DNA of 64,000 nucleotides from Candidatus Kapaibacterium sp. (lineage in GTDB: Bacteria > Bacteroidota > Ignavibacteria > Kapaibacteriales > UBA2268). Position 1 is the stretch's first letter; every line of letters starts with the position of its first letter. Shown piece by piece: positions 1 through 64,000 of this stretch. The stretch is from positions 1,088,001-1,152,000 of the forward strand of contig OY762428.1 in the NCBI GenBank assembly GCA_963665665.1, read 5' to 3'. The notes under the pieces were generated by a model. That model had not been told where the DNA came from. It worked only from the letters and a program-made list of their open reading frames with translations, and did not search any database. The position numbers were made by a program, and so were the translations under genes.

Positions 1-78
1 TTTTTTGCCAATTTTTTAAGCAACTATATTTTTCCTTAATCGTATGTTTGTACAGATACAATTAATGAAAGAAGCAAA

Positions 79-270
79 ATGTTAAAGAAAACAGTAATAA
101 TTTCAGGAGCAGGGTTGCTATCGGTAGCAACAGCAATAATAATTGGCCAATTTTTTCCTTTAATAGATAATTCGGATTTCATACAGGGATTCTTTACCGG
201 CCTTGCAATAGTTTTCCTTTTAGCATCAGCAATAATGATGGCCTTTGAAAGACGGACAAAAAGGAAATAA
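79..270 (+). CDS. Small hypothetical membrane protein (2 predicted TM helices)
   Basis: 63-aa ATG ORF with two hydrophobic stretches and basic termini; TATGTTTG motif upstream at 43-50. Confidence 0.6.
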   Translation: MLKKTVIISGAGLLSVATAIIIGQFFPLIDNSDFIQGFFTGLAIVFLLASAIMMAFERRTKRK

Positions 271-573
271 TTACGAGTTCATCTTCATAATCGTATTTTA
301 TTCTTAGAAATACGCTTGTTAATTTAACAAATTAAAATATTTGCTTAGTATAGTTTTTGAAAACTCATAATAATTGAAACAATGCAAGTCATAAATCAAT
401 TATTGAAATATTCATATTAATAATTACACTGCCCAACCGAATAGCGGCCCTGCCCGATTAAAACATCAATTGGTAAAAGGGATAGATCGGATCAATAGAA
501 TGAAATTCCATATCAACAGAGTAAAATTCTGTGTTTTCAGAATATAATTTTATCTGAAAAAATATCTTTATCA

Positions 574-762
574 GCACAAACCAACGCTAAGATGGCACGA
601 TCCAACGCTATGATTATACGAACCATCGCTATGATGACACAAACCAATGCTATGATTATACGAACCATCGCTATGATGACACAAACCAATGCTATGATGA
701 CACGAACCATCGCTATGATGACACGAACCATCGCTATGATGACACGAACCATCGCTATTATA
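574..762. repeat. Tandem repeat, 9 x 21 bp, consensus ACACGAACCATCGCTATGATG
   Basis: Nine contiguous 21-bp units read directly; units at 700-741 are identical, the others carry substitutions; no spacers. Confidence 0.95.
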
Positions 763-910
763 GTGCAAACAAAGGTATTTCCGAAGCTAAAAATCAATTA
801 TTAAAATTGCCACAGCTGCATTAATACCCTTATTTTCAATTATTTATATAAACATGAATATAATGAGCAATTTCTACAGGATAATCATCAGGAAAGATAA
901 AATATTAAAT

Positions 911-937
911 CAAAAGGCGGATTTAATCCGCCTTTTG
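911..937. terminator. Intrinsic terminator, probably bidirectional
   Basis: CAAAAGGCGGATT-T-AATCCGCCTTTTG perfect inverted repeat about 20 bp past the stop of the 959..2908 gene. Confidence 0.85.
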
Positions 938-958
938 TTTTATTCAATTAATATTATT

Positions 959-2908
959 CTACTTTCTTGGTAATGGAGTTCCGGAAATAATTCTTCTGAT
1001 TCTCGGGTCAAGCTTTCCTCCGTTGGCCTCAAGAGCTTTTATTACCGGTGGTATTTTTTCAGTCTGCCCAAGGTTCCAGTACAGTTGAACCAGGTTCTGA
1101 TATATCGGATACATTTTATTGCTTACCTTAATTCCCTGAAGCCATACTGCTTCTGCATTGGTTAGTTGGTTTTTATTTGCATAGGCAGCGCCAAGATTCA
1201 AATAAGCCATCGGAATATTCCTGTTTCTTTTAAGAGCAATATTCAAAATGTTAATAGCTTTGTCATACATCTTTTTCTGCATATAAACAGTACCCAGATC
1301 GGCAAACCATGCAGCATGAGGCTTTCCTCTTTTAAGCGCTTTTTCAAGAGGAACAAGAGCTTCGTCATAACGCTTGTTTATCAGGTATGTTTTTCCGAGA
1401 TTATAGTTTGCCAGATGATTATCAGGCTGTAACGCAAGAGCTTTTTTAGCATACTCTTCAGCTTTTTTCCAATTTTTCTGCCTGATATATACAGCCGACA
1501 GATCAATGTATAAATTGAAATTATCAGGATTTAGTTCAATTCCTTTGTGATAAAGGCTGTCAGCAACATCAAGTTTGCCTTCTACATAATATGCCTTTCC
1601 AAGGTCAAGATAACCTCTGGATTTATAGGGATAAACATCAACAGCATTCTGCCAGTAGGTTGTCCTGTTTTGGAAAACAGGTTCATAGGCATAAGTTCTA
1701 ATTGCAAATATCACAAATATTACTGAAGCAATAGCAATTGGAACAGGTTTTTCAATATTAATTTTTAAAGCTCTGAAAATTTCGAAAAGAACTATAATAA
1801 ATCCGAGAAATACCAGATAAGCCCTGTGTTCGGCATAATCAAAGAAGTCTCCTACATAAATAATTCTTATCAAGAGAGTTGGGAGCAGGAATACAAAAAA
1901 CCAAATGAAGCCAAACCAGGCTCTTCCCTTGTTAATATCTTTAAGGACGAACATGGAAGCAAGGAGCAGCAGAAGAACAACAACCCCGGTGATAATTGTC
2001 AACTGTTCAAAATTAGCAAGTGCATGCATTTTTACCGGAAGGATCATTTTCCCGAACATTGCAAAAATAGTAGGGAAATTTTGTATCAATGCATCTGGCC
2101 CGATAGTATCCGGAGTGTTTATATGGTCGGTAGCACCCTTCCTTGCAGCATACCATATCAACCCAAGTATAAACCATCCCGTAACAAGCGATATACCCTC
2201 CTTAGAGAAGATTTTCTCCCTGTGGTAGATAAATATGTAAGCTATACCGACAAATGGCAGCAGAGCCGTTGTTTCCTTTGTAAATAATGCAATCAAATAA
2301 GCCAGCATACTCAGAATATAAAATACGAACTTTTTTGCGCCGCCGGATTCCATGAAATTTATCAGGAAAATAAAGCATAGCAATATAAAAACAGCTATCA
2401 TCGAGTCATTTCGCCCGGAAATCCAGGATACCGAGGGAGATATTACCGGATGAACAGCAAACAGCATAGCCATAATAAATGAAGGTATTCTGTTATAGCC
2501 AAATTTCATCAATGCAAAAAACAATAAAATTGAACCCATTACATGAAAAGCCAGATTTGTCCTTCTGTAAAAGTGGGGGTCGGTTTTCCCCATCTGATGA
2601 TCGATAATAAATGATGAATCCAATATCGGCCGGTAATAAGTTGCCCCGATAGCTTTTTTAAAAGAATTCTTTATATTGGACGGATCCTGATTATATGCTT
2701 GTTGATCAAGAACAAAAATGTTATCGTCGCAATAAACCAGGCCATAATCCAACGTACGGTAAAACAAAGCAATAGTTGTAACTGCTATTATAAATGCAAG
2801 CAAAGTATTAATCAAATAAGGGTGAACTTTATCATTTTTTTGTACAATTTCTGCTGATTGTTTTTCTACCTTATTTTTTTTCTGATTTTTCTTGTTTTTT
2901 TTGCTCAT
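959..2908 (-). CDS. TMTC-like GT-C membrane glycosyltransferase (putative protein O-mannosyltransferase) with C-terminal TPR repeats
   Basis: N-terminal TM then YCDD acidic motif, YYRP, HP..SVSWISGRND, KE and AEHRAY motifs, about 11 TM segments, then tandem TPRs. Confidence 0.8.
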   Translation of the reverse strand: MSKKNKKNQKKNKVEKQSAEIVQKNDKVHPYLINTLLAFIIAVTTIALFYRTLDYGLVYCDDNIFVLDQQAYNQDPSNIKNSFKKAIGATYYRPILDSSFIIDHQMGKTDPHFYRRTNLAFHVMGSILLFFALMKFGYNRIPSFIMAMLFAVHPVISPSVSWISGRNDSMIAVFILLCFIFLINFMESGGAKKFVFYILSMLAYLIALFTKETTALLPFVGIAYIFIYHREKIFSKEGISLVTGWFILGLIWYAARKGATDHINTPDTIGPDALIQNFPTIFAMFGKMILPVKMHALANFEQLTIITGVVVLLLLLASMFVLKDINKGRAWFGFIWFFVFLLPTLLIRIIYVGDFFDYAEHRAYLVFLGFIIVLFEIFRALKINIEKPVPIAIASVIFVIFAIRTYAYEPVFQNRTTYWQNAVDVYPYKSRGYLDLGKAYYVEGKLDVADSLYHKGIELNPDNFNLYIDLSAVYIRQKNWKKAEEYAKKALALQPDNHLANYNLGKTYLINKRYDEALVPLEKALKRGKPHAAWFADLGTVYMQKKMYDKAINILNIALKRNRNIPMAYLNLGAAYANKNQLTNAEAVWLQGIKVSNKMYPIYQNLVQLYWNLGQTEKIPPVIKALEANGGKLDPRIRRIISGTPLPRK

Positions 2909-3037
2909 GGATCAATATCTATTAATTATACAGTTTACTTTTATGAAGTTGCAAGAGTTTGAAAACACCCGGTTTTATCTGTGTAAATCTTCGATATATT
3001 TAATAAAATAACCGAACAATCAACTTTTTGGGTTTTG

Positions 3038-4207
3038 TCATTTTTTAATATTATTATGTTCAAGCGCCTGTTCCCAGTCATGAACCTGGAATTTTTCACC
3101 GGCATCAGATTCTGCTTTTTCTTTGTTAGTTCTTATAAAACCACCATATTTTGTAATCACAGCAGCAGGGAATTTCCCATTTGTTGCAGCAATATATGTT
3201 TCTTCATTAAATTTATTATCATTTGCTATCCAGATGTCATAAAGCATTACACCGTTGAACTTTGTGTCGGTAATTATTTCACTTTCACTTTTCGCGCCTC
3301 TGAAATCATTACTTCCTATCCAAGTATCAAAATTTTCGCCGATTAATTCCAGCGAAACATAATTTCCTTCGAATATATTTTTTTCCACTTCAATGATACC
3401 TGACAGATCAATCAGGGCTAAACCTGCCTCGGAACAATTTTTTATTTCATTATTAGCTATCCGGGATAAATCTGCGACTTTCTTCATACTGTCGGCACCT
3501 ATACAAATACCGTACAATTCACAATTTTCAATCAGGTTACCGTCTTTTCCACCGATATTATTCCCTTCAATTCCTATACCACTTGGAAAAACAACAATAC
3601 CTGTACCATCAAAAAAATCGCTATCAGGAGATATTCTTTTGATATTTCTTATTATATTCCCATGAATCTCGGCAAAAGCAGGGCCGTCAAGAAATATTCC
3701 ATAATTACAGTTTTCGATAGTATTATACTCGATAAAATGCTTTGCAGTTGTTGATTCTGAATAGATAGCAGCTCCATTTATTTGTTCCGGATTATTATAT
3801 ATATCATAAAAATTCCTGAAAACAAATCCTTTAATAGAAATATTATCCGTGTAGAGAGAAAAACCGTTTCTCTGAGAAATGGATTTCTCTTCGAAATCAC
3901 CGTCAATAATCGGTTTATCAACACCAACAATTTCCATGCTTCTGTGCTGGTCGGTAAATGAATTACTTTCGTAGTAAGTAATTTGTTCGTCGTCATACAT
4001 ACCAACTACATGAACCACATCGCCTGTAACAGCAGATTTCAATGCTCTTTTTATAGTTTTAAAAGCTCCCTGCTCAGTATTGTCCTGCCCGGTGTTCTCA
4101 TCATTTCCAATAGCCCCGTTCACATAATAATGTGCAGAAAAGGATGAGTAAGACATAAATATTATTGTTAAAAACCCAATTATCAATTTCATTATCAACT
4201 TCCTCAT
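3038..4207 (-). CDS. Secreted right-handed beta-helix (pectin-lyase-like/NosD) protein
   Basis: Signal peptide, YYV..GND.N.G..AFKTIKRAL cap, repeated N.I.NC..GI rungs; colinear with the N-terminus of the 3794-aa protein. Confidence 0.85.
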   Translation of the reverse strand: MRKLIMKLIIGFLTIIFMSYSSFSAHYYVNGAIGNDENTGQDNTEQGAFKTIKRALKSAVTGDVVHVVGMYDDEQITYYESNSFTDQHRSMEIVGVDKPIIDGDFEEKSISQRNGFSLYTDNISIKGFVFRNFYDIYNNPEQINGAAIYSESTTAKHFIEYNTIENCNYGIFLDGPAFAEIHGNIIRNIKRISPDSDFFDGTGIVVFPSGIGIEGNNIGGKDGNLIENCELYGICIGADSMKKVADLSRIANNEIKNCSEAGLALIDLSGIIEVEKNIFEGNYVSLELIGENFDTWIGSNDFRGAKSESEIITDTKFNGVMLYDIWIANDNKFNEETYIAATNGKFPAAVITKYGGFIRTNKEKAESDAGEKFQVHDWEQALEHNNIKK

Positions 4208-4252
4208 ATATTACGGCAAAATAAAGATGTAATTTAAAGAATTTGCCTGAAT

Positions 4253-4280
4253 AAAAAAAAGGCGGGGTAAAAACCCCGCC
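4253..4280 (-). terminator. Intrinsic terminator of the 3794-aa gene
   Basis: GGCGGGGT-AAAA-ACCCCGCC hairpin with an adjacent A8 run (U-tract on the minus strand). Confidence 0.85.
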
Positions 4281-4304
4281 TCTTAATCTATCATCTAAGA
4301 AGAA

Positions 4305-7300
4305 TTATCTTGCTATGATGAATTTCTTGATGATCTGGTCTTCACCGGCTCTAATATTCAGGATATAAGTTCCGGAAACAACGTTGTCAAGATTAATCTT
4401 GATATCGTGTGCACCGGCTGAATAATAGCTTCCGTTGAGTGCGCCGAGAACCTTGCGTCCAGAGAGATCAAGAACGTTAACTGTTACATTCTGTGAGCTC
4501 TGAAGCTCGAGAGTGAATGTAAGGTGATCAGTTGCAGGAACAGGCATCAGGTTAGATACGAAGAGGCCTGCTTCTTCATTTTCTCTGCTAAGGATGATAA
4601 CATCCCTGTGTGCAAGCAAGAATTCACGTCCATCAATACCTACAGCTACCAGCTTGTAGAGATATTCGTCGCCAACTCTGAGGTTAACATCATCATCAAC
4701 GAATGAGTATCTGTTATCTACGCCGCCAATTGCTACTAAGCCGGCATCGCTTGTAAAGCTACCAACTTTAACATAATCGAAGTCAACAGCATCCCAGGAT
4801 GTGTTAGTTACGTCAGCTCTGTAGAGTTCGAAACCAACGATACCCTGTTCGAATGTTGTGTTGAAGTCGAGATATGCATTAGCATTGTATGACTTAGCTG
4901 TAAACTGATCGAGTTCTACATACATACCACCTGCAGTTATACGGCAATCCGGAATTTCGATTGAAAGCGGGTTACCTGTACCAAGGTCGTCAATGTAATT
5001 TGTTGTAGGTGCTGCTACGCCATGGTGACCATTGTAGCGATACTCAGTTACTTTAGCATAGTAGTAAGTGTCATCGTTAAGGCCGGAAATTTCACCGGAC
5101 TCATCTACATCACCATTAGCAATGGCTTTAGAACCATCAGTGCCGCCTTCAGGAACAACAACTGTATTTGTTGTAAAGTTAATGTTTCCTGAGCCAACAT
5201 TGTAGTATTCACCATCAACAGGAAGTGACGGATAGTTATTTTCACGCATTACAACTACACGAGCATTACCGTTACGGCCGTTGCTCCATGAAAGCTGAAC
5301 CATACCTTCGCCGCCTACACAAGCGTCATCAATAACCTGAATACGTCTTGCCTGACGGTAAGGTTCAGTAGCTCTAAGAACGAAGCCATCATCGGTACCG
5401 CTATTTTCAGTATAACCTGACAGATAGCCTGTAGCAGATGCTTTGATCTTATTATAAGCGCGACCATCACCCATATACTGGTAGTAGCGTTCGTAGTTCG
5501 GATATGAATCCCATTCGAATGATGCGAATGTAACTGATGAGCTGCCGCCACCAATGTTACCTGTGTTGTTAGCTACAGCACCTGCATAAGTACCATCGTC
5601 GTAGATAGCATCAGCAAGTGTTCCAGCGTCAACAGGAGTAAGAGTGATATTAACAGTTCCGTCAGTTATAGGATTACCAAGCCTGTCTGTCCTTTCAACA
5701 CCGAGTTCGTCGAATGTATCGTGAGATAATTCAACTTCAGCCGGCATGTAAGCTGCAAGGAAGCGAAGCTGGTAGATTGTCCAAGGATTCTGTGAGCAAT
5801 CACTTGTATTGTAGTTCTTAGGACCAGAACCCTGGTTGTAAGCAAATACGTGTGCAACGTAGTTCTTATCTGATTCAAGGCCAGTAACAGTAACTGTGTG
5901 AGTTGTGTTAGAACCGTCTGTATCAGGAATTACGTCAACAACCCTGAATCCGCTTGCAACTTCAGTTGCTGAGCTCCAGCTTCCATTGTTATCCGCGTAG
6001 TCTGTGAAGTCTGACGGAGTCCAAGTGAATGCTGGCAGGCTGTAACCTTCCATAAGAACAACAATGTGTCCGCCATTTACAGTTCCATATTCCTGGAATG
6101 TGAATGTAAATGATGTGGAAGCATTGCTTGTGAAGTTAATTTCACAATCCTGTGCAGGTTCTGAAATGTATGCAGCACCAGTGAATTCAACTGTAAATGA
6201 ATCGCCGGCATAGCATGTAGCATTTTCCTGAACAGTAATTGTACCACTGTGATTAAGGTGTTCACCCTGAGGATAATACTGTACCCAGAATGTACCGCTT
6301 TCATCAGTGAGTGTAATTGTTGATGCCCAAGCATCAGCAGCGTCTTCCCTTACCCTGAAGTTATCGTTACCGTCGTTATCTGCAACAGATACCTGGATAG
6401 GATAATCAAGTTCAGAGAATGTGTAAAGAACAGAGTATGATGTTGATGACTCTGTCATTTCTTCAATATAACCAAAGTCTGTACCTGACTGTGATACGAA
6501 TGTAACTGTAGGTTCAGTTGTGGTTATTGTCGGTGAGCTTGTAAATGAGCTGGAACCGCAAGTACTGTTAGCACGAACCTTCACATAGTATGTCATGTTA
6601 GGATCGAGAGCACAATCAGAAGCTGTCCAGCTTGAAGGTGTTACAACAACATCAGAGCCAACCTGTACATCTGCTGATGTAAATACCTGAACGGTATAAT
6701 CATCTGCATCTGTTACGTCTGCCCAGTCAGCTGTTATCCTTGTAGCAGGATAAGTATCATGAGCAGCTACTGCAACTGCTGCCGGAGCTGCCGGAGGCAG
6801 GTCAACAGTGATAGTTGAAGCAGGTGAGGATACAGCACCACAAGGTCCGCATACGAATCTTGCTTCTACTTCAGCGCCATCCCAACCACCGGATACTCCG
6901 GTAATTTCGATAGTATTAGGAGCTAAAGCAGGTATACTAATAGTTGCTGCATAGTCGCCACTGCCATAAGAACCAGTTGTAACCTGAGTCCATGACCTTG
7001 AAGCATTGGCATTTGTCCACCATGTTGGAACAACCGGGCCACATGCCTGACTATATGCGAGTGCGGAATATTCAAGATCTCCACCAATACAGATAGTTTT
7101 TGTAGTGTTATCCTGAATATCACCTGTTACATGCCAGAATATAGGAGCATCATACATAATCATCTGGCTGATTACTTCAGATGCGCAAGTACCATTGCTT
7201 GCAACTATCTTAATAATAGCATTTTTCCAATCCGGATCACCCGGGTTAGTCCTGCTATAAGGTACATTGCTTAAAGTAAGTGTTGAAGAATTAGCAGCAC

Positions 7301-10300
7301 GAGCTGTAACTGTAGTTCCTTCAAATGATCCTGATAACGGAATAGCAATGTATGACTGAGCATCATTCAGGAAGTCAACATACCATGTAATTGATGTAGC
7401 ATCTGCTACATTAGTTGAGAATGTTGCAGTTCCATCGTCGCATACATCGATTTCATTATCATAATCATCATTATTATCACCAAATCCTTCAATTGTAGTA
7501 ATTGTCGGTATCGGTGAAGCAGTAAGTGTAACTGTTGTAGTTGTTTCACTACATGCTCCGTTAGATGCAGTAGCCCAGTACTGGAATCCATCCTGTGCAG
7601 TTACTGTCCATGATGCAGAATTACCAGCTAAGCTGAATGAGCCGCTTGTAACTTCTGTTACAGAACTGCCATCTGTTTCCCAGAGTTTAGGATTATTCAT
7701 TCCTGAAATATTGTCATAAGTAATCCAGAGAACTTTGTCGTCGCCGATACAAACAGCGCCGGCTGGTTCTTCTGTGATATTTGACAAGTTAGGAGCGTCA
7801 GAAACTGAAATAGGACCATAAACAGTAGTATTTGCATCAGTACATACACCGTTTGAGTAAACGATCCTGAATGAAGCACTACTATAGCTAATCTGGTTAG
7901 AAGTTATGCTTGCGCTTGTACCTGAAACTGTAAAGTCGCCGCCAACGTTGATCCAAGTTGAACCATCGTTCCACTGCCACTGTCTTGTTCCATAAGCTGC
8001 GCCATCAGCTGTAAATTCAAGTTCAATTACTTCAGATTCGCAGAATGCAGTCCTTGTTGTTGCCCAAGTACCATTTGCATTAGGTGCCTGGTCAATATTA
8101 ATTGTTATCGAGTTTGAAGAGCTAACTGTTGCAGCTCCGCAACCTGAAACATTACTATATGTAACCATAAGTTCCATACCGTCAAGTGCATGTACAGGAC
8201 TGTCAATAACAAGGTTGTTACCTGTTACAGTAGCAGAACCGGTAGAAGTACCGAATGCATTACCTGCATCAGTTGATACTACTGCCCATGAAGTTCCACC
8301 GTCTGTTGTCCAGCTCCAAACAGGATTAGTAGGAGTCGGGTTACCTGTTACATCAGCAGTAACTGTGAAGTTATCATTTTCACAAACATCCTGATCGGCA
8401 GTTAGGATTGTTACTGTCGGAGGAACGTTAACCTGAACTTCAACTTCATCATTCTGAGGATCGATAACACAAGCTTTACCGCGGTTATCCCTCATGCTGA
8501 TGAGAGTGTAGAGGTTAGTTGTAATGATATTGTTCACTGTATAAGTGTACGGGAATGAAAGGATACCTGTTACACGGTCAGTAGTCTGGCCGTTTGAGTA
8601 CCTTACTTCTGAATTTGCACCATTCTGGCCGCCATCGATGTCGAATACGAGATCAAGATCACCATCGTAGCAAACAACTGCACAAACGTCAGCGCTTGTT
8701 GTTGGTGTTGCACATGCCGGAGTACCGGATGCTACTGTCATTGAACCAAGTGGCCATGTCCAGTAAGACCTTGAGTTCCTGCGTGCAAGATCAGGAGTTC
8801 CATCGATGTTTGTGAAGTAATTAGTCTGGTTGCTTGAGCCGTTGAATGAGAATACGCCGATTGTGTATTCTGTACCAGCGTTCAGGCCTGTAAGAACTAA
8901 TTCTTCAGTACGTGTTGTAACGTTATCATTCTTATAGATAAGTTTACCACTTGTCCTTGTAACGTTGGATGTTTCAGCCCAACCTACTGTACCATTATCT
9001 GTAAGTGTCGGGTATTCCTGGCCGTCAACCGGATATTCAGATCCGTCTGTTGGCATTGAAGAAGCCTGGATAGCTCCAACAAGAACACCAGTACCGTCGC
9101 CGTTAGTCCAGCGGAATTTAAGTTCGCTGTCCGGATTTGCAGGCTTACGGAATATAATTATCTGTGCAGGTGTAGGCTCGTCATTCAGAGCAAATGCTGA
9201 TGTACCTGAGAAGATACCCCATGCTGTCTGAAGGTGATCAACGCCTGAAACCTGGAGAAGGTCTGTTGTGTGATTTGAACCGGAACCATAATCTGTCCAT
9301 GCATCAGGATCAAGTTCTTCATCCCAACGAGCAGCATAAGACCAGGCAGCGTCAAAGTTAGTGCCGGCAGTGCTGTTGCATGTAAGACCAAATCTCAATT
9401 CGAGATCAAGATCTGTAGATTCTGGATAAATTGTTCCTGTAGGATCATAAGCACCGAGATAATAAGTATGATCTGTAGCATAAGTATCATCACCTTTACT
9501 AAACTCATCAGCAGGGTTAGTTGCATTAACTCTTGCTGCATATTTTGATCCTGTCAGGAAGTTTGTTGAATTAGCTCTGAATTCAATTGGCAGATATTCT
9601 CCGCCTACACCTATCGGGAGTAATACTAAGTCATACTGGTCAACATTTTCTGCTACAAGTGAACCAGTACCGTTTGTAACTACAAATGAGTTGCAAACAC
9701 CAACATTAGTAATTGTACCACCAACATTCATGTCATTGTCGCCAAGGAACATGTGAGCGGTACCACCAATAGGCATATTGCCTGTTGCGTAGAATTCATC
9801 ATAAAGAGTTACAGAAGCGGAACTTGTATTGGAGATTGAAAGATCAATGTTTCCATTAATATAAGTATCGCCGTCGTTAACCCAGCCGTGGCCTTCGCCG
9901 GTAGCAGGAGTAACGTTTTCTAAGTAACTACCGTTTGTTACCCAGATGAATTCGCCGTCGTTAGCATCGTCGATAGCTGTCTGTATTGAAGCATAGTAAT
10001 CAACGATATCAGCAGTTGTAAGCATATCTGCTGTTGTTGCAACATAAACGTTTGCACCAACGCAGGAAGCAACTGTCTGGAAGCCAACCTGTGAAGGATA
10101 AACGTCTGTGCCGTCATTCAGCCAAGGCAGGTAATCAACGCCATCAGAAACTGTAGCGCCAAGTGTACCCATCTTAGTGTTGTCTGCATGGTCGGGACCA
10201 TTTGCAGAACCCCACCAGTTACATTCAGCTGTAAGGCTGCTTGAAGTACCGGTGATTGAGTATGAAACACTACAATCTGATGTAAACGAGTTATGATAAA

Positions 10301-13300
10301 GAATCATATCTGTTGACCAGTCAGTTGCAACATTAGCATCGGATAATAATCCCAAATACCCAATATTAACTTCTGAAGTATTTTCAAAGTTATTATTAGT
10401 TATTGAAGCGCTTGCCAATGTTCCTGTTCCGGTTGAACTACCATAATAGATTAATTCAGAAGCATTAAAATCATTATTATTAATGTCTACTACTGATAGA
10501 TCATCATCATTTATTCCAAATAACAATAAGGAATTTTCTACATCATTGTTAGAAAATTCTGTATTATTGGCTTCAGATTCCTCAACAAGGAGTGCGTAAC
10601 CCATAGTTCCTGTAAATACATTATAGTCTAATAATGTACCTGTAATTGATGCTGATGTTACAGCAACACCTACTGCAGGATTCTGAAGAATGGTATTGTG
10701 ATCTGCTGCAAAATTGCTAATAGAAATATTTCTAATTTCGACAGCAGGAACTGTTGGTCCGGCCATTGAAGGAATCATCCTTAATCCACGAAGTGAAACA
10801 TTATCAGCAGTAATTGTGAAGAGTTCACTTGGTGAAGATGTCGGAATAATTGTCGGGCCACCAATGTAACCTGGTGTAGTTGCATCGTAAGCACTTGTAA
10901 GGCCGTCGGCTTTTTTACCAACAACACAAACATCTGCTACGTGTGCATCAATATTATCTTCCTGATATGTACCATTCTTAACCCAGATGAACTGACCTGC
11001 GGAAGCATCGTCAATAGCTGCCTGGATTGAAGAATAATATTCAAGAATTGTAGCAGTTGCAGGATCTTCATCTGTAGCCCTGATAATCGGAGCATAAGAT
11101 GTACCTGTAAGATTACAAACAAGGCCTGATACTTCTGTCCAGAACGGAACAAATGTTAATGAACCGCTGACATCAGTAATTGCAGCACCCTGATCTGCTG
11201 TAGAAGAACCTACATAAGTATTAAGTGCATTTTCAGGACCATACTGTGAATCATAATAGTTATCTGTAGCATCGATGCCGGCTGTTCCGCCATAAGCATT
11301 AGCGGCAACATAGATAGCAGCAGATGTTTCATCAGTAAACGAGTTGAAATTAATATTTACATCGTCCTGAATTGTATTGTCATCAGCTCTGAATAAAATC
11401 GGAACTGCTGTATAATTACTGAATATATTCTGAGTAATAGTAAGATCTGTAAGAGTTGCAGATGCATCAGTTGTAAATACATCAATTGCTCCATTTGTAT
11501 ATTCAAATGTATTACATGTAATTACAATATTATCAGAATTTATATCGCCAAATCCAAGATCAATAGATCCTGAATAGGAGGCTGAGTTACCAGAAATTTC
11601 GGCATTTGTAATACCGCCAAGGAATGTACCCAAACCATCCTGTACACAACCAAGCACGCTACCATAACCTGACTGGTTAACACCACCTTCGGCAGTAGTA
11701 TAAGGCTTGAATGTGTTATCAGTAATATAAAGATTAGTAACTGAACCGCTTGCAACTGAGAAGGCACCACCAATGTCAGTACCAGCAGTTTCAAGAAGTG
11801 AATTCAGAACTCTTGCGTCTGCAGCCCAAGGGAATGACACGAGTTTTTCTCTGTCAGTACCGTCGAAACCGGCAGCGTAAAGCAGCCATGAATCCTGAAT
11901 GTAAACAGTTGTTCTTAGAGCTCCGGCATCTGTCCAAACAGCACCGTCAAAGTCATTAGCATCGTTACCAAGATCAATTTTGAAGCCGTCAATTGTTACA
12001 TTGTCAGCAGCAACAAAGATCATTGGTTCGTTGTAATCACCCTGAACCCATGGAGCACCAGGAGTCTGGCCTGAGTTTTTGTACTGGCCGTCAAGGACTG
12101 TAGTTGCTGAATAGCCTTTACCCTGAAGTTTAACTGACTGCGTAATAGTTGATGAAGTTACGAATGCAAAGTCACCATCATCGAAATAAACTATATTAGC
12201 TGCGTCAGTACCCGCAAGAGCATCGTCAAGGTTAGCAAAGTAATCAACAGGTGAGTCGTTGTTCCAGATTGGTGCATACAATGTTGTTAAAGCATTTGTA
12301 GTGAACCAGCGAACAAATTCAACACCAGGAGTTACTTCAGCACCCTGAGTAGGATACTCGAACTGGTTGCCTTCAAGTTCAACATAGCCGTAGTTGCCGT
12401 CGTGTTTAACAGCAGGGCCATTTGCACTTGCCCAGAAGTTCCACCTTGCTTCGAGGTCATTTCCACCGTTAAGTGAAATTGAAGCACTTTCGAAACCAAC
12501 TGCAGGACTTGCATCTGTGTCAAGTACAATGTTGTAAAGGAATTTGAATTCGTTATCGAAGTCAGCAATATCGGTACCGCCGAGAACATCCTGCATAATA
12601 TACAGAGCCGGATCATTTGTACTTCCATTCTGGAATGTATTATGGTGGAAGTAAATTCCGGAGAATGTTCTGCCAGTAAATGTCGCACTTGGATCAGCAA
12701 ATACGAAACCGCCATCAGCGATATCATTATTATTTACTGTAACGCCTGCAATACCGGCACCAAGGCCGAAGTATGCATTGTTATTTCCGTCGACATCATT
12801 ATTGCTGAGAGTTACGTTACTTGTTGTAGTTGATGTCGGAGTGATCTGGAACCAAGTTGTTGAACTTGCAGTTGTGAATGTATTCCAGTTAACATCAAGA
12901 TAATTTACGCCGTTTCCGTCAGAAACGTCAACACCTGCATCTGTTCCGTCAAGATCAAATGAACAGTATTCAATTCTTGAATTGTTCAAAGAACCTGTGA
13001 ACTGAACACCGGCTGTTACGCCAGTTGCAGTCATGTCAAGGTTGAAACCGCGCATTGAAACGTTATCAGCTGCAAAGAAGAAGAGAGTCCCTGTACCGTC
13101 GCCGGCAACGATAGGACCTGATCCTGTACCTGCTGTTCCGCCTGTCCAGGCGTCAGCTGTACCGGAAGGAATACCAGTTGTACCGGTTACCGGTTTTTTA
13201 CCTCTCAGGTAAACTTCTTCGTCAACTGTAACTGATTCGCTGTATGTACCTTCTTTTACGATGATATGATCACCGGTTGCTGCAGCGTCAACTGCAAGCT

Positions 13301-15689
13301 GGATTGAAGAATAAAGGCCTTTAAGGTTTGTCTCTGCAGCATTGTAGAGATAAACAGGGCCTTCAAACTCTGTACCAGTAGCAACGGAAGGACAAGCACC
13401 AGTATAATCTGTCCACCATGGGGCAAATGTATATTGGTAATCACTTACGTCAGAGTCATCATAAATTAATGAACCCTGGCTGCTTGTATTAAATACGTTT
13501 TCCGGGTGAGTCGGGCCGTATTTGCCAGTACCCCAGAAGTTGTATCTGATATCAAGAGCATTGCTGCCATCAGCATTATAAACTGCATAATCAGGTCCGG
13601 CTGAGGAATAATTGCTGAAGTCATGATAGTAAACTTCAATTCCATTAGCAGAACCAACATAAACACCGATTGCAGCATCACTGATATTATTACTGTAGAT
13701 CTCAACATTTGTAAATGTTGATGTTCCCGCAGCAATCGCAGCAGCAAATGAATCGTCATTAATGTTATTACACTGAACAAGAACATCATTAACATAATCG
13801 TAAGATGATCCTGAATATTCCACACCAATGTGAATTGCTGACGGCTCGTATGATCCAACAACAACACCAGAATAATCAGTATAGAATGTGTTTCCTGTTA
13901 CTTCAACTTCTGACCTTTCAACGATAACACCATTGAGCATACTATTTGAGATCAGTGGCATACCGAACATATTGTCAAAAATCTGTACAGGGTCACCAGT
14001 GAAGCTAGTTGAACCATTGTCAAACATCCTTATACCGAAATAACCGTCATCTGTTGTTTCTAACTGACTTTCTTCAGTAAGGAACCAGTTATCATGAATA
14101 TCCAGGCCGCCAATTCCGTCTTCGCTGCCAAGATAATCATTTACGATACCGATAGATGTTGTTCCAGATGCTTCTGTAAGAGGAACATAGAATTTATTAT
14201 TCTCAATTTCAGCATCAGCTGACTCAGTAATACCGAGAATATAAGCTGCTTCCGAAGCAGGAGTAATATCCGTTTTAAAAGAGAAACCATGGATATAAAC
14301 ATCGCCGTTAATGGCATATACTTCGTGCTGAGGATTATGTTCTGAGAAAGTAGTAGCAGATGCTGTAACTATATCGTCGCAAATGATAACATGACTGTCA
14401 GGCGAGTTTGTATTTGCACCTGTCGGGTCATCATGAGCGAAAAGTTCGATACTAACAGGAATGTCGAGACATTCTTCATAAGTACCGTCTGATACCATAA
14501 CGCGTTCGTTATTGTCGGCATCATCAATAGCATCCTGAATGTCGTAACGAATAAAGCGGGCTGAGCCGGCATCTGTACGTGAATCTGTAATTTCATCACC
14601 AGATGTTAAAGCAGCAGCAGAGTGGAGTACACTTCCGCCAAAATCATTACTATTGTTCCACCAGATATCATAAAGCATTATACCTGCAAAGTCCTGGTCG
14701 GCCTTTACAATGATATCGTTGGGTATATCAAACATGTTGTTATTTACATATACATCATTGTTTGATTCGTCAATGTTCAGACATGAGAGGTACATACCAA
14801 AGTTAGCTGTACTTGAAGTTGCAGAAGTTTCAAAAGTATTTTCTGAAATTTCTACAGCACCTTCAAGGTTCCAGATAGCTATAGCATAACCTTCTGTTTC
14901 TGCGCTGTTAGGTGTGTCACCGCAATCAGTAATTGTATTATACTGAATATAGGTACCTTCGGCATTAACATCAAATGTTGTACTACCTATTTGGATACCA
15001 TTTGTAACACAGTTAGTGATAGTATTACTACCACCGCTAGTACCAATCGTATTCAGGTCAATGCTGTTTGAAGCATTTGTTGAAACGATAATAATACCAA
15101 CACCACCGTGTGAATTGACTTTAGGATTGTCCTGCAAGTCAATTGATGTGTTTGTCACGGTCGCATCGCTGGTATTAGAAAGGTACATACCCCAGGTACA
15201 GTTCTCAATCGTTAGATTGTTAAAAACATGCCCTGCGGATTGGTTAATTGAGACAATGGCTGCGCCACCGTCATTAATAAAATCGCTACCGTTGGTTTGA
15301 GCAACGTAATCCTGAATAGTAAAGTTCTGGATAGTGACGTTATCCGCCGCTATATAAAAACCGACAGCTCTACTGCCGCCTCCCAGTCCTGTACCATCCA
15401 AGGTCGGGTAAGGGTCGCCATTATTTGCAGGAAGCCCTACAATAGTCAGGTTATTCTTACCAGCGCCAACATCAACACTTTCGTTATAAGTGCCGGTTAC
15501 GACGTTGATTACGTCTCCACCATCGGCAACGTTAACTGCATTTTGGATAGTCAGCTTCGCATTGAGTAATGTCAAACCATCATTGGCATCATTACCGGTG
15601 GGCGAAACATAATAACCCGTTGCAGTCATGGCATACGTACTCAGGACGAAAGCCGCCAGGAGTACGAAAAGTCTACCAAAACGTTGCAT
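4305..15689 (-). CDS. Giant T9SS-secreted surface protein: tandem beta-helix modules, Ig-like/FN3 repeats, type A C-terminal sorting domain
   Basis: Signal peptide; six SIQ.AID.A..G..I.V..GTY.E-type caps; N(F/W)W...GP module ends; C-terminus P.PATD...VLDLSGRKV...SGTYILNI...KKFII typical of a T9SS CTD. Confidence 0.9.
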   Translation of the reverse strand: MQRFGRLFVLLAAFVLSTYAMTATGYYVSPTGNDANDGLTLLNAKLTIQNAVNVADGGDVINVVTGTYNESVDVGAGKNNLTIVGLPANNGDPYPTLDGTGLGGGSRAVGFYIAADNVTIQNFTIQDYVAQTNGSDFINDGGAAIVSINQSAGHVFNNLTIENCTWGMYLSNTSDATVTNTSIDLQDNPKVNSHGGVGIIIVSTNASNSIDLNTIGTSGGSNTITNCVTNGIQIGSTTFDVNAEGTYIQYNTITDCGDTPNSAETEGYAIAIWNLEGAVEISENTFETSATSSTANFGMYLSCLNIDESNNDVYVNNNMFDIPNDIIVKADQDFAGIMLYDIWWNNSNDFGGSVLHSAAALTSGDEITDSRTDAGSARFIRYDIQDAIDDADNNERVMVSDGTYEECLDIPVSIELFAHDDPTGANTNSPDSHVIICDDIVTASATTFSEHNPQHEVYAINGDVYIHGFSFKTDITPASEAAYILGITESADAEIENNKFYVPLTEASGTTSIGIVNDYLGSEDGIGGLDIHDNWFLTEESQLETTDDGYFGIRMFDNGSTSFTGDPVQIFDNMFGMPLISNSMLNGVIVERSEVEVTGNTFYTDYSGVVVGSYEPSAIHIGVEYSGSSYDYVNDVLVQCNNINDDSFAAAIAAGTSTFTNVEIYSNNISDAAIGVYVGSANGIEVYYHDFSNYSSAGPDYAVYNADGSNALDIRYNFWGTGKYGPTHPENVFNTSSQGSLIYDDSDVSDYQYTFAPWWTDYTGACPSVATGTEFEGPVYLYNAAETNLKGLYSSIQLAVDAAATGDHIIVKEGTYSESVTVDEEVYLRGKKPVTGTTGIPSGTADAWTGGTAGTGSGPIVAGDGTGTLFFFAADNVSMRGFNLDMTATGVTAGVQFTGSLNNSRIEYCSFDLDGTDAGVDVSDGNGVNYLDVNWNTFTTASSTTWFQITPTSTTTSNVTLSNNDVDGNNNAYFGLGAGIAGVTVNNNDIADGGFVFADPSATFTGRTFSGIYFHHNTFQNGSTNDPALYIMQDVLGGTDIADFDNEFKFLYNIVLDTDASPAVGFESASISLNGGNDLEARWNFWASANGPAVKHDGNYGYVELEGNQFEYPTQGAEVTPGVEFVRWFTTNALTTLYAPIWNNDSPVDYFANLDDALAGTDAANIVYFDDGDFAFVTSSTITQSVKLQGKGYSATTVLDGQYKNSGQTPGAPWVQGDYNEPMIFVAADNVTIDGFKIDLGNDANDFDGAVWTDAGALRTTVYIQDSWLLYAAGFDGTDREKLVSFPWAADARVLNSLLETAGTDIGGAFSVASGSVTNLYITDNTFKPYTTAEGGVNQSGYGSVLGCVQDGLGTFLGGITNAEISGNSASYSGSIDLGFGDINSDNIVITCNTFEYTNGAIDVFTTDASATLTDLTITQNIFSNYTAVPILFRADDNTIQDDVNINFNSFTDETSAAIYVAANAYGGTAGIDATDNYYDSQYGPENALNTYVGSSTADQGAAITDVSGSLTFVPFWTEVSGLVCNLTGTSYAPIIRATDEDPATATILEYYSSIQAAIDDASAGQFIWVKNGTYQEDNIDAHVADVCVVGKKADGLTSAYDATTPGYIGGPTIIPTSSPSELFTITADNVSLRGLRMIPSMAGPTVPAVEIRNISISNFAADHNTILQNPAVGVAVTSASITGTLLDYNVFTGTMGYALLVEESEANNTEFSNNDVENSLLLFGINDDDLSVVDINNNDFNASELIYYGSSTGTGTLASASITNNNFENTSEVNIGYLGLLSDANVATDWSTDMILYHNSFTSDCSVSYSITGTSSSLTAECNWWGSANGPDHADNTKMGTLGATVSDGVDYLPWLNDGTDVYPSQVGFQTVASCVGANVYVATTADMLTTADIVDYYASIQTAIDDANDGEFIWVTNGSYLENVTPATGEGHGWVNDGDTYINGNIDLSISNTSSASVTLYDEFYATGNMPIGGTAHMFLGDNDMNVGGTITNVGVCNSFVVTNGTGSLVAENVDQYDLVLLPIGVGGEYLPIEFRANSTNFLTGSKYAARVNATNPADEFSKGDDTYATDHTYYLGAYDPTGTIYPESTDLDLELRFGLTCNSTAGTNFDAAWSYAARWDEELDPDAWTDYGSGSNHTTDLLQVSGVDHLQTAWGIFSGTSAFALNDEPTPAQIIIFRKPANPDSELKFRWTNGDGTGVLVGAIQASSMPTDGSEYPVDGQEYPTLTDNGTVGWAETSNVTRTSGKLIYKNDNVTTRTEELVLTGLNAGTEYTIGVFSFNGSSNQTNYFTNIDGTPDLARRNSRSYWTWPLGSMTVASGTPACATPTTSADVCAVVCYDGDLDLVFDIDGGQNGANSEVRYSNGQTTDRVTGILSFPYTYTVNNIITTNLYTLISMRDNRGKACVIDPQNDEVEVQVNVPPTVTILTADQDVCENDNFTVTADVTGNPTPTNPVWSWTTDGGTSWAVVSTDAGNAFGTSTGSATVTGNNLVIDSPVHALDGMELMVTYSNVSGCGAATVSSSNSITINIDQAPNANGTWATTRTAFCESEVIELEFTADGAAYGTRQWQWNDGSTWINVGGDFTVSGTSASITSNQISYSSASFRIVYSNGVCTDANTTVYGPISVSDAPNLSNITEEPAGAVCIGDDKVLWITYDNISGMNNPKLWETDGSSVTEVTSGSFSLAGNSASWTVTAQDGFQYWATASNGACSETTTTVTLTASPIPTITTIEGFGDNNDDYDNEIDVCDDGTATFSTNVADATSITWYVDFLNDAQSYIAIPLSGSFEGTTVTARAANSSTLTLSNVPYSRTNPGDPDWKNAIIKIVASNGTCASEVISQMIMYDAPIFWHVTGDIQDNTTKTICIGGDLEYSALAYSQACGPVVPTWWTNANASRSWTQVTTGSYGSGDYAATISIPALAPNTIEITGVSGGWDGAEVEARFVCGPCGAVSSPASTITVDLPPAAPAAVAVAAHDTYPATRITADWADVTDADDYTVQVFTSADVQVGSDVVVTPSSWTASDCALDPNMTYYVKVRANSTCGSSSFTSSPTITTTEPTVTFVSQSGTDFGYIEEMTESSTSYSVLYTFSELDYPIQVSVADNDGNDNFRVREDAADAWASTITLTDESGTFWVQYYPQGEHLNHSGTITVQENATCYAGDSFTVEFTGAAYISEPAQDCEINFTSNASTSFTFTFQEYGTVNGGHIVVLMEGYSLPAFTWTPSDFTDYADNNGSWSSATEVASGFRVVDVIPDTDGSNTTHTVTVTGLESDKNYVAHVFAYNQGSGPKNYNTSDCSQNPWTIYQLRFLAAYMPAEVELSHDTFDELGVERTDRLGNPITDGTVNITLTPVDAGTLADAIYDDGTYAGAVANNTGNIGGGSSSVTFASFEWDSYPNYERYYQYMGDGRAYNKIKASATGYLSGYTENSGTDDGFVLRATEPYRQARRIQVIDDACVGGEGMVQLSWSNGRNGNARVVVMRENNYPSLPVDGEYYNVGSGNINFTTNTVVVPEGGTDGSKAIANGDVDESGEISGLNDDTYYYAKVTEYRYNGHHGVAAPTTNYIDDLGTGNPLSIEIPDCRITAGGMYVELDQFTAKSYNANAYLDFNTTFEQGIVGFELYRADVTNTSWDAVDFDYVKVGSFTSDAGLVAIGGVDNRYSFVDDDVNLRVGDEYLYKLVAVGIDGREFLLAHRDVIILSRENEEAGLFVSNLMPVPATDHLTFTLELQSSQNVTVNVLDLSGRKVLGALNGSYYSAGAHDIKINLDNVVSGTYILNIRAGEDQIIKKFIIAR

Positions 15690-16078
15690 AATAAGACCTT
15701 AGATTATTAATGGAACAAAAAATTAATTTGAAATTTGTAAAATATCTATTCAAAAATTCATTATACATTTAATTGTAAAATCCCTGATATTTATTTAACT
15801 ATTAATATTTTCAATCATTTATTTTAACATCTCTTTTGGTTTTTAAATCCCCCGTCGGTGTACATCCTAATTTACGCTGTTACACAAAATACAAACAAAT
15901 ATAAAAAAGAAAAATATGCCAAGCAAAATATTTTTAACCATTCTTAATAAATATTAATTCAGACTAACCCTCTTATAAGTAGGATTAATCGTTGTTTTCA
16001 ATTTTTGTGTAATTTACCTGACAGTTTCAATCTCCTGAATTACTTTTTCCTATTAATTTACCTGTAAAATAATTTAAT

Positions 16079-16094
16079 TACAATTTCCATGCCA
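16079..16094 (-). promoter_or_regulatory. Possible variant sigma54 -24/-12 promoter for the 3794-aa gene
   Basis: Minus strand TGGCATGGAAATTGTA; GG-N10-GT spacing correct but -12 is GT rather than GC. Confidence 0.35.
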
Positions 16095-16183
16095 CAGTAA
16101 TATTACTTAATTTTAATTATTTCAATTAAGTATTAGTACAAATCTAATTTATTTTTTTGTTCTTTTCAATAAGACTTTTCCAC

Positions 16184-16214
16184 AAAAAAAAAGCGCCCCC
16201 TGTCAGGGACGCTT
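16184..16214 (-). terminator. Intrinsic terminator of the 3118-aa fibre gene
   Basis: Minus strand AAAGCGTCCC-TGACAG-GGGGCGCTTT followed by a U-run. Confidence 0.8.
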
Positions 16215-16238
16215 TATATTTTCGTCAATAATGTTTAA

Positions 16239-19200
16239 TTATTGAATTCTATGCCATACAAGGTTTGCATCAACAACAAACATTGCAGCATCACCAGGAT
16301 TTAATACTGTTGAATCAGCATCATCAAGTGTAAGAACTGCTGTTGCATTGCTGTTAATTACATAAAGAACCTGTCCTTCTTCTGAGTAACCGCCATCAGG
16401 TAGTGTAATATTTGTAGTGCCAAGATTAGCAGTAACATCAATTACAGTTGCCCAACCCAGATTTGTCCAGTTTGTTGAAAATGTCATTGCTGTAGCAGCA
16501 GCGGCATCAAGTTCAAAGTAGGAAAGAACTAATTTACCATAGGACATATGGAGTGTTGTTGCATTTGAATTTGTAGGTTCGTTTATGTTAGAATTAATAG
16601 TAGGATTACCTTCTGCAAGGATTGCTTCCCTTATATTAGCATAAGATGATACTTTAAGAGTACCATGGTTTACTTCAAGGTCGCCTCTTTCAATTACAAG
16701 TGCTTTACCAGTTTGATCAGATCCATTTGTATATTCATTACGAATAACAACTGTAGGATCTCCCGTAGGATCTGAAGTGTTAGTTGCAATAAGTGATGTT
16801 TCATCTGCTGTGGAGTTAGCAAATGTACCTGTGTGGCTGAATGTAAAGTCACCGTCGATTGCAATACCAGTGTTCCTTGTAAGAACTTCATAACCGTCAT
16901 AGTAGAGGTCTGATGAATATGTTCCGGAAGGAGCTGTGATAGAACCGTCGCTGGATACAACGATCTGATCAACGCCACCGGCCTGTACGCGAAGTGCACT
17001 TCCGATAACAACATCACCATCTGTCTGGATAGCTACGTCTGTTGCTGCACCTGTTGTGTTATTAACTCTTAATACAGGACTTGTTCCTGTTGCAGCATCA
17101 ATTCTAACGGTTCCGTCAACATCAACTACATCAAGGTTTGTTGTTCCGTCAACATCAAGATCACCGTTAATGTCAACATCATCTGTAACATTAAGGTCAT
17201 TGTTAACATTAATCGTATTGCCAACATATAGGTTATCTGTAACTGTTCCGGAAGAACCTACGATAAGTGTGCCTGAAACAGTCTGGTTTGTTACTTCAAG
17301 ATCATTTCCAACAAATACATCAGAGAATGAAGCATCTGCAGGAGTTGTAGCACCGATAGTAACATCATCCATTGTACCGCCATCAATATTTACATTAACA
17401 GCTGTGAAAGCAGTGTTAGCTTCAAGTGTTGTGAAGTAACCTGTTGCGCGTGTAGTATTACCAATGATTGTAGCATCGATATTACCACCATTTACGTCAA
17501 CGTCTGCAAATGTCTGTTCTGCAACCCAGCTGTTAGCATTGTTCATGTTAAGAGTAAGGCTGTTACTGTTTTCTGTAAGAGTACCGTCATACATAAGGTC
17601 AATCGGGTTAGCGGCTGTACCTGTACCTGTAATCGGGTGATCTGTTACAACTTCAGCATCGATACGAACTGTAGTACCAGTGTTAGTAGTAGTAATGTTT
17701 GTACCGCCTTCGAATGTGATAGCATGTGCAGCGTCTGTAAGATCAAATGCAGCACCTGCATCAGCACTTACAGAAGCGAATACTGTAGCATCAGCGATTT
17801 CAGTTGTACCAACAACGCCAGCATTAATATCAAGGTTAAGATCATCTGAATCTGTGCCTGTAATATTAATATCAGATGTAGTACCGTTATCATTAACAAG
17901 TACGTTAACGTTAGCAGCTGCTGTTAAGCGGCCATCTGCATCAACTGTAAATGTTGCAACTTCTGTAGCTGAACCATAAGAATCAGCAGAAACTGTTGTA
18001 GCAATAAGCTCATCAGCGCCAACTGAATTGTCAGCCATGTTGCGAAGCTCAACTGCGTTATCCTGGATCATACCATTTTCAATTGCAAGAGGCTGAATTG
18101 TGAAGCCAGCTGCATAGCTGCCGTCAATATCATTTACGATTGCAGGTGTATCATTGAATGTTACAACGTCAATACCATTTTCTGTAATGTCGCCGTTTAC
18201 TTCAAGGTCGCCAGTGAAAGTACCGCTGCCATTTACAACAACAGGGCCTGTAGCTGTGATAGCGTTTCCGCCAAGAGCTGATTCTACAACAAGTCCGTCA
18301 TAAACTGTTGCGCCGCCAGCTATTTCAGCGCCATTATCAACTGCAAGGAAGTTATGTATATCAACTCTTCCTGTGAAGTCACCTGTACCTGTTACAGTCA
18401 GATCACCATCAATATCAACATCGCCTGTAATGTCAGCACCGTCAGCGTTAACAAGAAGGCCACCGCTAACTATTTCAACACCCTGGTTAACCCAGAGGTC
18501 TTCATTAATTTCAACAAATCCGCCAAATACTGCTTCGCCAGTTGTAAAATCAATATAACCGTTAACGCCGTCCCATGTAAGGCCTGTGCCTGTTAATGTT
18601 GCGTTAGCACCTGCAGGATCGCCAACAAATAAGCCATTTGTGAAGTTCTGGATGTCTATCCATGTGTTTTCATGGTTCATGTTAAGTGAAAGGCTATTGC
18701 TGTTCTCTGTGAGAGAAGCATCATACCAGAGATCAATAGGATTGCCGGGTGTACCGTCGCCTACGATCGGGAAGTCAGTAATAACATCAGCTGAAATAAC
18801 TACTTCATTTGAGGCAGTTGCTTCGATATGAACGTTAGCATTACCTTCAACAAATGAGAATGTTCTGTTACCATTTGTAACATCAAATCCAGGACCGTTA
18901 TCGGCTGTTACTTCTGCGAAGATAGTTGCGCCGTTAATATCATCATTAACGATTGAACCGTCAACGATTTCTGTTGATCCAACAGTACTTGGATTAATAT
19001 CAAGTGTTAAGTCATCAGAATCTGTACCGCTGATTGCGATATCAGAAGCAGCATTATCGTCAACAAGAATATTAATGTTAGCTGCTGCTGTTAATCGGCC
19101 ATCTTCGTCTACAGTAAATGTTGCAACTTCTGTAGCAGAACCATAAGAATCAGCAGCAACTGCTGTTGCTATGAGTTCGTCCGGTCCAACAGAATTGTCA

Positions 19201-22200
19201 GCCATGTTGCGAAGTTCAACTGCGTCATCAGCAATGTAATCATTGATAACGCCATTGTCTTCAATACCAACTGTTGCATTAGTAGCAGGTGTAAGGTCTA
19301 CATTGATACCTCTGATACCTTCAATGCCTTTGCTGTTTGTAAGAGCACCTGGAGTATCCCATACTATAAATGGTTCGTCAATGTCAGCTTTGAGAGCAAG
19401 GCCGTCATCAACATAACCTTTTGTTGTTAATGTTGTACGTCCGTCTGCTGCATCTGTTTCATCTGAATAACCTTTTCCATCAAGATAAAGGTCTGCATGT
19501 CCGGTAATATCACCAGCTGCTTCAATGAAGTCATTAACTTCCAGACCTAATTCAACATAACCCTGGCCCCAGAACCAGAAGTCACCAAAGACACCATCAA
19601 TTTCAACCATTTCAACACCACCGTCATACATTGTAAGACCTTCAGATGAACCAAGGTATCCAGTCTGACCAATAGTAATTTCTGCACCACCCGGGAATGT
19701 AATATCATTGAAATTCTGATTTACTGCCCAGTTATTTACATGTGTCATGTTAAGAGTAAGGCTGCTGCTGTTAAGCGCGAGAGCTTCGTCGTAAGCAAGA
19801 GTAATTTCATCGCCAGGAATGCCTGAACCTACAACAGGATCAGCAGTCTGTACGAGAGCTGAAATTTCTACCTGGTTGCCAGGAAGAACTTCAATGCTTA
19901 CGTTAGGATTACCTTCAACAAAGTTGATTGCATTGTTAGTGTTTGTAACGTCGAATGAATCCATATCAGGATCAACAACTGTTGCAAATACAGCGTCGTC
20001 ATGAATATCGCCATTTACGATAGTACCATCAAGAATCTTAGCTGATGTTACAGCGTCAGGCTGAATTTCAAAACCGTTTGTATAATCACCGTCAATATCA
20101 AGTACTGTTAACGGGTTCATATCAACGTCTACAACATCAATACCATTGTGCTGAAGTGCACCGGCAAAGTTATAGTCCTGTGTAAGATCAACGTCTTCAG
20201 GAAGAATTGTACCGTTATCAATTTTATCAGTAGTTACAGCATTTGCTGCAAGTTTGTCATTATCAACTGCAAGATCAGCAATTTTTTCTGTTATAACAGC
20301 GCCATTAGCGATTTTTGTTGTTGTAACAGCTAAATTATCAATTTTGCCTGTTGTTACTGCAAGATTATTAATCTTACCTGTTGTTACTGCAAGGTCATCA
20401 ATTTTAGCAGTTGTTACACCAAGGTCAGTGATACCAACTGTAGCATTACCTGCAGCTGCAAGGTCAACTGTGATACCTTCCACGCCTGCAACGCCTTTGC
20501 TGTTTGTCAGGTTTGTAGGAGTATCCCATACAAGGTAAGGCTCGTCTTCAAGAAGGTCGATATGATCTTCTACCCAGCCTTTTGTAACCATAGTATTAAT
20601 AGGATCAGCATCAACTGTTACGTCTGAATAGCCTTTTCCTGTTATGTTAAGGTCGCCCATGATATCAACGTTTGCATCAAATTCTGCATCGCCGTCAACA
20701 TCAAATGTACCGTCAACCCAAACGTTTCCAACAACATTCAAATTCTGTGAGAATGTTGAGCTTTCATCAACAAGAAGAGCACCGTGGATTGTTACATCAT
20801 CACTGATTTCCATCGGAGCGTCAGGAGCTACCGGAGGAGTAAGTGTTACGTGGAGTCCGTTAGGATCACCAACGATTACTTCTTCCATACCAAGAATTGT
20901 TGTAGCGCCGATTGTTGAGTTTGCCCAGATATCGCCATAAGTTTTGATAGCTGTTTTCATTGCAGCAGCATTTGTGTTGCGTACAACGAGAACTGCATTG
21001 TCAGCGTCTGTAGGATCAAGGATACCAGTTACATTTTCACTGTTACCTTCGATATACATTGCACGGCCTTCATTTCCGCCGCCTCTGATTACTTCAGCTA
21101 CGTATTCGTCAACTGCAGGATTAGACATTGCATAGAGTGCCTGGCCTGTTTCAGCTATACCAACGATAGCATCGGCTGTACCGTCTGCATCGCCATATAC
21201 TGCTGCTGCATCATCGTCACCGGCTGTAGCTTCAAGATAGAAAGCACCGGCTGCGTGCATACCTGTTGTATTATTAATTACTGTATGTTCAACAACGAGA
21301 GCAGCTGAGCTGTGTCCGTCGTCGCCATCAACATCCATATCAATATAAGCGCCAATTGCATTGTCTTCAAGAGTTGTTACATCAACGTCTACATGAAGAG
21401 CACCTTCGCCAAGCTGTCCGTCAGTTGTTCTGTTGATATCAACTGTAGGAACACCATTACCACCACCGGAAGCAACGATAGCTGAACCGGCTGTTGTAAG
21501 GTTAGAAGGAACTTCAGCAACGATAGCGTCGCCATTGTTAGTCATTGTTACTGTAAGACCATCGCCATTTGCGGCTGAAGAGTTTGTCAGGTCAACTACA
21601 TTGCCTGTACCGGCAGTTTTGTTGAGAGCAAACATTGTCTGGTCTTCATCATTATCTTTAGTTACCGGAACTGTGAAATCATCAATTGCCCAGTCAGCGT
21701 ATCCGTCACCACCGTCATTGTTCCATTTAAGAACATATTCGAATGTAGGATCAACTGCAGGTGCTGTACCTGTATAAACCCAGGCTGTTCCATTCCAGTA
21801 AGCCATCTGGCCAAGAGTATTAGCATCAGCAAACTTATCAAGAGTTACTGCGCCATCTTCAATTTTATCTGTTGTTACTGCATCGTCAGCAAGGTCATCT
21901 TCCATAACCTGGCCGTCAGCAATTTTCTCTGTTGTTACTGCATCATCAGCAAGTTTGCCATTTGTAACTGCAAGGTCAGCAATTTTTGCTGTTGTTACAT
22001 TAAGGTTAGCAATCTTATCTGTTGTTACATTACCGTCAGCAATTTTTACTGTTGTTACATTGCCGTCAGCAATTTTTTCTGTAATAACTGCTGCATCAGC
22101 AATTTTCTCTGTAGTAACGTTAAGATCAGCAATTTTAACTGTTGTTACTGCATCATTGTCAATCTTAGGTGTTGTCACTGCAAGGTCAGCGATTTTATCT

Positions 22201-25200
22201 GTTGTTACAGCGCCATTTGCAATATCAACTGTCTGAACAGAAAGGTCAGCGATTTCATCACTGCCAACTGCACCGGCGTTAATATCAAGTGTTAATGCAT
22301 TTGCAACTGCACCAGAGATAGAAATATCTGATGTAGCAACATCGTCGTCAACCCAGATGTCAACATTCTGTGCGAATGTTAAACGGCCATCTTCGTCAAC
22401 TGAGAACTGTGCAACTGCTGTTGATGTACCATAGTCGCCGCCTGTTACTGCTGTTGCAATAATTTCGTCCGGGCCTACGGAGTTATCAGCCATTTTTTCA
22501 AGTGTAACTGCATTTTCAGCAATTTTCATTTCTGTTACAGCGTCGTCAGCAATTTTTACTTCTGTTACTGCTGCATCAGCAATTTTTGCTGTTGTTACAT
22601 TAAGGTCAGCAATCTTTGTTGTAATAACTGCTGCATCAGCGATTTTTTCTGTTGTTACATTAAGATCACGGATTTTACGAGTAGTTACAGCAGCATCTTC
22701 AAGTTTAGGTGTAGTTACTGCATTGTTAGCGATTGTACGAGTAATGATAGCGTTATCCTGAATATCAACATCCTGGATTGAGAGGTCAATGATCTCGTCG
22801 CTGCCAACTGTACTCGGGTTAATGTCGAGAGTTAAGCTTGATGAAACCGGGCCACTGATAGCAATATCAGAAGCAAGTACTTCATCAACAAGAATATCTA
22901 CATTCTGTGCGAATGTAAGGCGGCCGTCTGCATCAACTGCGAACTGGCCTACTGCTGTTTCTGTTCCGTAATCGCCGGCTACAACCGCTGTTTCAATCAG
23001 TTCGTCCGGGCCTACTGAACCGTCAGCCATTTTATCTAATGTTACAGCATTGTCAGCAAGTTTTGCTTCTGTTACTGCTTCATTCTGAATTTTCGGTGTT
23101 GTTACTGCTTCGTCAGCAATTGTACGTGTGATAATTGCATTGTCAGCAATATCAACATCCTGGATAGAAAGGTCAATGATTTCATCACTGCCTACTGTGC
23201 TGGGATCAATTTCAAGTGTAAGAGCTGATGATACGCCACCGCTGATTGAGATATCAGAAGCTACTACATCATCTACAAGAATGTTTACATCCTGTGCGAA
23301 TGTAAGGCGGCCGTCTGCGTCTACTGTGAACTGGCCAACTGCTGTTTCTGTACCATAAGTACCGCCAACAACTGCTGTTTCGATAAGTTCGTCAGGACCA
23401 ACTGAACGGTCAGCCATTTTATCTAATGTTACAGCATCTTGAGCAATTTTTGCTTCTGTTACTGCTTCATTCTGGATTGTACGTGTTGTTACTGCTTCGT
23501 CAGCAATTGTGCGAGTGATAATTGCGTTGTCTGCAATATCTTCTGCAAGAATTGTCTGCTGAGCAATTTCTGTTGTTGTTACAACGTTAGGATTGATCTG
23601 AAGATCAAGCATATCCGGCATGTCATTATTAACAAGGATGTCTGAGTTCTGGCCGTCGTCGGCAAGTCTCATTTCAACCCAGTCCATACCGTTCCATTTC
23701 AGCATAACGCCGTCCATGCCTTCACCATTCTGAAGTTTAGAATAAGTGATAGCGTCGTCAGCGATGTCTGCTGTAATGATTGTTTCATCAAGGATAGTAC
23801 GTGAGTCAATTTCACCGTCTGCAATCATTGCATTGCGGAGGAAGTCATTGAACCAGCGTGTACCATTGAAGAAAAGTATATTATTTTCGCCAACGCCTTC
23901 TTTCCACATTTCAATGGGTTCGTCGTAGCCGTTGCCGATAATTTCGTTAGCTGTGTTGATAAGAGCGTGGGGAACTTCCCATCTCATCTGCATTGCTGTG
24001 TTGTCCCATGTAAGAACATAACCATCTTCAAGAGCTGTAGGCTGAAGTGGTGTAGCATTCAGGTTGTTAGGCTCGATAAGCTGAGCTTCCCATGTACCTG
24101 ATGCCTGGTTGAAATAGAGAACTGAATTTTCGTTACCAACGTATTCTGCATCATCTCTAAGTTTGATAGGATCATCAGCATTACCGCGACCTGTGATCGG
24201 GTGATGTGTTGAAACCATGGGAACGCCCCAGTAGAATTCGCCTGTTGCAGCATCCCATACCGGTGAGTACTGGTCTGCAGCAGGTTTTGACCATGTAAGT
24301 TCATTCGGTGTATCAACTTTATAGTTATAATACATGAAAGTACCAACATAACCCATACCTGGTTTGTCAACTGTTTCGCCTTCTTCTGTGCTGGCATAAA
24401 TTTCTCTTACGCCTGCTACATCAGGATAAAGCTGAAGGTCAAGAGCATCAATGTCTGTTCCAACAACTTCAATGTCTGAATTAGTCATGTCATCTTCTGC
24501 CTGGATAAGAACATCTTCAGCAAAAGTTAAACGACCGTCTTCGTCAACTGTGAAAGTACCAACGTTATATTCATCACCATAATCGCCAGCCATTACAGTT
24601 GTTGCCTGAAGTTCAAAAGGAGTAACTGCTTCTTCAGCAATTTTCTCTGTTGTAACCTGGCGATCACCAATATCTGCTGTAAGAATTGTGCCGTCCATGA
24701 TTTTGTCTGTTGTTACAGCATCGGGGCCAATTTTTTCGTTTGTTACAGCAAGATCAGCGATCTTCGGAGTTGTTATCTGCATGTCGGCAATATCTTCTGT
24801 AAGGATAGTACCGTTCATGATTTTGTCTGTTGTTACAGCATCCGGGCCAATTTTAATATTGGTTACCGCGCCGTTTGCAATTTTAACTGTAGTAACAGCG
24901 CCGTCAAAGATGCGGTCTGTTTTTACAGCGCCAACAGCGATCAGCGGATCAGGATAAGTGCCTGTCAGATCGCCTGCGGCCGGGCCACTCGGAGGAGTAG
25001 TTACATTCGGAGCAAGGTGTTCCTGAGTAATGGAACCAGCTTCGATATTGTCAATGATAGCCTGAGGATCGATACCCGGATTCGGATATTCGCCTGTCAG
25101 AACACCACCGGCCGGGCCAATCGGAATTGCCTGAACGCCGGGAGCAAGTTTTTCCTGAGTAATCGCGCCGTCAACAACATCCATTGCTACTCTTGCAGTA

Positions 25201-25595
25201 TCGGCATCGATAGCATACATAGCATAAGGATTAGCTGTTAACCTTGTCCTCGGGAATGGAGTACCGTTACCAACAGTTACTTCAAGCCAGTAAGGCCTGT
25301 TGAAAGTAAAGTTGATAGGATTCTGAGTACCGAGGTAAACATTTACGAAGCCATCAACGGAATTCACGTCCTGGATTTCAACCCAGATAGGACTTCCGCC
25401 GAACTCGTCTTCATAAATTCTGAAAGTCACGGGTGTCCCCCCGTCGGCTATTGGTTCGTTATTCTCATCAAGCAAACTTGCCTGGTAGTTCAGGACTCTC
25501 GGAACAGTTTCATCTGCTGCCCAAGACTGAGTAAACTGAGCCATGGCAAGGATTGCTACTAGAACGAAACTTAGAAGAATAGATTTCTTCATCAT
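16239..25595 (-). CDS. Giant acidic tail-fibre-like repeat protein (probable trimeric surface fibre/adhesin)
   Basis: Signal peptide; N-terminal LNYQ...PYWLEV...RL..PYA..A domain; dozens of IADxAVTTxK decads; six YG....V..F.VD.DGRLT modules; GxLTGxYPxP and TKG(W/Y)V motifs; C-terminal LP...GQVLYVIN...W knob-like domain; no T9SS CTD or beta-barrel. Confidence 0.85.
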   Translation of the reverse strand: MMKKSILLSFVLVAILAMAQFTQSWAADETVPRVLNYQASLLDENNEPIADGGTPVTFRIYEDEFGGSPIWVEIQDVNSVDGFVNVYLGTQNPINFTFNRPYWLEVTVGNGTPFPRTRLTANPYAMYAIDADTARVAMDVVDGAITQEKLAPGVQAIPIGPAGGVLTGEYPNPGIDPQAIIDNIEAGSITQEHLAPNVTTPPSGPAAGDLTGTYPDPLIAVGAVKTDRIFDGAVTTVKIANGAVTNIKIGPDAVTTDKIMNGTILTEDIADMQITTPKIADLAVTNEKIGPDAVTTDKIMDGTILTADIGDRQVTTEKIAEEAVTPFELQATTVMAGDYGDEYNVGTFTVDEDGRLTFAEDVLIQAEDDMTNSDIEVVGTDIDALDLQLYPDVAGVREIYASTEEGETVDKPGMGYVGTFMYYNYKVDTPNELTWSKPAADQYSPVWDAATGEFYWGVPMVSTHHPITGRGNADDPIKLRDDAEYVGNENSVLYFNQASGTWEAQLIEPNNLNATPLQPTALEDGYVLTWDNTAMQMRWEVPHALINTANEIIGNGYDEPIEMWKEGVGENNILFFNGTRWFNDFLRNAMIADGEIDSRTILDETIITADIADDAITYSKLQNGEGMDGVMLKWNGMDWVEMRLADDGQNSDILVNNDMPDMLDLQINPNVVTTTEIAQQTILAEDIADNAIITRTIADEAVTTRTIQNEAVTEAKIAQDAVTLDKMADRSVGPDELIETAVVGGTYGTETAVGQFTVDADGRLTFAQDVNILVDDVVASDISISGGVSSALTLEIDPSTVGSDEIIDLSIQDVDIADNAIITRTIADEAVTTPKIQNEAVTEAKLADNAVTLDKMADGSVGPDELIETAVVAGDYGTETAVGQFAVDADGRLTFAQNVDILVDEVLASDIAISGPVSSSLTLDINPSTVGSDEIIDLSIQDVDIQDNAIITRTIANNAVTTPKLEDAAVTTRKIRDLNVTTEKIADAAVITTKIADLNVTTAKIADAAVTEVKIADDAVTEMKIAENAVTLEKMADNSVGPDEIIATAVTGGDYGTSTAVAQFSVDEDGRLTFAQNVDIWVDDDVATSDISISGAVANALTLDINAGAVGSDEIADLSVQTVDIANGAVTTDKIADLAVTTPKIDNDAVTTVKIADLNVTTEKIADAAVITEKIADGNVTTVKIADGNVTTDKIANLNVTTAKIADLAVTNGKLADDAVTTEKIADGQVMEDDLADDAVTTDKIEDGAVTLDKFADANTLGQMAYWNGTAWVYTGTAPAVDPTFEYVLKWNNDGGDGYADWAIDDFTVPVTKDNDEDQTMFALNKTAGTGNVVDLTNSSAANGDGLTVTMTNNGDAIVAEVPSNLTTAGSAIVASGGGNGVPTVDINRTTDGQLGEGALHVDVDVTTLEDNAIGAYIDMDVDGDDGHSSAALVVEHTVINNTTGMHAAGAFYLEATAGDDDAAAVYGDADGTADAIVGIAETGQALYAMSNPAVDEYVAEVIRGGGNEGRAMYIEGNSENVTGILDPTDADNAVLVVRNTNAAAMKTAIKTYGDIWANSTIGATTILGMEEVIVGDPNGLHVTLTPPVAPDAPMEISDDVTIHGALLVDESSTFSQNLNVVGNVWVDGTFDVDGDAEFDANVDIMGDLNITGKGYSDVTVDADPINTMVTKGWVEDHIDLLEDEPYLVWDTPTNLTNSKGVAGVEGITVDLAAAGNATVGITDLGVTTAKIDDLAVTTGKINNLAVTTGKIDNLAVTTTKIANGAVITEKIADLAVDNDKLAANAVTTDKIDNGTILPEDVDLTQDYNFAGALQHNGIDVVDVDMNPLTVLDIDGDYTNGFEIQPDAVTSAKILDGTIVNGDIHDDAVFATVVDPDMDSFDVTNTNNAINFVEGNPNVSIEVLPGNQVEISALVQTADPVVGSGIPGDEITLAYDEALALNSSSLTLNMTHVNNWAVNQNFNDITFPGGAEITIGQTGYLGSSEGLTMYDGGVEMVEIDGVFGDFWFWGQGYVELGLEVNDFIEAAGDITGHADLYLDGKGYSDETDAADGRTTLTTKGYVDDGLALKADIDEPFIVWDTPGALTNSKGIEGIRGINVDLTPATNATVGIEDNGVINDYIADDAVELRNMADNSVGPDELIATAVAADSYGSATEVATFTVDEDGRLTAAANINILVDDNAASDIAISGTDSDDLTLDINPSTVGSTEIVDGSIVNDDINGATIFAEVTADNGPGFDVTNGNRTFSFVEGNANVHIEATASNEVVISADVITDFPIVGDGTPGNPIDLWYDASLTENSNSLSLNMNHENTWIDIQNFTNGLFVGDPAGANATLTGTGLTWDGVNGYIDFTTGEAVFGGFVEINEDLWVNQGVEIVSGGLLVNADGADITGDVDIDGDLTVTGTGDFTGRVDIHNFLAVDNGAEIAGGATVYDGLVVESALGGNAITATGPVVVNGSGTFTGDLEVNGDITENGIDVVTFNDTPAIVNDIDGSYAAGFTIQPLAIENGMIQDNAVELRNMADNSVGADELIATTVSADSYGSATEVATFTVDADGRLTAAANVNVLVNDNGTTSDINITGTDSDDLNLDINAGVVGTTEIADATVFASVSADAGAAFDLTDAAHAITFEGGTNITTTNTGTTVRIDAEVVTDHPITGTGTAANPIDLMYDGTLTENSNSLTLNMNNANSWVAEQTFADVDVNGGNIDATIIGNTTRATGYFTTLEANTAFTAVNVNIDGGTMDDVTIGATTPADASFSDVFVGNDLEVTNQTVSGTLIVGSSGTVTDNLYVGNTINVNNDLNVTDDVDINGDLDVDGTTNLDVVDVDGTVRIDAATGTSPVLRVNNTTGAATDVAIQTDGDVVIGSALRVQAGGVDQIVVSSDGSITAPSGTYSSDLYYDGYEVLTRNTGIAIDGDFTFSHTGTFANSTADETSLIATNTSDPTGDPTVVIRNEYTNGSDQTGKALVIERGDLEVNHGTLKVSSYANIREAILAEGNPTINSNINEPTNSNATTLHMSYGKLVLSYFELDAAAATAMTFSTNWTNLGWATVIDVTANLGTTNITLPDGGYSEEGQVLYVINSNATAVLTLDDADSTVLNPGDAAMFVVDANLVWHRIQ

Positions 25596-25659
25596 TTAGT
25601 TCCCCTAAAATGGTTATACAAATAAATTTCACTATAACTTAATGTTATTATTTTCATAG

Positions 25660-26247
25660 TTATCTTACTAATACCATTACATTTCGCAAATTATAAGCTC
25701 TGAAGCTGTCGCCTGCCATCTGGGCCGGTTTAACAACCAGTTCATAAAGATAAGAACCGGAGGCAGCATCTGTACCTGTAAAGTCTTTTCCGTCCCAGGC
25801 TGCCTGCTGTTCGCCGGAATTCTGATATCCGCTGAACAGTTCTTTAACTTTGTTACCTGAAACATCGTAAACAGTTAATGTAACGTAGGCGTAACCCGGC
25901 AGGAAGTACTGAACTGTAGTACTGCTGCTGAACGGGTTAGGGTAGTTCGAAAGCCTTGCTTCCGGTGGTGTCGGTTCCGGCACATCAACGCCCTGGTTTG
26001 CCTTCGGCACCCAGTAACCCTGATATACATCGATGATCTCGCCCGAATCTCCGTTCGAGATCTTCTCGATTGCTAACTGCCCAATCATCCCCGACATTTT
26101 CATGCCTGAAGAATTTTGAGCAGCAACCATTCCACCGCTGCCCATTGCCCACTTCTGAATGCGAACATTCTGTGAGAACAGGCCGCTCATCGTCAGCGGC
26201 GCAAGGATGCTGACAATGAGGAGTAACCTAAAGTGTTTTTTCATCAT
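25660..26247 (-). CDS. Small T9SS type A sorting-domain (FlgD-Ig-like CTD) protein
   Basis: Signal peptide, short SGG...GMIGQ...QGYW domain, then NYPNPFS...VYDVSGNKV..L..G....WDG.D..G...ASGSY.Y CTD. Confidence 0.85.
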   Translation of the reverse strand: MMKKHFRLLLIVSILAPLTMSGLFSQNVRIQKWAMGSGGMVAAQNSSGMKMSGMIGQLAIEKISNGDSGEIIDVYQGYWVPKANQGVDVPEPTPPEARLSNYPNPFSSSTTVQYFLPGYAYVTLTVYDVSGNKVKELFSGYQNSGEQQAAWDGKDFTGTDAASGSYLYELVVKPAQMAGDSFRAYNLRNVMVLVR

Positions 26248-26370
26248 GTGAACTCCTGTAGAAACTTACTATATAGACATTCATTTACTTATCTATCTTA
26301 AAAATTATTTTTTCAATCTTCGCGTATCTTCGAGGTTTAATTTTACATAGAACCCCGGATAGGGTATTCA

Positions 26371-26386
26371 AGCAAAATTTATGCCA
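26371..26386 (-). promoter_or_regulatory. Sigma54 (RpoN) -24/-12 promoter
   Basis: Minus strand TGGCATAAATTTTGCT matches TGGCAC-N5-TTGCW with exact GG-N10-GC spacing, about 125 bp upstream of the 26247 start. Confidence 0.65.
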
Positions 26387-26824
26387 TTAAAAGAGCTAAT
26401 TATCCGGTGCAATTTCTCTTTTGAATATTACACAGAATATGAGAACGAAAATACAAAGAAACAATATAATTATCAAAAAGATTTTAGGTATAACCAATAA
26501 AAAACCGGCATCCCGCGAATCTTTCTCGCAATTATTAATAAAAAACTAATTCATGCTAAATGTATCTGACTTATCCGCAATAACATCCCGCAGATTAATC
26601 AAGGGCTCCCCCCCTTTCATTAATTTTGAAAATTGTTAAAACCTGTTCTAATTTCCGAGCTTCGTATCATATATAACAAAAATCTTCATTCCCCTTTTCC
26701 AAGTTTCTTTAAAATAAAGTAATAAAAATATAATTCCAAATATTTATTTTCTATTTTCTCAATTAATTTAAAATACTCATATTGCAGTTAATTATTTGTA
26801 TGAATTAATATTAAAATTCAGTTA

Positions 26825-28279
26825 ATGAAACTTTCGTCTTTAATCGGCCATGCATCATACCTGGCTTCACTTATCGAAAAATCCCGTGATCCTTCGGACA
26901 GACTCGCTTCGCAATACTTCCGAAGCAAGAAGTATATCGGAAGCAAAGAAAGAAGATTTCTTTCCGAGTCTGTTTTTTTTCATCTCAGGATATTATCCCT
27001 GTCCCGCTATCTGACCGATAGTTGCTTTGATTTATTGCATAATGAATCTGCCGGTAAAATTGAGTTTATTACTTCATTGATTCTTGCAAAGCAATTTAAT
27101 GATCACGAGATGATTAGTTTTGCCCCCTATGAATTGTTATTAAGGGCGGGCAATTCCGGCGAATTCCGGGTATTAGTGAATGAATGCCTCAGTGATATTC
27201 TAAACACTGACAGCACGCTCGATCAGTATTCGATGATTCTTACTGGATACAATAAACTTGCTAAGAATATATCATCCGTTTCTAATTGTCCGGGAAATAG
27301 TAACTTAAAATTACTATCCGACTATTTTATCATGCCTGAATTTTTATTGATGTCTCTATTAACATATTTAAATATCGATCAAATATCGGCGATTTCAAAG
27401 GCAATGATGGATTCGGCGCCGGCCGGAATTCGTATCCAGGGAAAAAGTATTGATAGAAATGACCTTATAAAGAGTTTGTGCCTGGAAGAAAATCATTATA
27501 AATCCGGCAGTATTTCACCTTCATGTATTAATATATATAAAAGGATACAAATAATCAGTTCAATTCCCTACAAAAACGGTTTTATTGAAATACAGGACGA
27601 AGGCAGCCAGCTAATTGGTTTCGCTTTGAATCCGGCGCCAAAATCAAGAGTTCTGGATGCATGTGCTGGGGCAGGCGGAAAAACAATGCATATTGCCGAC
27701 CTGCAAAATGATAGTGGACACATTGTATCAGCCGATATCGACCTGAAAAAACTTAAGGAACTGAATAAACGCGCCGCCAGAGCAGGATTTAATTCAATCA
27801 ACACTTTCCTGTGGCAGACCAATCCAGGAAAAAAAGCAAGCTCTAAACAAAAGGAACAATATAACAAACTTTTCAACAGGCCCTTCGATTATGTCCTGGT
27901 TGATGCACCATGTTCAGGTTCCGGAACAGTCAGGCGCAGTCCAATGCAAAAATGGAGGCTAAATGAGAAGCTGATCCAAAAACATTCACGCAAGCAATTT
28001 GAGCTTCTTTCGAAATATTCAGAATATGTAAGGCCTGGCGGAATATTGGTTTACGCAACATGTTCAATACTTCCGCAGGAAAACAACTATGTTATTGATA
28101 AATTCATGGATGTGCATCCTGATTTTGAGCCATCCCCACTTGCCGGTATTTTCAAAGAAAATGATATTGAAATTGCGAATTTAGAAAAAAATCAGCATTT
28201 TCTTACACTTTTACCAGGAATTCACGGAACGGACGGTTTCTTCATGGCCCGGTTCAAAAGGACAGTGTGTAACATTTAA
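26825..28279 (+). CDS. RsmB/NOP (Fmu/Sun) family RNA m5C methyltransferase
   Basis: QDEGSQ, VLDACAGAGGKT, VLVDAPCSGSG, YATCS and TDGFF motifs. Confidence 0.92.
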   Translation: MKLSSLIGHASYLASLIEKSRDPSDRLASQYFRSKKYIGSKERRFLSESVFFHLRILSLSRYLTDSCFDLLHNESAGKIEFITSLILAKQFNDHEMISFAPYELLLRAGNSGEFRVLVNECLSDILNTDSTLDQYSMILTGYNKLAKNISSVSNCPGNSNLKLLSDYFIMPEFLLMSLLTYLNIDQISAISKAMMDSAPAGIRIQGKSIDRNDLIKSLCLEENHYKSGSISPSCINIYKRIQIISSIPYKNGFIEIQDEGSQLIGFALNPAPKSRVLDACAGAGGKTMHIADLQNDSGHIVSADIDLKKLKELNKRAARAGFNSINTFLWQTNPGKKASSKQKEQYNKLFNRPFDYVLVDAPCSGSGTVRRSPMQKWRLNEKLIQKHSRKQFELLSKYSEYVRPGGILVYATCSILPQENNYVIDKFMDVHPDFEPSPLAGIFKENDIEIANLEKNQHFLTLLPGIHGTDGFFMARFKRTVCNI

Positions 28280-28326
28280 CACATAATTAATACAAGATTA
28301 CAGTTTATTCATTATCAAATTCGGAT

Positions 28327-28968
28327 ATGAAAACATTACTTGAAAACATTGACACCATAATCTTCGATTTCGGTGGTGTTCTATATAGAATTAATCCAGA
28401 GGACAGCTTTTCTGCTTTTACTAAACTTATCAATAAATCAGGAGTTAAGGTAAGCCGTGAAGTAATTTTATCCAGACTGGTTGTTCCCTACGAAAAGGGC
28501 GAGCTAAGCAGCCCCGGATTTATAAACGGGCTAAGGTCATATTGCAATAATGTAATTGATAATAATGAATTAATACGAATTTGGAATCTCACCCTGAAAG
28601 AACTTTACCCTGATTCTTTTCAGATACTTAGTTACTTTAAGAAATATTACGACATATTACTGCTAAGCAACACTAACGAGATTCATTATGAATTCTTTAA
28701 GCCGGAATGCCGAGAGATTTTCAGTCTTTTCAGGAAAAAATATTTTTCGTACCAGATAGGAATGGCCAAACCTGATAATGAAATATTCAATTATCTTATT
28801 GAAGATGCTGGAATTAATAAATCTAAAAGCCTTTTTATTGATGACAATACCGCAAATATCGCTACAGCAAAAGCTATGGGCTTTAGAACACTGCTCCTTG
28901 ACAACAGAAACAAACTGTCAGAATTATTTCACACTGTCAAAAAATATACACAAAATAATGAAATATGA
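28327..28968 (+). CDS. HAD-family phosphatase (YihX-like)
   Basis: IIFDFGGVL, LLSNTN, KPD and FIDD motifs. Confidence 0.9.
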   Translation: MKTLLENIDTIIFDFGGVLYRINPEDSFSAFTKLINKSGVKVSREVILSRLVVPYEKGELSSPGFINGLRSYCNNVIDNNELIRIWNLTLKELYPDSFQILSYFKKYYDILLLSNTNEIHYEFFKPECREIFSLFRKKYFSYQIGMAKPDNEIFNYLIEDAGINKSKSLFIDDNTANIATAKAMGFRTLLLDNRNKLSELFHTVKKYTQNNEI

Positions 28969-29118
28969 TTAATCAAACCAGTTAATCACATATATTCAAC
29001 TTTCACTGACAAATTATTTTCCAAAATCATACTCACATCCAATTACTGATATAAATATTTCGTTACTAATCAGCATAAAGGAAGAATATGTTAGATATGG
29101 TTAATAATACCAGAAAAT

Positions 29119-29227
29119 GTCACTCTGAACAAAGTGAAGAGTCTATTCTTCATAATTTTATCCAAAAAACAAGTGGATTCTTCAGTCGCAAGCTCCGGAA
29201 GCCTGCCCCGACATGTCGGGGAATGAC
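29119..29227. repeat. REP-like palindromic element, copy 1, with a nested small palindrome
   Basis: GTCACTCTGAACAAAGTGAAGAGTC ... GGATTCTTCAGTCGCAAGCTCC ... GAATGAC; matches the copy at 48763-48870. Confidence 0.75.
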
Positions 29228-29458
29228 ATTTTTGCAATTATTCTTTTCAAAAAAAGAATAATATTATATTTGCTGAATATTAACAATATTTCAAAATACT
29301 AATGGAGCAAAAATAATTTTGAGTATTCAAAGGCTAATTCATATCGGTACAATTTGGTCTTATATAATTTACACTTAAAATAAATCACGGATATTTCGTT
29401 CTTATTAAAGTTAGAATTGAAAAATAAAGAGAAAAATATATTCATTTGGAGTCGAATT

Positions 29459-31135
29459 ATGAAAATTGAAGTAGTAATGCCAAAAATGGGCGAATCCCTC
29501 CAGGAAGGAACAATCGTAAAATGGCTGAAAAATGTTGGTGAAACCGTAGAACGTGATGAAATGATCCTGGAAATTTCCACCGACAAAGTTGATACTGAAG
29601 TACCTTCGCCAAATGACGGTACTATCGTTGAGATTCTTGCAGAAGAAAATGATACAATAGAAGTAGGTAAAGTAATAGCTATTATTGAAACTGATGCTAC
29701 TGATCAAAAATCAGAACCAGCAGAAATCATCCCGGAACCCGAGGTGGAAAAACCTGCTCCCCCTTCTGACGTTGAGACAATTGAAGTGGTAATGCCAAAG
29801 ATGGGAGAATCCCTACAGGAAGGAACTATCGTGAAATGGCTGAAAAATGTTGGGGAAACCGTTGAACGTGATGAAATGATACTTGAAATTTCTACTGATA
29901 AGGTTGATACTGAAGTGCCTTCTCCTGCTAACGGAACCTTAATCGAGGTACTTGCCGAGGAAGGTGATACAATTGAAGTAGGAAATGTTATTGCCAGGAT
30001 TACAACGGGTGGAAAAGCAGCAACACCTAAAGTAAAAACTCCTGCTCCTAAAGATTCCTCATCTGAACCGGCTAAGGAGAAATCCGAACCTGCTTACAGG
30101 CAAATTGCGGCGGGTACAACTTTCGATATTCCCCGTAAACATAATGATAAATTCTTCTCCCCGCTTGTTCGTACAATTGCCGAGAAAAACAGGATACCTC
30201 TTGAAGAACTTGAAACTTTGAAAGGGAGCGGTATTGAAGGAAGAATCACAAAGAATGACCTGCTAAAGTATATTGAAAATAAAAATTCCGGAAATATTTC
30301 AGCCTCTACAGCTGTAACAGAGAGGCCACAGACATCCCCGGCAACTGTACCAGACAGTAAACCCGTAAAAATGCCGTCTGCACAGCCGCAGTCTATGCCT
30401 GAGCAGAATATTCAGCCAATACAGGGCGACGAAGTTATTCCTATGGACAGGGTTCGCAGCCTGATTGCCGAGCACATGGTATTTTCAATGCGCACATCAG
30501 CTCATGTAACCAGTGTTGACGAAGCTGACCTTACAGGTATAGTAAAATACAGAAATAAAGTTAAAGATGAATTCTTTAAACGTGAAGGTGTAAAACTTAC
30601 ATTCATGCCTTTCTTTGCAAAAGCAGTAATCGACGCTCTTAAAGAATATCCTATGGTGAACGTAAGCGTTGACGGTAAAAATATTATCAAACACAACCGT
30701 ATCAATCTTGGTATTGCCACAGCCCTTGAAGACGGCAACCTGATTGTACCGGTTATCAAAGATGCTGATGACCTGAGTATTACAGGCCTTGCAAAAAGAA
30801 TTGCCGATCTGGCAAACAGGGCAAGAACAAAACAGTTAAGCCCCGATGAAATACAGGGAGGCACTTTTACAATAACAAACTTCGGTTCGTTCGGAACATT
30901 ATTCGGCTCACCGATTATTAATCAGCCGGAAGTAGCTATTCTCGGTGTTGGTGCGATAAAGAAACGCCCCGTTGTAAAAGAGATTGAAGGCGACTACGCT
31001 ATTGTTCCGAGAGACATCAGTTTTATATCACTCAGTTACGACCACAGAGTAGTTGACGGTATGCTGGGAGGCCTGTTTACGATGGCTGTAGTTAAAAATC
31101 TTGAAAAAATGGCAGCAGGAAATATTCAGCTATAG
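29459..31135 (+). CDS. sucB: 2-oxoacid dehydrogenase E2 (dihydrolipoamide acyltransferase, SucB-like) with two lipoyl domains
   Basis: Two EISTDKVDTEVPSP lipoyl domains, E3-binding GSGIEGRITK, catalytic SYDHRVVDG. ATG at 29459 with upstream GGAG preferred over the 29417 start. Substrate specificity not certain. Confidence 0.85.
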   Translation: MKIEVVMPKMGESLQEGTIVKWLKNVGETVERDEMILEISTDKVDTEVPSPNDGTIVEILAEENDTIEVGKVIAIIETDATDQKSEPAEIIPEPEVEKPAPPSDVETIEVVMPKMGESLQEGTIVKWLKNVGETVERDEMILEISTDKVDTEVPSPANGTLIEVLAEEGDTIEVGNVIARITTGGKAATPKVKTPAPKDSSSEPAKEKSEPAYRQIAAGTTFDIPRKHNDKFFSPLVRTIAEKNRIPLEELETLKGSGIEGRITKNDLLKYIENKNSGNISASTAVTERPQTSPATVPDSKPVKMPSAQPQSMPEQNIQPIQGDEVIPMDRVRSLIAEHMVFSMRTSAHVTSVDEADLTGIVKYRNKVKDEFFKREGVKLTFMPFFAKAVIDALKEYPMVNVSVDGKNIIKHNRINLGIATALEDGNLIVPVIKDADDLSITGLAKRIADLANRARTKQLSPDEIQGGTFTITNFGSFGTLFGSPIINQPEVAILGVGAIKKRPVVKEIEGDYAIVPRDISFISLSYDHRVVDGMLGGLFTMAVVKNLEKMAAGNIQL

Positions 31136-31154
31136 TATTCATATATTTTTTGAT

Positions 31155-31197
31155 AAAAAAAAACATCCGCCTGATAAAACCCGGCGGATGTTTTTTT
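31155..31197. terminator. Bidirectional intrinsic terminator between convergent genes
   Basis: A-run + CATCCGCC ... GGCGGATG + T-run. Confidence 0.85.
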
Positions 31198-31230
31198 ATA
31201 ATATATTTTTATAATAAATATTATTACAGT

Positions 31231-34200
31231 TTATTTTACCACTACAAACTTTGCTGCGGCAACTTCTTTTCCACTTCTGACTATCAGCCAGAAAACACCG
31301 GAAGAAAGTTTGGAAACGTTAAATTCCATTTCAGTTAATCCCTGGCTAAGGGTTTTCTTATTACCAGGTAATACCAGATTACCAATATTATCGCAAATAG
31401 AAATTTCAGCTTCCATGAATGTACCGCTATTTATTTCAGCAGTTAAAATACCATTTGAATTTTCGTGTACTGATAAAATTTTCAAAAGGCCGGAACTAAG
31501 TCCGCCATTAGATTCAAATACATCACTATCTTTCAGAACTGTCAGTTTTGCAGCATCGGATTCGGCCTCGCCGCACTCACCGATTATCTCACAATGGTAC
31601 ATACCAGAATCAGCCATCGAAACACCTTCTATCATCAGGCTGTCAGATTTCATATTTAATATTTCCTGGCCGTCTTTGAACCATTGATATTCCAGGTCTT
31701 TACCTAAGGCTTCAACTTTAAAGACAACATTTGAATTTTCTTTTATCGTTTTATCCTCGGGACTTTGGCTTACTTCAGTTCCTTTAACAACAGTTAGCCG
31801 TACAGGGTCGCTTTCAGCCACCGGCTGGCAAAAGCCGCCAACAGAAACAGTATAATCTCCGGCATCAGTCATTCGAACTTCAGTAAGAACCAGAACAGAA
31901 TCTGTAGCACCGTTAATGGGATTGCCATTCAGGTTCCAGGCATAATTAATTTTTTCTCCATGAGCATGGCATTCAAGCATAAACTCTCCGCCCTCACATA
32001 CTATCAATTCTTCCGGCATTGCTATAAGCTCGTCAATTTCCGGTTTGGAAAGTATTGTTATAGGCTCGGCACAGGATGATGAAACACCGGTTCCGTGAGA
32101 AACCCTGATATTATAGTCATTTCCTGGAGTAAGGTCAGAAGGTATCGACCACCAGTATTCGTCAGTAATAGTATCTTTAACAATAGTTGTCCAGGAAGAC
32201 GAAGAATTGCCTGTATATTCAATCGTAAATTTTTCTCCTGATATAAAGCCATTTGAAATCCAGCTGATCTTGATATCAGTTCCCGGACAATACTCTTCAC
32301 CGCCATAAGGGCCGTTAAGGTATATTTCAGCATTAACATTTTTAAATATAAAACCGTCGTAATCACCACCGCCATATTCCGATTGCAAAGTAAAATCAGT
32401 CATTGCAATATTTTCAGATTCTCCATAACCGGCTACATATATATCACCCCTGTCGTCGAAAACAACACCTGTACCGTATTCTTCATACCTTCCTCCGAAA
32501 TACATTAAATTGGGAATATCACTGCCATCGGAAGTACATTCAATAAATACGATATCCCTTGCTCCATGATTTTCGGTTGGGTTTCCTGATTTTTTCGGTA
32601 AATCAGTTGAATTGGAATATCCTACGATCGTTAAAGATCCATTAACAGGATTTTTTCTCATGTCAACTGCGATATCTTCACCTTTACCACCAACAAGCGT
32701 AGAGAAAAGCAATTCCTGGTTTGCAGCCCACCAGGACGATTCCCTTAATTTATCAAGTTTGGCAACAAATATATCTTTATCGCCACGAATATCAGATTCA
32801 AAGGCATTGTCCGAAATAGGGAAAGTTTGTTCCCCGGGTTCTTTTTCAGTATACCCGGTAATAAACAATGTACCATCATTATCTACTACGCATGCAGTAC
32901 CAACATCATCAGAAATACCGCCAAAATATCCGGAATAAATAACATTACCGCCATTACCTGACAGCTTTACTGCAAAAGCATCGTATCCGCCATTATAAGT
33001 ATAATCAAAAGGTTTTTCAAATACTCTGTTATACCAAATCCTGAGTGGAATTGTTGGGAAATCACCTGAATTAGTTTTACCGGTTATATAGACGATACCG
33101 TCATTATCAATATCAATACCATAGGCAATATCATCAGCTCCACCACATATTTTAGTTGAAAAAACAGGAGTGCCACCGTCTTCATCATATTTTGTTACAT
33201 AGGCATCCCAAAGGCCTGAGTAATCAGGAGAATAATCTGATTTTACATAAAAATTTCTCGATTTAGTACCGCCGGCAACATAAGCATTTCCGTCCCTGTC
33301 AACCCTCATGCAATGAAGTTCTTCAACATCGGTTCCACCCAAAAATGTAGAATACAGGAGGTCGTCACCTGTTGGAAGGAATTTCGCTATAAATGCATCC
33401 ACTTTATCAGCATATTCCAACTGGCCCGGGCGGTATTGCGGCAGGTCGTCAGAATCAGTAACGCCGGCAAGATAAATATTCCCCCACCTGTCAATAGCAA
33501 CCTGTGTTGCAATATCGTCTGCGGAACCACCAAAAATTGTTGATAAAATCAATTCCGGTTCAGCACCTGAAAGTTTCATTAGTGTGAAGAAAGCATCCTG
33601 CTCTCCGTTGAACTCAGTATCATAAGTTCCCGGAGTAATTGTAATGTCTGTTGATTCGGTAACACCGCCAATTACAAACTTACCGTCTTCCATATAATCA
33701 ACGGAGTTAATTTTGTCAGCACTGCTACCGCCAAAATAACTTGCAAAAACAACAGGATCAATGATTAGTTCTTTCGTTTTGTCATAATCGCCAATTGCAA
33801 AATTTATTTTATTACCAACAATGTTAAAACTACAATCAATCGTTTTTGTCTCATTGTCAATTTTCTGAAAAGCTAATAATTTGCCGTTATAGAGCTTTCC
33901 GAACCTGGTATTGATAGCAATTCCTTTTTCACCGGCATTCGCAATCTTATCAGACCCTTCAATTATTAATTCGATTAATTCAGGATCTGCTCCCGGAGAA
34001 ACAATAAAATCATATCGCGGGAAACCATTGTCGGTCATGATTTTTAAATCGATACCTTCATAAATATCTCTTATAATCAGATTTTTATAAGCGGAAGCAC
34101 CTTTAATCCATTTTCGGGTATCCTTACCCTTAAGGTAATTATATTTTGATACAGCATTTCCAATAGGCTCAATATTAAAATTATTTATATCGCCTGTAGA

Positions 34201-34470
34201 CAAGCTGATAACATGGCCGTGAACAAAAAATTCCGACGACTCTTTATCAATTTCAAACAAGTCAAACACCAAAGATTGTTTAGTTATAGCAAATTTAAGA
34301 TTCTTGGATCGATATAAAAACTTAACATTGTGATCCCATTGACCCTTATTTTCGATAAAACCAAAATTATCAGGAATACCTTCAGCAGGAATATTCTTTT
34401 CATTGGCATGGAGTGATAAGGATGTAATTTGGAATAAAATTCCGATTAGTAGTAGGTAGGTAATTTGCAT
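31231..34470 (-). CDS. SBBP beta-propeller repeat protein with Ig-like domains and probable T9SS CTD
   Basis: FIENKGQW and LIIDP N-domain, repeated STxxGGS.DD....D..GN.Y.AG.T.S.DF units, two Ig domains (W.LNG/W.KDG...D.G.Y), C-terminal LSSGVFW...KFVV. Confidence 0.85.
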   Translation of the reverse strand: MQITYLLLIGILFQITSLSLHANEKNIPAEGIPDNFGFIENKGQWDHNVKFLYRSKNLKFAITKQSLVFDLFEIDKESSEFFVHGHVISLSTGDINNFNIEPIGNAVSKYNYLKGKDTRKWIKGASAYKNLIIRDIYEGIDLKIMTDNGFPRYDFIVSPGADPELIELIIEGSDKIANAGEKGIAINTRFGKLYNGKLLAFQKIDNETKTIDCSFNIVGNKINFAIGDYDKTKELIIDPVVFASYFGGSSADKINSVDYMEDGKFVIGGVTESTDITITPGTYDTEFNGEQDAFFTLMKLSGAEPELILSTIFGGSADDIATQVAIDRWGNIYLAGVTDSDDLPQYRPGQLEYADKVDAFIAKFLPTGDDLLYSTFLGGTDVEELHCMRVDRDGNAYVAGGTKSRNFYVKSDYSPDYSGLWDAYVTKYDEDGGTPVFSTKICGGADDIAYGIDIDNDGIVYITGKTNSGDFPTIPLRIWYNRVFEKPFDYTYNGGYDAFAVKLSGNGGNVIYSGYFGGISDDVGTACVVDNDGTLFITGYTEKEPGEQTFPISDNAFESDIRGDKDIFVAKLDKLRESSWWAANQELLFSTLVGGKGEDIAVDMRKNPVNGSLTIVGYSNSTDLPKKSGNPTENHGARDIVFIECTSDGSDIPNLMYFGGRYEEYGTGVVFDDRGDIYVAGYGESENIAMTDFTLQSEYGGGDYDGFIFKNVNAEIYLNGPYGGEEYCPGTDIKISWISNGFISGEKFTIEYTGNSSSSWTTIVKDTITDEYWWSIPSDLTPGNDYNIRVSHGTGVSSSCAEPITILSKPEIDELIAMPEELIVCEGGEFMLECHAHGEKINYAWNLNGNPINGATDSVLVLTEVRMTDAGDYTVSVGGFCQPVAESDPVRLTVVKGTEVSQSPEDKTIKENSNVVFKVEALGKDLEYQWFKDGQEILNMKSDSLMIEGVSMADSGMYHCEIIGECGEAESDAAKLTVLKDSDVFESNGGLSSGLLKILSVHENSNGILTAEINSGTFMEAEISICDNIGNLVLPGNKKTLSQGLTEMEFNVSKLSSGVFWLIVRSGKEVAAAKFVVVK

Positions 34471-34612
34471 TTTTAGCCCCGAAACAAATTAAAAAAAATT
34501 ATTTACACATCAATACCCGATTAGCGGGTATCCCCTTGGTAATGGCATCTGTAATTATAACCAGTTAAAACAATATTTGTTACATAGCAATGCAATAAGA
34601 TTTGGATATTTT

Positions 34613-35680
34613 TCAGTAATTTTTCAAAATTTCAAGGATTTTCTTCATGTCATCCGGCAAATCAGAAGAAAAACTTAGTCTTTCGCCACTGACCGGATGA
34701 GTAAATTCCAGTATACCAGCATGAAGCATTTGTCTCTGTGCAACATCCAGACATCTTTCTGCCATTTTTCTGAATTCTGGTAATTGGCCGCCGAATTTCA
34801 CTTTGGCGCCCCCATACTCGCTGTCCCCGAGAATAGGATGATGATTAAATGCAAGATGCACCCTTATCTGGTGTGTCCTGCCTGTGTGCAGCTTAATTTT
34901 TAGTAGAGTGAAATGCCTGAATCTTTCAAGTACCTGATAATCAGTACGTGCATATTTCCCGCCGCGTTTTACTATCGCAAACTGTTTTCTGTATTTCGGC
35001 GAACGGCCAATATCACCTTCTATAGTACCTTCATCCTTGTCAAATTCTCCCCATGCAATTGTATAATAATATTTGCCAATAGTCCTGTCTGCGAATTGCT
35101 CCGCCAATTTTGCATGAATATCCGGATTTTTTGCAATCACCATAGTACCGCTGGTATCTTTATCAAGGCGGTGAACAATACCGGGCCTTACTTCCATTGA
35201 AGCAAAAATTTTCTCATCAGGCTCCTCAATAAATTCAGTGTCAACTTCAATATTTTCGCGCTTACCTGTATGCCACAAAACTGCATTCACAAGAGTGCCA
35301 TAGCGATTACCAAATCCCGGGTGGCTTACCATTCCCGGTGGTTTATTTACTACCAGCAGATATTCATCTTCAAAAATAATATCAAGCGGAATATTCTCCG
35401 GAACAAGTACTACAGGCGGTGGTTTCATTATCGTACAGCGAATATTGTCTCCGGGTTGTATCTTTCTGCTGTGCTTTGATACTTCTCCATTAACAAGTAC
35501 CTGCTCAGCATCAATAGCTTTTTGCACTTTCGTGCGAGAGGCATTGGTAATGCTTCTTGTAAGAAATCGATCCAGCCTTTCCGGGCTTTGATTCTGTGTA
35601 ATATTAAATTCAAACACTTTTTCGACGTAGTCGGGATAATTTCTTTTGTCCTCAAATTCATTTTCATCAATATCACTCAT
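34613..35680 (-). CDS. rluD: RluA-family 23S rRNA pseudouridine synthase with S4 domain
   Basis: ERLDRFL S4 domain, VNKPPG, GIVHRLDKDTSG, TGRTHQIRVH motifs. Confidence 0.92.
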   Translation of the reverse strand: MSDIDENEFEDKRNYPDYVEKVFEFNITQNQSPERLDRFLTRSITNASRTKVQKAIDAEQVLVNGEVSKHSRKIQPGDNIRCTIMKPPPVVLVPENIPLDIIFEDEYLLVVNKPPGMVSHPGFGNRYGTLVNAVLWHTGKRENIEVDTEFIEEPDEKIFASMEVRPGIVHRLDKDTSGTMVIAKNPDIHAKLAEQFADRTIGKYYYTIAWGEFDKDEGTIEGDIGRSPKYRKQFAIVKRGGKYARTDYQVLERFRHFTLLKIKLHTGRTHQIRVHLAFNHHPILGDSEYGGAKVKFGGQLPEFRKMAERCLDVAQRQMLHAGILEFTHPVSGERLSFSSDLPDDMKKILEILKNY

Positions 35681-36360
35681 ATCGTATTTCTCGCATTCTC
35701 ATCATTATCATCAATTAACTTATCCGTTCCAACATCACCATCCTTCTTTTTGGGAAATACTTCCGAAAATGAAGGGATTTTGCTATTGAACAACAAAAGA
35801 AAAACCACTCCCACGGTAACACATGAGTCAGCTACATTGAACACCGGAAAATGAGTATAATACAAACCCAGAAAGTCTACATCAGGAATATCAACCTGTA
35901 CAAAATCCACTACTTTACCATAGAAAATCGGAGATTCCCCATAGAACACTCCATAGAACACCCTGTCAATTAAATTCCCTACTGCTCCGGCAAATATCAG
36001 CATTATACCTGTTTTAACACCAGGATGGAAAAATCTGATTTTATATAGGTATATTCCAAGGGCTATACTGGCAAATACAGAAAACAAACTTAGGAATATT
36101 TTTGCTGCTCCAAAACTAATTCCAAAAGCCATTCCTGCATTTTCCACAAAAGTAAATTGAATAAAATCTCCCCAAACTTCTACAGCTTCTCCCAGGTAAA
36201 AGCCTTCATGCTTAAAACCGAAAAGATTGAAGCCCTTTACAGATATTTTAGTAAGCTGATCAAAAATAATTAGTAAGAATGCTGTAAGAAAAAACAGCCT
36301 GGCTTTATTATCATTTTTTTCCAAATCTGCACCTTCTTTATAAAAAAAGGGACATTTCAA
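35677..36360 (-). CDS. lspA: Lipoprotein signal peptidase II
   Basis: DQLTK, N.GMAFG, GAVGNLIDR, VVDF and PVFNVADS motifs; true start may be the TTG at 36324. Confidence 0.93.
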   Translation of the reverse strand: MKCPFFYKEGADLEKNDNKARLFFLTAFLLIIFDQLTKISVKGFNLFGFKHEGFYLGEAVEVWGDFIQFTFVENAGMAFGISFGAAKIFLSLFSVFASIALGIYLYKIRFFHPGVKTGIMLIFAGAVGNLIDRVFYGVFYGESPIFYGKVVDFVQVDIPDVDFLGLYYTHFPVFNVADSCVTVGVVFLLLFNSKIPSFSEVFPKKKDGDVGTDKLIDDNDENARNTI

Positions 36361-36396
36361 TAAAACGCCCCCATGAATATTTAATTCCGGCCCCGA

Positions 36397-37164
36397 TTAA
36401 CCGTTTCTGGCTTCAATACGGTCAATACCGTCTTCCGGGCATTTCTGGTGTATTTTATAGGATGCCGACAGTGTTGTTATCGGCACAGCCATCAGTCTTG
36501 CTTTTGCGATTAAACACCCGCAAACCCTGCAAACACCATAAGTTTTATCTTTTATACGATTCAAGGCTTCATCAAGTTTCTTAATATAATCATGAATTCT
36601 CTGTATCTGAGCATAAGTTTTTTCTTTCTCCAAAGCTTCAGAGCCCTGCTCGGCCATGTGCATTGAATATATCATACTCTCTTCAGCAAAATCATAATTA
36701 GTAAGGTCTTCCAGCCTGTCTTTCAGCATACGAAGTTCATCCAAAGCTTCATTTTTGGATTCCATAATGATATTCCTGAACATATCAAGGTCTTCATCAG
36801 AGTACCTGAGTGAAGGATCGTAAGGCCTTTTAGCCTTTTCTTCGGCAGCATTCTGCAATTTGGGCCTTCCTGATTCAGATATTTCATTATTGGGATCAAT
36901 CTTTTTCGTTTCGGCTTTTGTTGATTTTTTTGCAGTTGTCTTCTTTGCCGTAGTTTTTTTAGCAGTAGATTTTGCTGCTGTCGTTTTTTTCGTAGCAGTT
37001 TTGGCTTTAGTATTAGCTTCGGCCTTATCGGCAGTTTTTGCTGTTTTAGTGGTCGATTTCTTTGCAGCAGTTTTCTTAGCCGTAGATTTTTTGGCCGTAG
37101 TCTTTTTAGCAGTAGTTTTTTTCTCTTCTGCTTCAGGCTCTTTTTTTGTTGTTTTTTTGGCCAT
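36397..37164 (-). CDS. dksA: DksA/TraR-family regulator with histone H1-like Lys/Ala/Thr-rich N-terminal extension
   Basis: KKTTAKK repeats, coiled coil, ALNRIKDKTYGVCRVCG..I...RL.AVP; lies between ileS and lspA. Confidence 0.8.
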   Translation of the reverse strand: MAKKTTKKEPEAEEKKTTAKKTTAKKSTAKKTAAKKSTTKTAKTADKAEANTKAKTATKKTTAAKSTAKKTTAKKTTAKKSTKAETKKIDPNNEISESGRPKLQNAAEEKAKRPYDPSLRYSDEDLDMFRNIIMESKNEALDELRMLKDRLEDLTNYDFAEESMIYSMHMAEQGSEALEKEKTYAQIQRIHDYIKKLDEALNRIKDKTYGVCRVCGCLIAKARLMAVPITTLSASYKIHQKCPEDGIDRIEARNG

Positions 37165-37355
37165 AATAATTCTCCTATTAACTTTGTCTTATTATCATTT
37201 TTTTTATTATCCGGCCTAAATATAATTATATACTCTGCCCCATTTTAGCAGTTTAATCGTTGCTCCGCTTAATTTGCCTGACGATATACCTACTCTCTGT
37301 CATGCTGTTCTACGGCCTAAGATAATAAAGAACTATATCAATTGCAATCAAATAA

Positions 37356-40300
37356 TTACTTTTTCACTAAAGAAATTGTTACAATTTCTTCATCAATATC
37401 AATTTTTTCTCCCGAAAGAGACTCTACCCTTAAAATTTCTTCCGCAAGAGTTTCGTTTGCAATATAATCATTCATTTCAATAATTGCTTTACTTAAAATT
37501 TCTGAAGCGTCGAAACTGATAGAAATCCTGTCAGTAACATCAAACCCTGAACTTTTCCTTAGATTCTGTACCCTGTTAACAAATTCCCTTGCCAAACCTT
37601 CGGTTATCAGCTCATTATCAAGCTGGGTATCCAAAGCAACAGTTGTACCATGCTCGGTGGCTACCAGCCATCCTTCAATATCTTCACTTTGAATCTCGAT
37701 ATCCTCGTTCAGTATCTCAACGTTTTCGTCACCAATATTAAGATTATAACAGCCCTTTGTTTCAAGGTCATTAATCTGTTCAGAATTCATTCCGCGAATC
37801 GCATTTGCCACAGGCTGTGTTTTCTTGCCGAATTTCTTTCCAATTGTCTTGAAGTTCGGTTTGGCTGTTTTTTTAACAATATCTGAAGTATCATCAGTAA
37901 CGAATTCAACAGCCTTGATATTCAATTCATCGGCAATAATATGTTCTACGGCCTGTATATCTCTTCTTTCCTCTGCACTGAGTACGGGTATCAAAATCCT
38001 GCGTAAAGGCTGCCTTGTACGAATACGCGCTTTTTCCCTGAGCGACCTTGCCAGGTTAACAATCACCTGTGCCTTTTCCATTCTTCTTTCCAACTCGGGA
38101 TCAATATTTTCCCCGACAGGCTTGGGAAGGAATGTAAGATGAATTGATTCAGGTTCACTCTGCTTCTTTAGCCTCAGGAACAACGTTTCTCCGAGGAAAG
38201 GAGCAGTAGGTGATATCAATGAAGCAATTTTCAACATTACTTCCCTTAATGTCTGGTAAGCAGACAGCTTATCATTATCCATCTCGCCTTTCCAGAAACG
38301 ACGACGGTTACGCCTGATATACCAGTTAGACAGTTCATATATTGTAAAACTCTGAATGGCTCGTTGCGCTTTTGTCAGTTCGAACTCTTTCATAAGCTCC
38401 ATATATTCTTTAACCAGAGAATTAACACGTGAAATTATCCAGCGGTCAAATTCCGGACGTTCTGATACCGGAATTTCTTCTTCATTACCGGTAAAATTAT
38501 CAATATTTGCATAGAGTGTGAAGAATGCATAAGTATTTGTAAGCGACCTGAAGAAATCCGAAATAACTGTTTTCGCAATATCTTCAGGATTGAACAATGT
38601 TGCACGCCAGGGCGGGTTATTTACAAATAAATACCAGCGTACAGCGTCTGCCCCGTATTTTTCCATCATCTCGAACGGATCAACAGTATTGCCTTTTGAT
38701 TTAGACATTTTTACGCCGTTCTTATCAAGAATTAATTCATTTACGACGATATTCCTAAAAGCAGGCTTGCCAAAAATAGCTGATGCAATATTGTGAAGCG
38801 TATAGAACCAGCCTCTTGTCTGGTCAATACCCTCGGCAATAAAATCGCCGGGGAACATTGATTCAAATAATTCTTTATTTTCGAACGGGTAGTGATACTG
38901 CGCGAAAGGCATAGCGCCGGAATCAAACCAAACATCAATCACTTCATGTACGCGTCGGTAGGTCTGGCCGTTCTTTTCAAATATCACATTATCAACGAAG
39001 GGTCGGTGAAGGTCAGTTTCTATTCCACATTCTTTTACCGCTACTCTTCTGCCGTCCTCAAATTCATATAGCCCCTGCTCGAGATCTTCAATGGAACCAA
39101 GAGCAAACATATCTTTTTTATCTTCAGAAACCCATATAGGAAGCGGTGTACCCCAGAATCTGTCGCGTGAAAGCGACCAGTCTTTAACTTCTTCCAGCCA
39201 GTTCCCGAACCTTCCGGTCCCGATTTCAGGAGGCTGCCAGGTTATCTCTTTATTAAGGCCAATCATTTTTTCTTTATATTCGGGAGATTTAATAAACCAC
39301 GACTCCCTTGCATAATACATAATCGGGTTACCGGTTCTCCAGCAATGCGGGTAACTGTGAAGATAATCGTTAGTGGAACGGTAGATTTTATCCATTTTTT
39401 TAAGTTCAATTACGATATCTTTGTCGGAACCCTCTTCCTTGTGATCTTCATATTCAAAGTTCTTGATAGCCCTTCCTGCAAACGGGCCGAGTTCCTCGGT
39501 AAAATGGCCGTTTGCTGTAACCGGCTGCACAAAGGGAAGATTATGAAGCCTTGACATCCTGTAATCGTCTTCACCGAAAGCCGGAGCCATGTGAACAACA
39601 CCTGTACCATCTTCGGTTGTTACAAAATCACCGGCAAGAACAGAAAGTGCATTAGGATGCTTTTCCATATCAAGCTTTACATAATCGAATATCTGCTCGT
39701 ATCTTGTTCCTACAATTTCGCTGCCTTTGAACTCTTTCAGAATTTCGTAATCGCCATCAAGCGCTCCGAGCCTCGATTTTGCCAGAACCAGCGTATCTTC
39801 TAAAGTATTCTCTTTAAATTTTCTTATATTTTTGATAAGGACATAATCAATATCTTCGCCTACAGCCAGGGCTACATTCGCAAACAATGTCCAGGGTGTT
39901 GTAGTCCATACCATTATCCTGGCATCTTCAATTTCTTTTATCGGCGAGGATGTTATTTTAAGTTTCAGATAGCAATTCGGGTCGCGCACGTCGCGATAGT
40001 TCTGTGCAAGTTCATGCGAGCTTAGAGGCGTTTCAATTGTAGGAGACTGCGGAACAACTTTAAATCCGCGATAGATCAGGCCTTTGTCAAAAAATTGTTT
40101 AAGAGCCCACCAGACTGATTCTACATATTCCTGAGTACATGTGATATAAGCAGAATCCAGGTCAATCCAGTAGCCCATCCTGTCGGTAAGGTAACGCCAG
40201 CCGTCAGCCATGTCAATATTTTTATAGACAAATTCTTTACAGGCAGCATTGAATTTATCAATTCCATATTCCTCAACATCAGCCTTATCCTTCAATCCGA

Positions 40301-40598
40301 GTTCCTTCTGAACCTGAATTTCAACGGGCAGGCCATGAGTATCCCAACCGGCCTGACGACGTACATAATGTCCCGTCATAGTTTTAAAACGGCACATCGT
40401 ATCTTTGATAGTCCTTGCCATCATGTGGTGAATACCGGGCTTGCCGTTCACTGTGGGGGGGCCTTCGTAGAATGCAAAGGTAGGATTTCCTTCGCGCTCT
40501 TCCAGAGATTTCTCAAATATATTATTTTCCTTCCAGAATTTCAGAACGTCATGTTCTAATTCCGGGTAATTGAATTTATCAGGTAAAGGCTTAAACAT
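37356..40598 (-). CDS. ileS: Isoleucyl-tRNA synthetase, type 2
   Basis: EGPPT.NG.PGIHH, GWDTHGLP, WTTTPWTL, GTGVVH.APAFG, DWSLSR.RFWGTP, EGIDQTRGWFY, KMSKS; type 2 C-terminus (AREFVNRVQNLRK). Confidence 0.97.
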   Translation of the reverse strand: MFKPLPDKFNYPELEHDVLKFWKENNIFEKSLEEREGNPTFAFYEGPPTVNGKPGIHHMMARTIKDTMCRFKTMTGHYVRRQAGWDTHGLPVEIQVQKELGLKDKADVEEYGIDKFNAACKEFVYKNIDMADGWRYLTDRMGYWIDLDSAYITCTQEYVESVWWALKQFFDKGLIYRGFKVVPQSPTIETPLSSHELAQNYRDVRDPNCYLKLKITSSPIKEIEDARIMVWTTTPWTLFANVALAVGEDIDYVLIKNIRKFKENTLEDTLVLAKSRLGALDGDYEILKEFKGSEIVGTRYEQIFDYVKLDMEKHPNALSVLAGDFVTTEDGTGVVHMAPAFGEDDYRMSRLHNLPFVQPVTANGHFTEELGPFAGRAIKNFEYEDHKEEGSDKDIVIELKKMDKIYRSTNDYLHSYPHCWRTGNPIMYYARESWFIKSPEYKEKMIGLNKEITWQPPEIGTGRFGNWLEEVKDWSLSRDRFWGTPLPIWVSEDKKDMFALGSIEDLEQGLYEFEDGRRVAVKECGIETDLHRPFVDNVIFEKNGQTYRRVHEVIDVWFDSGAMPFAQYHYPFENKELFESMFPGDFIAEGIDQTRGWFYTLHNIASAIFGKPAFRNIVVNELILDKNGVKMSKSKGNTVDPFEMMEKYGADAVRWYLFVNNPPWRATLFNPEDIAKTVISDFFRSLTNTYAFFTLYANIDNFTGNEEEIPVSERPEFDRWIISRVNSLVKEYMELMKEFELTKAQRAIQSFTIYELSNWYIRRNRRRFWKGEMDNDKLSAYQTLREVMLKIASLISPTAPFLGETLFLRLKKQSEPESIHLTFLPKPVGENIDPELERRMEKAQVIVNLARSLREKARIRTRQPLRRILIPVLSAEERRDIQAVEHIIADELNIKAVEFVTDDTSDIVKKTAKPNFKTIGKKFGKKTQPVANAIRGMNSEQINDLETKGCYNLNIGDENVEILNEDIEIQSEDIEGWLVATEHGTTVALDTQLDNELITEGLAREFVNRVQNLRKSSGFDVTDRISISFDASEILSKAIIEMNDYIANETLAEEILRVESLSGEKIDIDEEIVTISLVKK

Positions 40599-40919
40599 TT
40601 TTCTGCCATCTTTTCATTAAACAAAAAACAAGCTACAATTATATTAATTTTAAATGAAATATCAAAGCTAAATTAAAGATAGAGAATAAAATATATTATT
40701 TGTGCAAAAAAGATATCAATATTGTAGAGCTGATTTCTGAATATTTGAGCAAATTCTATTGTTAGGCCATTATGAACAAACTTCAGGCAAATATAAAATA
40801 ATTTAATTTTATTTTGGAAAATCCTTATCTTTAAAAAATCTAATAAGTGAATAATTGATTTACTCAATATTTTTATATGTAGAACTACCATTTGTTTAAA
40901 CATCACACAGGATTATTAT

Positions 40920-42347
40920 ATGTCAGATTTAAAACCCGAAATTTTAGACGTGGTTAAAAAATCAAAAGCCGCTGCCGGAGTGTTTTCACAGTACACTCAG
41001 GAGCACGTGGACAGAATTGTTAAAGCTATTTATAAAGCTGCTTTCGACAACAGGATCAAACTTGCAAAAATGGCCGTAGAAGAAACAGGAATGGGAGTAT
41101 TCGAAGATAAAGTTATAAAGAATGTACTCTCATCACAGTTTGTTTATAATGACATTAAAGACATGAAAACCGTGGGTATAATCAGTGAGGACAGGGTTTC
41201 CGGTATTACTGAGATAGCACAGCCTCTTGGCCCCATTTTTGCCGTTATCCCGGTTACAAACCCCACATCTACAATTATTTATAAAATTCTTATTTCGTTA
41301 AAATCCCGTAATCCGCTTATTATCCACCCGCACAGGATGGCTACAGAATGTTCAATAGAAACAGCAAGGATATGTTATGAAGCAGCATTGAGTGAAGACG
41401 CACCTGAGGATTGCATCCAATGGGTTAGCGGATTTAAACGAGAGGACACACAAGGCCTGATGTCACATCCCGACATAGCTCTTATCCTGGCAACCGGCGG
41501 CAGCGGACTGGTTAAGGCAGCATACAGCAGCGGTACTCCGGCTCTTGGTGTGGGTGCAGGAAATGTGCCTGTATTCATCGAGAAAACTGCCGATGTAGAA
41601 TATTCGGTAACACAGATACTCTCATCTAAATTATTTGATTTCGGTACAATATGCGCCAGCGAGCAGGCAATTGTAACACAGAAGGAAATCTCTGATGATG
41701 TAGTTGCAGAATTCAAAAAGCAGGGTGCTTACTTCATGAATGAAGAAGAAAGAAAGAAAATTGAAGCTGTTTCCTTTGATATGAAGAAAAATTCAATGAA
41801 GGGTGATGTTGTCGGTAAATCTGCCGAATTCATAGCAAACCTTGCAGGAGTTGATGTACCCGATGGTACCAGAGTACTGATTTCTTTGCTGGATCAGGTA
41901 AGCAAAGAAGTGGCCCTTTCAAGTGAAATTCTTGCTCCGCTACTTGCTATGTATGTGGAAGACAATTACGATGATGCTGTAAACCGCTGTATTGACTTGA
42001 ATTACCATGGCGGTATCGGACACACTGCCAGTATTTATTCAAACGATGAAGATGTTATCAGGAAATTCGCCCTGATAATGAACGCGGGCAGGGTTGTTGT
42101 TAATATGCCTTCATCTCAGGGAGCCGTTGGTTTTACAAGCGGTTTGAATCCTTCTCTGACACTCGGCTGCGGTACAGGCGGAAAAAACATTACAACAGAT
42201 AATATCACTGCCACACACCTTCTGAATATTCAGAGAATTGCAAGATACAGGTCGAACTTCCTGTTTGACAGGTTTGACAAATCGAAATATTTCGACGAAA
42301 ATTACAAATCAGATGACCTCGATAAAGAATTTTATAAAAATATATAA
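40920..42347 (+). CDS. CoA-acylating aldehyde dehydrogenase (stand-alone AdhE N-domain/EutE-like)
   Basis: PVTNPTST, LATGG, GVGAGN, FDFGTICASEQ (catalytic Cys), SLTLGCG. Confidence 0.9.
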   Translation: MSDLKPEILDVVKKSKAAAGVFSQYTQEHVDRIVKAIYKAAFDNRIKLAKMAVEETGMGVFEDKVIKNVLSSQFVYNDIKDMKTVGIISEDRVSGITEIAQPLGPIFAVIPVTNPTSTIIYKILISLKSRNPLIIHPHRMATECSIETARICYEAALSEDAPEDCIQWVSGFKREDTQGLMSHPDIALILATGGSGLVKAAYSSGTPALGVGAGNVPVFIEKTADVEYSVTQILSSKLFDFGTICASEQAIVTQKEISDDVVAEFKKQGAYFMNEEERKKIEAVSFDMKKNSMKGDVVGKSAEFIANLAGVDVPDGTRVLISLLDQVSKEVALSSEILAPLLAMYVEDNYDDAVNRCIDLNYHGGIGHTASIYSNDEDVIRKFALIMNAGRVVVNMPSSQGAVGFTSGLNPSLTLGCGTGGKNITTDNITATHLLNIQRIARYRSNFLFDRFDKSKYFDENYKSDDLDKEFYKNI

Positions 42348-42649
42348 TGGAAACTAAAATGCTGGAAGTAAAAAAAGAAAATGACAAAATTACCGTAGCT
42401 TTCCCTGCAAGCCTCGGAACAGCAATATCTAAGGATTTTGAACCGGAACTAAAGGAAATTGCAAAATCCGCCGAAGAAAAACTCACATTTGATTTCAATG
42501 GCGTAACCTTCATCTGCTCTTATTTCCTGCGCCTCCTTTTATCAGCTTATAAGGAAGTAGGCGGAGATAATTTCGAAGTTATCAATGTTGGACCCGAGAT
42601 CAAAAAAGTATTGAAAATCGCCGGATTCGACAAGTATTTGAATATATAA
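42347..42649 (+). CDS. STAS domain protein (anti-sigma factor antagonist-like)
   Basis: FDFNGVTFICSYFLRLLL...IKKVLKIAGF pattern; ATG overlaps the upstream TAA. Confidence 0.85.
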   Translation: METKMLEVKKENDKITVAFPASLGTAISKDFEPELKEIAKSAEEKLTFDFNGVTFICSYFLRLLLSAYKEVGGDNFEVINVGPEIKKVLKIAGFDKYLNI

Positions 42650-42668
42650 ATTTGCATGAAGTCTTTTT

Positions 42669-42701
42669 ATACATCCGGTCACTTAAAGTGATCGGATGTA
42701 T
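42669..42701. terminator. Hairpin/terminator between convergent genes
   Basis: ATACATCCGGTCACT-TAA-AGTGATCGGATGTAT followed by a T-run. Confidence 0.7.
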
Positions 42702-42730
42702 CATTTTTTATCGCCTTGTATGATCCCCAA

Positions 42731-44479
42731 TCAATCGCCAAGCGGAACTATCAGCCTGCTTTTTCTTTTATTATCATGGTATAATTTTATTACCGCTGTT
42801 TTGGCATTGCGCGGATTATCCGACGACATGGAAAAACCACTGTTGTATGAACGCCTGAAATAGGGGTTATCAAGGCATCCGAAAAGGAAGCGGAGCCTGC
42901 TGCCCTTCCTTATCTCACGGGCAGTGTAGTGAAATGTATTCATATTCAGCCTGAATATTTCGCCTGGCTTTACAAGTTCAATTGAATCAAGCCGGTTTCT
43001 GAACCCGCCCCTGATGATTCCTGAACTAAGATAATTCACCTTACCGTCCGGTGTAATTTCATACACAATTCCCTCGAAATCAGTATCCGGTACATTCATT
43101 TCAATATTGGCTTCAAATTCAAATTGTCCCATTATTACTACATCCTCATCAAATGGAGCGGTATGGAATATTAGCTTATCGCCTATGTAGGCCTCGTTTT
43201 CCTCGCGCCAGTTATAGTTTATCAATTTGGGCTGGAAGCGTTTGGATACAAAAGTCGTATCCATGGGGTTATAAACAAATTCAGATGCTCCTTTATCCTT
43301 TGACGGAGTTAAATTCATAATTCCCGAATTGGAAACATCAAAAGGATTTCTACCCTCAGCGCTCAGGTAGTAATTAATTTTTCGCGAACTAAGTTTTTCG
43401 AGGCTATTGGCTCCTTGCCACTCATTTTTGCCGGGTATATAAACCCTGACATTGTTCTCCAGGAATTCCGGCAGCGGCGCCATTTTTATGGTATGGTCAA
43501 ACCAAGCTATTATCATTTCGTTCATATCAATAACTGCATTATCGCCGAATTCCATATCCTCGAATTTTGCTTTGGGCCTTCTTGTACCGCCGTGATCCCA
43601 GGGGCCGATTATCAGCCGGCATTGATCTTTGACATCCTTATCTCCATATTTCATAAAATTGTTATAATAATACAGATTCCCAGCCTGATCATCGTCAAAG
43701 AACCCGGTAACTGTAAGGATGGGAATATTGATATTTGCGTAGTCCTGCTCCGAGAGAAGGATATTTTTATAATATTCATCAAATTGGGAATGCTTCAGCC
43801 AGTTATTGAAATTTGTTTTGCTTATCCCGGACAGTTCCGGCAGGTTGAAATATGGCTCGTGTTCTATATGCATTTTCCTGAAAATGGCGTTCCAGTATTC
43901 ATGATCAATAAAAGCATTAGTCTGAAGTGAATTCCCTTCAACAAATGCAAGCCACTGCGCGTTATAGCTGTAGAATATATTGTTTATCATCGGAAAATCA
44001 ATACCGGGGCAGACCGAAGCTATTGGTATAGCCGATTTCAACGCCGGAGGATTTTCCTTCATTATCAGCCACTGAACCATCCCGAGATAGGATGCGCCAA
44101 CCATCCCGACCCTGCCGTCGCACCATTTCTGCGAGTCTATCCATTTTATCGCATCTGCTCCATCCTTACCGTCGTGCTCGAATGGAACGAAGATGCCACC
44201 GGAATTATCTCTGCCACGGCAGGAAAGCAAAACAGTAACATAGCCGTTTTCAGTGAAGTATTTCGCGTCCTTGTGGCTTCGGTCCTTACTGTATGGCGTC
44301 AGTATCAATATAACGGGGCGTGCTTCTTTCATGCCGTCCGGTTTATAAATATTCGCCGAAAGCTCAATCCCGTCTCTCACGGCAATTTTTCTATTAAACT
44401 CGATCTCGACAGCCTGCATAGCAGTAAAAGCCGTCAGAGAAGCAATAAGCACAGTAATCAGATATTTTAATTTCATCAT
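42731..44479 (-). CDS. Secreted CocE/NonD family (peptidase S15) hydrolase
   Basis: RDGIELSANIYKP, TPY, RGR..SGG, GASYLG nucleophile, IGPWDH, PepX-type C-terminal domain. Confidence 0.92.
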   Translation of the reverse strand: MMKLKYLITVLIASLTAFTAMQAVEIEFNRKIAVRDGIELSANIYKPDGMKEARPVILILTPYSKDRSHKDAKYFTENGYVTVLLSCRGRDNSGGIFVPFEHDGKDGADAIKWIDSQKWCDGRVGMVGASYLGMVQWLIMKENPPALKSAIPIASVCPGIDFPMINNIFYSYNAQWLAFVEGNSLQTNAFIDHEYWNAIFRKMHIEHEPYFNLPELSGISKTNFNNWLKHSQFDEYYKNILLSEQDYANINIPILTVTGFFDDDQAGNLYYYNNFMKYGDKDVKDQCRLIIGPWDHGGTRRPKAKFEDMEFGDNAVIDMNEMIIAWFDHTIKMAPLPEFLENNVRVYIPGKNEWQGANSLEKLSSRKINYYLSAEGRNPFDVSNSGIMNLTPSKDKGASEFVYNPMDTTFVSKRFQPKLINYNWREENEAYIGDKLIFHTAPFDEDVVIMGQFEFEANIEMNVPDTDFEGIVYEITPDGKVNYLSSGIIRGGFRNRLDSIELVKPGEIFRLNMNTFHYTAREIRKGSRLRFLFGCLDNPYFRRSYNSGFSMSSDNPRNAKTAVIKLYHDNKRKSRLIVPLGD

Positions 44480-44560
44480 CGCCGCCGGAAAAAGTAGAAT
44501 CCATAATTTTCATAATTTAAAATTATTGTACGAATAAAGAAAATATATTAAAAGGATTTT

Positions 44561-44818
44561 TCAGGCTGGTTTTGAAATAGTAATACCGTTATCCCAGAGA
44601 TATGATTCGCTAATATCAATGTCTTCATTCCAGGAAATACCATATCCCCCCGGATCAATCCTGGCCTGCTTCAGAAAGGAAATATCTTTTAAGGGTTCGA
44701 ATACCTTATTTGGGATCAACAAACTAAGATCAACCTGCTTAATAGTATCATCGGAAAATTGCAGGGTAATTTCCAGTTTATCAATTTTTATAATATTTAT
44801 AATTACAGGATATTTCAT
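44561..44818 (-). CDS. DUF2442 domain protein (putative antitoxin)
   Basis: L.FSDD....VDL...F.PL.D..F......GISW..DIDI pattern; coupled to the DUF4160 gene. Confidence 0.85.
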   Translation of the reverse strand: MKYPVIINIIKIDKLEITLQFSDDTIKQVDLSLLIPNKVFEPLKDISFLKQARIDPGGYGISWNEDIDISESYLWDNGITISKPA

Positions 44819-45066
44819 TATTTCAATCCAGGTAGTTTAATAAATTCCTGAGTTTCCCACATGGCTATTAAATCATCCTGATATAATTCCGCCCACTCTT
44901 TCACCATTTTTAAGGCTCGATTCGGGAGATCCCCTTCGATTATATCTAAATTGTCAATTGAAAAAAGTCCGTTATGTTCTCCGTATAGTGCGTGAAAATG
45001 TGGCGGAAGATGATCATTAAAATACATCTTTATAAGAATTCCATAAAATCTACTAATTTCCGGCAT
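44818..45066 (-). CDS. DUF4160 domain protein (putative toxin)
   Basis: MPEISRFYGI.I.MYFNDH.PPHFHA.YG...G.LP.....V.EW signature. Confidence 0.9.
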   Translation of the reverse strand: MPEISRFYGILIKMYFNDHLPPHFHALYGEHNGLFSIDNLDIIEGDLPNRALKMVKEWAELYQDDLIAMWETQEFIKLPGLK

Positions 45067-45373
45067 TTTTCAATTATCCTAAAATATCTTACTTACTATT
45101 GAAAAAAACGAATTAACTTAAATATTAGTGATTTTGAAAAAAGTTAACTGTCCTCAACAAATAAAAAAATTATTATTAATAAAACATCTCAATATGATTA
45201 AATCTCTTCAATATGCAAATTCTCTGCTTCTAGATTCATTTTAATTAAATCGACTTTTCGAACATCAATGTAAAACTTTATTTGAAATAATACAAAAATA
45301 CCCACCCCTAAATTACAATTTCCGTTTTCATTTGCTTTATTTTTTTTCTTTGTGTATTTTGAAAAAAAAGCTA

Positions 45374-45401
45374 ATTGCTTATAAAATAAGTTGTGTGAAA
45401 T
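45374..45401 (+). other. dif-like (XerC/XerD-type) 28-bp recombination site
   Basis: ATTGCTTATAA-AATAAG-TTGTGTGAAAT: 11-6-11 layout resembling dif/pdif arms, 50 bp before the DUF262 start. Confidence 0.5.
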
Positions 45402-46146
45402 TAAGTCACGAAGATAGAAAATTTTTCGAAATATAACTAAAAATAAATAGATGAATTTATCAGCAACAAAAGTAACAGATAATACTCATGAAATGAGTTT
45501 TCATGAATTATTTTCTCAGTCGACTCAGATTCAAATTCCATTGTTTCAGCGTGAATACGTATGGACTGAGAAACAATTTAAAAGGATGATAGAAGAAATT
45601 GATATTATAGTTGATGGTGAAGATACTAATAGATTCCTAGGAGCCATTATTGCAGTTAGACGTGAAGCCAATCCATCTCAACCTCAACCTTTTGAAATTG
45701 TTGATGGTCAACAAAGATTGTCAACTCTATATTTATTTGTGTTAGCAGCGGCCTATGTTGCAGCTCGCAATAAGGAAGATGATTATGCAAAAGGACTTAT
45801 TAATACAAATCTAATGATTGATTGGTGGCAGAATGGAATTAATACAAAGTTAGTTCCGTCATTTGCAGATAGAAATCAATTTTGTCAAGCATTTGGTCAA
45901 TTAATTTGAAATGCTCCCTATTGCTTAGACAAATAAAAGTATAGTTTATGGTGTTTATTAATCTATACTTCTTCTCTAATAAAATAAGAAAAAAATATGT
46001 AATAATATTAATTTTTCTTTTTTTTGCTACTTTTTTTTCTTTTTGTTAACAACCTGGAAATTGTGGATAACTTTCACTCTCCTTTCTATTTCTTTTTTTA
46101 TCAATTGCTTACCGGATTGCATTTTTTCACTTTTCCAACAAAGTTT

Positions 46147-46992
46147 TCAATTAACGAACCGCTGTTCGTTCATATATTTTTCAGCCGGAATCTGGTATTC
46201 AATTCCTGCGTGCGGCCTCGTGTTGTTATACCAATCGACATAAGCCTTTATACCGCCATAGAGCTCTTTTCCGTCTTCGTAAGACTTCAGATACAGGTCT
46301 TCGTATTTAAAGCTCCGCCAGAAGCGTTCTATGTAAACATTGTCCAAGGCGCGGCCCTTGCCGTCCATGCTTACCTTAACATCAGCATCCAGAATCGTTT
46401 TCACAAAATCATTGCTCGTGAACTGACTGCCCTGATCCGTGTTTGTTATTTCCGGTTTCCTGGTTTTCAAAGACCTTTTTATTGTATCTATGCAGAACTC
46501 CTTCTCAAGGTTATTCGATAATTCCCAGTCGACGATATACCTGCTATAAACATCTATAATTGCTATAAGATACATAAATCCTTTACGCATCGGAATATAT
46601 GTTATATCCAGGCTCCAAACCTGATCCGGACGACTTATTTTCATATCCCTCAACAGGTATGGATAAATTTTGTGCTCCTTGTTCGGTTTGCTCGTGTCCG
46701 GTTGGGGATATATTGCCCGAAGTCCCAATAATTTCATTAATCGCCTGATTCGTTTATAGTTAACATGGTATCCCAAAGAACGTAAGTGTGCTGTCATTTT
46801 TCTGGCTCCATAAAATGGAGTAATCGCGAATTGTTCTTTGATCAGCTTCATATATAGAATATTTGCTTCACTTTCACCCTTGGGTTTGTAATAATAACAG
46901 CTCCTGCTAATACCCAAAAGCTCGCACTGCCGGCTTATGCTAATTTCTTTATTATCAGCATCTACCATCTTCCTGCGTTCTTCTTTACTCAC
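46147..46992 (-). CDS. IS3 transposase OrfB (DDE/rve integrase core)
   Basis: W..DITYI, TDQGSQF, DN..IERFWRS.KYE, YN..RPH motifs. Confidence 0.95.
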   Translation of the reverse strand: MSKEERRKMVDADNKEISISRQCELLGISRSCYYYKPKGESEANILYMKLIKEQFAITPFYGARKMTAHLRSLGYHVNYKRIRRLMKLLGLRAIYPQPDTSKPNKEHKIYPYLLRDMKISRPDQVWSLDITYIPMRKGFMYLIAIIDVYSRYIVDWELSNNLEKEFCIDTIKRSLKTRKPEITNTDQGSQFTSNDFVKTILDADVKVSMDGKGRALDNVYIERFWRSFKYEDLYLKSYEDGKELYGGIKAYVDWYNNTRPHAGIEYQIPAEKYMNEQRFVN

Positions 46993-47272
46993 GGCCCAAT
47001 TTTTTTTTTAACCAGTCTAATTCAATTTTTAGCCGGCCTATTTCTTCATATAATACTGATTCGTCTTTTTCTTTTTTATTCTTCCCTGGCCCACGCTTGT
47101 TTTCAAATACTTCCTTTTCACTTTCTTTTAAATGCTTTTTCCACATGCTTATCTGGTTTGGATGAACCCCGTACTCCGATGCCAGCTCGGTTATTGTTTT
47201 TCTCTCTTGGACTGCCTCCAGGGCTACCTGCATTTTGAATTTTGAACTGTAATTTCTTCGTTTGTTTGCCAT
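46985..47272 (-). CDS. IS3 transposase OrfA (HTH)
   Basis: RR.YS.KFK.QVALEA...LA..YGVHPNQI..WKK; A10 slippery run at 47000-47009 for -1 frameshift into OrfB. Confidence 0.93.
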   Translation of the reverse strand: MANKRRNYSSKFKMQVALEAVQERKTITELASEYGVHPNQISMWKKHLKESEKEVFENKRGPGKNKKEKDESVLYEEIGRLKIELDWLKKKLGRE

Positions 47273-48635
47273 TTGATGCTCCTTTTGATTTTTTGCAAGT
47301 TAAGATTATTTCACCTTAAATCGCTGTTTTTTTTAAAGGAAGCCGTTCAATTAATACAGGAAATTTATCCGATTGGTTAGGTGTGAAAGCTAAACTACCA
47401 GAAAAAAGTGGTTCTGATAAAGGTAGATATATAAATCAATTTAATCGAATTAAATCTTTTCTTCAAAAAAGATATAAAGAAAATGGCATTGACCATCTGA
47501 AAGAGATTGTAACTGCTGCACAGACTAAATTAACTTTTGTCTTTATATTATTAAAAGACCCATCTAATGCAACTACGGTATTTGAAGGACTTAATGATCC
47601 AGGAATTCCAATTGGTATTGGAGATTTAGTAAGAAATGAAGTATTCTCTAAAATAAATGGTGATGCAGATAAAGCTCATGCAATTCATAGAGACATCTGG
47701 CTTCCATTTAGAGACAAACTAGGTGAACATTTCGATAATTATTTTTTTCCTTATGCAATAATAAATGAGTCATCTATTAAAAATGCAGACTTGTTTCGTG
47801 GTTTAAGGAAATTATGGGTTGATAAAAAATCCCCTGATAAAAAGTCCCCTGAAGATATAATAAAACAGCTTGACAATTACACAGTACCATATTTGGCAAT
47901 TGCAAATGGACAATTTCCTGAAAATTATTCTAAATCGGTATTAATTAAGATTACGAAACTCAGGGAGGCAAAAAGTCCTACTTCAATTTACCCCTTTGTA
48001 ATGAAACTACTTAAAGAATATGAACTTGATAGTATAACTGAAAAAGATACGGTTGAATGCTTAGAGGTTTTAGAATCGTTTCTTGTTAGAAGAGCTCTTT
48101 GTGGTATTGAACCTACTGGATTACTAGTACTCTTTAGGACAGCTTGGAGTGTGATGAATGGTATTCCAAATAAAGAAAACTTAACAAAGGCTATAAAACG
48201 ACGAAATACAATTGAGTGGCCAGATGATTTAAGACTTGAAACAGCTATTCTAACACGGAACATCTATTCAAGTTCTATTTGTAAATATGCAATTAGGGAG
48301 TATGAAAAAAGCCAAGAGTCGGATTTTCCAAATAATGATTTCTGGATTGAACATGTAACTCCACAAAGCTTAAACGATGAATGGAGAAAAGTAATAACTG
48401 ATGAAGAGCATCAAAATGTTGTCCACACCTGGGGTAATTTAATACCATTGACTTCTGAAATGAACAGAGATTTATCTCAAGCAGCATTTGAATTAAAGAA
48501 AAAAGAATATAGCAAACATTCAATTTTTTCTTCAACAAGGTCTCTAGCAAAAGAATATGAAGAATGGAATAAAACAACAATAACAGAGAGATCAAAAGTA
48601 ATTGGAAAATGGGCTATAACCAGGTGGAAGAAATA

Positions 48636-48762
48636 ACTACACACTACATGCGGTAATAAGTAATGCGGGTTGATGTGGCAATTTTACATGTTTACATTTG
48701 ATAAAAATAGCAACGGTTTGATAGGTAAATGCTCCGAAATCCCGCCCGACAACATATAACTG
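48636..48762. other. attC/dif-like element starting at the DUF262 gene stop codon
   Basis: ACTACACACTA-CATGCGG-TAATAAGTAAT is an imperfect inverted copy of the 45374 site; inner GCGGG...CCCGC arms; ends at a REP. Confidence 0.45.
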
Positions 48763-48870
48763 GTCATTCTGAACGAAGTGAAGAATCCAGTATTCATGCG
48801 GGTTATGGATTCTTCAATAATTCTTTAAGAAAAAGATGGATTCTTCAGTCGCAAGCTCCTTCAGAATGAC
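48763..48870. repeat. REP-like palindromic element, copy 2
   Basis: GTCATTCTGAACGAAGTGAAGAATCC ... GGATTCTTCAGTCGCAAGCTCCTTCAGAATGAC with terminal inverted arms. Confidence 0.8.
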
Positions 48871-48962
48871 ATTTTTAGGATTATTCTTCAAAACTTATAC
48901 CATCTGAGTGATTTCCCATACTTTTTGCTAATTAACTATTAACGAGAAAATTCGGGGTTCTG

Positions 48963-50525
48963 TTACCCGGCAATCTCAAGCCTTTTCTTTTTTGCAAGGC
49001 GCAGGCGCCAGCGTATTATGCCGTATAGCACAAACAGCAGCGGCGGCAGAACCATGTTCCCGTATTTCAGGAAATTCCGCGTTCCGTCAGATATTTCGGC
49101 TATTATCGGCTGGGATACATTTTTTGCCCTGATATTTATAAGCCCCGCGTCGTCGGCGAGGTAATCTACAGTGTTGGCAAAGAGCGCCAGGTTTTCCGAG
49201 GACTGCCCGGCAAAGCGGTCCTGCATAAATATCCCCGAGCCGCAAACCACTATGGTAGTTTGGGGGCTTTCATCAGCAGCAGGCCTGAACCTGGAATTAC
49301 CCCTGAAATAGGATTTGAAACTACCGTAGAAAGATGCCATTACAGGTATATGGTTCTCTGTGAAATCTGCCGGAGTCCACTGCCTCGTGGGGTCTATCCT
49401 GAAGTTTGAAGTTTCCCTGCCGCTGCTTTCGGACGTCATGGCAATCACTTCGGTTTTAATTCCGAGCTGCGCTGCAAGGGAAGTATCAATCGAGCTGGCA
49501 AATGGCATAAATACATTTTCCAGTCCCTGAGCAATCACATTTTCATCGCCGAAATTATTAATTATCATCAGGTATGGCAGTTGCACCGGGGTCTGAACAT
49601 TGAACTGTCCCTGAGGCCGTGTCATTATCACATTTCCGCACAGGTCGTCCCTTACCAGGTCGGCATTGACAACAATACCGTATTTCCGGAGCATATCTTC
49701 AAGCTTTGTAAAGTTGAGCTGACCCTCGGGGTTTTGCAATGTTTCATCGAACATTACCGAGCCTTTGAAATAAGCGAGCCTGCCGCCCTTCATCAGGTAT
49801 GAGTCTATGGCGTATAAGGCTGAATCTGAAAACGGCTGCTTGGGATCAATTATCAGCAAAGCAGCCAGATTATCAGGAATCTCTTCACCTTTTGATAGGT
49901 CAATACTAACAGGTTCGTACTGCTTTGCTATTGCAAGCCCTGCAACACGCATCTGACCCAGGTCGCTCTCGCCCTGACCAATGGTGTAACCTATTTCTTT
50001 CATACCTTTTGTTGTAAGCCGTTTTATCGAGCTTGACAGGTCATATTCCATCGTGGAAAGATCCTGGATCACCGGCAGAACCTCCCGCTTATCCTCGTAC
50101 ATAATTACTGCGCCCATGAAAGCCCTTTTCACTTCCGCTTTATCTTCTTCGACCACCTGTATTTCGAGTGGCGGAACCCCTTCAAGCTGCGCTTCCTTTT
50201 CCATTTCCCCGCCTTTTGGGTCGATAAATTCAAATTGCAGCATATCCCCGGCAAACTGTTTGTATTCATTCAGAATATCAACAAACAGCCTGCGGTTGCC
50301 ATTGTAAGGTGCAGGAAGGTCCTCGGTAAAGTATGCTTTTACAGTTACTTTATCATCAAGGTTCGAGACAATTTCCCGGCTTGCGTCGGAAAGCGTATAA
50401 AGTCCGTTCGCCGTCATATCAACCCTGAAAAACAAGCGGACCGATATAATATTCAGCACAATGATAATTGCAAGTACAATCCAAAATGTAAACATATTCT
50501 GCTTTTTGGCTGATCTTTTTTCCAT
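48963..50525 (-). CDS. gldG: GldG-family ABC transporter auxiliary component
   Basis: R.DMT.NGLYTLS.AS, F.FIDP, EYDLSSSI, C-terminal TM; ATG at 50525 preferred over 50564. Confidence 0.85.
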   Translation of the reverse strand: MEKRSAKKQNMFTFWIVLAIIIVLNIISVRLFFRVDMTANGLYTLSDASREIVSNLDDKVTVKAYFTEDLPAPYNGNRRLFVDILNEYKQFAGDMLQFEFIDPKGGEMEKEAQLEGVPPLEIQVVEEDKAEVKRAFMGAVIMYEDKREVLPVIQDLSTMEYDLSSSIKRLTTKGMKEIGYTIGQGESDLGQMRVAGLAIAKQYEPVSIDLSKGEEIPDNLAALLIIDPKQPFSDSALYAIDSYLMKGGRLAYFKGSVMFDETLQNPEGQLNFTKLEDMLRKYGIVVNADLVRDDLCGNVIMTRPQGQFNVQTPVQLPYLMIINNFGDENVIAQGLENVFMPFASSIDTSLAAQLGIKTEVIAMTSESSGRETSNFRIDPTRQWTPADFTENHIPVMASFYGSFKSYFRGNSRFRPAADESPQTTIVVCGSGIFMQDRFAGQSSENLALFANTVDYLADDAGLINIRAKNVSQPIIAEISDGTRNFLKYGNMVLPPLLFVLYGIIRWRLRLAKKKRLEIAG

Positions 50526-50526
50526 G

Positions 50527-51243
50527 TTACCATTTCCTCCTTCCAAGCGACAGAACCGAGGCATATAAAGCTATTCCCCCGATAGAAGCAAAATAAATTA
50601 TATCACGGCTGTCAATCACACCTCGTGACATATTTGAATAATGGTAGGAAGTAGCGATAAATTCCATCGTAGAAACAATCACAGGTGGCATAAACAAGAG
50701 AAAATATCCCATCATGAAAAGCAGCAGGTTAATGATAAGCGCAATTATAAATGCAACTACCTGGTTCTTTGTAAAGCTTGACGCCAGCAGCCCGACAGCG
50801 ATATTAACTCCGCTCATAAGCAACAGGCCGAAGTAAGCCGTAAGCACGGGCCCGTTATCCATATCCCCGAGCGCGCCGGCAGTCAGCCAGTAAAGAAAAG
50901 TCGGCACAAGGGCTATTAATATCAAAGCCCATGAAGCCAGAAATTTCCCGGCAACAATTCCCCAGTCGCTTACGGGTTTGGTTACGAGCAGTTCAATTGT
51001 CCCGCTTTTCCTTTCTTCGGAAAGCTGTCTCATGGTGATTGCCGGAACAATAAAAAGCAGTATCCACGGCGCCACACTGAAGAACTTTTCTAAAGTAGCA
51101 ATCTTGTTTATAAAAAAAGTGCTGAACGTGAACCATCCTGTCAGCCCAAGGAAAACAACGATGATAATATATGCAACAGCTGAATTGAAGAAGGAAGCCA
51201 GTTCCTTCCTGAATACAACTCCTGCCATGTCTAATACTTTCAT
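50527..51243 (-). CDS. gldF: GldF-family ABC permease
   Basis: KEL.SFFNS..AY, PAITMR..SEERKSGTIELL.TKP, GKF, RGVIDSRDIIYF. Confidence 0.88.
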   Translation of the reverse strand: MKVLDMAGVVFRKELASFFNSAVAYIIIVVFLGLTGWFTFSTFFINKIATLEKFFSVAPWILLFIVPAITMRQLSEERKSGTIELLVTKPVSDWGIVAGKFLASWALILIALVPTFLYWLTAGALGDMDNGPVLTAYFGLLLMSGVNIAVGLLASSFTKNQVVAFIIALIINLLLFMMGYFLLFMPPVIVSTMEFIATSYHYSNMSRGVIDSRDIIYFASIGGIALYASVLSLGRRKW

Positions 51244-51334
51244 AATACAATGCTGAATAATTTATAAATAATTTTCAATTTTAACCTAACCATCCTTTTT
51301 CCGACCTCTCCTCCTAGTTATACAAGTAAAGGAG

Positions 51335-51367
51335 AACCTTCCGAAGGTTTTAAACCTTCGGAAGGTT
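51335..51367. repeat. Perfect 33-bp REP-type palindrome inside the gldA-gldF spacer
   Basis: AACCTTCCGAAGGTTT-T-AAACCTTCGGAAGGTT; each arm is itself nearly palindromic. Confidence 0.85.
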
Positions 51368-51382
51368 ATATTACTAAGGTGC

Positions 51383-52387
51383 TTATCTCTTTTCTTCATT
51401 AGTATTTTCATTCTCAATATCCGTCAAAACCTCCTGATAAAAATTCTCAGTTGTCAATTGCCGGAATAATTCTTCCAGGCTGGCGGTTTTTCTGCTAAGC
51501 CCGAGAATAGGCCAGTTCTGTTCCACAGCCATGCTGAATAGTTTCTCTCTCAGGTCTGTGCCTTTAGCAGAATACAGATTGAAGAAATGGCTATCACTCT
51601 CACTTTTCTGATAGACCACTTTCTCGCTGCCCTCAATCGAAGCTAAAAGTGGATGCATTTCCGCCATCGGGTCGCTGACTTCCGCTTTCAGCTCTACGTT
51701 TATAATATCCGAACCCCGGAAGCTGCCCTGTAGTTCATCCAGAGTTCCGTCCGCGACGATATTCCCCTTATTTATAATTACAACGCGATCGCATGTGGCT
51801 TGAACTTCAGACAAAATATGAGTTGACAGGATCACTGTTTTCGACATTCCAATCGATCGGATAAGCTGTCTTATTTCCACTATCTGGTTCGGATCGAGTC
51901 CGCTCGTGGGTTCGTCAAGTATCAAAACATCGGGATCGTGTATCAGAGCCTGCGCAAGCCCTACTCTCTGACGATAGCCTTTGGACAGTTCGCCAATATC
52001 TTTGTGGCGGACGGATTTCAGCCCGCAGACTTCCACCATCTCGTCCATTCGGGATTTTATCATTGATTTTTTCATTCCCTGCATTTTTGCCGAGAAATCA
52101 AGGAATTCAATTACATTCATATCGTGATAGAGTGGGTTCGATTCCGGCAGGTAACCGATCTTCTTCCTTACTTCTATGGAATGCTCAAAAATATCAAGCC
52201 CGTCAACTTCCACCATCCCCGAGGTCGGTGGCATGAAGCAGGTAATGATCTTCATCGTGGTGGTTTTACCGGCTCCGTTTGGCCCGAGAAAGCCAAGAAT
52301 TTCACCTTTGTTCACTTCGAATGAAATATCGTTCACCGCCCGGGTGTCGCCGTATAACTTAGTCAGATTTCTTACTTTTATTGACAT
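51383..52387 (-). CDS. gldA: GldA-family ABC ATP-binding protein
   Basis: GPNGAGKTT Walker A, LSKGYRQRVGLAQA, ILDEPTSGLDPNQ, STHIL. Confidence 0.88.
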   Translation of the reverse strand: MSIKVRNLTKLYGDTRAVNDISFEVNKGEILGFLGPNGAGKTTTMKIITCFMPPTSGMVEVDGLDIFEHSIEVRKKIGYLPESNPLYHDMNVIEFLDFSAKMQGMKKSMIKSRMDEMVEVCGLKSVRHKDIGELSKGYRQRVGLAQALIHDPDVLILDEPTSGLDPNQIVEIRQLIRSIGMSKTVILSTHILSEVQATCDRVVIINKGNIVADGTLDELQGSFRGSDIINVELKAEVSDPMAEMHPLLASIEGSEKVVYQKSESDSHFFNLYSAKGTDLREKLFSMAVEQNWPILGLSRKTASLEELFRQLTTENFYQEVLTDIENENTNEEKR

Positions 52388-52627
52388 TTTTATTCGAAAA
52401 TAATAATCAAAATACTAAAGACTGATCAATACCATACGAATTGTGAATTATTTCAGGTAAAAGGGATAATCCCTTGTATCAACTCAGTATTGAAAACAAA
52501 AATAAGACTATAATCAATAAAATACCATTTTTGTGAAAATAATATAATTATCAGGAACTGTTTCCAATCAAAATCCTTTGAACTATTACTAATCTTTCGT
52601 ATTTTATTTTCACGATTATTATTATCA

Positions 52628-53269
52628 TTGAAAAATATCATGGGGAGAATTATATTGAAAACGCTTAGTTATTTTTTACTTTTCCTGCTGATAAGTATAT
52701 CATGCAAATCCGGCGCCGGATCGGATGAACTACGTAACGGCGATATTATTTTTCAGATAACAAACTCACGCCAAGGCCAGGCAGTGCAGATTGCCACCGG
52801 TTCAAAATATACTCATGTCGGCATTTTGTTCAAAAAGGATGATGAATTACTGGTTTATGAAGCAGTCCAGCCGGTAAAGATAACGCTGCTTGATGAATGG
52901 ATTGAAAGGGGAGTAGATAATCATTATGTTGTGAAAAGGCTGAAAAATGCTGATAACCTACTTACGAATGAAGTATTAGCCAAAATGAAAAATATCGGAG
53001 AGAAGCATATCGGAAAGGATTACGATTCCTACTTCGAATGGACGGATACAAGAATGTACTGCTCGGAACTTGTCTGGAAAATATATAATCAGGCGCTTGG
53101 CATTGAGATTGGCGGGCGGAAAAGGCTTGGGGATTTCAACATAAAAAATGAAATAGTACAGCAGCAACTCAGGGAAAGATACGGCGATAACATACCAATG
53201 GACGAACCCATGATTTCCCCCGGCGATATGTTCGATTCCGATCTTTTGGAAACAGTTGAGGAGAATTGA
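52628..53269 (+). CDS. YiiX/YebB-like permuted papain-fold (NlpC/P60) enzyme, probable lipoprotein
   Basis: GDIIFQ, YTHVGI, YD..F.W....YCSELVW motifs; lipobox-like ISC; start may be the ATG at 52640. Confidence 0.88.
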   Translation: MKNIMGRIILKTLSYFLLFLLISISCKSGAGSDELRNGDIIFQITNSRQGQAVQIATGSKYTHVGILFKKDDELLVYEAVQPVKITLLDEWIERGVDNHYVVKRLKNADNLLTNEVLAKMKNIGEKHIGKDYDSYFEWTDTRMYCSELVWKIYNQALGIEIGGRKRLGDFNIKNEIVQQQLRERYGDNIPMDEPMISPGDMFDSDLLETVEEN

Positions 53270-53394
53270 TATGAAGAGGGTAGAAGACATTCAAATCACA
53301 AATTGATTATATAATTGATCAATCCACAATGACCCTGGACTACATTGAAAAGGATAATTAAAAGCAAAAGGAAAATTTTATTACAAGAGGAAGC

Positions 53395-53458
53395 TCTACT
53401 GGATACAGAAAAACGATATTAAAAGGCGGAAAATTACATCATTGGCATGGGTGCGGAG
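53395..53458. repeat. 64-bp direct repeat, left copy (duplicate of the 3' end of the 55329..55949 gene)
   Basis: 62/64 identical to 55328-55391 by direct comparison. Confidence 0.93.
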
Positions 53459-53534
53459 GGAATATATTGACTTATTCTGATAGCTTTTTTTAAATGCATA
53501 TTTTTTCTGTTTTAAATTATTTATATCTTTGGAT

Positions 53535-54422
53535 ATGGAAAAAAACACAAATACAGATAATCCGCTTGCTGAGGTTTTTGGTTTTCCGATTACAAATAGC
53601 AGCTCAAAAGCAAAGCGTTATAGAGAGCAACGATTATGCCCATATAATAACAAATCCCCAAATTGTACAAAAGATAAGGCTAATCATCCACTTGGGGTCT
53701 GTAGTATTTACCATAAAGACCAACCCGTGATTACATGCCCAACAAGGTTCAGGGAGGATTGGTTAATAATTGAAAACGCCGCAGAATTTACTTTTGGAAA
53801 GAATTCTAATTTTACTTCCTTATCAGAAATCAAATTAACTGACAAAAATGGTCAATCTGCCGGAAATATTGATTTTATTTTAGTTCAATATGATAAAAAC
53901 GGAAAATTAACTGATTTCGCTTCTCTTGAAGTACAAGGCGTTTACATTACAGGAAATCTAAGAAATCCATTTGAAGAATTTGTCGAAAGACCAGACCCCA
54001 ATTTTCAATGGCAGGCAGGTTATAACTATCCAAAACCGGATTATCTATCTTCTTCACGAAAGAGATTGATCCCACAAATGCTCTATAAAGGCGGTATATT
54101 TAAGTACTGGCAAAAGAAACAAACCGTAGCTTTGCAAAAATCCTTTTATGACACTTTACCGGAATTACCACAAACAACTAAAAAAAATGCGGATATTGCG
54201 TGGTTTCTTTATGATTTAGAATATAATAATGTTGCAAAAAAATTCGATTTGAAACTTTCTAATACAATTTATACAGAATTTGAACCGGCATTAATGAAAA
54301 TAACAACACCGGAACCCGGAGATATTACGCATTTTATTGATATTCTTCAAACAAAACTTGATGAACATTTAGGTATTAATCCACCTGACGCTCCGACATT
54401 ATCAGATATTTTGAGTAGATAA
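53535..54422 (+). CDS. NotI-family restriction endonuclease
   Basis: AEVFG start, four-Cys cluster (CPY..C.K...GVCS....CP.RF), GNIDF, LEVQGVY.TG, PD.LSS.RKRL.PQ..YKG. Confidence 0.85.
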   Translation: MEKNTNTDNPLAEVFGFPITNSSSKAKRYREQRLCPYNNKSPNCTKDKANHPLGVCSIYHKDQPVITCPTRFREDWLIIENAAEFTFGKNSNFTSLSEIKLTDKNGQSAGNIDFILVQYDKNGKLTDFASLEVQGVYITGNLRNPFEEFVERPDPNFQWQAGYNYPKPDYLSSSRKRLIPQMLYKGGIFKYWQKKQTVALQKSFYDTLPELPQTTKKNADIAWFLYDLEYNNVAKKFDLKLSNTIYTEFEPALMKITTPEPGDITHFIDILQTKLDEHLGINPPDAPTLSDILSR

Positions 54423-55292
54423 ATGAAAGAACAACTATCACTTTTTGAAACAAAAGAAAAAAATACTCCGACAGTCGTTAATGTTGCGTCCATTCCTCAA
54501 AGAAGCCCGTTTAGGTATCCTGGTGGAAAAACTTGGTTAATCCCTATTGTCAGAAAATGGCTAAAACAGGGAAATAAGCCCGATTTATTATTTGAACCTT
54601 TTGCAGGTGGCGGTATTGTCAGTTTAACTACCGCATTCGAGAACTTGGCAGATAAAGTGATTATGGTTGAATTGGATAACGAAGTATCTGCTGTTTGGGA
54701 TGTTATTATCAATGATGATTATAAATGGTTGGCTGAAACAATTTTTTCATTTGAACTTACAATAGAAAACGCAAACAAAGTTCTCAATAAAAAAAATAAA
54801 AATTCAAGGGATCAGGCCTTAAGCACAATCATTAAAAATAGAATCTCGCATGGAGGAATAATTGCCAAAGGTTCCGGTTTAATAAAAAATGGTGAAAAAG
54901 GAAAAGGGATAAAATCAAGATGGTACCCAAAAACACTCAGGAACAGGATAGTAAATATTGGCCTTATCAGAGAAAAAATTGAGTTTATTCACGGCGACGC
55001 ATTTACTGAATTAGAAAAAATTGTCAATAAAAAAAATGCTTTCTCTTTCATTGACCCTCCTTATACTGTTGCCGGAAGAAGGCTTTACACACATTTTGAT
55101 ATAAACCATGACTATCTTTTCGAATTGGTTAGTAAAATTGGAGGTAAATATTTACTGACTTATGATGACACCGCAGAAATAAGATCATTATCAAAAAAAT
55201 ATAATCTTGACTTTAGAACAATACCAATGAAAACAACTCACCATATTCAAAAAAATGAAATATTAATTTCAGACAATTTTAACTGGTTATAA
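54423..55292 (+). CDS. D12/Dam-class DNA methyltransferase
   Basis: SPFRYPGGK, EPFAGGG, DPPY, LTYDD. Confidence 0.92.
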   Translation: MKEQLSLFETKEKNTPTVVNVASIPQRSPFRYPGGKTWLIPIVRKWLKQGNKPDLLFEPFAGGGIVSLTTAFENLADKVIMVELDNEVSAVWDVIINDDYKWLAETIFSFELTIENANKVLNKKNKNSRDQALSTIIKNRISHGGIIAKGSGLIKNGEKGKGIKSRWYPKTLRNRIVNIGLIREKIEFIHGDAFTELEKIVNKKNAFSFIDPPYTVAGRRLYTHFDINHDYLFELVSKIGGKYLLTYDDTAEIRSLSKKYNLDFRTIPMKTTHHIQKNEILISDNFNWL

Positions 55293-55327
55293 TTGTTTGT
55301 GTTATTAATTTTTCAGGGATTAATATT

Positions 55328-55391
55328 TCTACTGGATACCGAAAAACGGTATTAAAAGGCGGAAAATTACATCATTGGCATGGGTGCGGAG
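55328..55391. repeat. 64-bp direct repeat, right copy (within the 3' end of the CDS)
   Basis: Partner of 53395-53458. Confidence 0.93.
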
Positions 55392-55949
55392 AAATTTCTC
55401 CTGCTCGTTACGGATTTTATCTTCGGTTTTTTTCAGTTCTTCTTCTGCGTCTTCTTCGGATTCAATTGGCTGGTAATCCTCAGTTATAGTATTGCGGGAT
55501 TCAACAAACTCAACTTCAGTCTTATTCAGCCTGTCCATTATCGTTTTAACTGTTTCCACGGCTTTTTCCATTTTTTCATCATCGGCTTTGGTTGCATCAT
55601 CATCACTAAGCAAACCTGCAACCTCTTCGGCGAAAACAGCATTTTCTGTGGATGTACTGTTCAAAACCGAAGCAACAGAACTGCCGAAATCATTAACTAT
55701 GTTTGATATTTCTTCTTTGTCAGAGGATTTTAAAGTATTAAGAACATCATTGGCATATTGCCTTGCCTGCCCGAGATTTTTTATAAAGCCATAGTTCGAA
55801 AAGAAATTATTTGATATTGTTGAGCCCTGGCGGTAATCAGTTTTTGCCTGAACCTGTTCGGAAGAAAGGCTACGATCAGTATTGACGGGCTTTTCAGGAG
55901 AAATTCCGTTAACACCTTTTATCCCTATTTTTGATACTGCCGTGGCCAT
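55329..55949 (-). CDS. Hypothetical helical protein with weak flagellin C-terminal resemblance
   Basis: 206-aa ATG ORF with GAGTAGG upstream; acidic coiled-coil C-terminal half. Confidence 0.65.
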   Translation of the reverse strand: MATAVSKIGIKGVNGISPEKPVNTDRSLSSEQVQAKTDYRQGSTISNNFFSNYGFIKNLGQARQYANDVLNTLKSSDKEEISNIVNDFGSSVASVLNSTSTENAVFAEEVAGLLSDDDATKADDEKMEKAVETVKTIMDRLNKTEVEFVESRNTITEDYQPIESEEDAEEELKKTEDKIRNEQEKFLRTHANDVIFRLLIPFFGIQ

Positions 55950-56479
55950 AACCTACTCAAAAAGTATAGACACAATTATTCTTATTAAAATATAAATATT
56001 ATATATGAAATTTCAAAATGTTTTTTTACAAAAAATTAATTTTGTGTAAAATTTATTGTTGCTCACATCTGGTTTAGTATTTTTGACAATTACTTCCTTG
56101 AAGGGTTTAAAGTTAAAAAAAATTGCCATTGGGTTCGATTTTAAAAATAATTACATTTACAACCCTCGGTAAATATATATTTTCATATTAATTAACGTGA
56201 GCAAGTACCAATAATAATACCATTAGCAATCTTATTTTAATTACATGATCGCATAATCATACTGAGAAAATTATTCTTTTCTATTGCTAAAAGATTTTAT
56301 TTAAATATTCTGAAATATTAACTTTCATTATCTGAACATTAGCGTTTTATTATATTAATTTCATTATCACGTTAAAATATTAATAAAAATTCAAAATATT
56401 AGTAATTCAAACAAAAATATTTTGATTATCTTCTAATAATTCAATATTTTCGGCTTGTTGAACGGGGATTTTTGGTATT

Positions 56480-58828
56480 GTGTCGTTAACAAAGAAAACG
56501 GTATCAATGATTGTTTCAGGGGATGAAATTAAATTCTTTAAGAGTATATACGATTGCGTTAATGCTCCTGTTTTTATATCTGATATCTCTTCTGATATCA
56601 TTTACTCTAATCCTGTGGCCCAAAACATCCTTCTGCTTAAACCCGATAAAACTGACATCAATAGAATTTTTCATACTGATAGTTTTCAGAAATATTCAGA
56701 TTCTGTAAAAAATCTATCAACCGGGAAGACAATTGATTTGACAGATATTCAGATTCGAACTTCCAACGGAAATTCGTATCTGTGTGACCTGAAGATAAGT
56801 ATTGTCAGTTTTTCCGGTAAAGATTATTATGCTCATTTCCCGGATATTAAAAAAGAAAATGAAGAAGGCGGTATAAGAAAACTGTTGAGTGATTTAAAAG
56901 CCGACAACGACAGGTATAAAATTCTGGTTGAAAATCAGTCAGACGGAATTGTTATTGCCGATGTCGATGATAATTTTAGATTCTCGAACGAAGCAGCTAA
57001 CAGAATTTTCGGTACTTACCCCAACAGCCTGGTCGGGAAAAATGTTAAAGAATTCATCCGGGATAAATCCCAATTAGACCAATTGGAATCTGAAACTCAA
57101 TCCAGGATAAAAGGAAAAAAAAGTCAGTACAAACTTGAAATTTTTTCTCCGGATGGTGATAGAAAGATCATATCAATCAGTGTAAACCCTAAGTTAAACC
57201 AAGACGGAAAATTTGAATACAGTTTCGGAATCATCAGGGATATAACTGAACTGGATAATGCCCTTAATGAGTTAACCATCTCTGAAAATAAATATAAAAG
57301 CCTGTTTGACAATGCTATTATGGGTATTGTAATTATCTCTATGGAAGGCGAGGTTCTCGAATATAATGATTCGATGAAACGTCTCTTCAATCTTCCTGAA
57401 GATTATTCCGGAGACTTTGGCCTTAAAGACGCTTACTTCGATTACTCCGAAAGAGAATATTACCTGGAAAAGCTCTGCGAAGATAAGATTGTTCCCGAAC
57501 ATGAAAGGCGTTTCAGAAATTTTGACGGAAATGAAATATGGCTGCTGATGACACTAAGGCTGATTCAATATGACGGCCTGCCAGCAATCCAGGCCACAGC
57601 CACGGATATTACAACCAGGAAGCTTATCGAAGATGAGATAAAAGAGCAATCAGCAAGAATGAAATCACTCCTGGAAAATACTTCCGATATGATTTGGGCT
57701 GTAAATAATTCCTATGAGCTGATTGTTTGCAATAATAACGCATACGAGATTTATCTTCACCTTACAGGTCAAAAAATTAACCTGGGCCAGAATTTTGTCA
57801 ATTCTCAAAATGAGAACTTTAACAGTTTATGGAAAGAAAGATTTGATAAATGCTTGAATAACATCATTTATTCTGTTGAGGATACTTATAAATTTGAAGA
57901 TATTGAACTAACAATCGAAACTTCATTCAACCCTATCAAATTTGAAAAACAGGTAATTGGTGTTTCCTGTTTCAGCCGGGATATTACCGACAGAAAAAAA
58001 TCTGAGGAGGAAACACGTAAATTGATTGAAGAACTTCAGTGGGAAAAAGATACTGTTGAAGAAAATGCCAATCAAATGCATAAATTAAATTTGGCTCTTA
58101 CGAAATCAGAAGATGAATTAATAAAATCAAATGCCGCCAAGGACAAATTTTTCTCGATAATTGCTCATGACCTGCGTAGCCCGATTTCCGGGTTCATGGG
58201 GCTTTCCGAGGCGCTTGCAAAAGATTTCAGGGAACTGAACCTTTCGCAGATTAAGGAAATCGGGCAAGGGCTGCATTCATCTGCAAACCAGCTATTCCGC
58301 CTCCTCGAGAATCTTCTGCAATGGTCCAGGACACAAACCGGCGACATACCTTATAACCCTGATGCTGTTGACCTGTTCTATTTTATTCGTGATACTGTTT
58401 ATCTATACCAGAATAACGCCAATGAAAAAGATATTGAATTAATTGCAAATATTGATAAAGGAAATTTTGTTTGGGCGGATATTAATCATGTTGAAACAAT
58501 AATTCGAAACCTTACTTCAAATGCAATAAAATTCACCCGAAAAGGCGGTACTGTTGAAGTAAGTACAAAACAAGTTAATGACTTTATATCTATCAGCATA
58601 TCAGATAATGGCATCGGTATTCCAAAAGAAAAAATTGACGAATTATTCCAGTTAGGTAAGAACTCGACCACCCCCGGAACAAGTGGTGAGAAGGGTTCCG
58701 GCTTGGGACTTCTCCTTTGCAGAGAACTTGTTGAGAAAAATGGCGGCAAAATGTTTGTTGATAGCGAAATCGGTAAAGGAACCGTTTTCTCATTCACATT
58801 ACCATTACCGAATTACAGCAAGTTATAA
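56480..58828 (+). CDS. Cytoplasmic multi-PAS sensor histidine kinase
   Basis: About four PAS/PAC domains (RDIT motifs), H-box IIAHDLRSP, N-box NAIKFT, DNGIG and GSGLGL; start codon uncertain. Confidence 0.92.
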   Translation: MSLTKKTVSMIVSGDEIKFFKSIYDCVNAPVFISDISSDIIYSNPVAQNILLLKPDKTDINRIFHTDSFQKYSDSVKNLSTGKTIDLTDIQIRTSNGNSYLCDLKISIVSFSGKDYYAHFPDIKKENEEGGIRKLLSDLKADNDRYKILVENQSDGIVIADVDDNFRFSNEAANRIFGTYPNSLVGKNVKEFIRDKSQLDQLESETQSRIKGKKSQYKLEIFSPDGDRKIISISVNPKLNQDGKFEYSFGIIRDITELDNALNELTISENKYKSLFDNAIMGIVIISMEGEVLEYNDSMKRLFNLPEDYSGDFGLKDAYFDYSEREYYLEKLCEDKIVPEHERRFRNFDGNEIWLLMTLRLIQYDGLPAIQATATDITTRKLIEDEIKEQSARMKSLLENTSDMIWAVNNSYELIVCNNNAYEIYLHLTGQKINLGQNFVNSQNENFNSLWKERFDKCLNNIIYSVEDTYKFEDIELTIETSFNPIKFEKQVIGVSCFSRDITDRKKSEEETRKLIEELQWEKDTVEENANQMHKLNLALTKSEDELIKSNAAKDKFFSIIAHDLRSPISGFMGLSEALAKDFRELNLSQIKEIGQGLHSSANQLFRLLENLLQWSRTQTGDIPYNPDAVDLFYFIRDTVYLYQNNANEKDIELIANIDKGNFVWADINHVETIIRNLTSNAIKFTRKGGTVEVSTKQVNDFISISISDNGIGIPKEKIDELFQLGKNSTTPGTSGEKGSGLGLLLCRELVEKNGGKMFVDSEIGKGTVFSFTLPLPNYSKL

Positions 58829-58864
58829 ATTAATTCTATATCCCTGAACACTTCTGAATATAAA

Positions 58865-60238
58865 TTATCTCCTGAACAATTTTCTGATTAATCCCGGCAA
58901 AGAAATACTGAAAGTCTCGTTGCTTACTCTAAGGGTTAATATAATACCCATGACTGCAATCACAATGTTACCAAGCCACATGCTGAAAACGGGCGATAGA
59001 AATCCCCTGTCGGCAAGTTTTTCCCCTCCTATCAGGCAAACCCAGTAAATAATGTAAAACCCGAGCGTAATCGCAGCGCTGATTCCGAAATTCCCGCCTT
59101 TTGTGATAATTCCAAGCGGGCATCCCACGAATACAAAAACCAGACAGGCAAAAGGAATGGCATATTTCTTCTGAATTTCCACCTCGTATTGCCTTGACCT
59201 TCGGGTATATTCATTTTCCTGGTAAAGATCCGACTGAATTTTGGAACGCAGAAATCCGAGCCGTTTGTTTACCCGTGTAAGAATTTCCTTTTCTGTAAGT
59301 TTCGGCATTTTTATATCGCCGAAATTAATAATTTTTTGCTTTGAAGTATCAGGCATACCTGACAAGTAGCCGAAATGTTCCTGTAACTCAAGATTTATTC
59401 TGCCGGTCGCCTCGTCAGATTTTTTGTCGGAATCAACAGTGATCTTTCTCATATCGGCAATTCTCATTTCACGATCTCCGCGAGACATTACATCTTCATC
59501 AGTCCTTTCAAACGAAAAACCACTTGCCGGTATTGATATTATATGCTTTTTAAAATCAATCACCCTGTAGCTTTTCACTCCTCCGGGTTCCATCTGGTGA
59601 ATTTCTCCGTCGAATAGGGTCAGGACAAGTTTTGTAAAATCATTATTAAATTTAACCTGCCCGGTATCAGCCGAAACTACATTCAGCATATTCACTTTCC
59701 TGTGGTCGTAGATAGTAACGCCAAACAGGTCACCTGTAAGAGAATCAACCTGCCGTGTTAATATTGTGTAACCGTCAAGATCAGATGAAAAACGTCCTGA
59801 TTCAAGTGAAAATGTCGGCTTTTTACGTTTAATATCACTCATTAAAATTTTCGCCTGGTGGTTTGCCTCGGGCAGAACCCTGTCGTTAAACCAGAACAGG
59901 CCGGTAGTAAGTATGGCTCCTGCCAGGATCACGGGCAACATCATCCTGATAAGGCTTCCCCCGCTGGCTTTGATAATTGTTACTTCATGTGCTGCCGCCA
60001 TATTTCCAAATGCCATAAGGGTTGAGAACAAGACACCTATAGGTATAGCAAGTACGGCCATCCAGGATAAATTAAGTATAATTAACTGGATAATAACCCA
60101 TACATCCAGCCCCTTCCCTACCAGTTCATCAATTGCCCGAATAACAAACTGCATAAGGAATAAAAAAATAACAATCGAAGACCCGAAAATAAACGGCCCG
60201 ACATGAGCCCTTAATATATATCTGTCAATAATATTCAT
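58865..60238 (-). CDS. LptF/LptG (YjgP/YjgQ) family LPS export permease
   Basis: IIDRYI, three N-terminal TMs, E.TI.KASG.S, periplasmic domain, E..KKYAIPFAC, three C-terminal TMs. Confidence 0.9.
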   Translation of the reverse strand: MNIIDRYILRAHVGPFIFGSSIVIFLFLMQFVIRAIDELVGKGLDVWVIIQLIILNLSWMAVLAIPIGVLFSTLMAFGNMAAAHEVTIIKASGGSLIRMMLPVILAGAILTTGLFWFNDRVLPEANHQAKILMSDIKRKKPTFSLESGRFSSDLDGYTILTRQVDSLTGDLFGVTIYDHRKVNMLNVVSADTGQVKFNNDFTKLVLTLFDGEIHQMEPGGVKSYRVIDFKKHIISIPASGFSFERTDEDVMSRGDREMRIADMRKITVDSDKKSDEATGRINLELQEHFGYLSGMPDTSKQKIINFGDIKMPKLTEKEILTRVNKRLGFLRSKIQSDLYQENEYTRRSRQYEVEIQKKYAIPFACLVFVFVGCPLGIITKGGNFGISAAITLGFYIIYWVCLIGGEKLADRGFLSPVFSMWLGNIVIAVMGIILTLRVSNETFSISLPGLIRKLFRR

Positions 60239-60379
60239 AATAAGTATTCATCCATTTGTTTCATCAGGCAAATTTATAATAAAAAAACATTATCTCATAT
60301 ATTTTATGACGGATTATTTTTAATATTGTTCCGGGATCAGAATTTTATCAATATTATGAAAGTATAAAGTAAATAGTAA

Positions 60380-61021
60380 TCAGAATTTCTTTATCAGTCC
60401 CGTAACAGAACCGAGAATTATTGCACTGCTATCCCCTTTTGGGATATTTATTCTGGGGTATCCACGTGTATCAGAACGCAGTTCGTAGCCTTCACGGCCG
60501 TATTTTATTCGCCGGATCAGGTTCATATCGTTAACTATTGCGAATACAATAGATTCGTCGTCGGGGTTTTGTCCCTGGCGGACAATGGCGATATCACCTG
60601 CGCTAATTCCACTGCCCGAAAGCCCATCGTCCTTTACAATGGCGGCGAAAACCTGCCCATCGGCAGGAATATGCCTTGCGTCGATACTGATACTTCCCTT
60701 CGGGGCCATGAATATTGAGAAAGGATTATCCGATCTTCCCTCGCCGACAATTGTCAGGTCTTTGATATGGTCTGCTGTTGCTGTGGCGGTTTTATTATCA
60801 TCATCCTTTATAATAATAGCCCGGGATGCCCCTTTTTTCAGCCTTTCAATATATCCTTTCTTTTCAAGGGCCCCAAGCTGCTGGTGCACTCCGTTTGTCG
60901 AGGCAAAACCAAATCGACTGCAAATTTCATGTATTGTAGGCGGGTAACCATTCTCCGATTTGTAATCCTTAAGAAATTTGAATATATCGCTCTGCCTTTT
61001 TGTTAGTCCGGTTTTTTCCAT
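60380..61021 (-). CDS. lexA: LexA-like repressor with degenerate S24 peptidase domain
   Basis: LT.RQ..I..F......GYPPT..EI...FG..S...V..L.ALEKKGYI.R DNA-binding domain; C-domain recognisable but catalytic residues appear substituted. Confidence 0.8.
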   Translation of the reverse strand: MEKTGLTKRQSDIFKFLKDYKSENGYPPTIHEICSRFGFASTNGVHQQLGALEKKGYIERLKKGASRAIIIKDDDNKTATATADHIKDLTIVGEGRSDNPFSIFMAPKGSISIDARHIPADGQVFAAIVKDDGLSGSGISAGDIAIVRQGQNPDDESIVFAIVNDMNLIRRIKYGREGYELRSDTRGYPRINIPKGDSSAIILGSVTGLIKKF

Positions 61022-61025
61022 GATG

Positions 61026-61640
61026 TCATTTTATTCCGAATAATTCAGGATTTAATAATTTTTTTACCAAATGATGAACATTTGTATATGCCGATAAATC
61101 ATAAATTGATAAGCCTCTGTCTATTTCGTTTTGAACCTGTTTTTCAACCCATTCACCATTAGAAATGGCCTTTGTAATTTTGTCCCGCAGCAAATTATAA
61201 TAATTTAACTTTTTCTGATAATTATTAATTTTTCCATTCAGATACTTAATCAGGCCTTCGCAATTATCGTAAGCCCTGAGTGTTTTTTCGAAATGCAGCA
61301 GTATCCAGAATTCAAAACAGATTATTGAAATAGCACCATTGATCTTGTTGTCGGAAGCAAGTTTCGCTGCTTCTTTAAGCATTGTTCCCTCATCTTTATC
61401 CAGAACTATCCATATTTCGTTATAAGGATTTCTATCCCTTCTTGCCTTATTCTTCATTTTTATAGCAGCCTTCACAAGTCCGACAGGGCTATAATTTTTG
61501 GGATGTATAACCTCGATATTCACTGCGGATAATTCTCTTTTCAGTTTCTCGTCTTTTTTGAACGACTTGAAATAGAACAGGGAGGATTTACTATCTTCAC
61601 AAAGGATCAATACTCTTTTAGAACAGGGTATAAGTCTCAT
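61026..61640 (-). CDS. RloB-family (AbiLii-like) protein
   Basis: LILCED....YF, W.V.DKD, S..CFEFW.LLHF, YTNVH.LV motifs. Confidence 0.88.
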   Translation of the reverse strand: MRLIPCSKRVLILCEDSKSSLFYFKSFKKDEKLKRELSAVNIEVIHPKNYSPVGLVKAAIKMKNKARRDRNPYNEIWIVLDKDEGTMLKEAAKLASDNKINGAISIICFEFWILLHFEKTLRAYDNCEGLIKYLNGKINNYQKKLNYYNLLRDKITKAISNGEWVEKQVQNEIDRGLSIYDLSAYTNVHHLVKKLLNPELFGIK

Positions 61641-61656
61641 TTTAATTTATGCCATA

Positions 61657-62928
61657 TTAATCGAATAAATCCAGGTCTTCGATAACAGGTATAGCTTTGA
61701 ACCTCCCGCTAAGATACCACGCATCATAAGGAATATCTTTTCTTACTCCTTTTATATCGCTCAGCTTATAACTTACAGTATTGCCCTGGTATTCCTTTTC
61801 GATAAAGCAAATCTGGTCTCTCCGGAACAATTCATTATCCAGAAGCGAGCTGTCATGCGTTGCAAAAATAATCTGCGCGTTTCTTGCATTTGCAGAAGGA
61901 TTATGAAATAGCTTTATAAGCATCCTGGTTAATAGTGGATGAAGGCTTTTATCAAGTTCGTCCACGATCAGAACTCCGCCATTTGACAGAGTTTCAAGAA
62001 TCTGGCTGCCTACTGATAGAAGTTTTTTGGTTCCTAGAGATTCTCTATCAAAATCCAACTCGGCATATCCGGTTGTATCGCCTTCCTTAAATTTCCTATG
62101 TCTTGTTTTAATATCATACCTGAAGGAATCAATTATTTTATTTCTCGCTTCGGGAGGTACGCTATCCGGAAAACGAAACCGATCGTTTGGATTTTCATTA
62201 ACTTTAATATCTTCAATGTTAGTATCGGCTGCTTTCAGTAATTTCAGGAAATAGCTTTTATCAGTTTGGTTTTTTGAAATCGATTTCGCAAAATTCTTTA
62301 TAAAATTTTCTTCAAAATCGCTGTCGTGGATTATCCGGATTTGCAGCATATTTGAGAAAAACAAGTACGCGTCATTCAGGTATTCAACATTTTTCTTTGA
62401 GGATATTGAAAGGAAAAGCTGATTCTTTAGCATATCCTTCTCTATCTTTCTTCCGTTTCCTTTGTAATAATCTCCAAAAGTAATTTGCTTACCTTTTCTT
62501 TCAAATAATTTTGCAGATGATTGAGAAGGATAGAAATGCAGGGCTTCATAAAGAATCTCTTTACTATTATATTTTACGTTGTAATTAAATTTTATATTAT
62601 TGTGAACGAACCCGATTCCAAATTCGACAGGCTTTTTAGCAAAATCGTCATCGAAAAGGAAAGGTTCATAGTAGGGAAGTAAATCTCCGGCACTAAAATC
62701 ATTCGAATTGAGAACGAGGTATTTAAGCGCTGACAGAGCTATCAATGTATTGCTTTTCCCCGAAGCATTGCGACCAAATATCAACAGGCTTTTCACCAAT
62801 TTGTTTTTTTCTCGATCAATTATATTGTCTGACAAATCATTTTTATCTATCCTTTTCTCAATTTCCATCGAAAGCCTTACACTTTCTCTTATTGATCGAA
62901 AATTACGAATTTTAAAGTTCAGAAGCAT
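61657..62928 (-). CDS. RloA/AbiLi-like AAA_21 ATPase
   Basis: NFRSI, GRNASGKSN, ESLGT.K, VDELD.SLHP, QIIFATHD, YL.GRF.AIP; ATG at 62928 preferred. Confidence 0.9.
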   Translation of the reverse strand: MLLNFKIRNFRSIRESVRLSMEIEKRIDKNDLSDNIIDREKNKLVKSLLIFGRNASGKSNTLIALSALKYLVLNSNDFSAGDLLPYYEPFLFDDDFAKKPVEFGIGFVHNNIKFNYNVKYNSKEILYEALHFYPSQSSAKLFERKGKQITFGDYYKGNGRKIEKDMLKNQLFLSISSKKNVEYLNDAYLFFSNMLQIRIIHDSDFEENFIKNFAKSISKNQTDKSYFLKLLKAADTNIEDIKVNENPNDRFRFPDSVPPEARNKIIDSFRYDIKTRHRKFKEGDTTGYAELDFDRESLGTKKLLSVGSQILETLSNGGVLIVDELDKSLHPLLTRMLIKLFHNPSANARNAQIIFATHDSSLLDNELFRRDQICFIEKEYQGNTVSYKLSDIKGVRKDIPYDAWYLSGRFKAIPVIEDLDLFD

Positions 62929-63033
62929 AATATTACCTGCCAAATATTATAATTTGTATTATTTCTACAAATTAGAAGTTTTTATATAAATTGCAAGAAA
63001 AAAATTGTAACTACACCATTTTTTACTTATTGA

Positions 63034-63705
63034 TTACACTTTATCTTTCTGCATTGTATGGAACAGGCCTGCCTGGTGCCTGCGATCTTGACCGAATAAT
63101 CTACTAATATTCATTGCTTGTAATAGCCAACAGCCTGTTATTAAAAGCTGCTTGTTCTGCGTTTCGGCAAAGAACATTTGGGTAGATTTATCACTTTTAT
63201 CATAATCACTGCATAAAGCAAACAAATCTCTGATTTTCTGGTAGAACCTTTTTTCGGATGCACGAATATCACGAATTCGTTCAAGCATCTCATCGAAATA
63301 ATCAGGACGTCCGTCCGGATTTTTCAGCCTTTCATCATCAATCAGGAAGCCCTTCACCATATAATCCTTCAGGTTTCTGTTAGCCCAGATTCGGAATTGC
63401 GTCCCCCTTTTGCTACGAACCCGAAATCCGATTGCAAGGATCATGTCAAGTGAATAATATGCAACATTATACTCTTTACCATCCGAGGCAGTTGTAAAGT
63501 AATACTTTACAACTGAATCCTTTTCTAATTCATTATCGGATAATATCTTTGCGATATGCTGGCCAATATTTTGTTTCGAGCTGTCAAAAAGTTCAGCAAG
63601 CTGATTCTGATTCATCCAGACACTTCCGTCCTTGGCAAGAAGGCTGACTGAAGCTTTACCGTCAACGCTATTGTAGATTATTATATCTTTTCTCTCATCA
63701 CACAT
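63034..63705 (-). pseudogene. Truncated RhuM-family virulence/DNA-binding protein
   Basis: VWMNQ.QLAELF, YYSLD.ILAIGFRVRS.RGTQFR.WA, RIRDIRASEKRFYQ, FFA..QNK; similarity ends just after QNK and the usual C-terminal third is missing. Confidence 0.75.
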
Positions 63706-64000
63706 TTGTATCAGATAATTATTTGTTCTTTTATTTGAATTCTATTAAATATAATCCAGACTAAACAAAACTCCTAAAAATAAAGAAATTACCAAAATCG
63801 ATTATATTTTTAACCTATTACAGTAAACAGGCATACCCGATCCCTGTGATCCTAAACAATCCTAAACCCATAGAACTTACTAATTTTCCAATTCATAAAC
63901 TGTATCTTTCCTTGTAAAATACAAAAAAATCTGTAAACTGAAAATATTATCAGTATTTTTTCAAAATCAAAAATGCCCTCTTTTATAAATCACCCACTCT

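Follow-up and report, generated by a model that had tools for sequence, protein, structure and literature searches.

A candidate TMTC-like glycosyltransferase encoded beside two giant, sequon-depleted surface proteins in Candidatus Kapaibacterium

Closest described systems and layout of the locus

Metazoan TMTC1-4 are ER protein O-mannosyltransferases of cadherins and belong to the GT-C/PMT clan. The PMTs use a lipid-phosphate-sugar donor, modify Ser/Thr in exported proteins that are unfolded, and have 12 transmembrane (TM) helices. Among bacterial surface proteins, SprB of Flavobacterium johnsoniae is a giant adhesin of the T9SS (type IX secretion system). Giant T9SS adhesins such as SprB are mentioned in PMC8986121, and the TMTCs are described as the only characterised enzymes that combine a GT-C domain with TPRs, and as acting on proteins (PMC7801869). 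The general OTase of the Bacteroidota O-glycosylation system is reported to be still undiscovered (PMC12871550). In the gingipains of Porphyromonas gingivalis the sequon of O-glycosylation is wholly absent, from which the authors infer selection against glycosylation (PMC8729774).

The locus analyzed here lies in the window, by which we mean the whole stretch of 64,000 nucleotides that was studied. A preliminary description of this DNA had recognized five consecutive minus-strand genes, and open reading frames and domain assignments bear this out (Table 1). Three strong terminators divide the co-oriented genes, from a scan that returned 22 terminator-like sites compared to 12.0 ± 3.1 in shuffles. 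The T-runs of the stems at 4284-4257 and 16215-16190 end near positions 4253 and 16184, where terminators had been placed before, and the earlier view that the locus is not one simple operon holds. Because the gap upstream of P0003 lies between the P0004 terminator and the P0003 ATG, it must contain P0003's own promoter; the TATATTTG box at 15903-15896 (minus strand), a putative element, resembles the Bacteroidota -7 consensus. On a contig of a related strain (run X4), the stretch 900-20899 is kept whole, in one piece.

Table 1. Genes, terminators and intergenic gap of the locus
Feature	Position	Strand	Description
P0001	959..2908	-	649 aa; N-terminal GT-C membrane domain, then C-terminal TPR array
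P0002	3038..4207	-	389 aa; secreted beta-helix protein
P0003	4305..15689	-	3794 aa; giant T9SS cargo
P0004	16239..25595	-	3118 aa; acidic fibre protein
P0005	25660..26247	-	195 aa; small T9SS-CTD protein
Intrinsic terminator 3' of P0001	911..937	-	12-bp stem, 6 GC pairs, bidirectional
Intrinsic terminator 3' of P0003	4257..4284	-	12-bp stem, 7 GC pairs, T-run
Intrinsic terminator 3' of P0004	16190..16215	-	11-bp stem, 6 GC pairs, T-run
AT-rich gap upstream of P0003	15690..16189	-	500 bp, between terminator 16215-16190 and ATG at 15689

The secreted proteins and the sequon purge of the two giants

The fibre protein P0004 is free of cysteine and combines a Sec signal peptide with a conserved N-terminal domain and tail-fibre-type repeats spaced by 10 residues (for example, at 1129-1219). 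Neither Pfam, NCBIfam nor a purpose-built HMM found a T9SS CTD in it. Its matches to five PHROG families whose annotation is tail fibre or minor tail protein (E values down to 2.8e-85 for phrog_892; phrog_28766, 9.7e-75) would fit a remnant prophage tail module made up of the fibre gene and its neighbors. We regard that origin as highly improbable, as it is contradicted by the signal peptide, by a codon adaptation index (CAI) that is the second highest of the genome, with a low GC3 like that of highly expressed host genes, by an N-terminal domain (340 residues) that has matches in 88 of the 100 genomes of the family, and by the housekeeping genes that flank the locus (RsmB, HAD, E2 acyltransferase, RluD, LspA and IleRS). 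Among the ORFs of the window as far as 52387, no further phage gene was found. The data support a chromosomal surface-protein locus and not a prophage.

P0005, previously put forward as a candidate adaptor, consists of a signal peptide, ~70 mature residues and a FlgD_ig-type CTD (FlgD_ig, E 2.1e-10; Por_Secre_tail, E 4.6e-4; TIGR04183, 25.6 bits with a cut-off of 23). In the relative G024, a 207-aa homolog with 39.5% identity overlaps the start of a fibre gene; beyond it, no further homolog of the P0005 N-terminal part turned up in the loci retrieved.

P0003 has a signal peptide; its N-terminal half contains several beta-helix modules (NosD-like at residues 48-215, NCBIfam), and it further comprises Cys-paired Ig/FN3-like modules (fn3 at residues 3184-3290, Pfam) and a type-A CTD (Por_Secre_tail at residues 3716-3792, 40.9 bits against a cut-off of 27, Pfam). 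P0002 (Pfam Beta_helix, E 1.3e-9), which is secreted and lacks a T9SS CTD, is a stand-alone paralog of the first 350 residues of P0003 (30% identity to residues 6-350, E 4e-27). The P0003 N-terminus and P0002 are the sole two copies of this module in the genome, and P0002 homologs occur in 4 of the 401 class genomes searched, each of them belonging to the window's own family, and also in G019. P0003 resembles SprB as a multi-thousand-residue, repetitive surface protein exported by the T9SS. Beyond the CTD class, the two have no sequence relationship, and P0003 differs in its beta-helix modules and free N-module paralog, with no motility genes near the locus.

P0003 and P0004 are the second and third largest proteins of the genome, and their pI of 4.05 is its lowest. 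Threonine makes up 11.0% and 11.4% of the two giants (99.6th and 99.8th percentile), and K+R 3.3% and 3.7%. Compared to the genome, they prefer CTT (0.47 and 0.71 vs. 0.32), GCT+GCA (0.86 and 0.92 vs. 0.67) and ACA (0.57 and 0.74 vs. 0.42). Measured against a ribosomal-protein/EF-Tu cluster, the CAI is 0.797 for P0003 (98.7th percentile, rank 50 of 3712) and 0.851 for P0004 (99.9th percentile, rank 2 of 3712), with ENC values for the giants of 42.3 and 37.6. These values agree with the earlier characterization of the giants as very acidic, Thr-rich and biased toward CTT, GCA/GCT and ACA. As the bias runs in the same direction as in ribosomal genes, the high expression then suggested is a fair prediction, and both giants are probably very abundant surface proteins.

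We scored the Bacteroidota O-glycosylation sequon as D[ST][AILVMT]. P0003 contains none, compared to 25.0 ± 4.9 in shuffles, and P0004 contains two, compared to 26.0 ± 4.5, which ranks the giants first and third among the most sequon-depleted proteins genome-wide. The depletion is even along the full length of both, and the control motifs E[ST]x, N[ST]x, the reversed motif and D[AG]x all occur in them at expectation. Following D[ST], the giants avoid A, G, I, L, M, N, S, T and V, a set that nearly equals the extended sequon reported in PMC8729774. By contrast, T9SS cargo overall is enriched in sequons (observed/expected 1.21, and 1.55 for cargo below 600 aa), which suggests, from sequence statistics, that the general O-glycosylation system of this phylum-level group is active here. 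The two giants, being purged, are therefore not its substrates. The neighboring giants of relatives are similarly poor in sequons (found/expected: G019, 0/16.8; G006, 1/17.9; G024, 2/22.2 and 0/15.8; G379, 1/26.4). The giants thus share with gingipains the lack of the O-glycosylation motif in abundant surface T9SS cargo. They differ in that the purge affects proteins of 3-4 kaa, in which 25-36 sites are expected, and a CTD-less fibre, and in that other genera show it too and a GT-C/TPR gene lies next to the purged proteins. Other purged giants of the genome have no such neighbor, for example a 3032-aa protein at C1:2448517, so the purge is independent of adjacency; we infer nevertheless that the purge and a dedicated enzyme may be causally connected.

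Fold and topology of P0001

The AF2 model of P0001 (pLDDT 90.2, pTM 0.84) comprises a GT-C domain at residues 30-412 with ~11 TM helices and a TPR array at residues 415-645. With VIA-align, residues 28-430 of the model match Pmt1-Pmt2 (6p2r_B) with a Z of 20.2 (rmsd 4.0, 347 aligned), Pmt4 (9e61_A) with a Z of 19.8 (359 residues), AglB (3waj_A) with a Z of 20.1 and ArnT (5f15_A) with a Z of 20.0. The yeast PMTs are thus among its best structural matches; P0001 differs from the PMT family, which also includes actinobacterial Pmt, in its helix number and in having a TPR array and no MIR domain. Pfam and NCBIfam detect TPR families alone (residues 420-620, E down to 1e-21), and PMT_2 reaches 24.0 bits, under its gathering cut-off of 26.1. 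However, 11 of 35 homologs match PMT_2 (best E 1.7e-9), two paralogs in the same genome exceed the cut-off, and the top ESM Atlas clusters carry PMT_2 (score 0.97). Invariant in all 35 homologs are D61, D62, R93, H122, R166, N167, D168, K211, E212, E360, H361 and R362.

The model begins with a K/R-rich N-terminus (10 K+R in 30 residues), has a DD motif right after TM1 and carries two short helices in the TM7-TM8 loop. This corresponds to the topology described for the TMTCs, namely an N-terminal GT-C domain of 11 TM helices whose N-terminus is cytoplasmic, a first outer loop with an acidic DD motif, short non-membrane helices in the TM7-TM8 loop and, at the C-terminus, a TPR array that lies on the non-cytoplasmic side (PMC7801869). 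By analogy, the N-terminus of P0001 would lie inside and its TPR array outside. As with the TMTCs, the proteins paired with P0001, here by genomic adjacency, are giant and beta-rich and of the adhesion type. The setting differs, being a bacterial periplasm and T9SS cargo rather than the ER and cadherins, and HMM searches detected no match to the TMTC signature DUF1736 in P0001; the sole sequence-level link is a language-model match to a eukaryotic DUF1736/TMTC cluster (ESM Atlas rank 27, 0.92). Thus, for the earlier assignment as a TMTC-like enzyme, the GT-C fold and TM/TPR architecture are supported by the model, and the DUF1736 signature that defines TMTCs is not detectable.

A lipid-linked sugar donor and protein acceptors appear plausible for P0001, and we propose that it is a dedicated glycosyltransferase of the neighboring giants, which would be those acceptors. 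Based on context and homology, we give this candidate role a probability of about 0.45. Because the PMTs share their Z level with OST and with ArnT, which modifies lipid A, the fold is silent on whether the acceptor is a protein. P0001 might accordingly modify a lipid-linked or envelope glycan, such as the LPS-type anchor that T9SS cargo receives after CTD removal, and would then adjoin the giants because they require that glycan for anchoring. Anionic LPS is reported to anchor CTD cargo (PMC4804311), all four metagenome giants that adjoin a GT-C/TPR gene (see below) bear T9SS CTDs, and the up to 12 tandem paralogs in one relative (G022) resemble glycan-building diversity more than one protein-specific enzyme. 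We nevertheless consider a glycan acceptor unlikely, since TPR arrays in the periplasm are modules for binding proteins and the TMTCs have protein acceptors, since the genome encodes 357 CTD proteins, yet P0001 adjoins purged giants only, and since the upstream neighbor in G004 is a homolog of the fibre P0004, in which no CTD is detectable, and may therefore need no LPS anchor (the CTD scan covered P0004).

Giant neighbors of GT-C/TPR genes

The preliminary description had proposed synteny with giant genes in related genomes as a check. The relatives yielded 30 loci with GT-C/TPR genes (E<=1e-30), of which 29 were assessable, and we counted a locus as positive when a co-oriented, sequon-purged protein (Poisson P<=1e-3) of at least 1400 aa lay upstream within two genes. 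Six of the 29 are positive (G000, G019, G006, G022, G004 and G007); in G022, two giants precede 12 tandem GT-C/TPR genes. Only 15 of the 3712 genes of G000 (0.40%) have such a neighbor, corresponding to a binomial P of 3e-9 (n=31), a significance that relatedness overstates. In a metagenome sample, a giant purged T9SS-CTD protein lies directly upstream of the GT-C/TPR gene in 4 of 13 distinct loci with at least 3 kb of upstream sequence. The check is thus positive, far in excess of the background, although 23 of the 29 and 9 of the 13 loci have no giant upstream, most members of the enzyme family being located elsewhere. In a quick tree of 59 N-domains, giant-adjacent genes are spread over several clades, with the starred branches forcing at least five label changes.

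The P0001 family is patchy, with matches in 15 of 41 genomes, which argues against P0001 as the universal general OTase. Of the family genomes, 12 of 24 have a GT-C/TPR match, compared to fibre homologs in 88 of 100, and at least 10 family genomes that have fibre homologs lack a match at E<=1e-30. In two related genera, G024 and G379, the fibre and giant genes persist, but no GT-C/TPR gene adjoins them. In G024, the P0005-like, fibre, giant and P0002-like genes are followed by a 555-aa HExxH T9SS protein in place of the GT-C/TPR protein, its single GT-C/TPR gene being elsewhere; in G379, a HExxH protein again comes after the small beta-helix gene. The two closest paralogs of P0001 in its own genome (E 8e-82 and 4e-57) lie among ordinary genes. 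Together, these placements speak against an obligate enzyme-giant link.

The missing adjacency in G024 and G379 also fits a mobile GT-C/TPR accessory that sits beside long, highly transcribed genes by chance or co-regulation, with the giants unglycosylated and no enzyme-substrate relation. The sequon purge itself indicates selection against glycosylating the giants, as Veith et al. interpret the motif-free gingipains (PMC8729774). Moreover, strong terminators separate P0002-P0001 from the giants, and the codon adaptation of P0001 is merely average (67th percentile). Nevertheless, we find such an accessory doubtful, because the adjacency recurs in at least six genera and four further metagenome contigs, across several clades of the enzyme tree, beside giants unrelated to each other (beta-helix, Ig/FN3 and fibre), and in ~20-30% of loci against the 0.4% background. 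Taken as a whole, the earlier reading of a locus that builds and glycosylates an envelope structure is partly supported. Its surface locus, GT-C fold and synteny stand; it is qualified by the lack of a DUF1736 match, by the sequon purge and by the missing adjacency in G024 and G379.

If P0001 is the giants' own glycosyltransferase, the locus would specify two major structures of the cell surface along with an accessory pair. One structure would be the tail-fibre-like fibril P0004, encoded with the small T9SS-anchored P0005, and the other the beta-helix/Ig giant P0003, exported via the T9SS. The accessory pair would comprise P0002, as a free N-terminal beta-helix module, and inner-membrane P0001, its TPR array facing the periplasm. 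The Thr-rich giants would leave Sec unfolded and be bound by this array, and the GT-C domain would move a hexose from a polyprenyl-phosphate sugar onto their Ser/Thr hydroxyls, as in PMT and TMTC enzymes, before cargo export. The D-S/T-X purge would spare the giants the large glycan of the general system.

New here are the sequon purge of both giants, against an enriched T9SS cargo, and the recurrent location of GT-C/TPR genes directly downstream of giant sequon-purged proteins. If the proposed role is correct, purged giants would receive a private glycosylation from their own adjoining membrane enzyme.

Gene layout and the two giant proteins

All five minus-strand open reading frames named in the preliminary description are present as it gave them (Table). 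The window covers positions 1088001-1152000 of a complete single-contig genome of 5.46 Mb and 38.6% GC, and homologues of its proteins carry the source labels Ignavibacteria, Kapabacteria or Bacteroidota. Because housekeeping genes occupy both flanks (encoding an RsmB-type methyltransferase, a HAD hydrolase, an E2 acyltransferase, RluD, LspA and IleRS), the locus is taken to be chromosomal and not a prophage. As had been proposed earlier, terminators rule out one simple operon; the three strong ones indicate three units, P0005–P0004, P0003 and P0002–P0001.

Coordinates of features in the locus, the rest of the window and related genomes (CTD, T9SS C-terminal domain; sequon, D[ST][AILVMT]; purged, depleted of the sequon; G, genomes, with G000 the window's own and the others relatives; L, extracted loci; C, contigs; bare numbers are window positions)
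Feature	Location	Strand	Description
P0001, GT-C/TPR protein	959-2908	minus	649 aa; multi-pass N-terminal domain without Pfam match, then TPR repeats
P0002, beta-helix protein	3038-4207	minus	389 aa; 30% identity to P0003 residues 6-350, signal peptide included
P0003, T9SS giant	4305-15689	minus	3794 aa; NosD-like beta-helix modules, FN3/Ig-like modules, Por_Secre_tail CTD
P0004, fibre	16239-25595	minus	3118 aa; signal peptide; Cys-free; no recognisable CTD; 10-residue repeats strongly matching phage tail-fibre PHROGs
P0005, CTD protein	25660-26247	minus	195 aa; signal peptide, ~70 residues, FlgD_ig-type CTD
Strong terminators	4284-4257, 16215-16190, 937-911		
Tandem repeat	575-758		21-bp unit CACGAACCATCGCTATGATGA, 8.8 copies, 84% match; non-coding, just 3' of the P0001 terminator
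T9SS cargo protein	31231-34470	minus	1079 aa, 5 kb off the locus; DUF7948, SBBP beta-propeller repeat, Ig domains, CTD
GmrSD-type restriction gene	45451-48636		Looks split: GmrSD_N (152 aa, 45451-45909) and GmrSD_C (417 aa, 47383-48636)
IS-type transposase	46147-46992	minus	rve and HTH_21; between GmrSD_N and GmrSD_C
Replaced patches in X4	11297-11418, 11473-11871, 13799-14181, 14252-14380		P0003 residues ~436-1464
GT-C/TPR array	G022:C9:11648-37026 (flanks L020, L021)		Two purged giants (at least 1949 and at least 1908 aa), then 12 tandem GT-C/TPR paralogues
S41 (C-terminal processing) peptidase with PDZ	L008:14366-15979, L007:1126-2721, L010:7045-8670		Immediately after the P0001 orthologue in G019, G020 and G006; missing at the window's equivalent position
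Secreted HE[YF]HH protein	L016:9077-10741 (G024), L017:10211-11875 (G379)		555 aa; T9SS-like C-terminus; no Pfam match
Second cluster of purged surface proteins	G000:C1:2448517-2477180 (outside the window)		Sequons observed/expected: 3032 aa, 2/36.2; 2102 aa, 5/15.5; 918 aa, 0/7.0; 735 aa, 0/4.8; 740 aa, 0/4.7; the last two share the P0004 N-terminal domain (36% identity)

The CTD of P0003 (Por_Secre_tail, residues 3716-3792) scored 40.9 bits against a cut-off of 27, as in a T9SS type-A cargo protein, and that of P0005 scored 25.6 bits with TIGR04183 (cut-off 23) and E 2e-10 with FlgD_ig. Neither P0004 nor P0002 has a T9SS sorting domain by Pfam or NCBIfam, and in P0004 none was found with the CTD HMM built in this analysis. 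Thus, a small protein with a CTD (P0005) precedes a fibre that lacks one. The P0002-type module occurs in only two copies in the genome, P0002 and the N-terminus of P0003, and P0002 reads as a free copy, without a CTD, of the giant's tip or base module. The P0004 repeats match phrog_892 and phrog_28766, as a phage tail fibre might; against such an identity stand the housekeeping flanks, the signal peptide and the homologues in the family, 88 of 100 genomes of which match the N-terminal 340 residues at up to 67% identity. By sequence, P0004 gave only marginal matches in the PDB (E 0.06).

The acidity and Thr-richness ascribed earlier to the two giants, P0003 and P0004, were borne out: both have a pI of 4.05, the genome minimum, and 11% Thr, above the 99.5th percentile. 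Their codons are biased, as claimed; CTT, ACA, GGT, TCA and ATC are favoured and NNG and ATA avoided, a trend shared with the reference set. On a CAI scale based on 13 genes of the ribosomal-protein/EF-Tu cluster and applied to 3712 genes, P0004 reached 0.851, second of 3712 and higher than EF-Tu (0.839), and P0003 reached 0.797 (rank 50); P0001, at 0.703, is average for the genome. From this codon usage, the giants are predicted to be very abundant. A foreign origin of the block, which has 42-45% GC, is ruled out by its low GC3 (0.28-0.31) and high CAI; given the low GC3, its GC excess is attributable to an Ala/Gly/Thr/Asp-rich composition.

We also compared contigs of public runs over window positions 900-20899. 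One run showed zero differences and could be where the sequence originated. Under a second organism label, X4, the region lies in one contig with ~1-7% differences, at a depth of 4.3, where single differences may be errors. In X4, four patches of 120-400 bp in P0003 carry dissimilar sequence of about equal length instead, and the patch at 14252-14380 was also found, at depth 42, in a third run from another study. A length change was present in the fibre repeats near 20275-20899. The P0003 beta-helix modules may be under diversifying selection.

Fold and predicted topology of the GT-C/TPR protein

An AlphaFold2 model of P0001 built on 35 homologues (pLDDT 90.2, pTM 0.84) has 11 long helices within residues 30-412, followed by TPR helices at 415-645. 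In a structural search without the Foldseek prefilter, the model range ~11-442 matched GT-C enzymes over 320-359 residues each: Pmt1-Pmt2 (6p2r_B, Z 20.2, 347 aligned residues), AglB (3waj_A, Z 20.1, 325), ArnT (5f15_A, Z 20.0, 338), Pmt4 (9e61_A, Z 19.8, 359), STT3B (6s7t_A, Z 18.2, 333) and ALG12 (9s6t_A, Z 17.6, 320). The GT-C fold surfaced only in this wide search, the Foldseek list for the full model against the PDB being taken up by TPR proteins. By sequence, P0001 had only TPR matches in the PDB and the N-domain profile had none (best E 0.48); P0001 alone against genome contigs gave five weak TPR-only loci, which were left out of the results. Support at the level of sequence was weaker than that of the fold. 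The PMT_2 family (PF13231) scored just below its cut-off on P0001 in a six-frame search (24.0 versus 26.1 bits, E 1.2e-4) and gave no match by hmmscan at E≤10. Two paralogues of P0001 in the same genome exceed the cut-off (33.9 and 29.9 bits), 11 of the 35 homologues match PMT_2 at E≤0.01, and the ESM Atlas neighbours of P0001 bear this domain.

TPR-bearing GT-C enzymes are common in bacteria but, to our knowledge, no substrate has been established for any of them, and their sole characterised look-alikes are the animal TMTCs (TMTC1-4, family GT105), which transfer O-mannose to Ser/Thr in beta-rich adhesion domains. The preliminary description had called P0001 TMTC-like, and the GT-C fold and the overall architecture uphold this: as in TMTC1-4, an 11-TM N-terminal domain with its N-terminus inside precedes a TPR array that, in the predicted orientation, lies outside. 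Specifically, the K/R-rich N-terminus (10 K+R in the first 30 residues) and the odd helix count would place the array in the periplasm; sequons within P0001 coincide with conserved motifs and are hence uninformative as topology markers. The same topology has been argued for TMTCs (PMC7801869). However, the TMTC signature DUF1736 (PF08409) is absent from P0001 at E≤10 and nearby in the genome at E≤1, and we refer to P0001 as a GT-C fold enzyme of TMTC-like architecture, not as a proven TMTC; at the TM7-TM8 site of the signature, the model has two short helices within a loop (271-289).

Just after TM1 (helix 30-54), P0001 carries the acidic pair D61-D62 in the first extracytoplasmic loop. D61 is invariant in 35/35 homologues and D62 is present in at least 90%, and both are invariant in 11/11 N-domains. 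By analogy with the family, we infer a catalytic role for this pair. Other invariant clusters are YYRP (91-94), H122, GRND (165-168), TKE (210-212) and E360-H361-R362.

Depletion of the general O-glycosylation motif

The target of general O-glycosylation in Bacteroidota is described as D-(S/T)-(A/I/L/V/M/T), with S/G/C/F added at the third position in two species (PMC8729774). P0003 contains no such sequon and P0004 contains two (residues 132 and 3094), where shuffles gave 25.0 ± 4.9 and 26.0 ± 4.5, and neither giant is the sequon carrier that a general O-glycosylation substrate would be. Only D, E, F, H, P, Q, R, W or Y follow D[ST] in the giants, apart from one A and one T in P0004. The control motifs E[ST]x and N[ST]x and the reversed motif occur as expected, and D[AG]x at or above expectation (for D[AG][AILVMT], 33 versus 22.9 expected and 45 versus 34.0 expected). 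The lack of depletion in D[AG]x and N[ST]x, together with the dependence on the third residue, excludes avoidance of isoaspartate-prone Asp-Ser and Asp-Thr as the cause. Repeats also fail to account for the purge, which is even across the 500-aa windows of both proteins (eight and seven), non-repetitive P0003 included, and is kept in homologues at 25-27% identity.

In a genome-wide ranking that used the third-position set AILVMTSG, P0003 came first in depletion (0 versus 36.1 expected, P 2e-16), and P0004, with 2 versus 33.5, came third. The observed/expected ratio is 1.11 for the whole genome. For the 357 of 3712 predicted proteins (9.6%) in which our HMM found a T9SS CTD it is 1.21, rising to 1.55 under 600 aa. 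The purge thus affects a few giants specifically and does not characterise T9SS cargo at large, and this organism seems to use the sequon. Giants beside GT-C/TPR genes or in homologous loci of relatives are likewise depleted, with observed/expected counts of 0/16.8 in G019, 1/17.9 in G006, 2/22.2 and 0/15.8 in G024, 1/26.4 in G379, 0/13.0 for the fibre of G004, and 1/15.3 and 0/8.4 in G007. Judged from these sequences, the two giants of the locus are under selection to evade the general O-glycan. Veith et al. noted that gingipains wholly lack the motif and suggested that selection keeps abundant T9SS cargo free of glycosylation (PMC8729774); beyond that remark, we found no precedent for a purge of this kind in the literature covered, which lies outside subscription journals.

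Giants and GT-C/TPR genes in related genomes

P0001-family matches at E≤1e-30 were found in 15 of 41 genomes (family and order sample, own genome included). The synteny set comprised 27 loci from relatives plus the window genome's own paralogues, 30 loci in all, 29 of them assessable; seven GT-C/TPR matches were left out (G005:C27, C495 and C32; G018:C99:16917; G006:C150; G036:C8; G004:C2). In 6 of the 29 (G000, G019, G006, G022, G004 and G007), a co-oriented purged protein of at least 1400 aa lies within two genes upstream. G019 has a 3221-aa P0003 homologue (26.5% identity over 1775 columns), a 386-aa P0002 homologue (35%) and then the GT-C/TPR gene (44%). The gene follows a T9SS protein of at least 1634 aa in G006 and a 1722-aa fibre homologue in G004, and in G007 a fibre and a 1546-aa CTD protein precede two GT-C/TPR genes. 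The array of G022 is the largest seen, and its 1908-aa giant matches the T9SS CTD of P0003. The remaining 23 loci have ordinary neighbours, such as a Na/H exchanger, GlutR, YfhO, a TonB receptor or a histidine kinase.

In the window's own genome, a neighbour of this kind lies upstream of 15 of 3712 genes (0.40%), and any protein of at least 1400 aa upstream of 67 of 3712. The binomial P of 3e-9 (n=31) is overstated, since the genomes share ancestry and G000 is where the pattern was first noticed. When metagenome contigs were scanned with the N-domain alignment, 28 loci emerged, 25 distinct, 13 of them with at least 3 kb upstream. A giant purged CTD-bearing protein lies directly upstream in four of these 13 (L044, L045, L051 and L059), in a sample that is not fully independent, since some loci are near-copies of GTDB genomes (L043 is the G006 gene); in two of the four, two GT-C/TPR genes follow the giant. 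The synteny check proposed in the preliminary description thus favours the link, with 6/29 and 4/13 against the 0.40% background. In a quick maximum-likelihood tree of 59 N-domains, giant-adjacent genes are spread over several clades, and the adjacency label changes seven times by parsimony, at least five changes being forced by starred branches. The neighbouring giants have in common only the CTD, Thr of 8-18%, K+R of 3-5% and the purge. The literature covered, again outside subscription journals, yielded no description of bacterial GT-C/TPR enzymes next to T9SS giants.

Other loci argue against an obligate link. G024 keeps the order of the window, running from a P0005 homologue (39.5%) through fibre homologues, a P0003 homologue of 3765 aa and two FN3/CTD proteins to a P0002 homologue, but its last gene encodes the 555-aa HExxH protein in place of GT-C/TPR. 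In G379, the fibre and giant are at one site and a P0002 homologue with the same HExxH protein is at another; in two genera, therefore, this protein follows the P0002 homologue, the GT-C/TPR position of the window. In G018, the P0002 homologue and GT-C/TPR are on separate contigs, and at least 10 genomes with a match to the P0004 N-terminus had no GT-C/TPR match at E≤1e-30. P0002 homologues turned up only in the family to which the window belongs, in 4 of 401 class genomes and also in G019. We read the locus as a conserved surface-structure locus of this bacterial family. The GT-C/TPR gene is accessory and recurs beside such giants far above chance.

The best mechanistic reading of P0001 is as a candidate dedicated periplasmic protein O-glycosyltransferase. 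Encoded singly, in pairs or in arrays of as many as 12, GT-C/TPR enzymes would act in the periplasm on giant Thr-rich surface proteins, and the giants would have been stripped of the general Bacteroidota sequon in evolution, leaving decoration to the dedicated enzyme only. We give a probability of roughly 0.35 to the proposal that FCB-group bacteria possess, in GT-C/TPR enzymes acting on sequon-stripped giants, a second, substrate-dedicated protein O-glycosylation route parallel to animal TMTC-cadherin mannosylation. A 2025 review describes the OTase, ligase and core-glycan flippase as undiscovered and advises a search among O-mannosylation homologues (PMC12871550). In a bolder extension, a PMT_2/TPR family member might be the transferase, as yet undiscovered, that initiates the Bacteroidota O-glycan core.

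The locus and its relatives offer concrete candidate enzyme-substrate pairs in an organism with a complete genome, and total loss of D-S/T-X sites provides a simple signature of surface proteins escaping general O-glycosylation. Should the link prove spurious, the purge would stand as a striking case of selection against glycosylation of what are predicted to be the most abundant surface proteins. If it is real, protein-specific O-glycosylation by GT-C/TPR enzymes would be older than eukaryotes, the periplasmic handling of giant T9SS cargo would be explained, and the transferases still missing from the Bacteroidota O-glycan pathway could be sought among fewer candidates.
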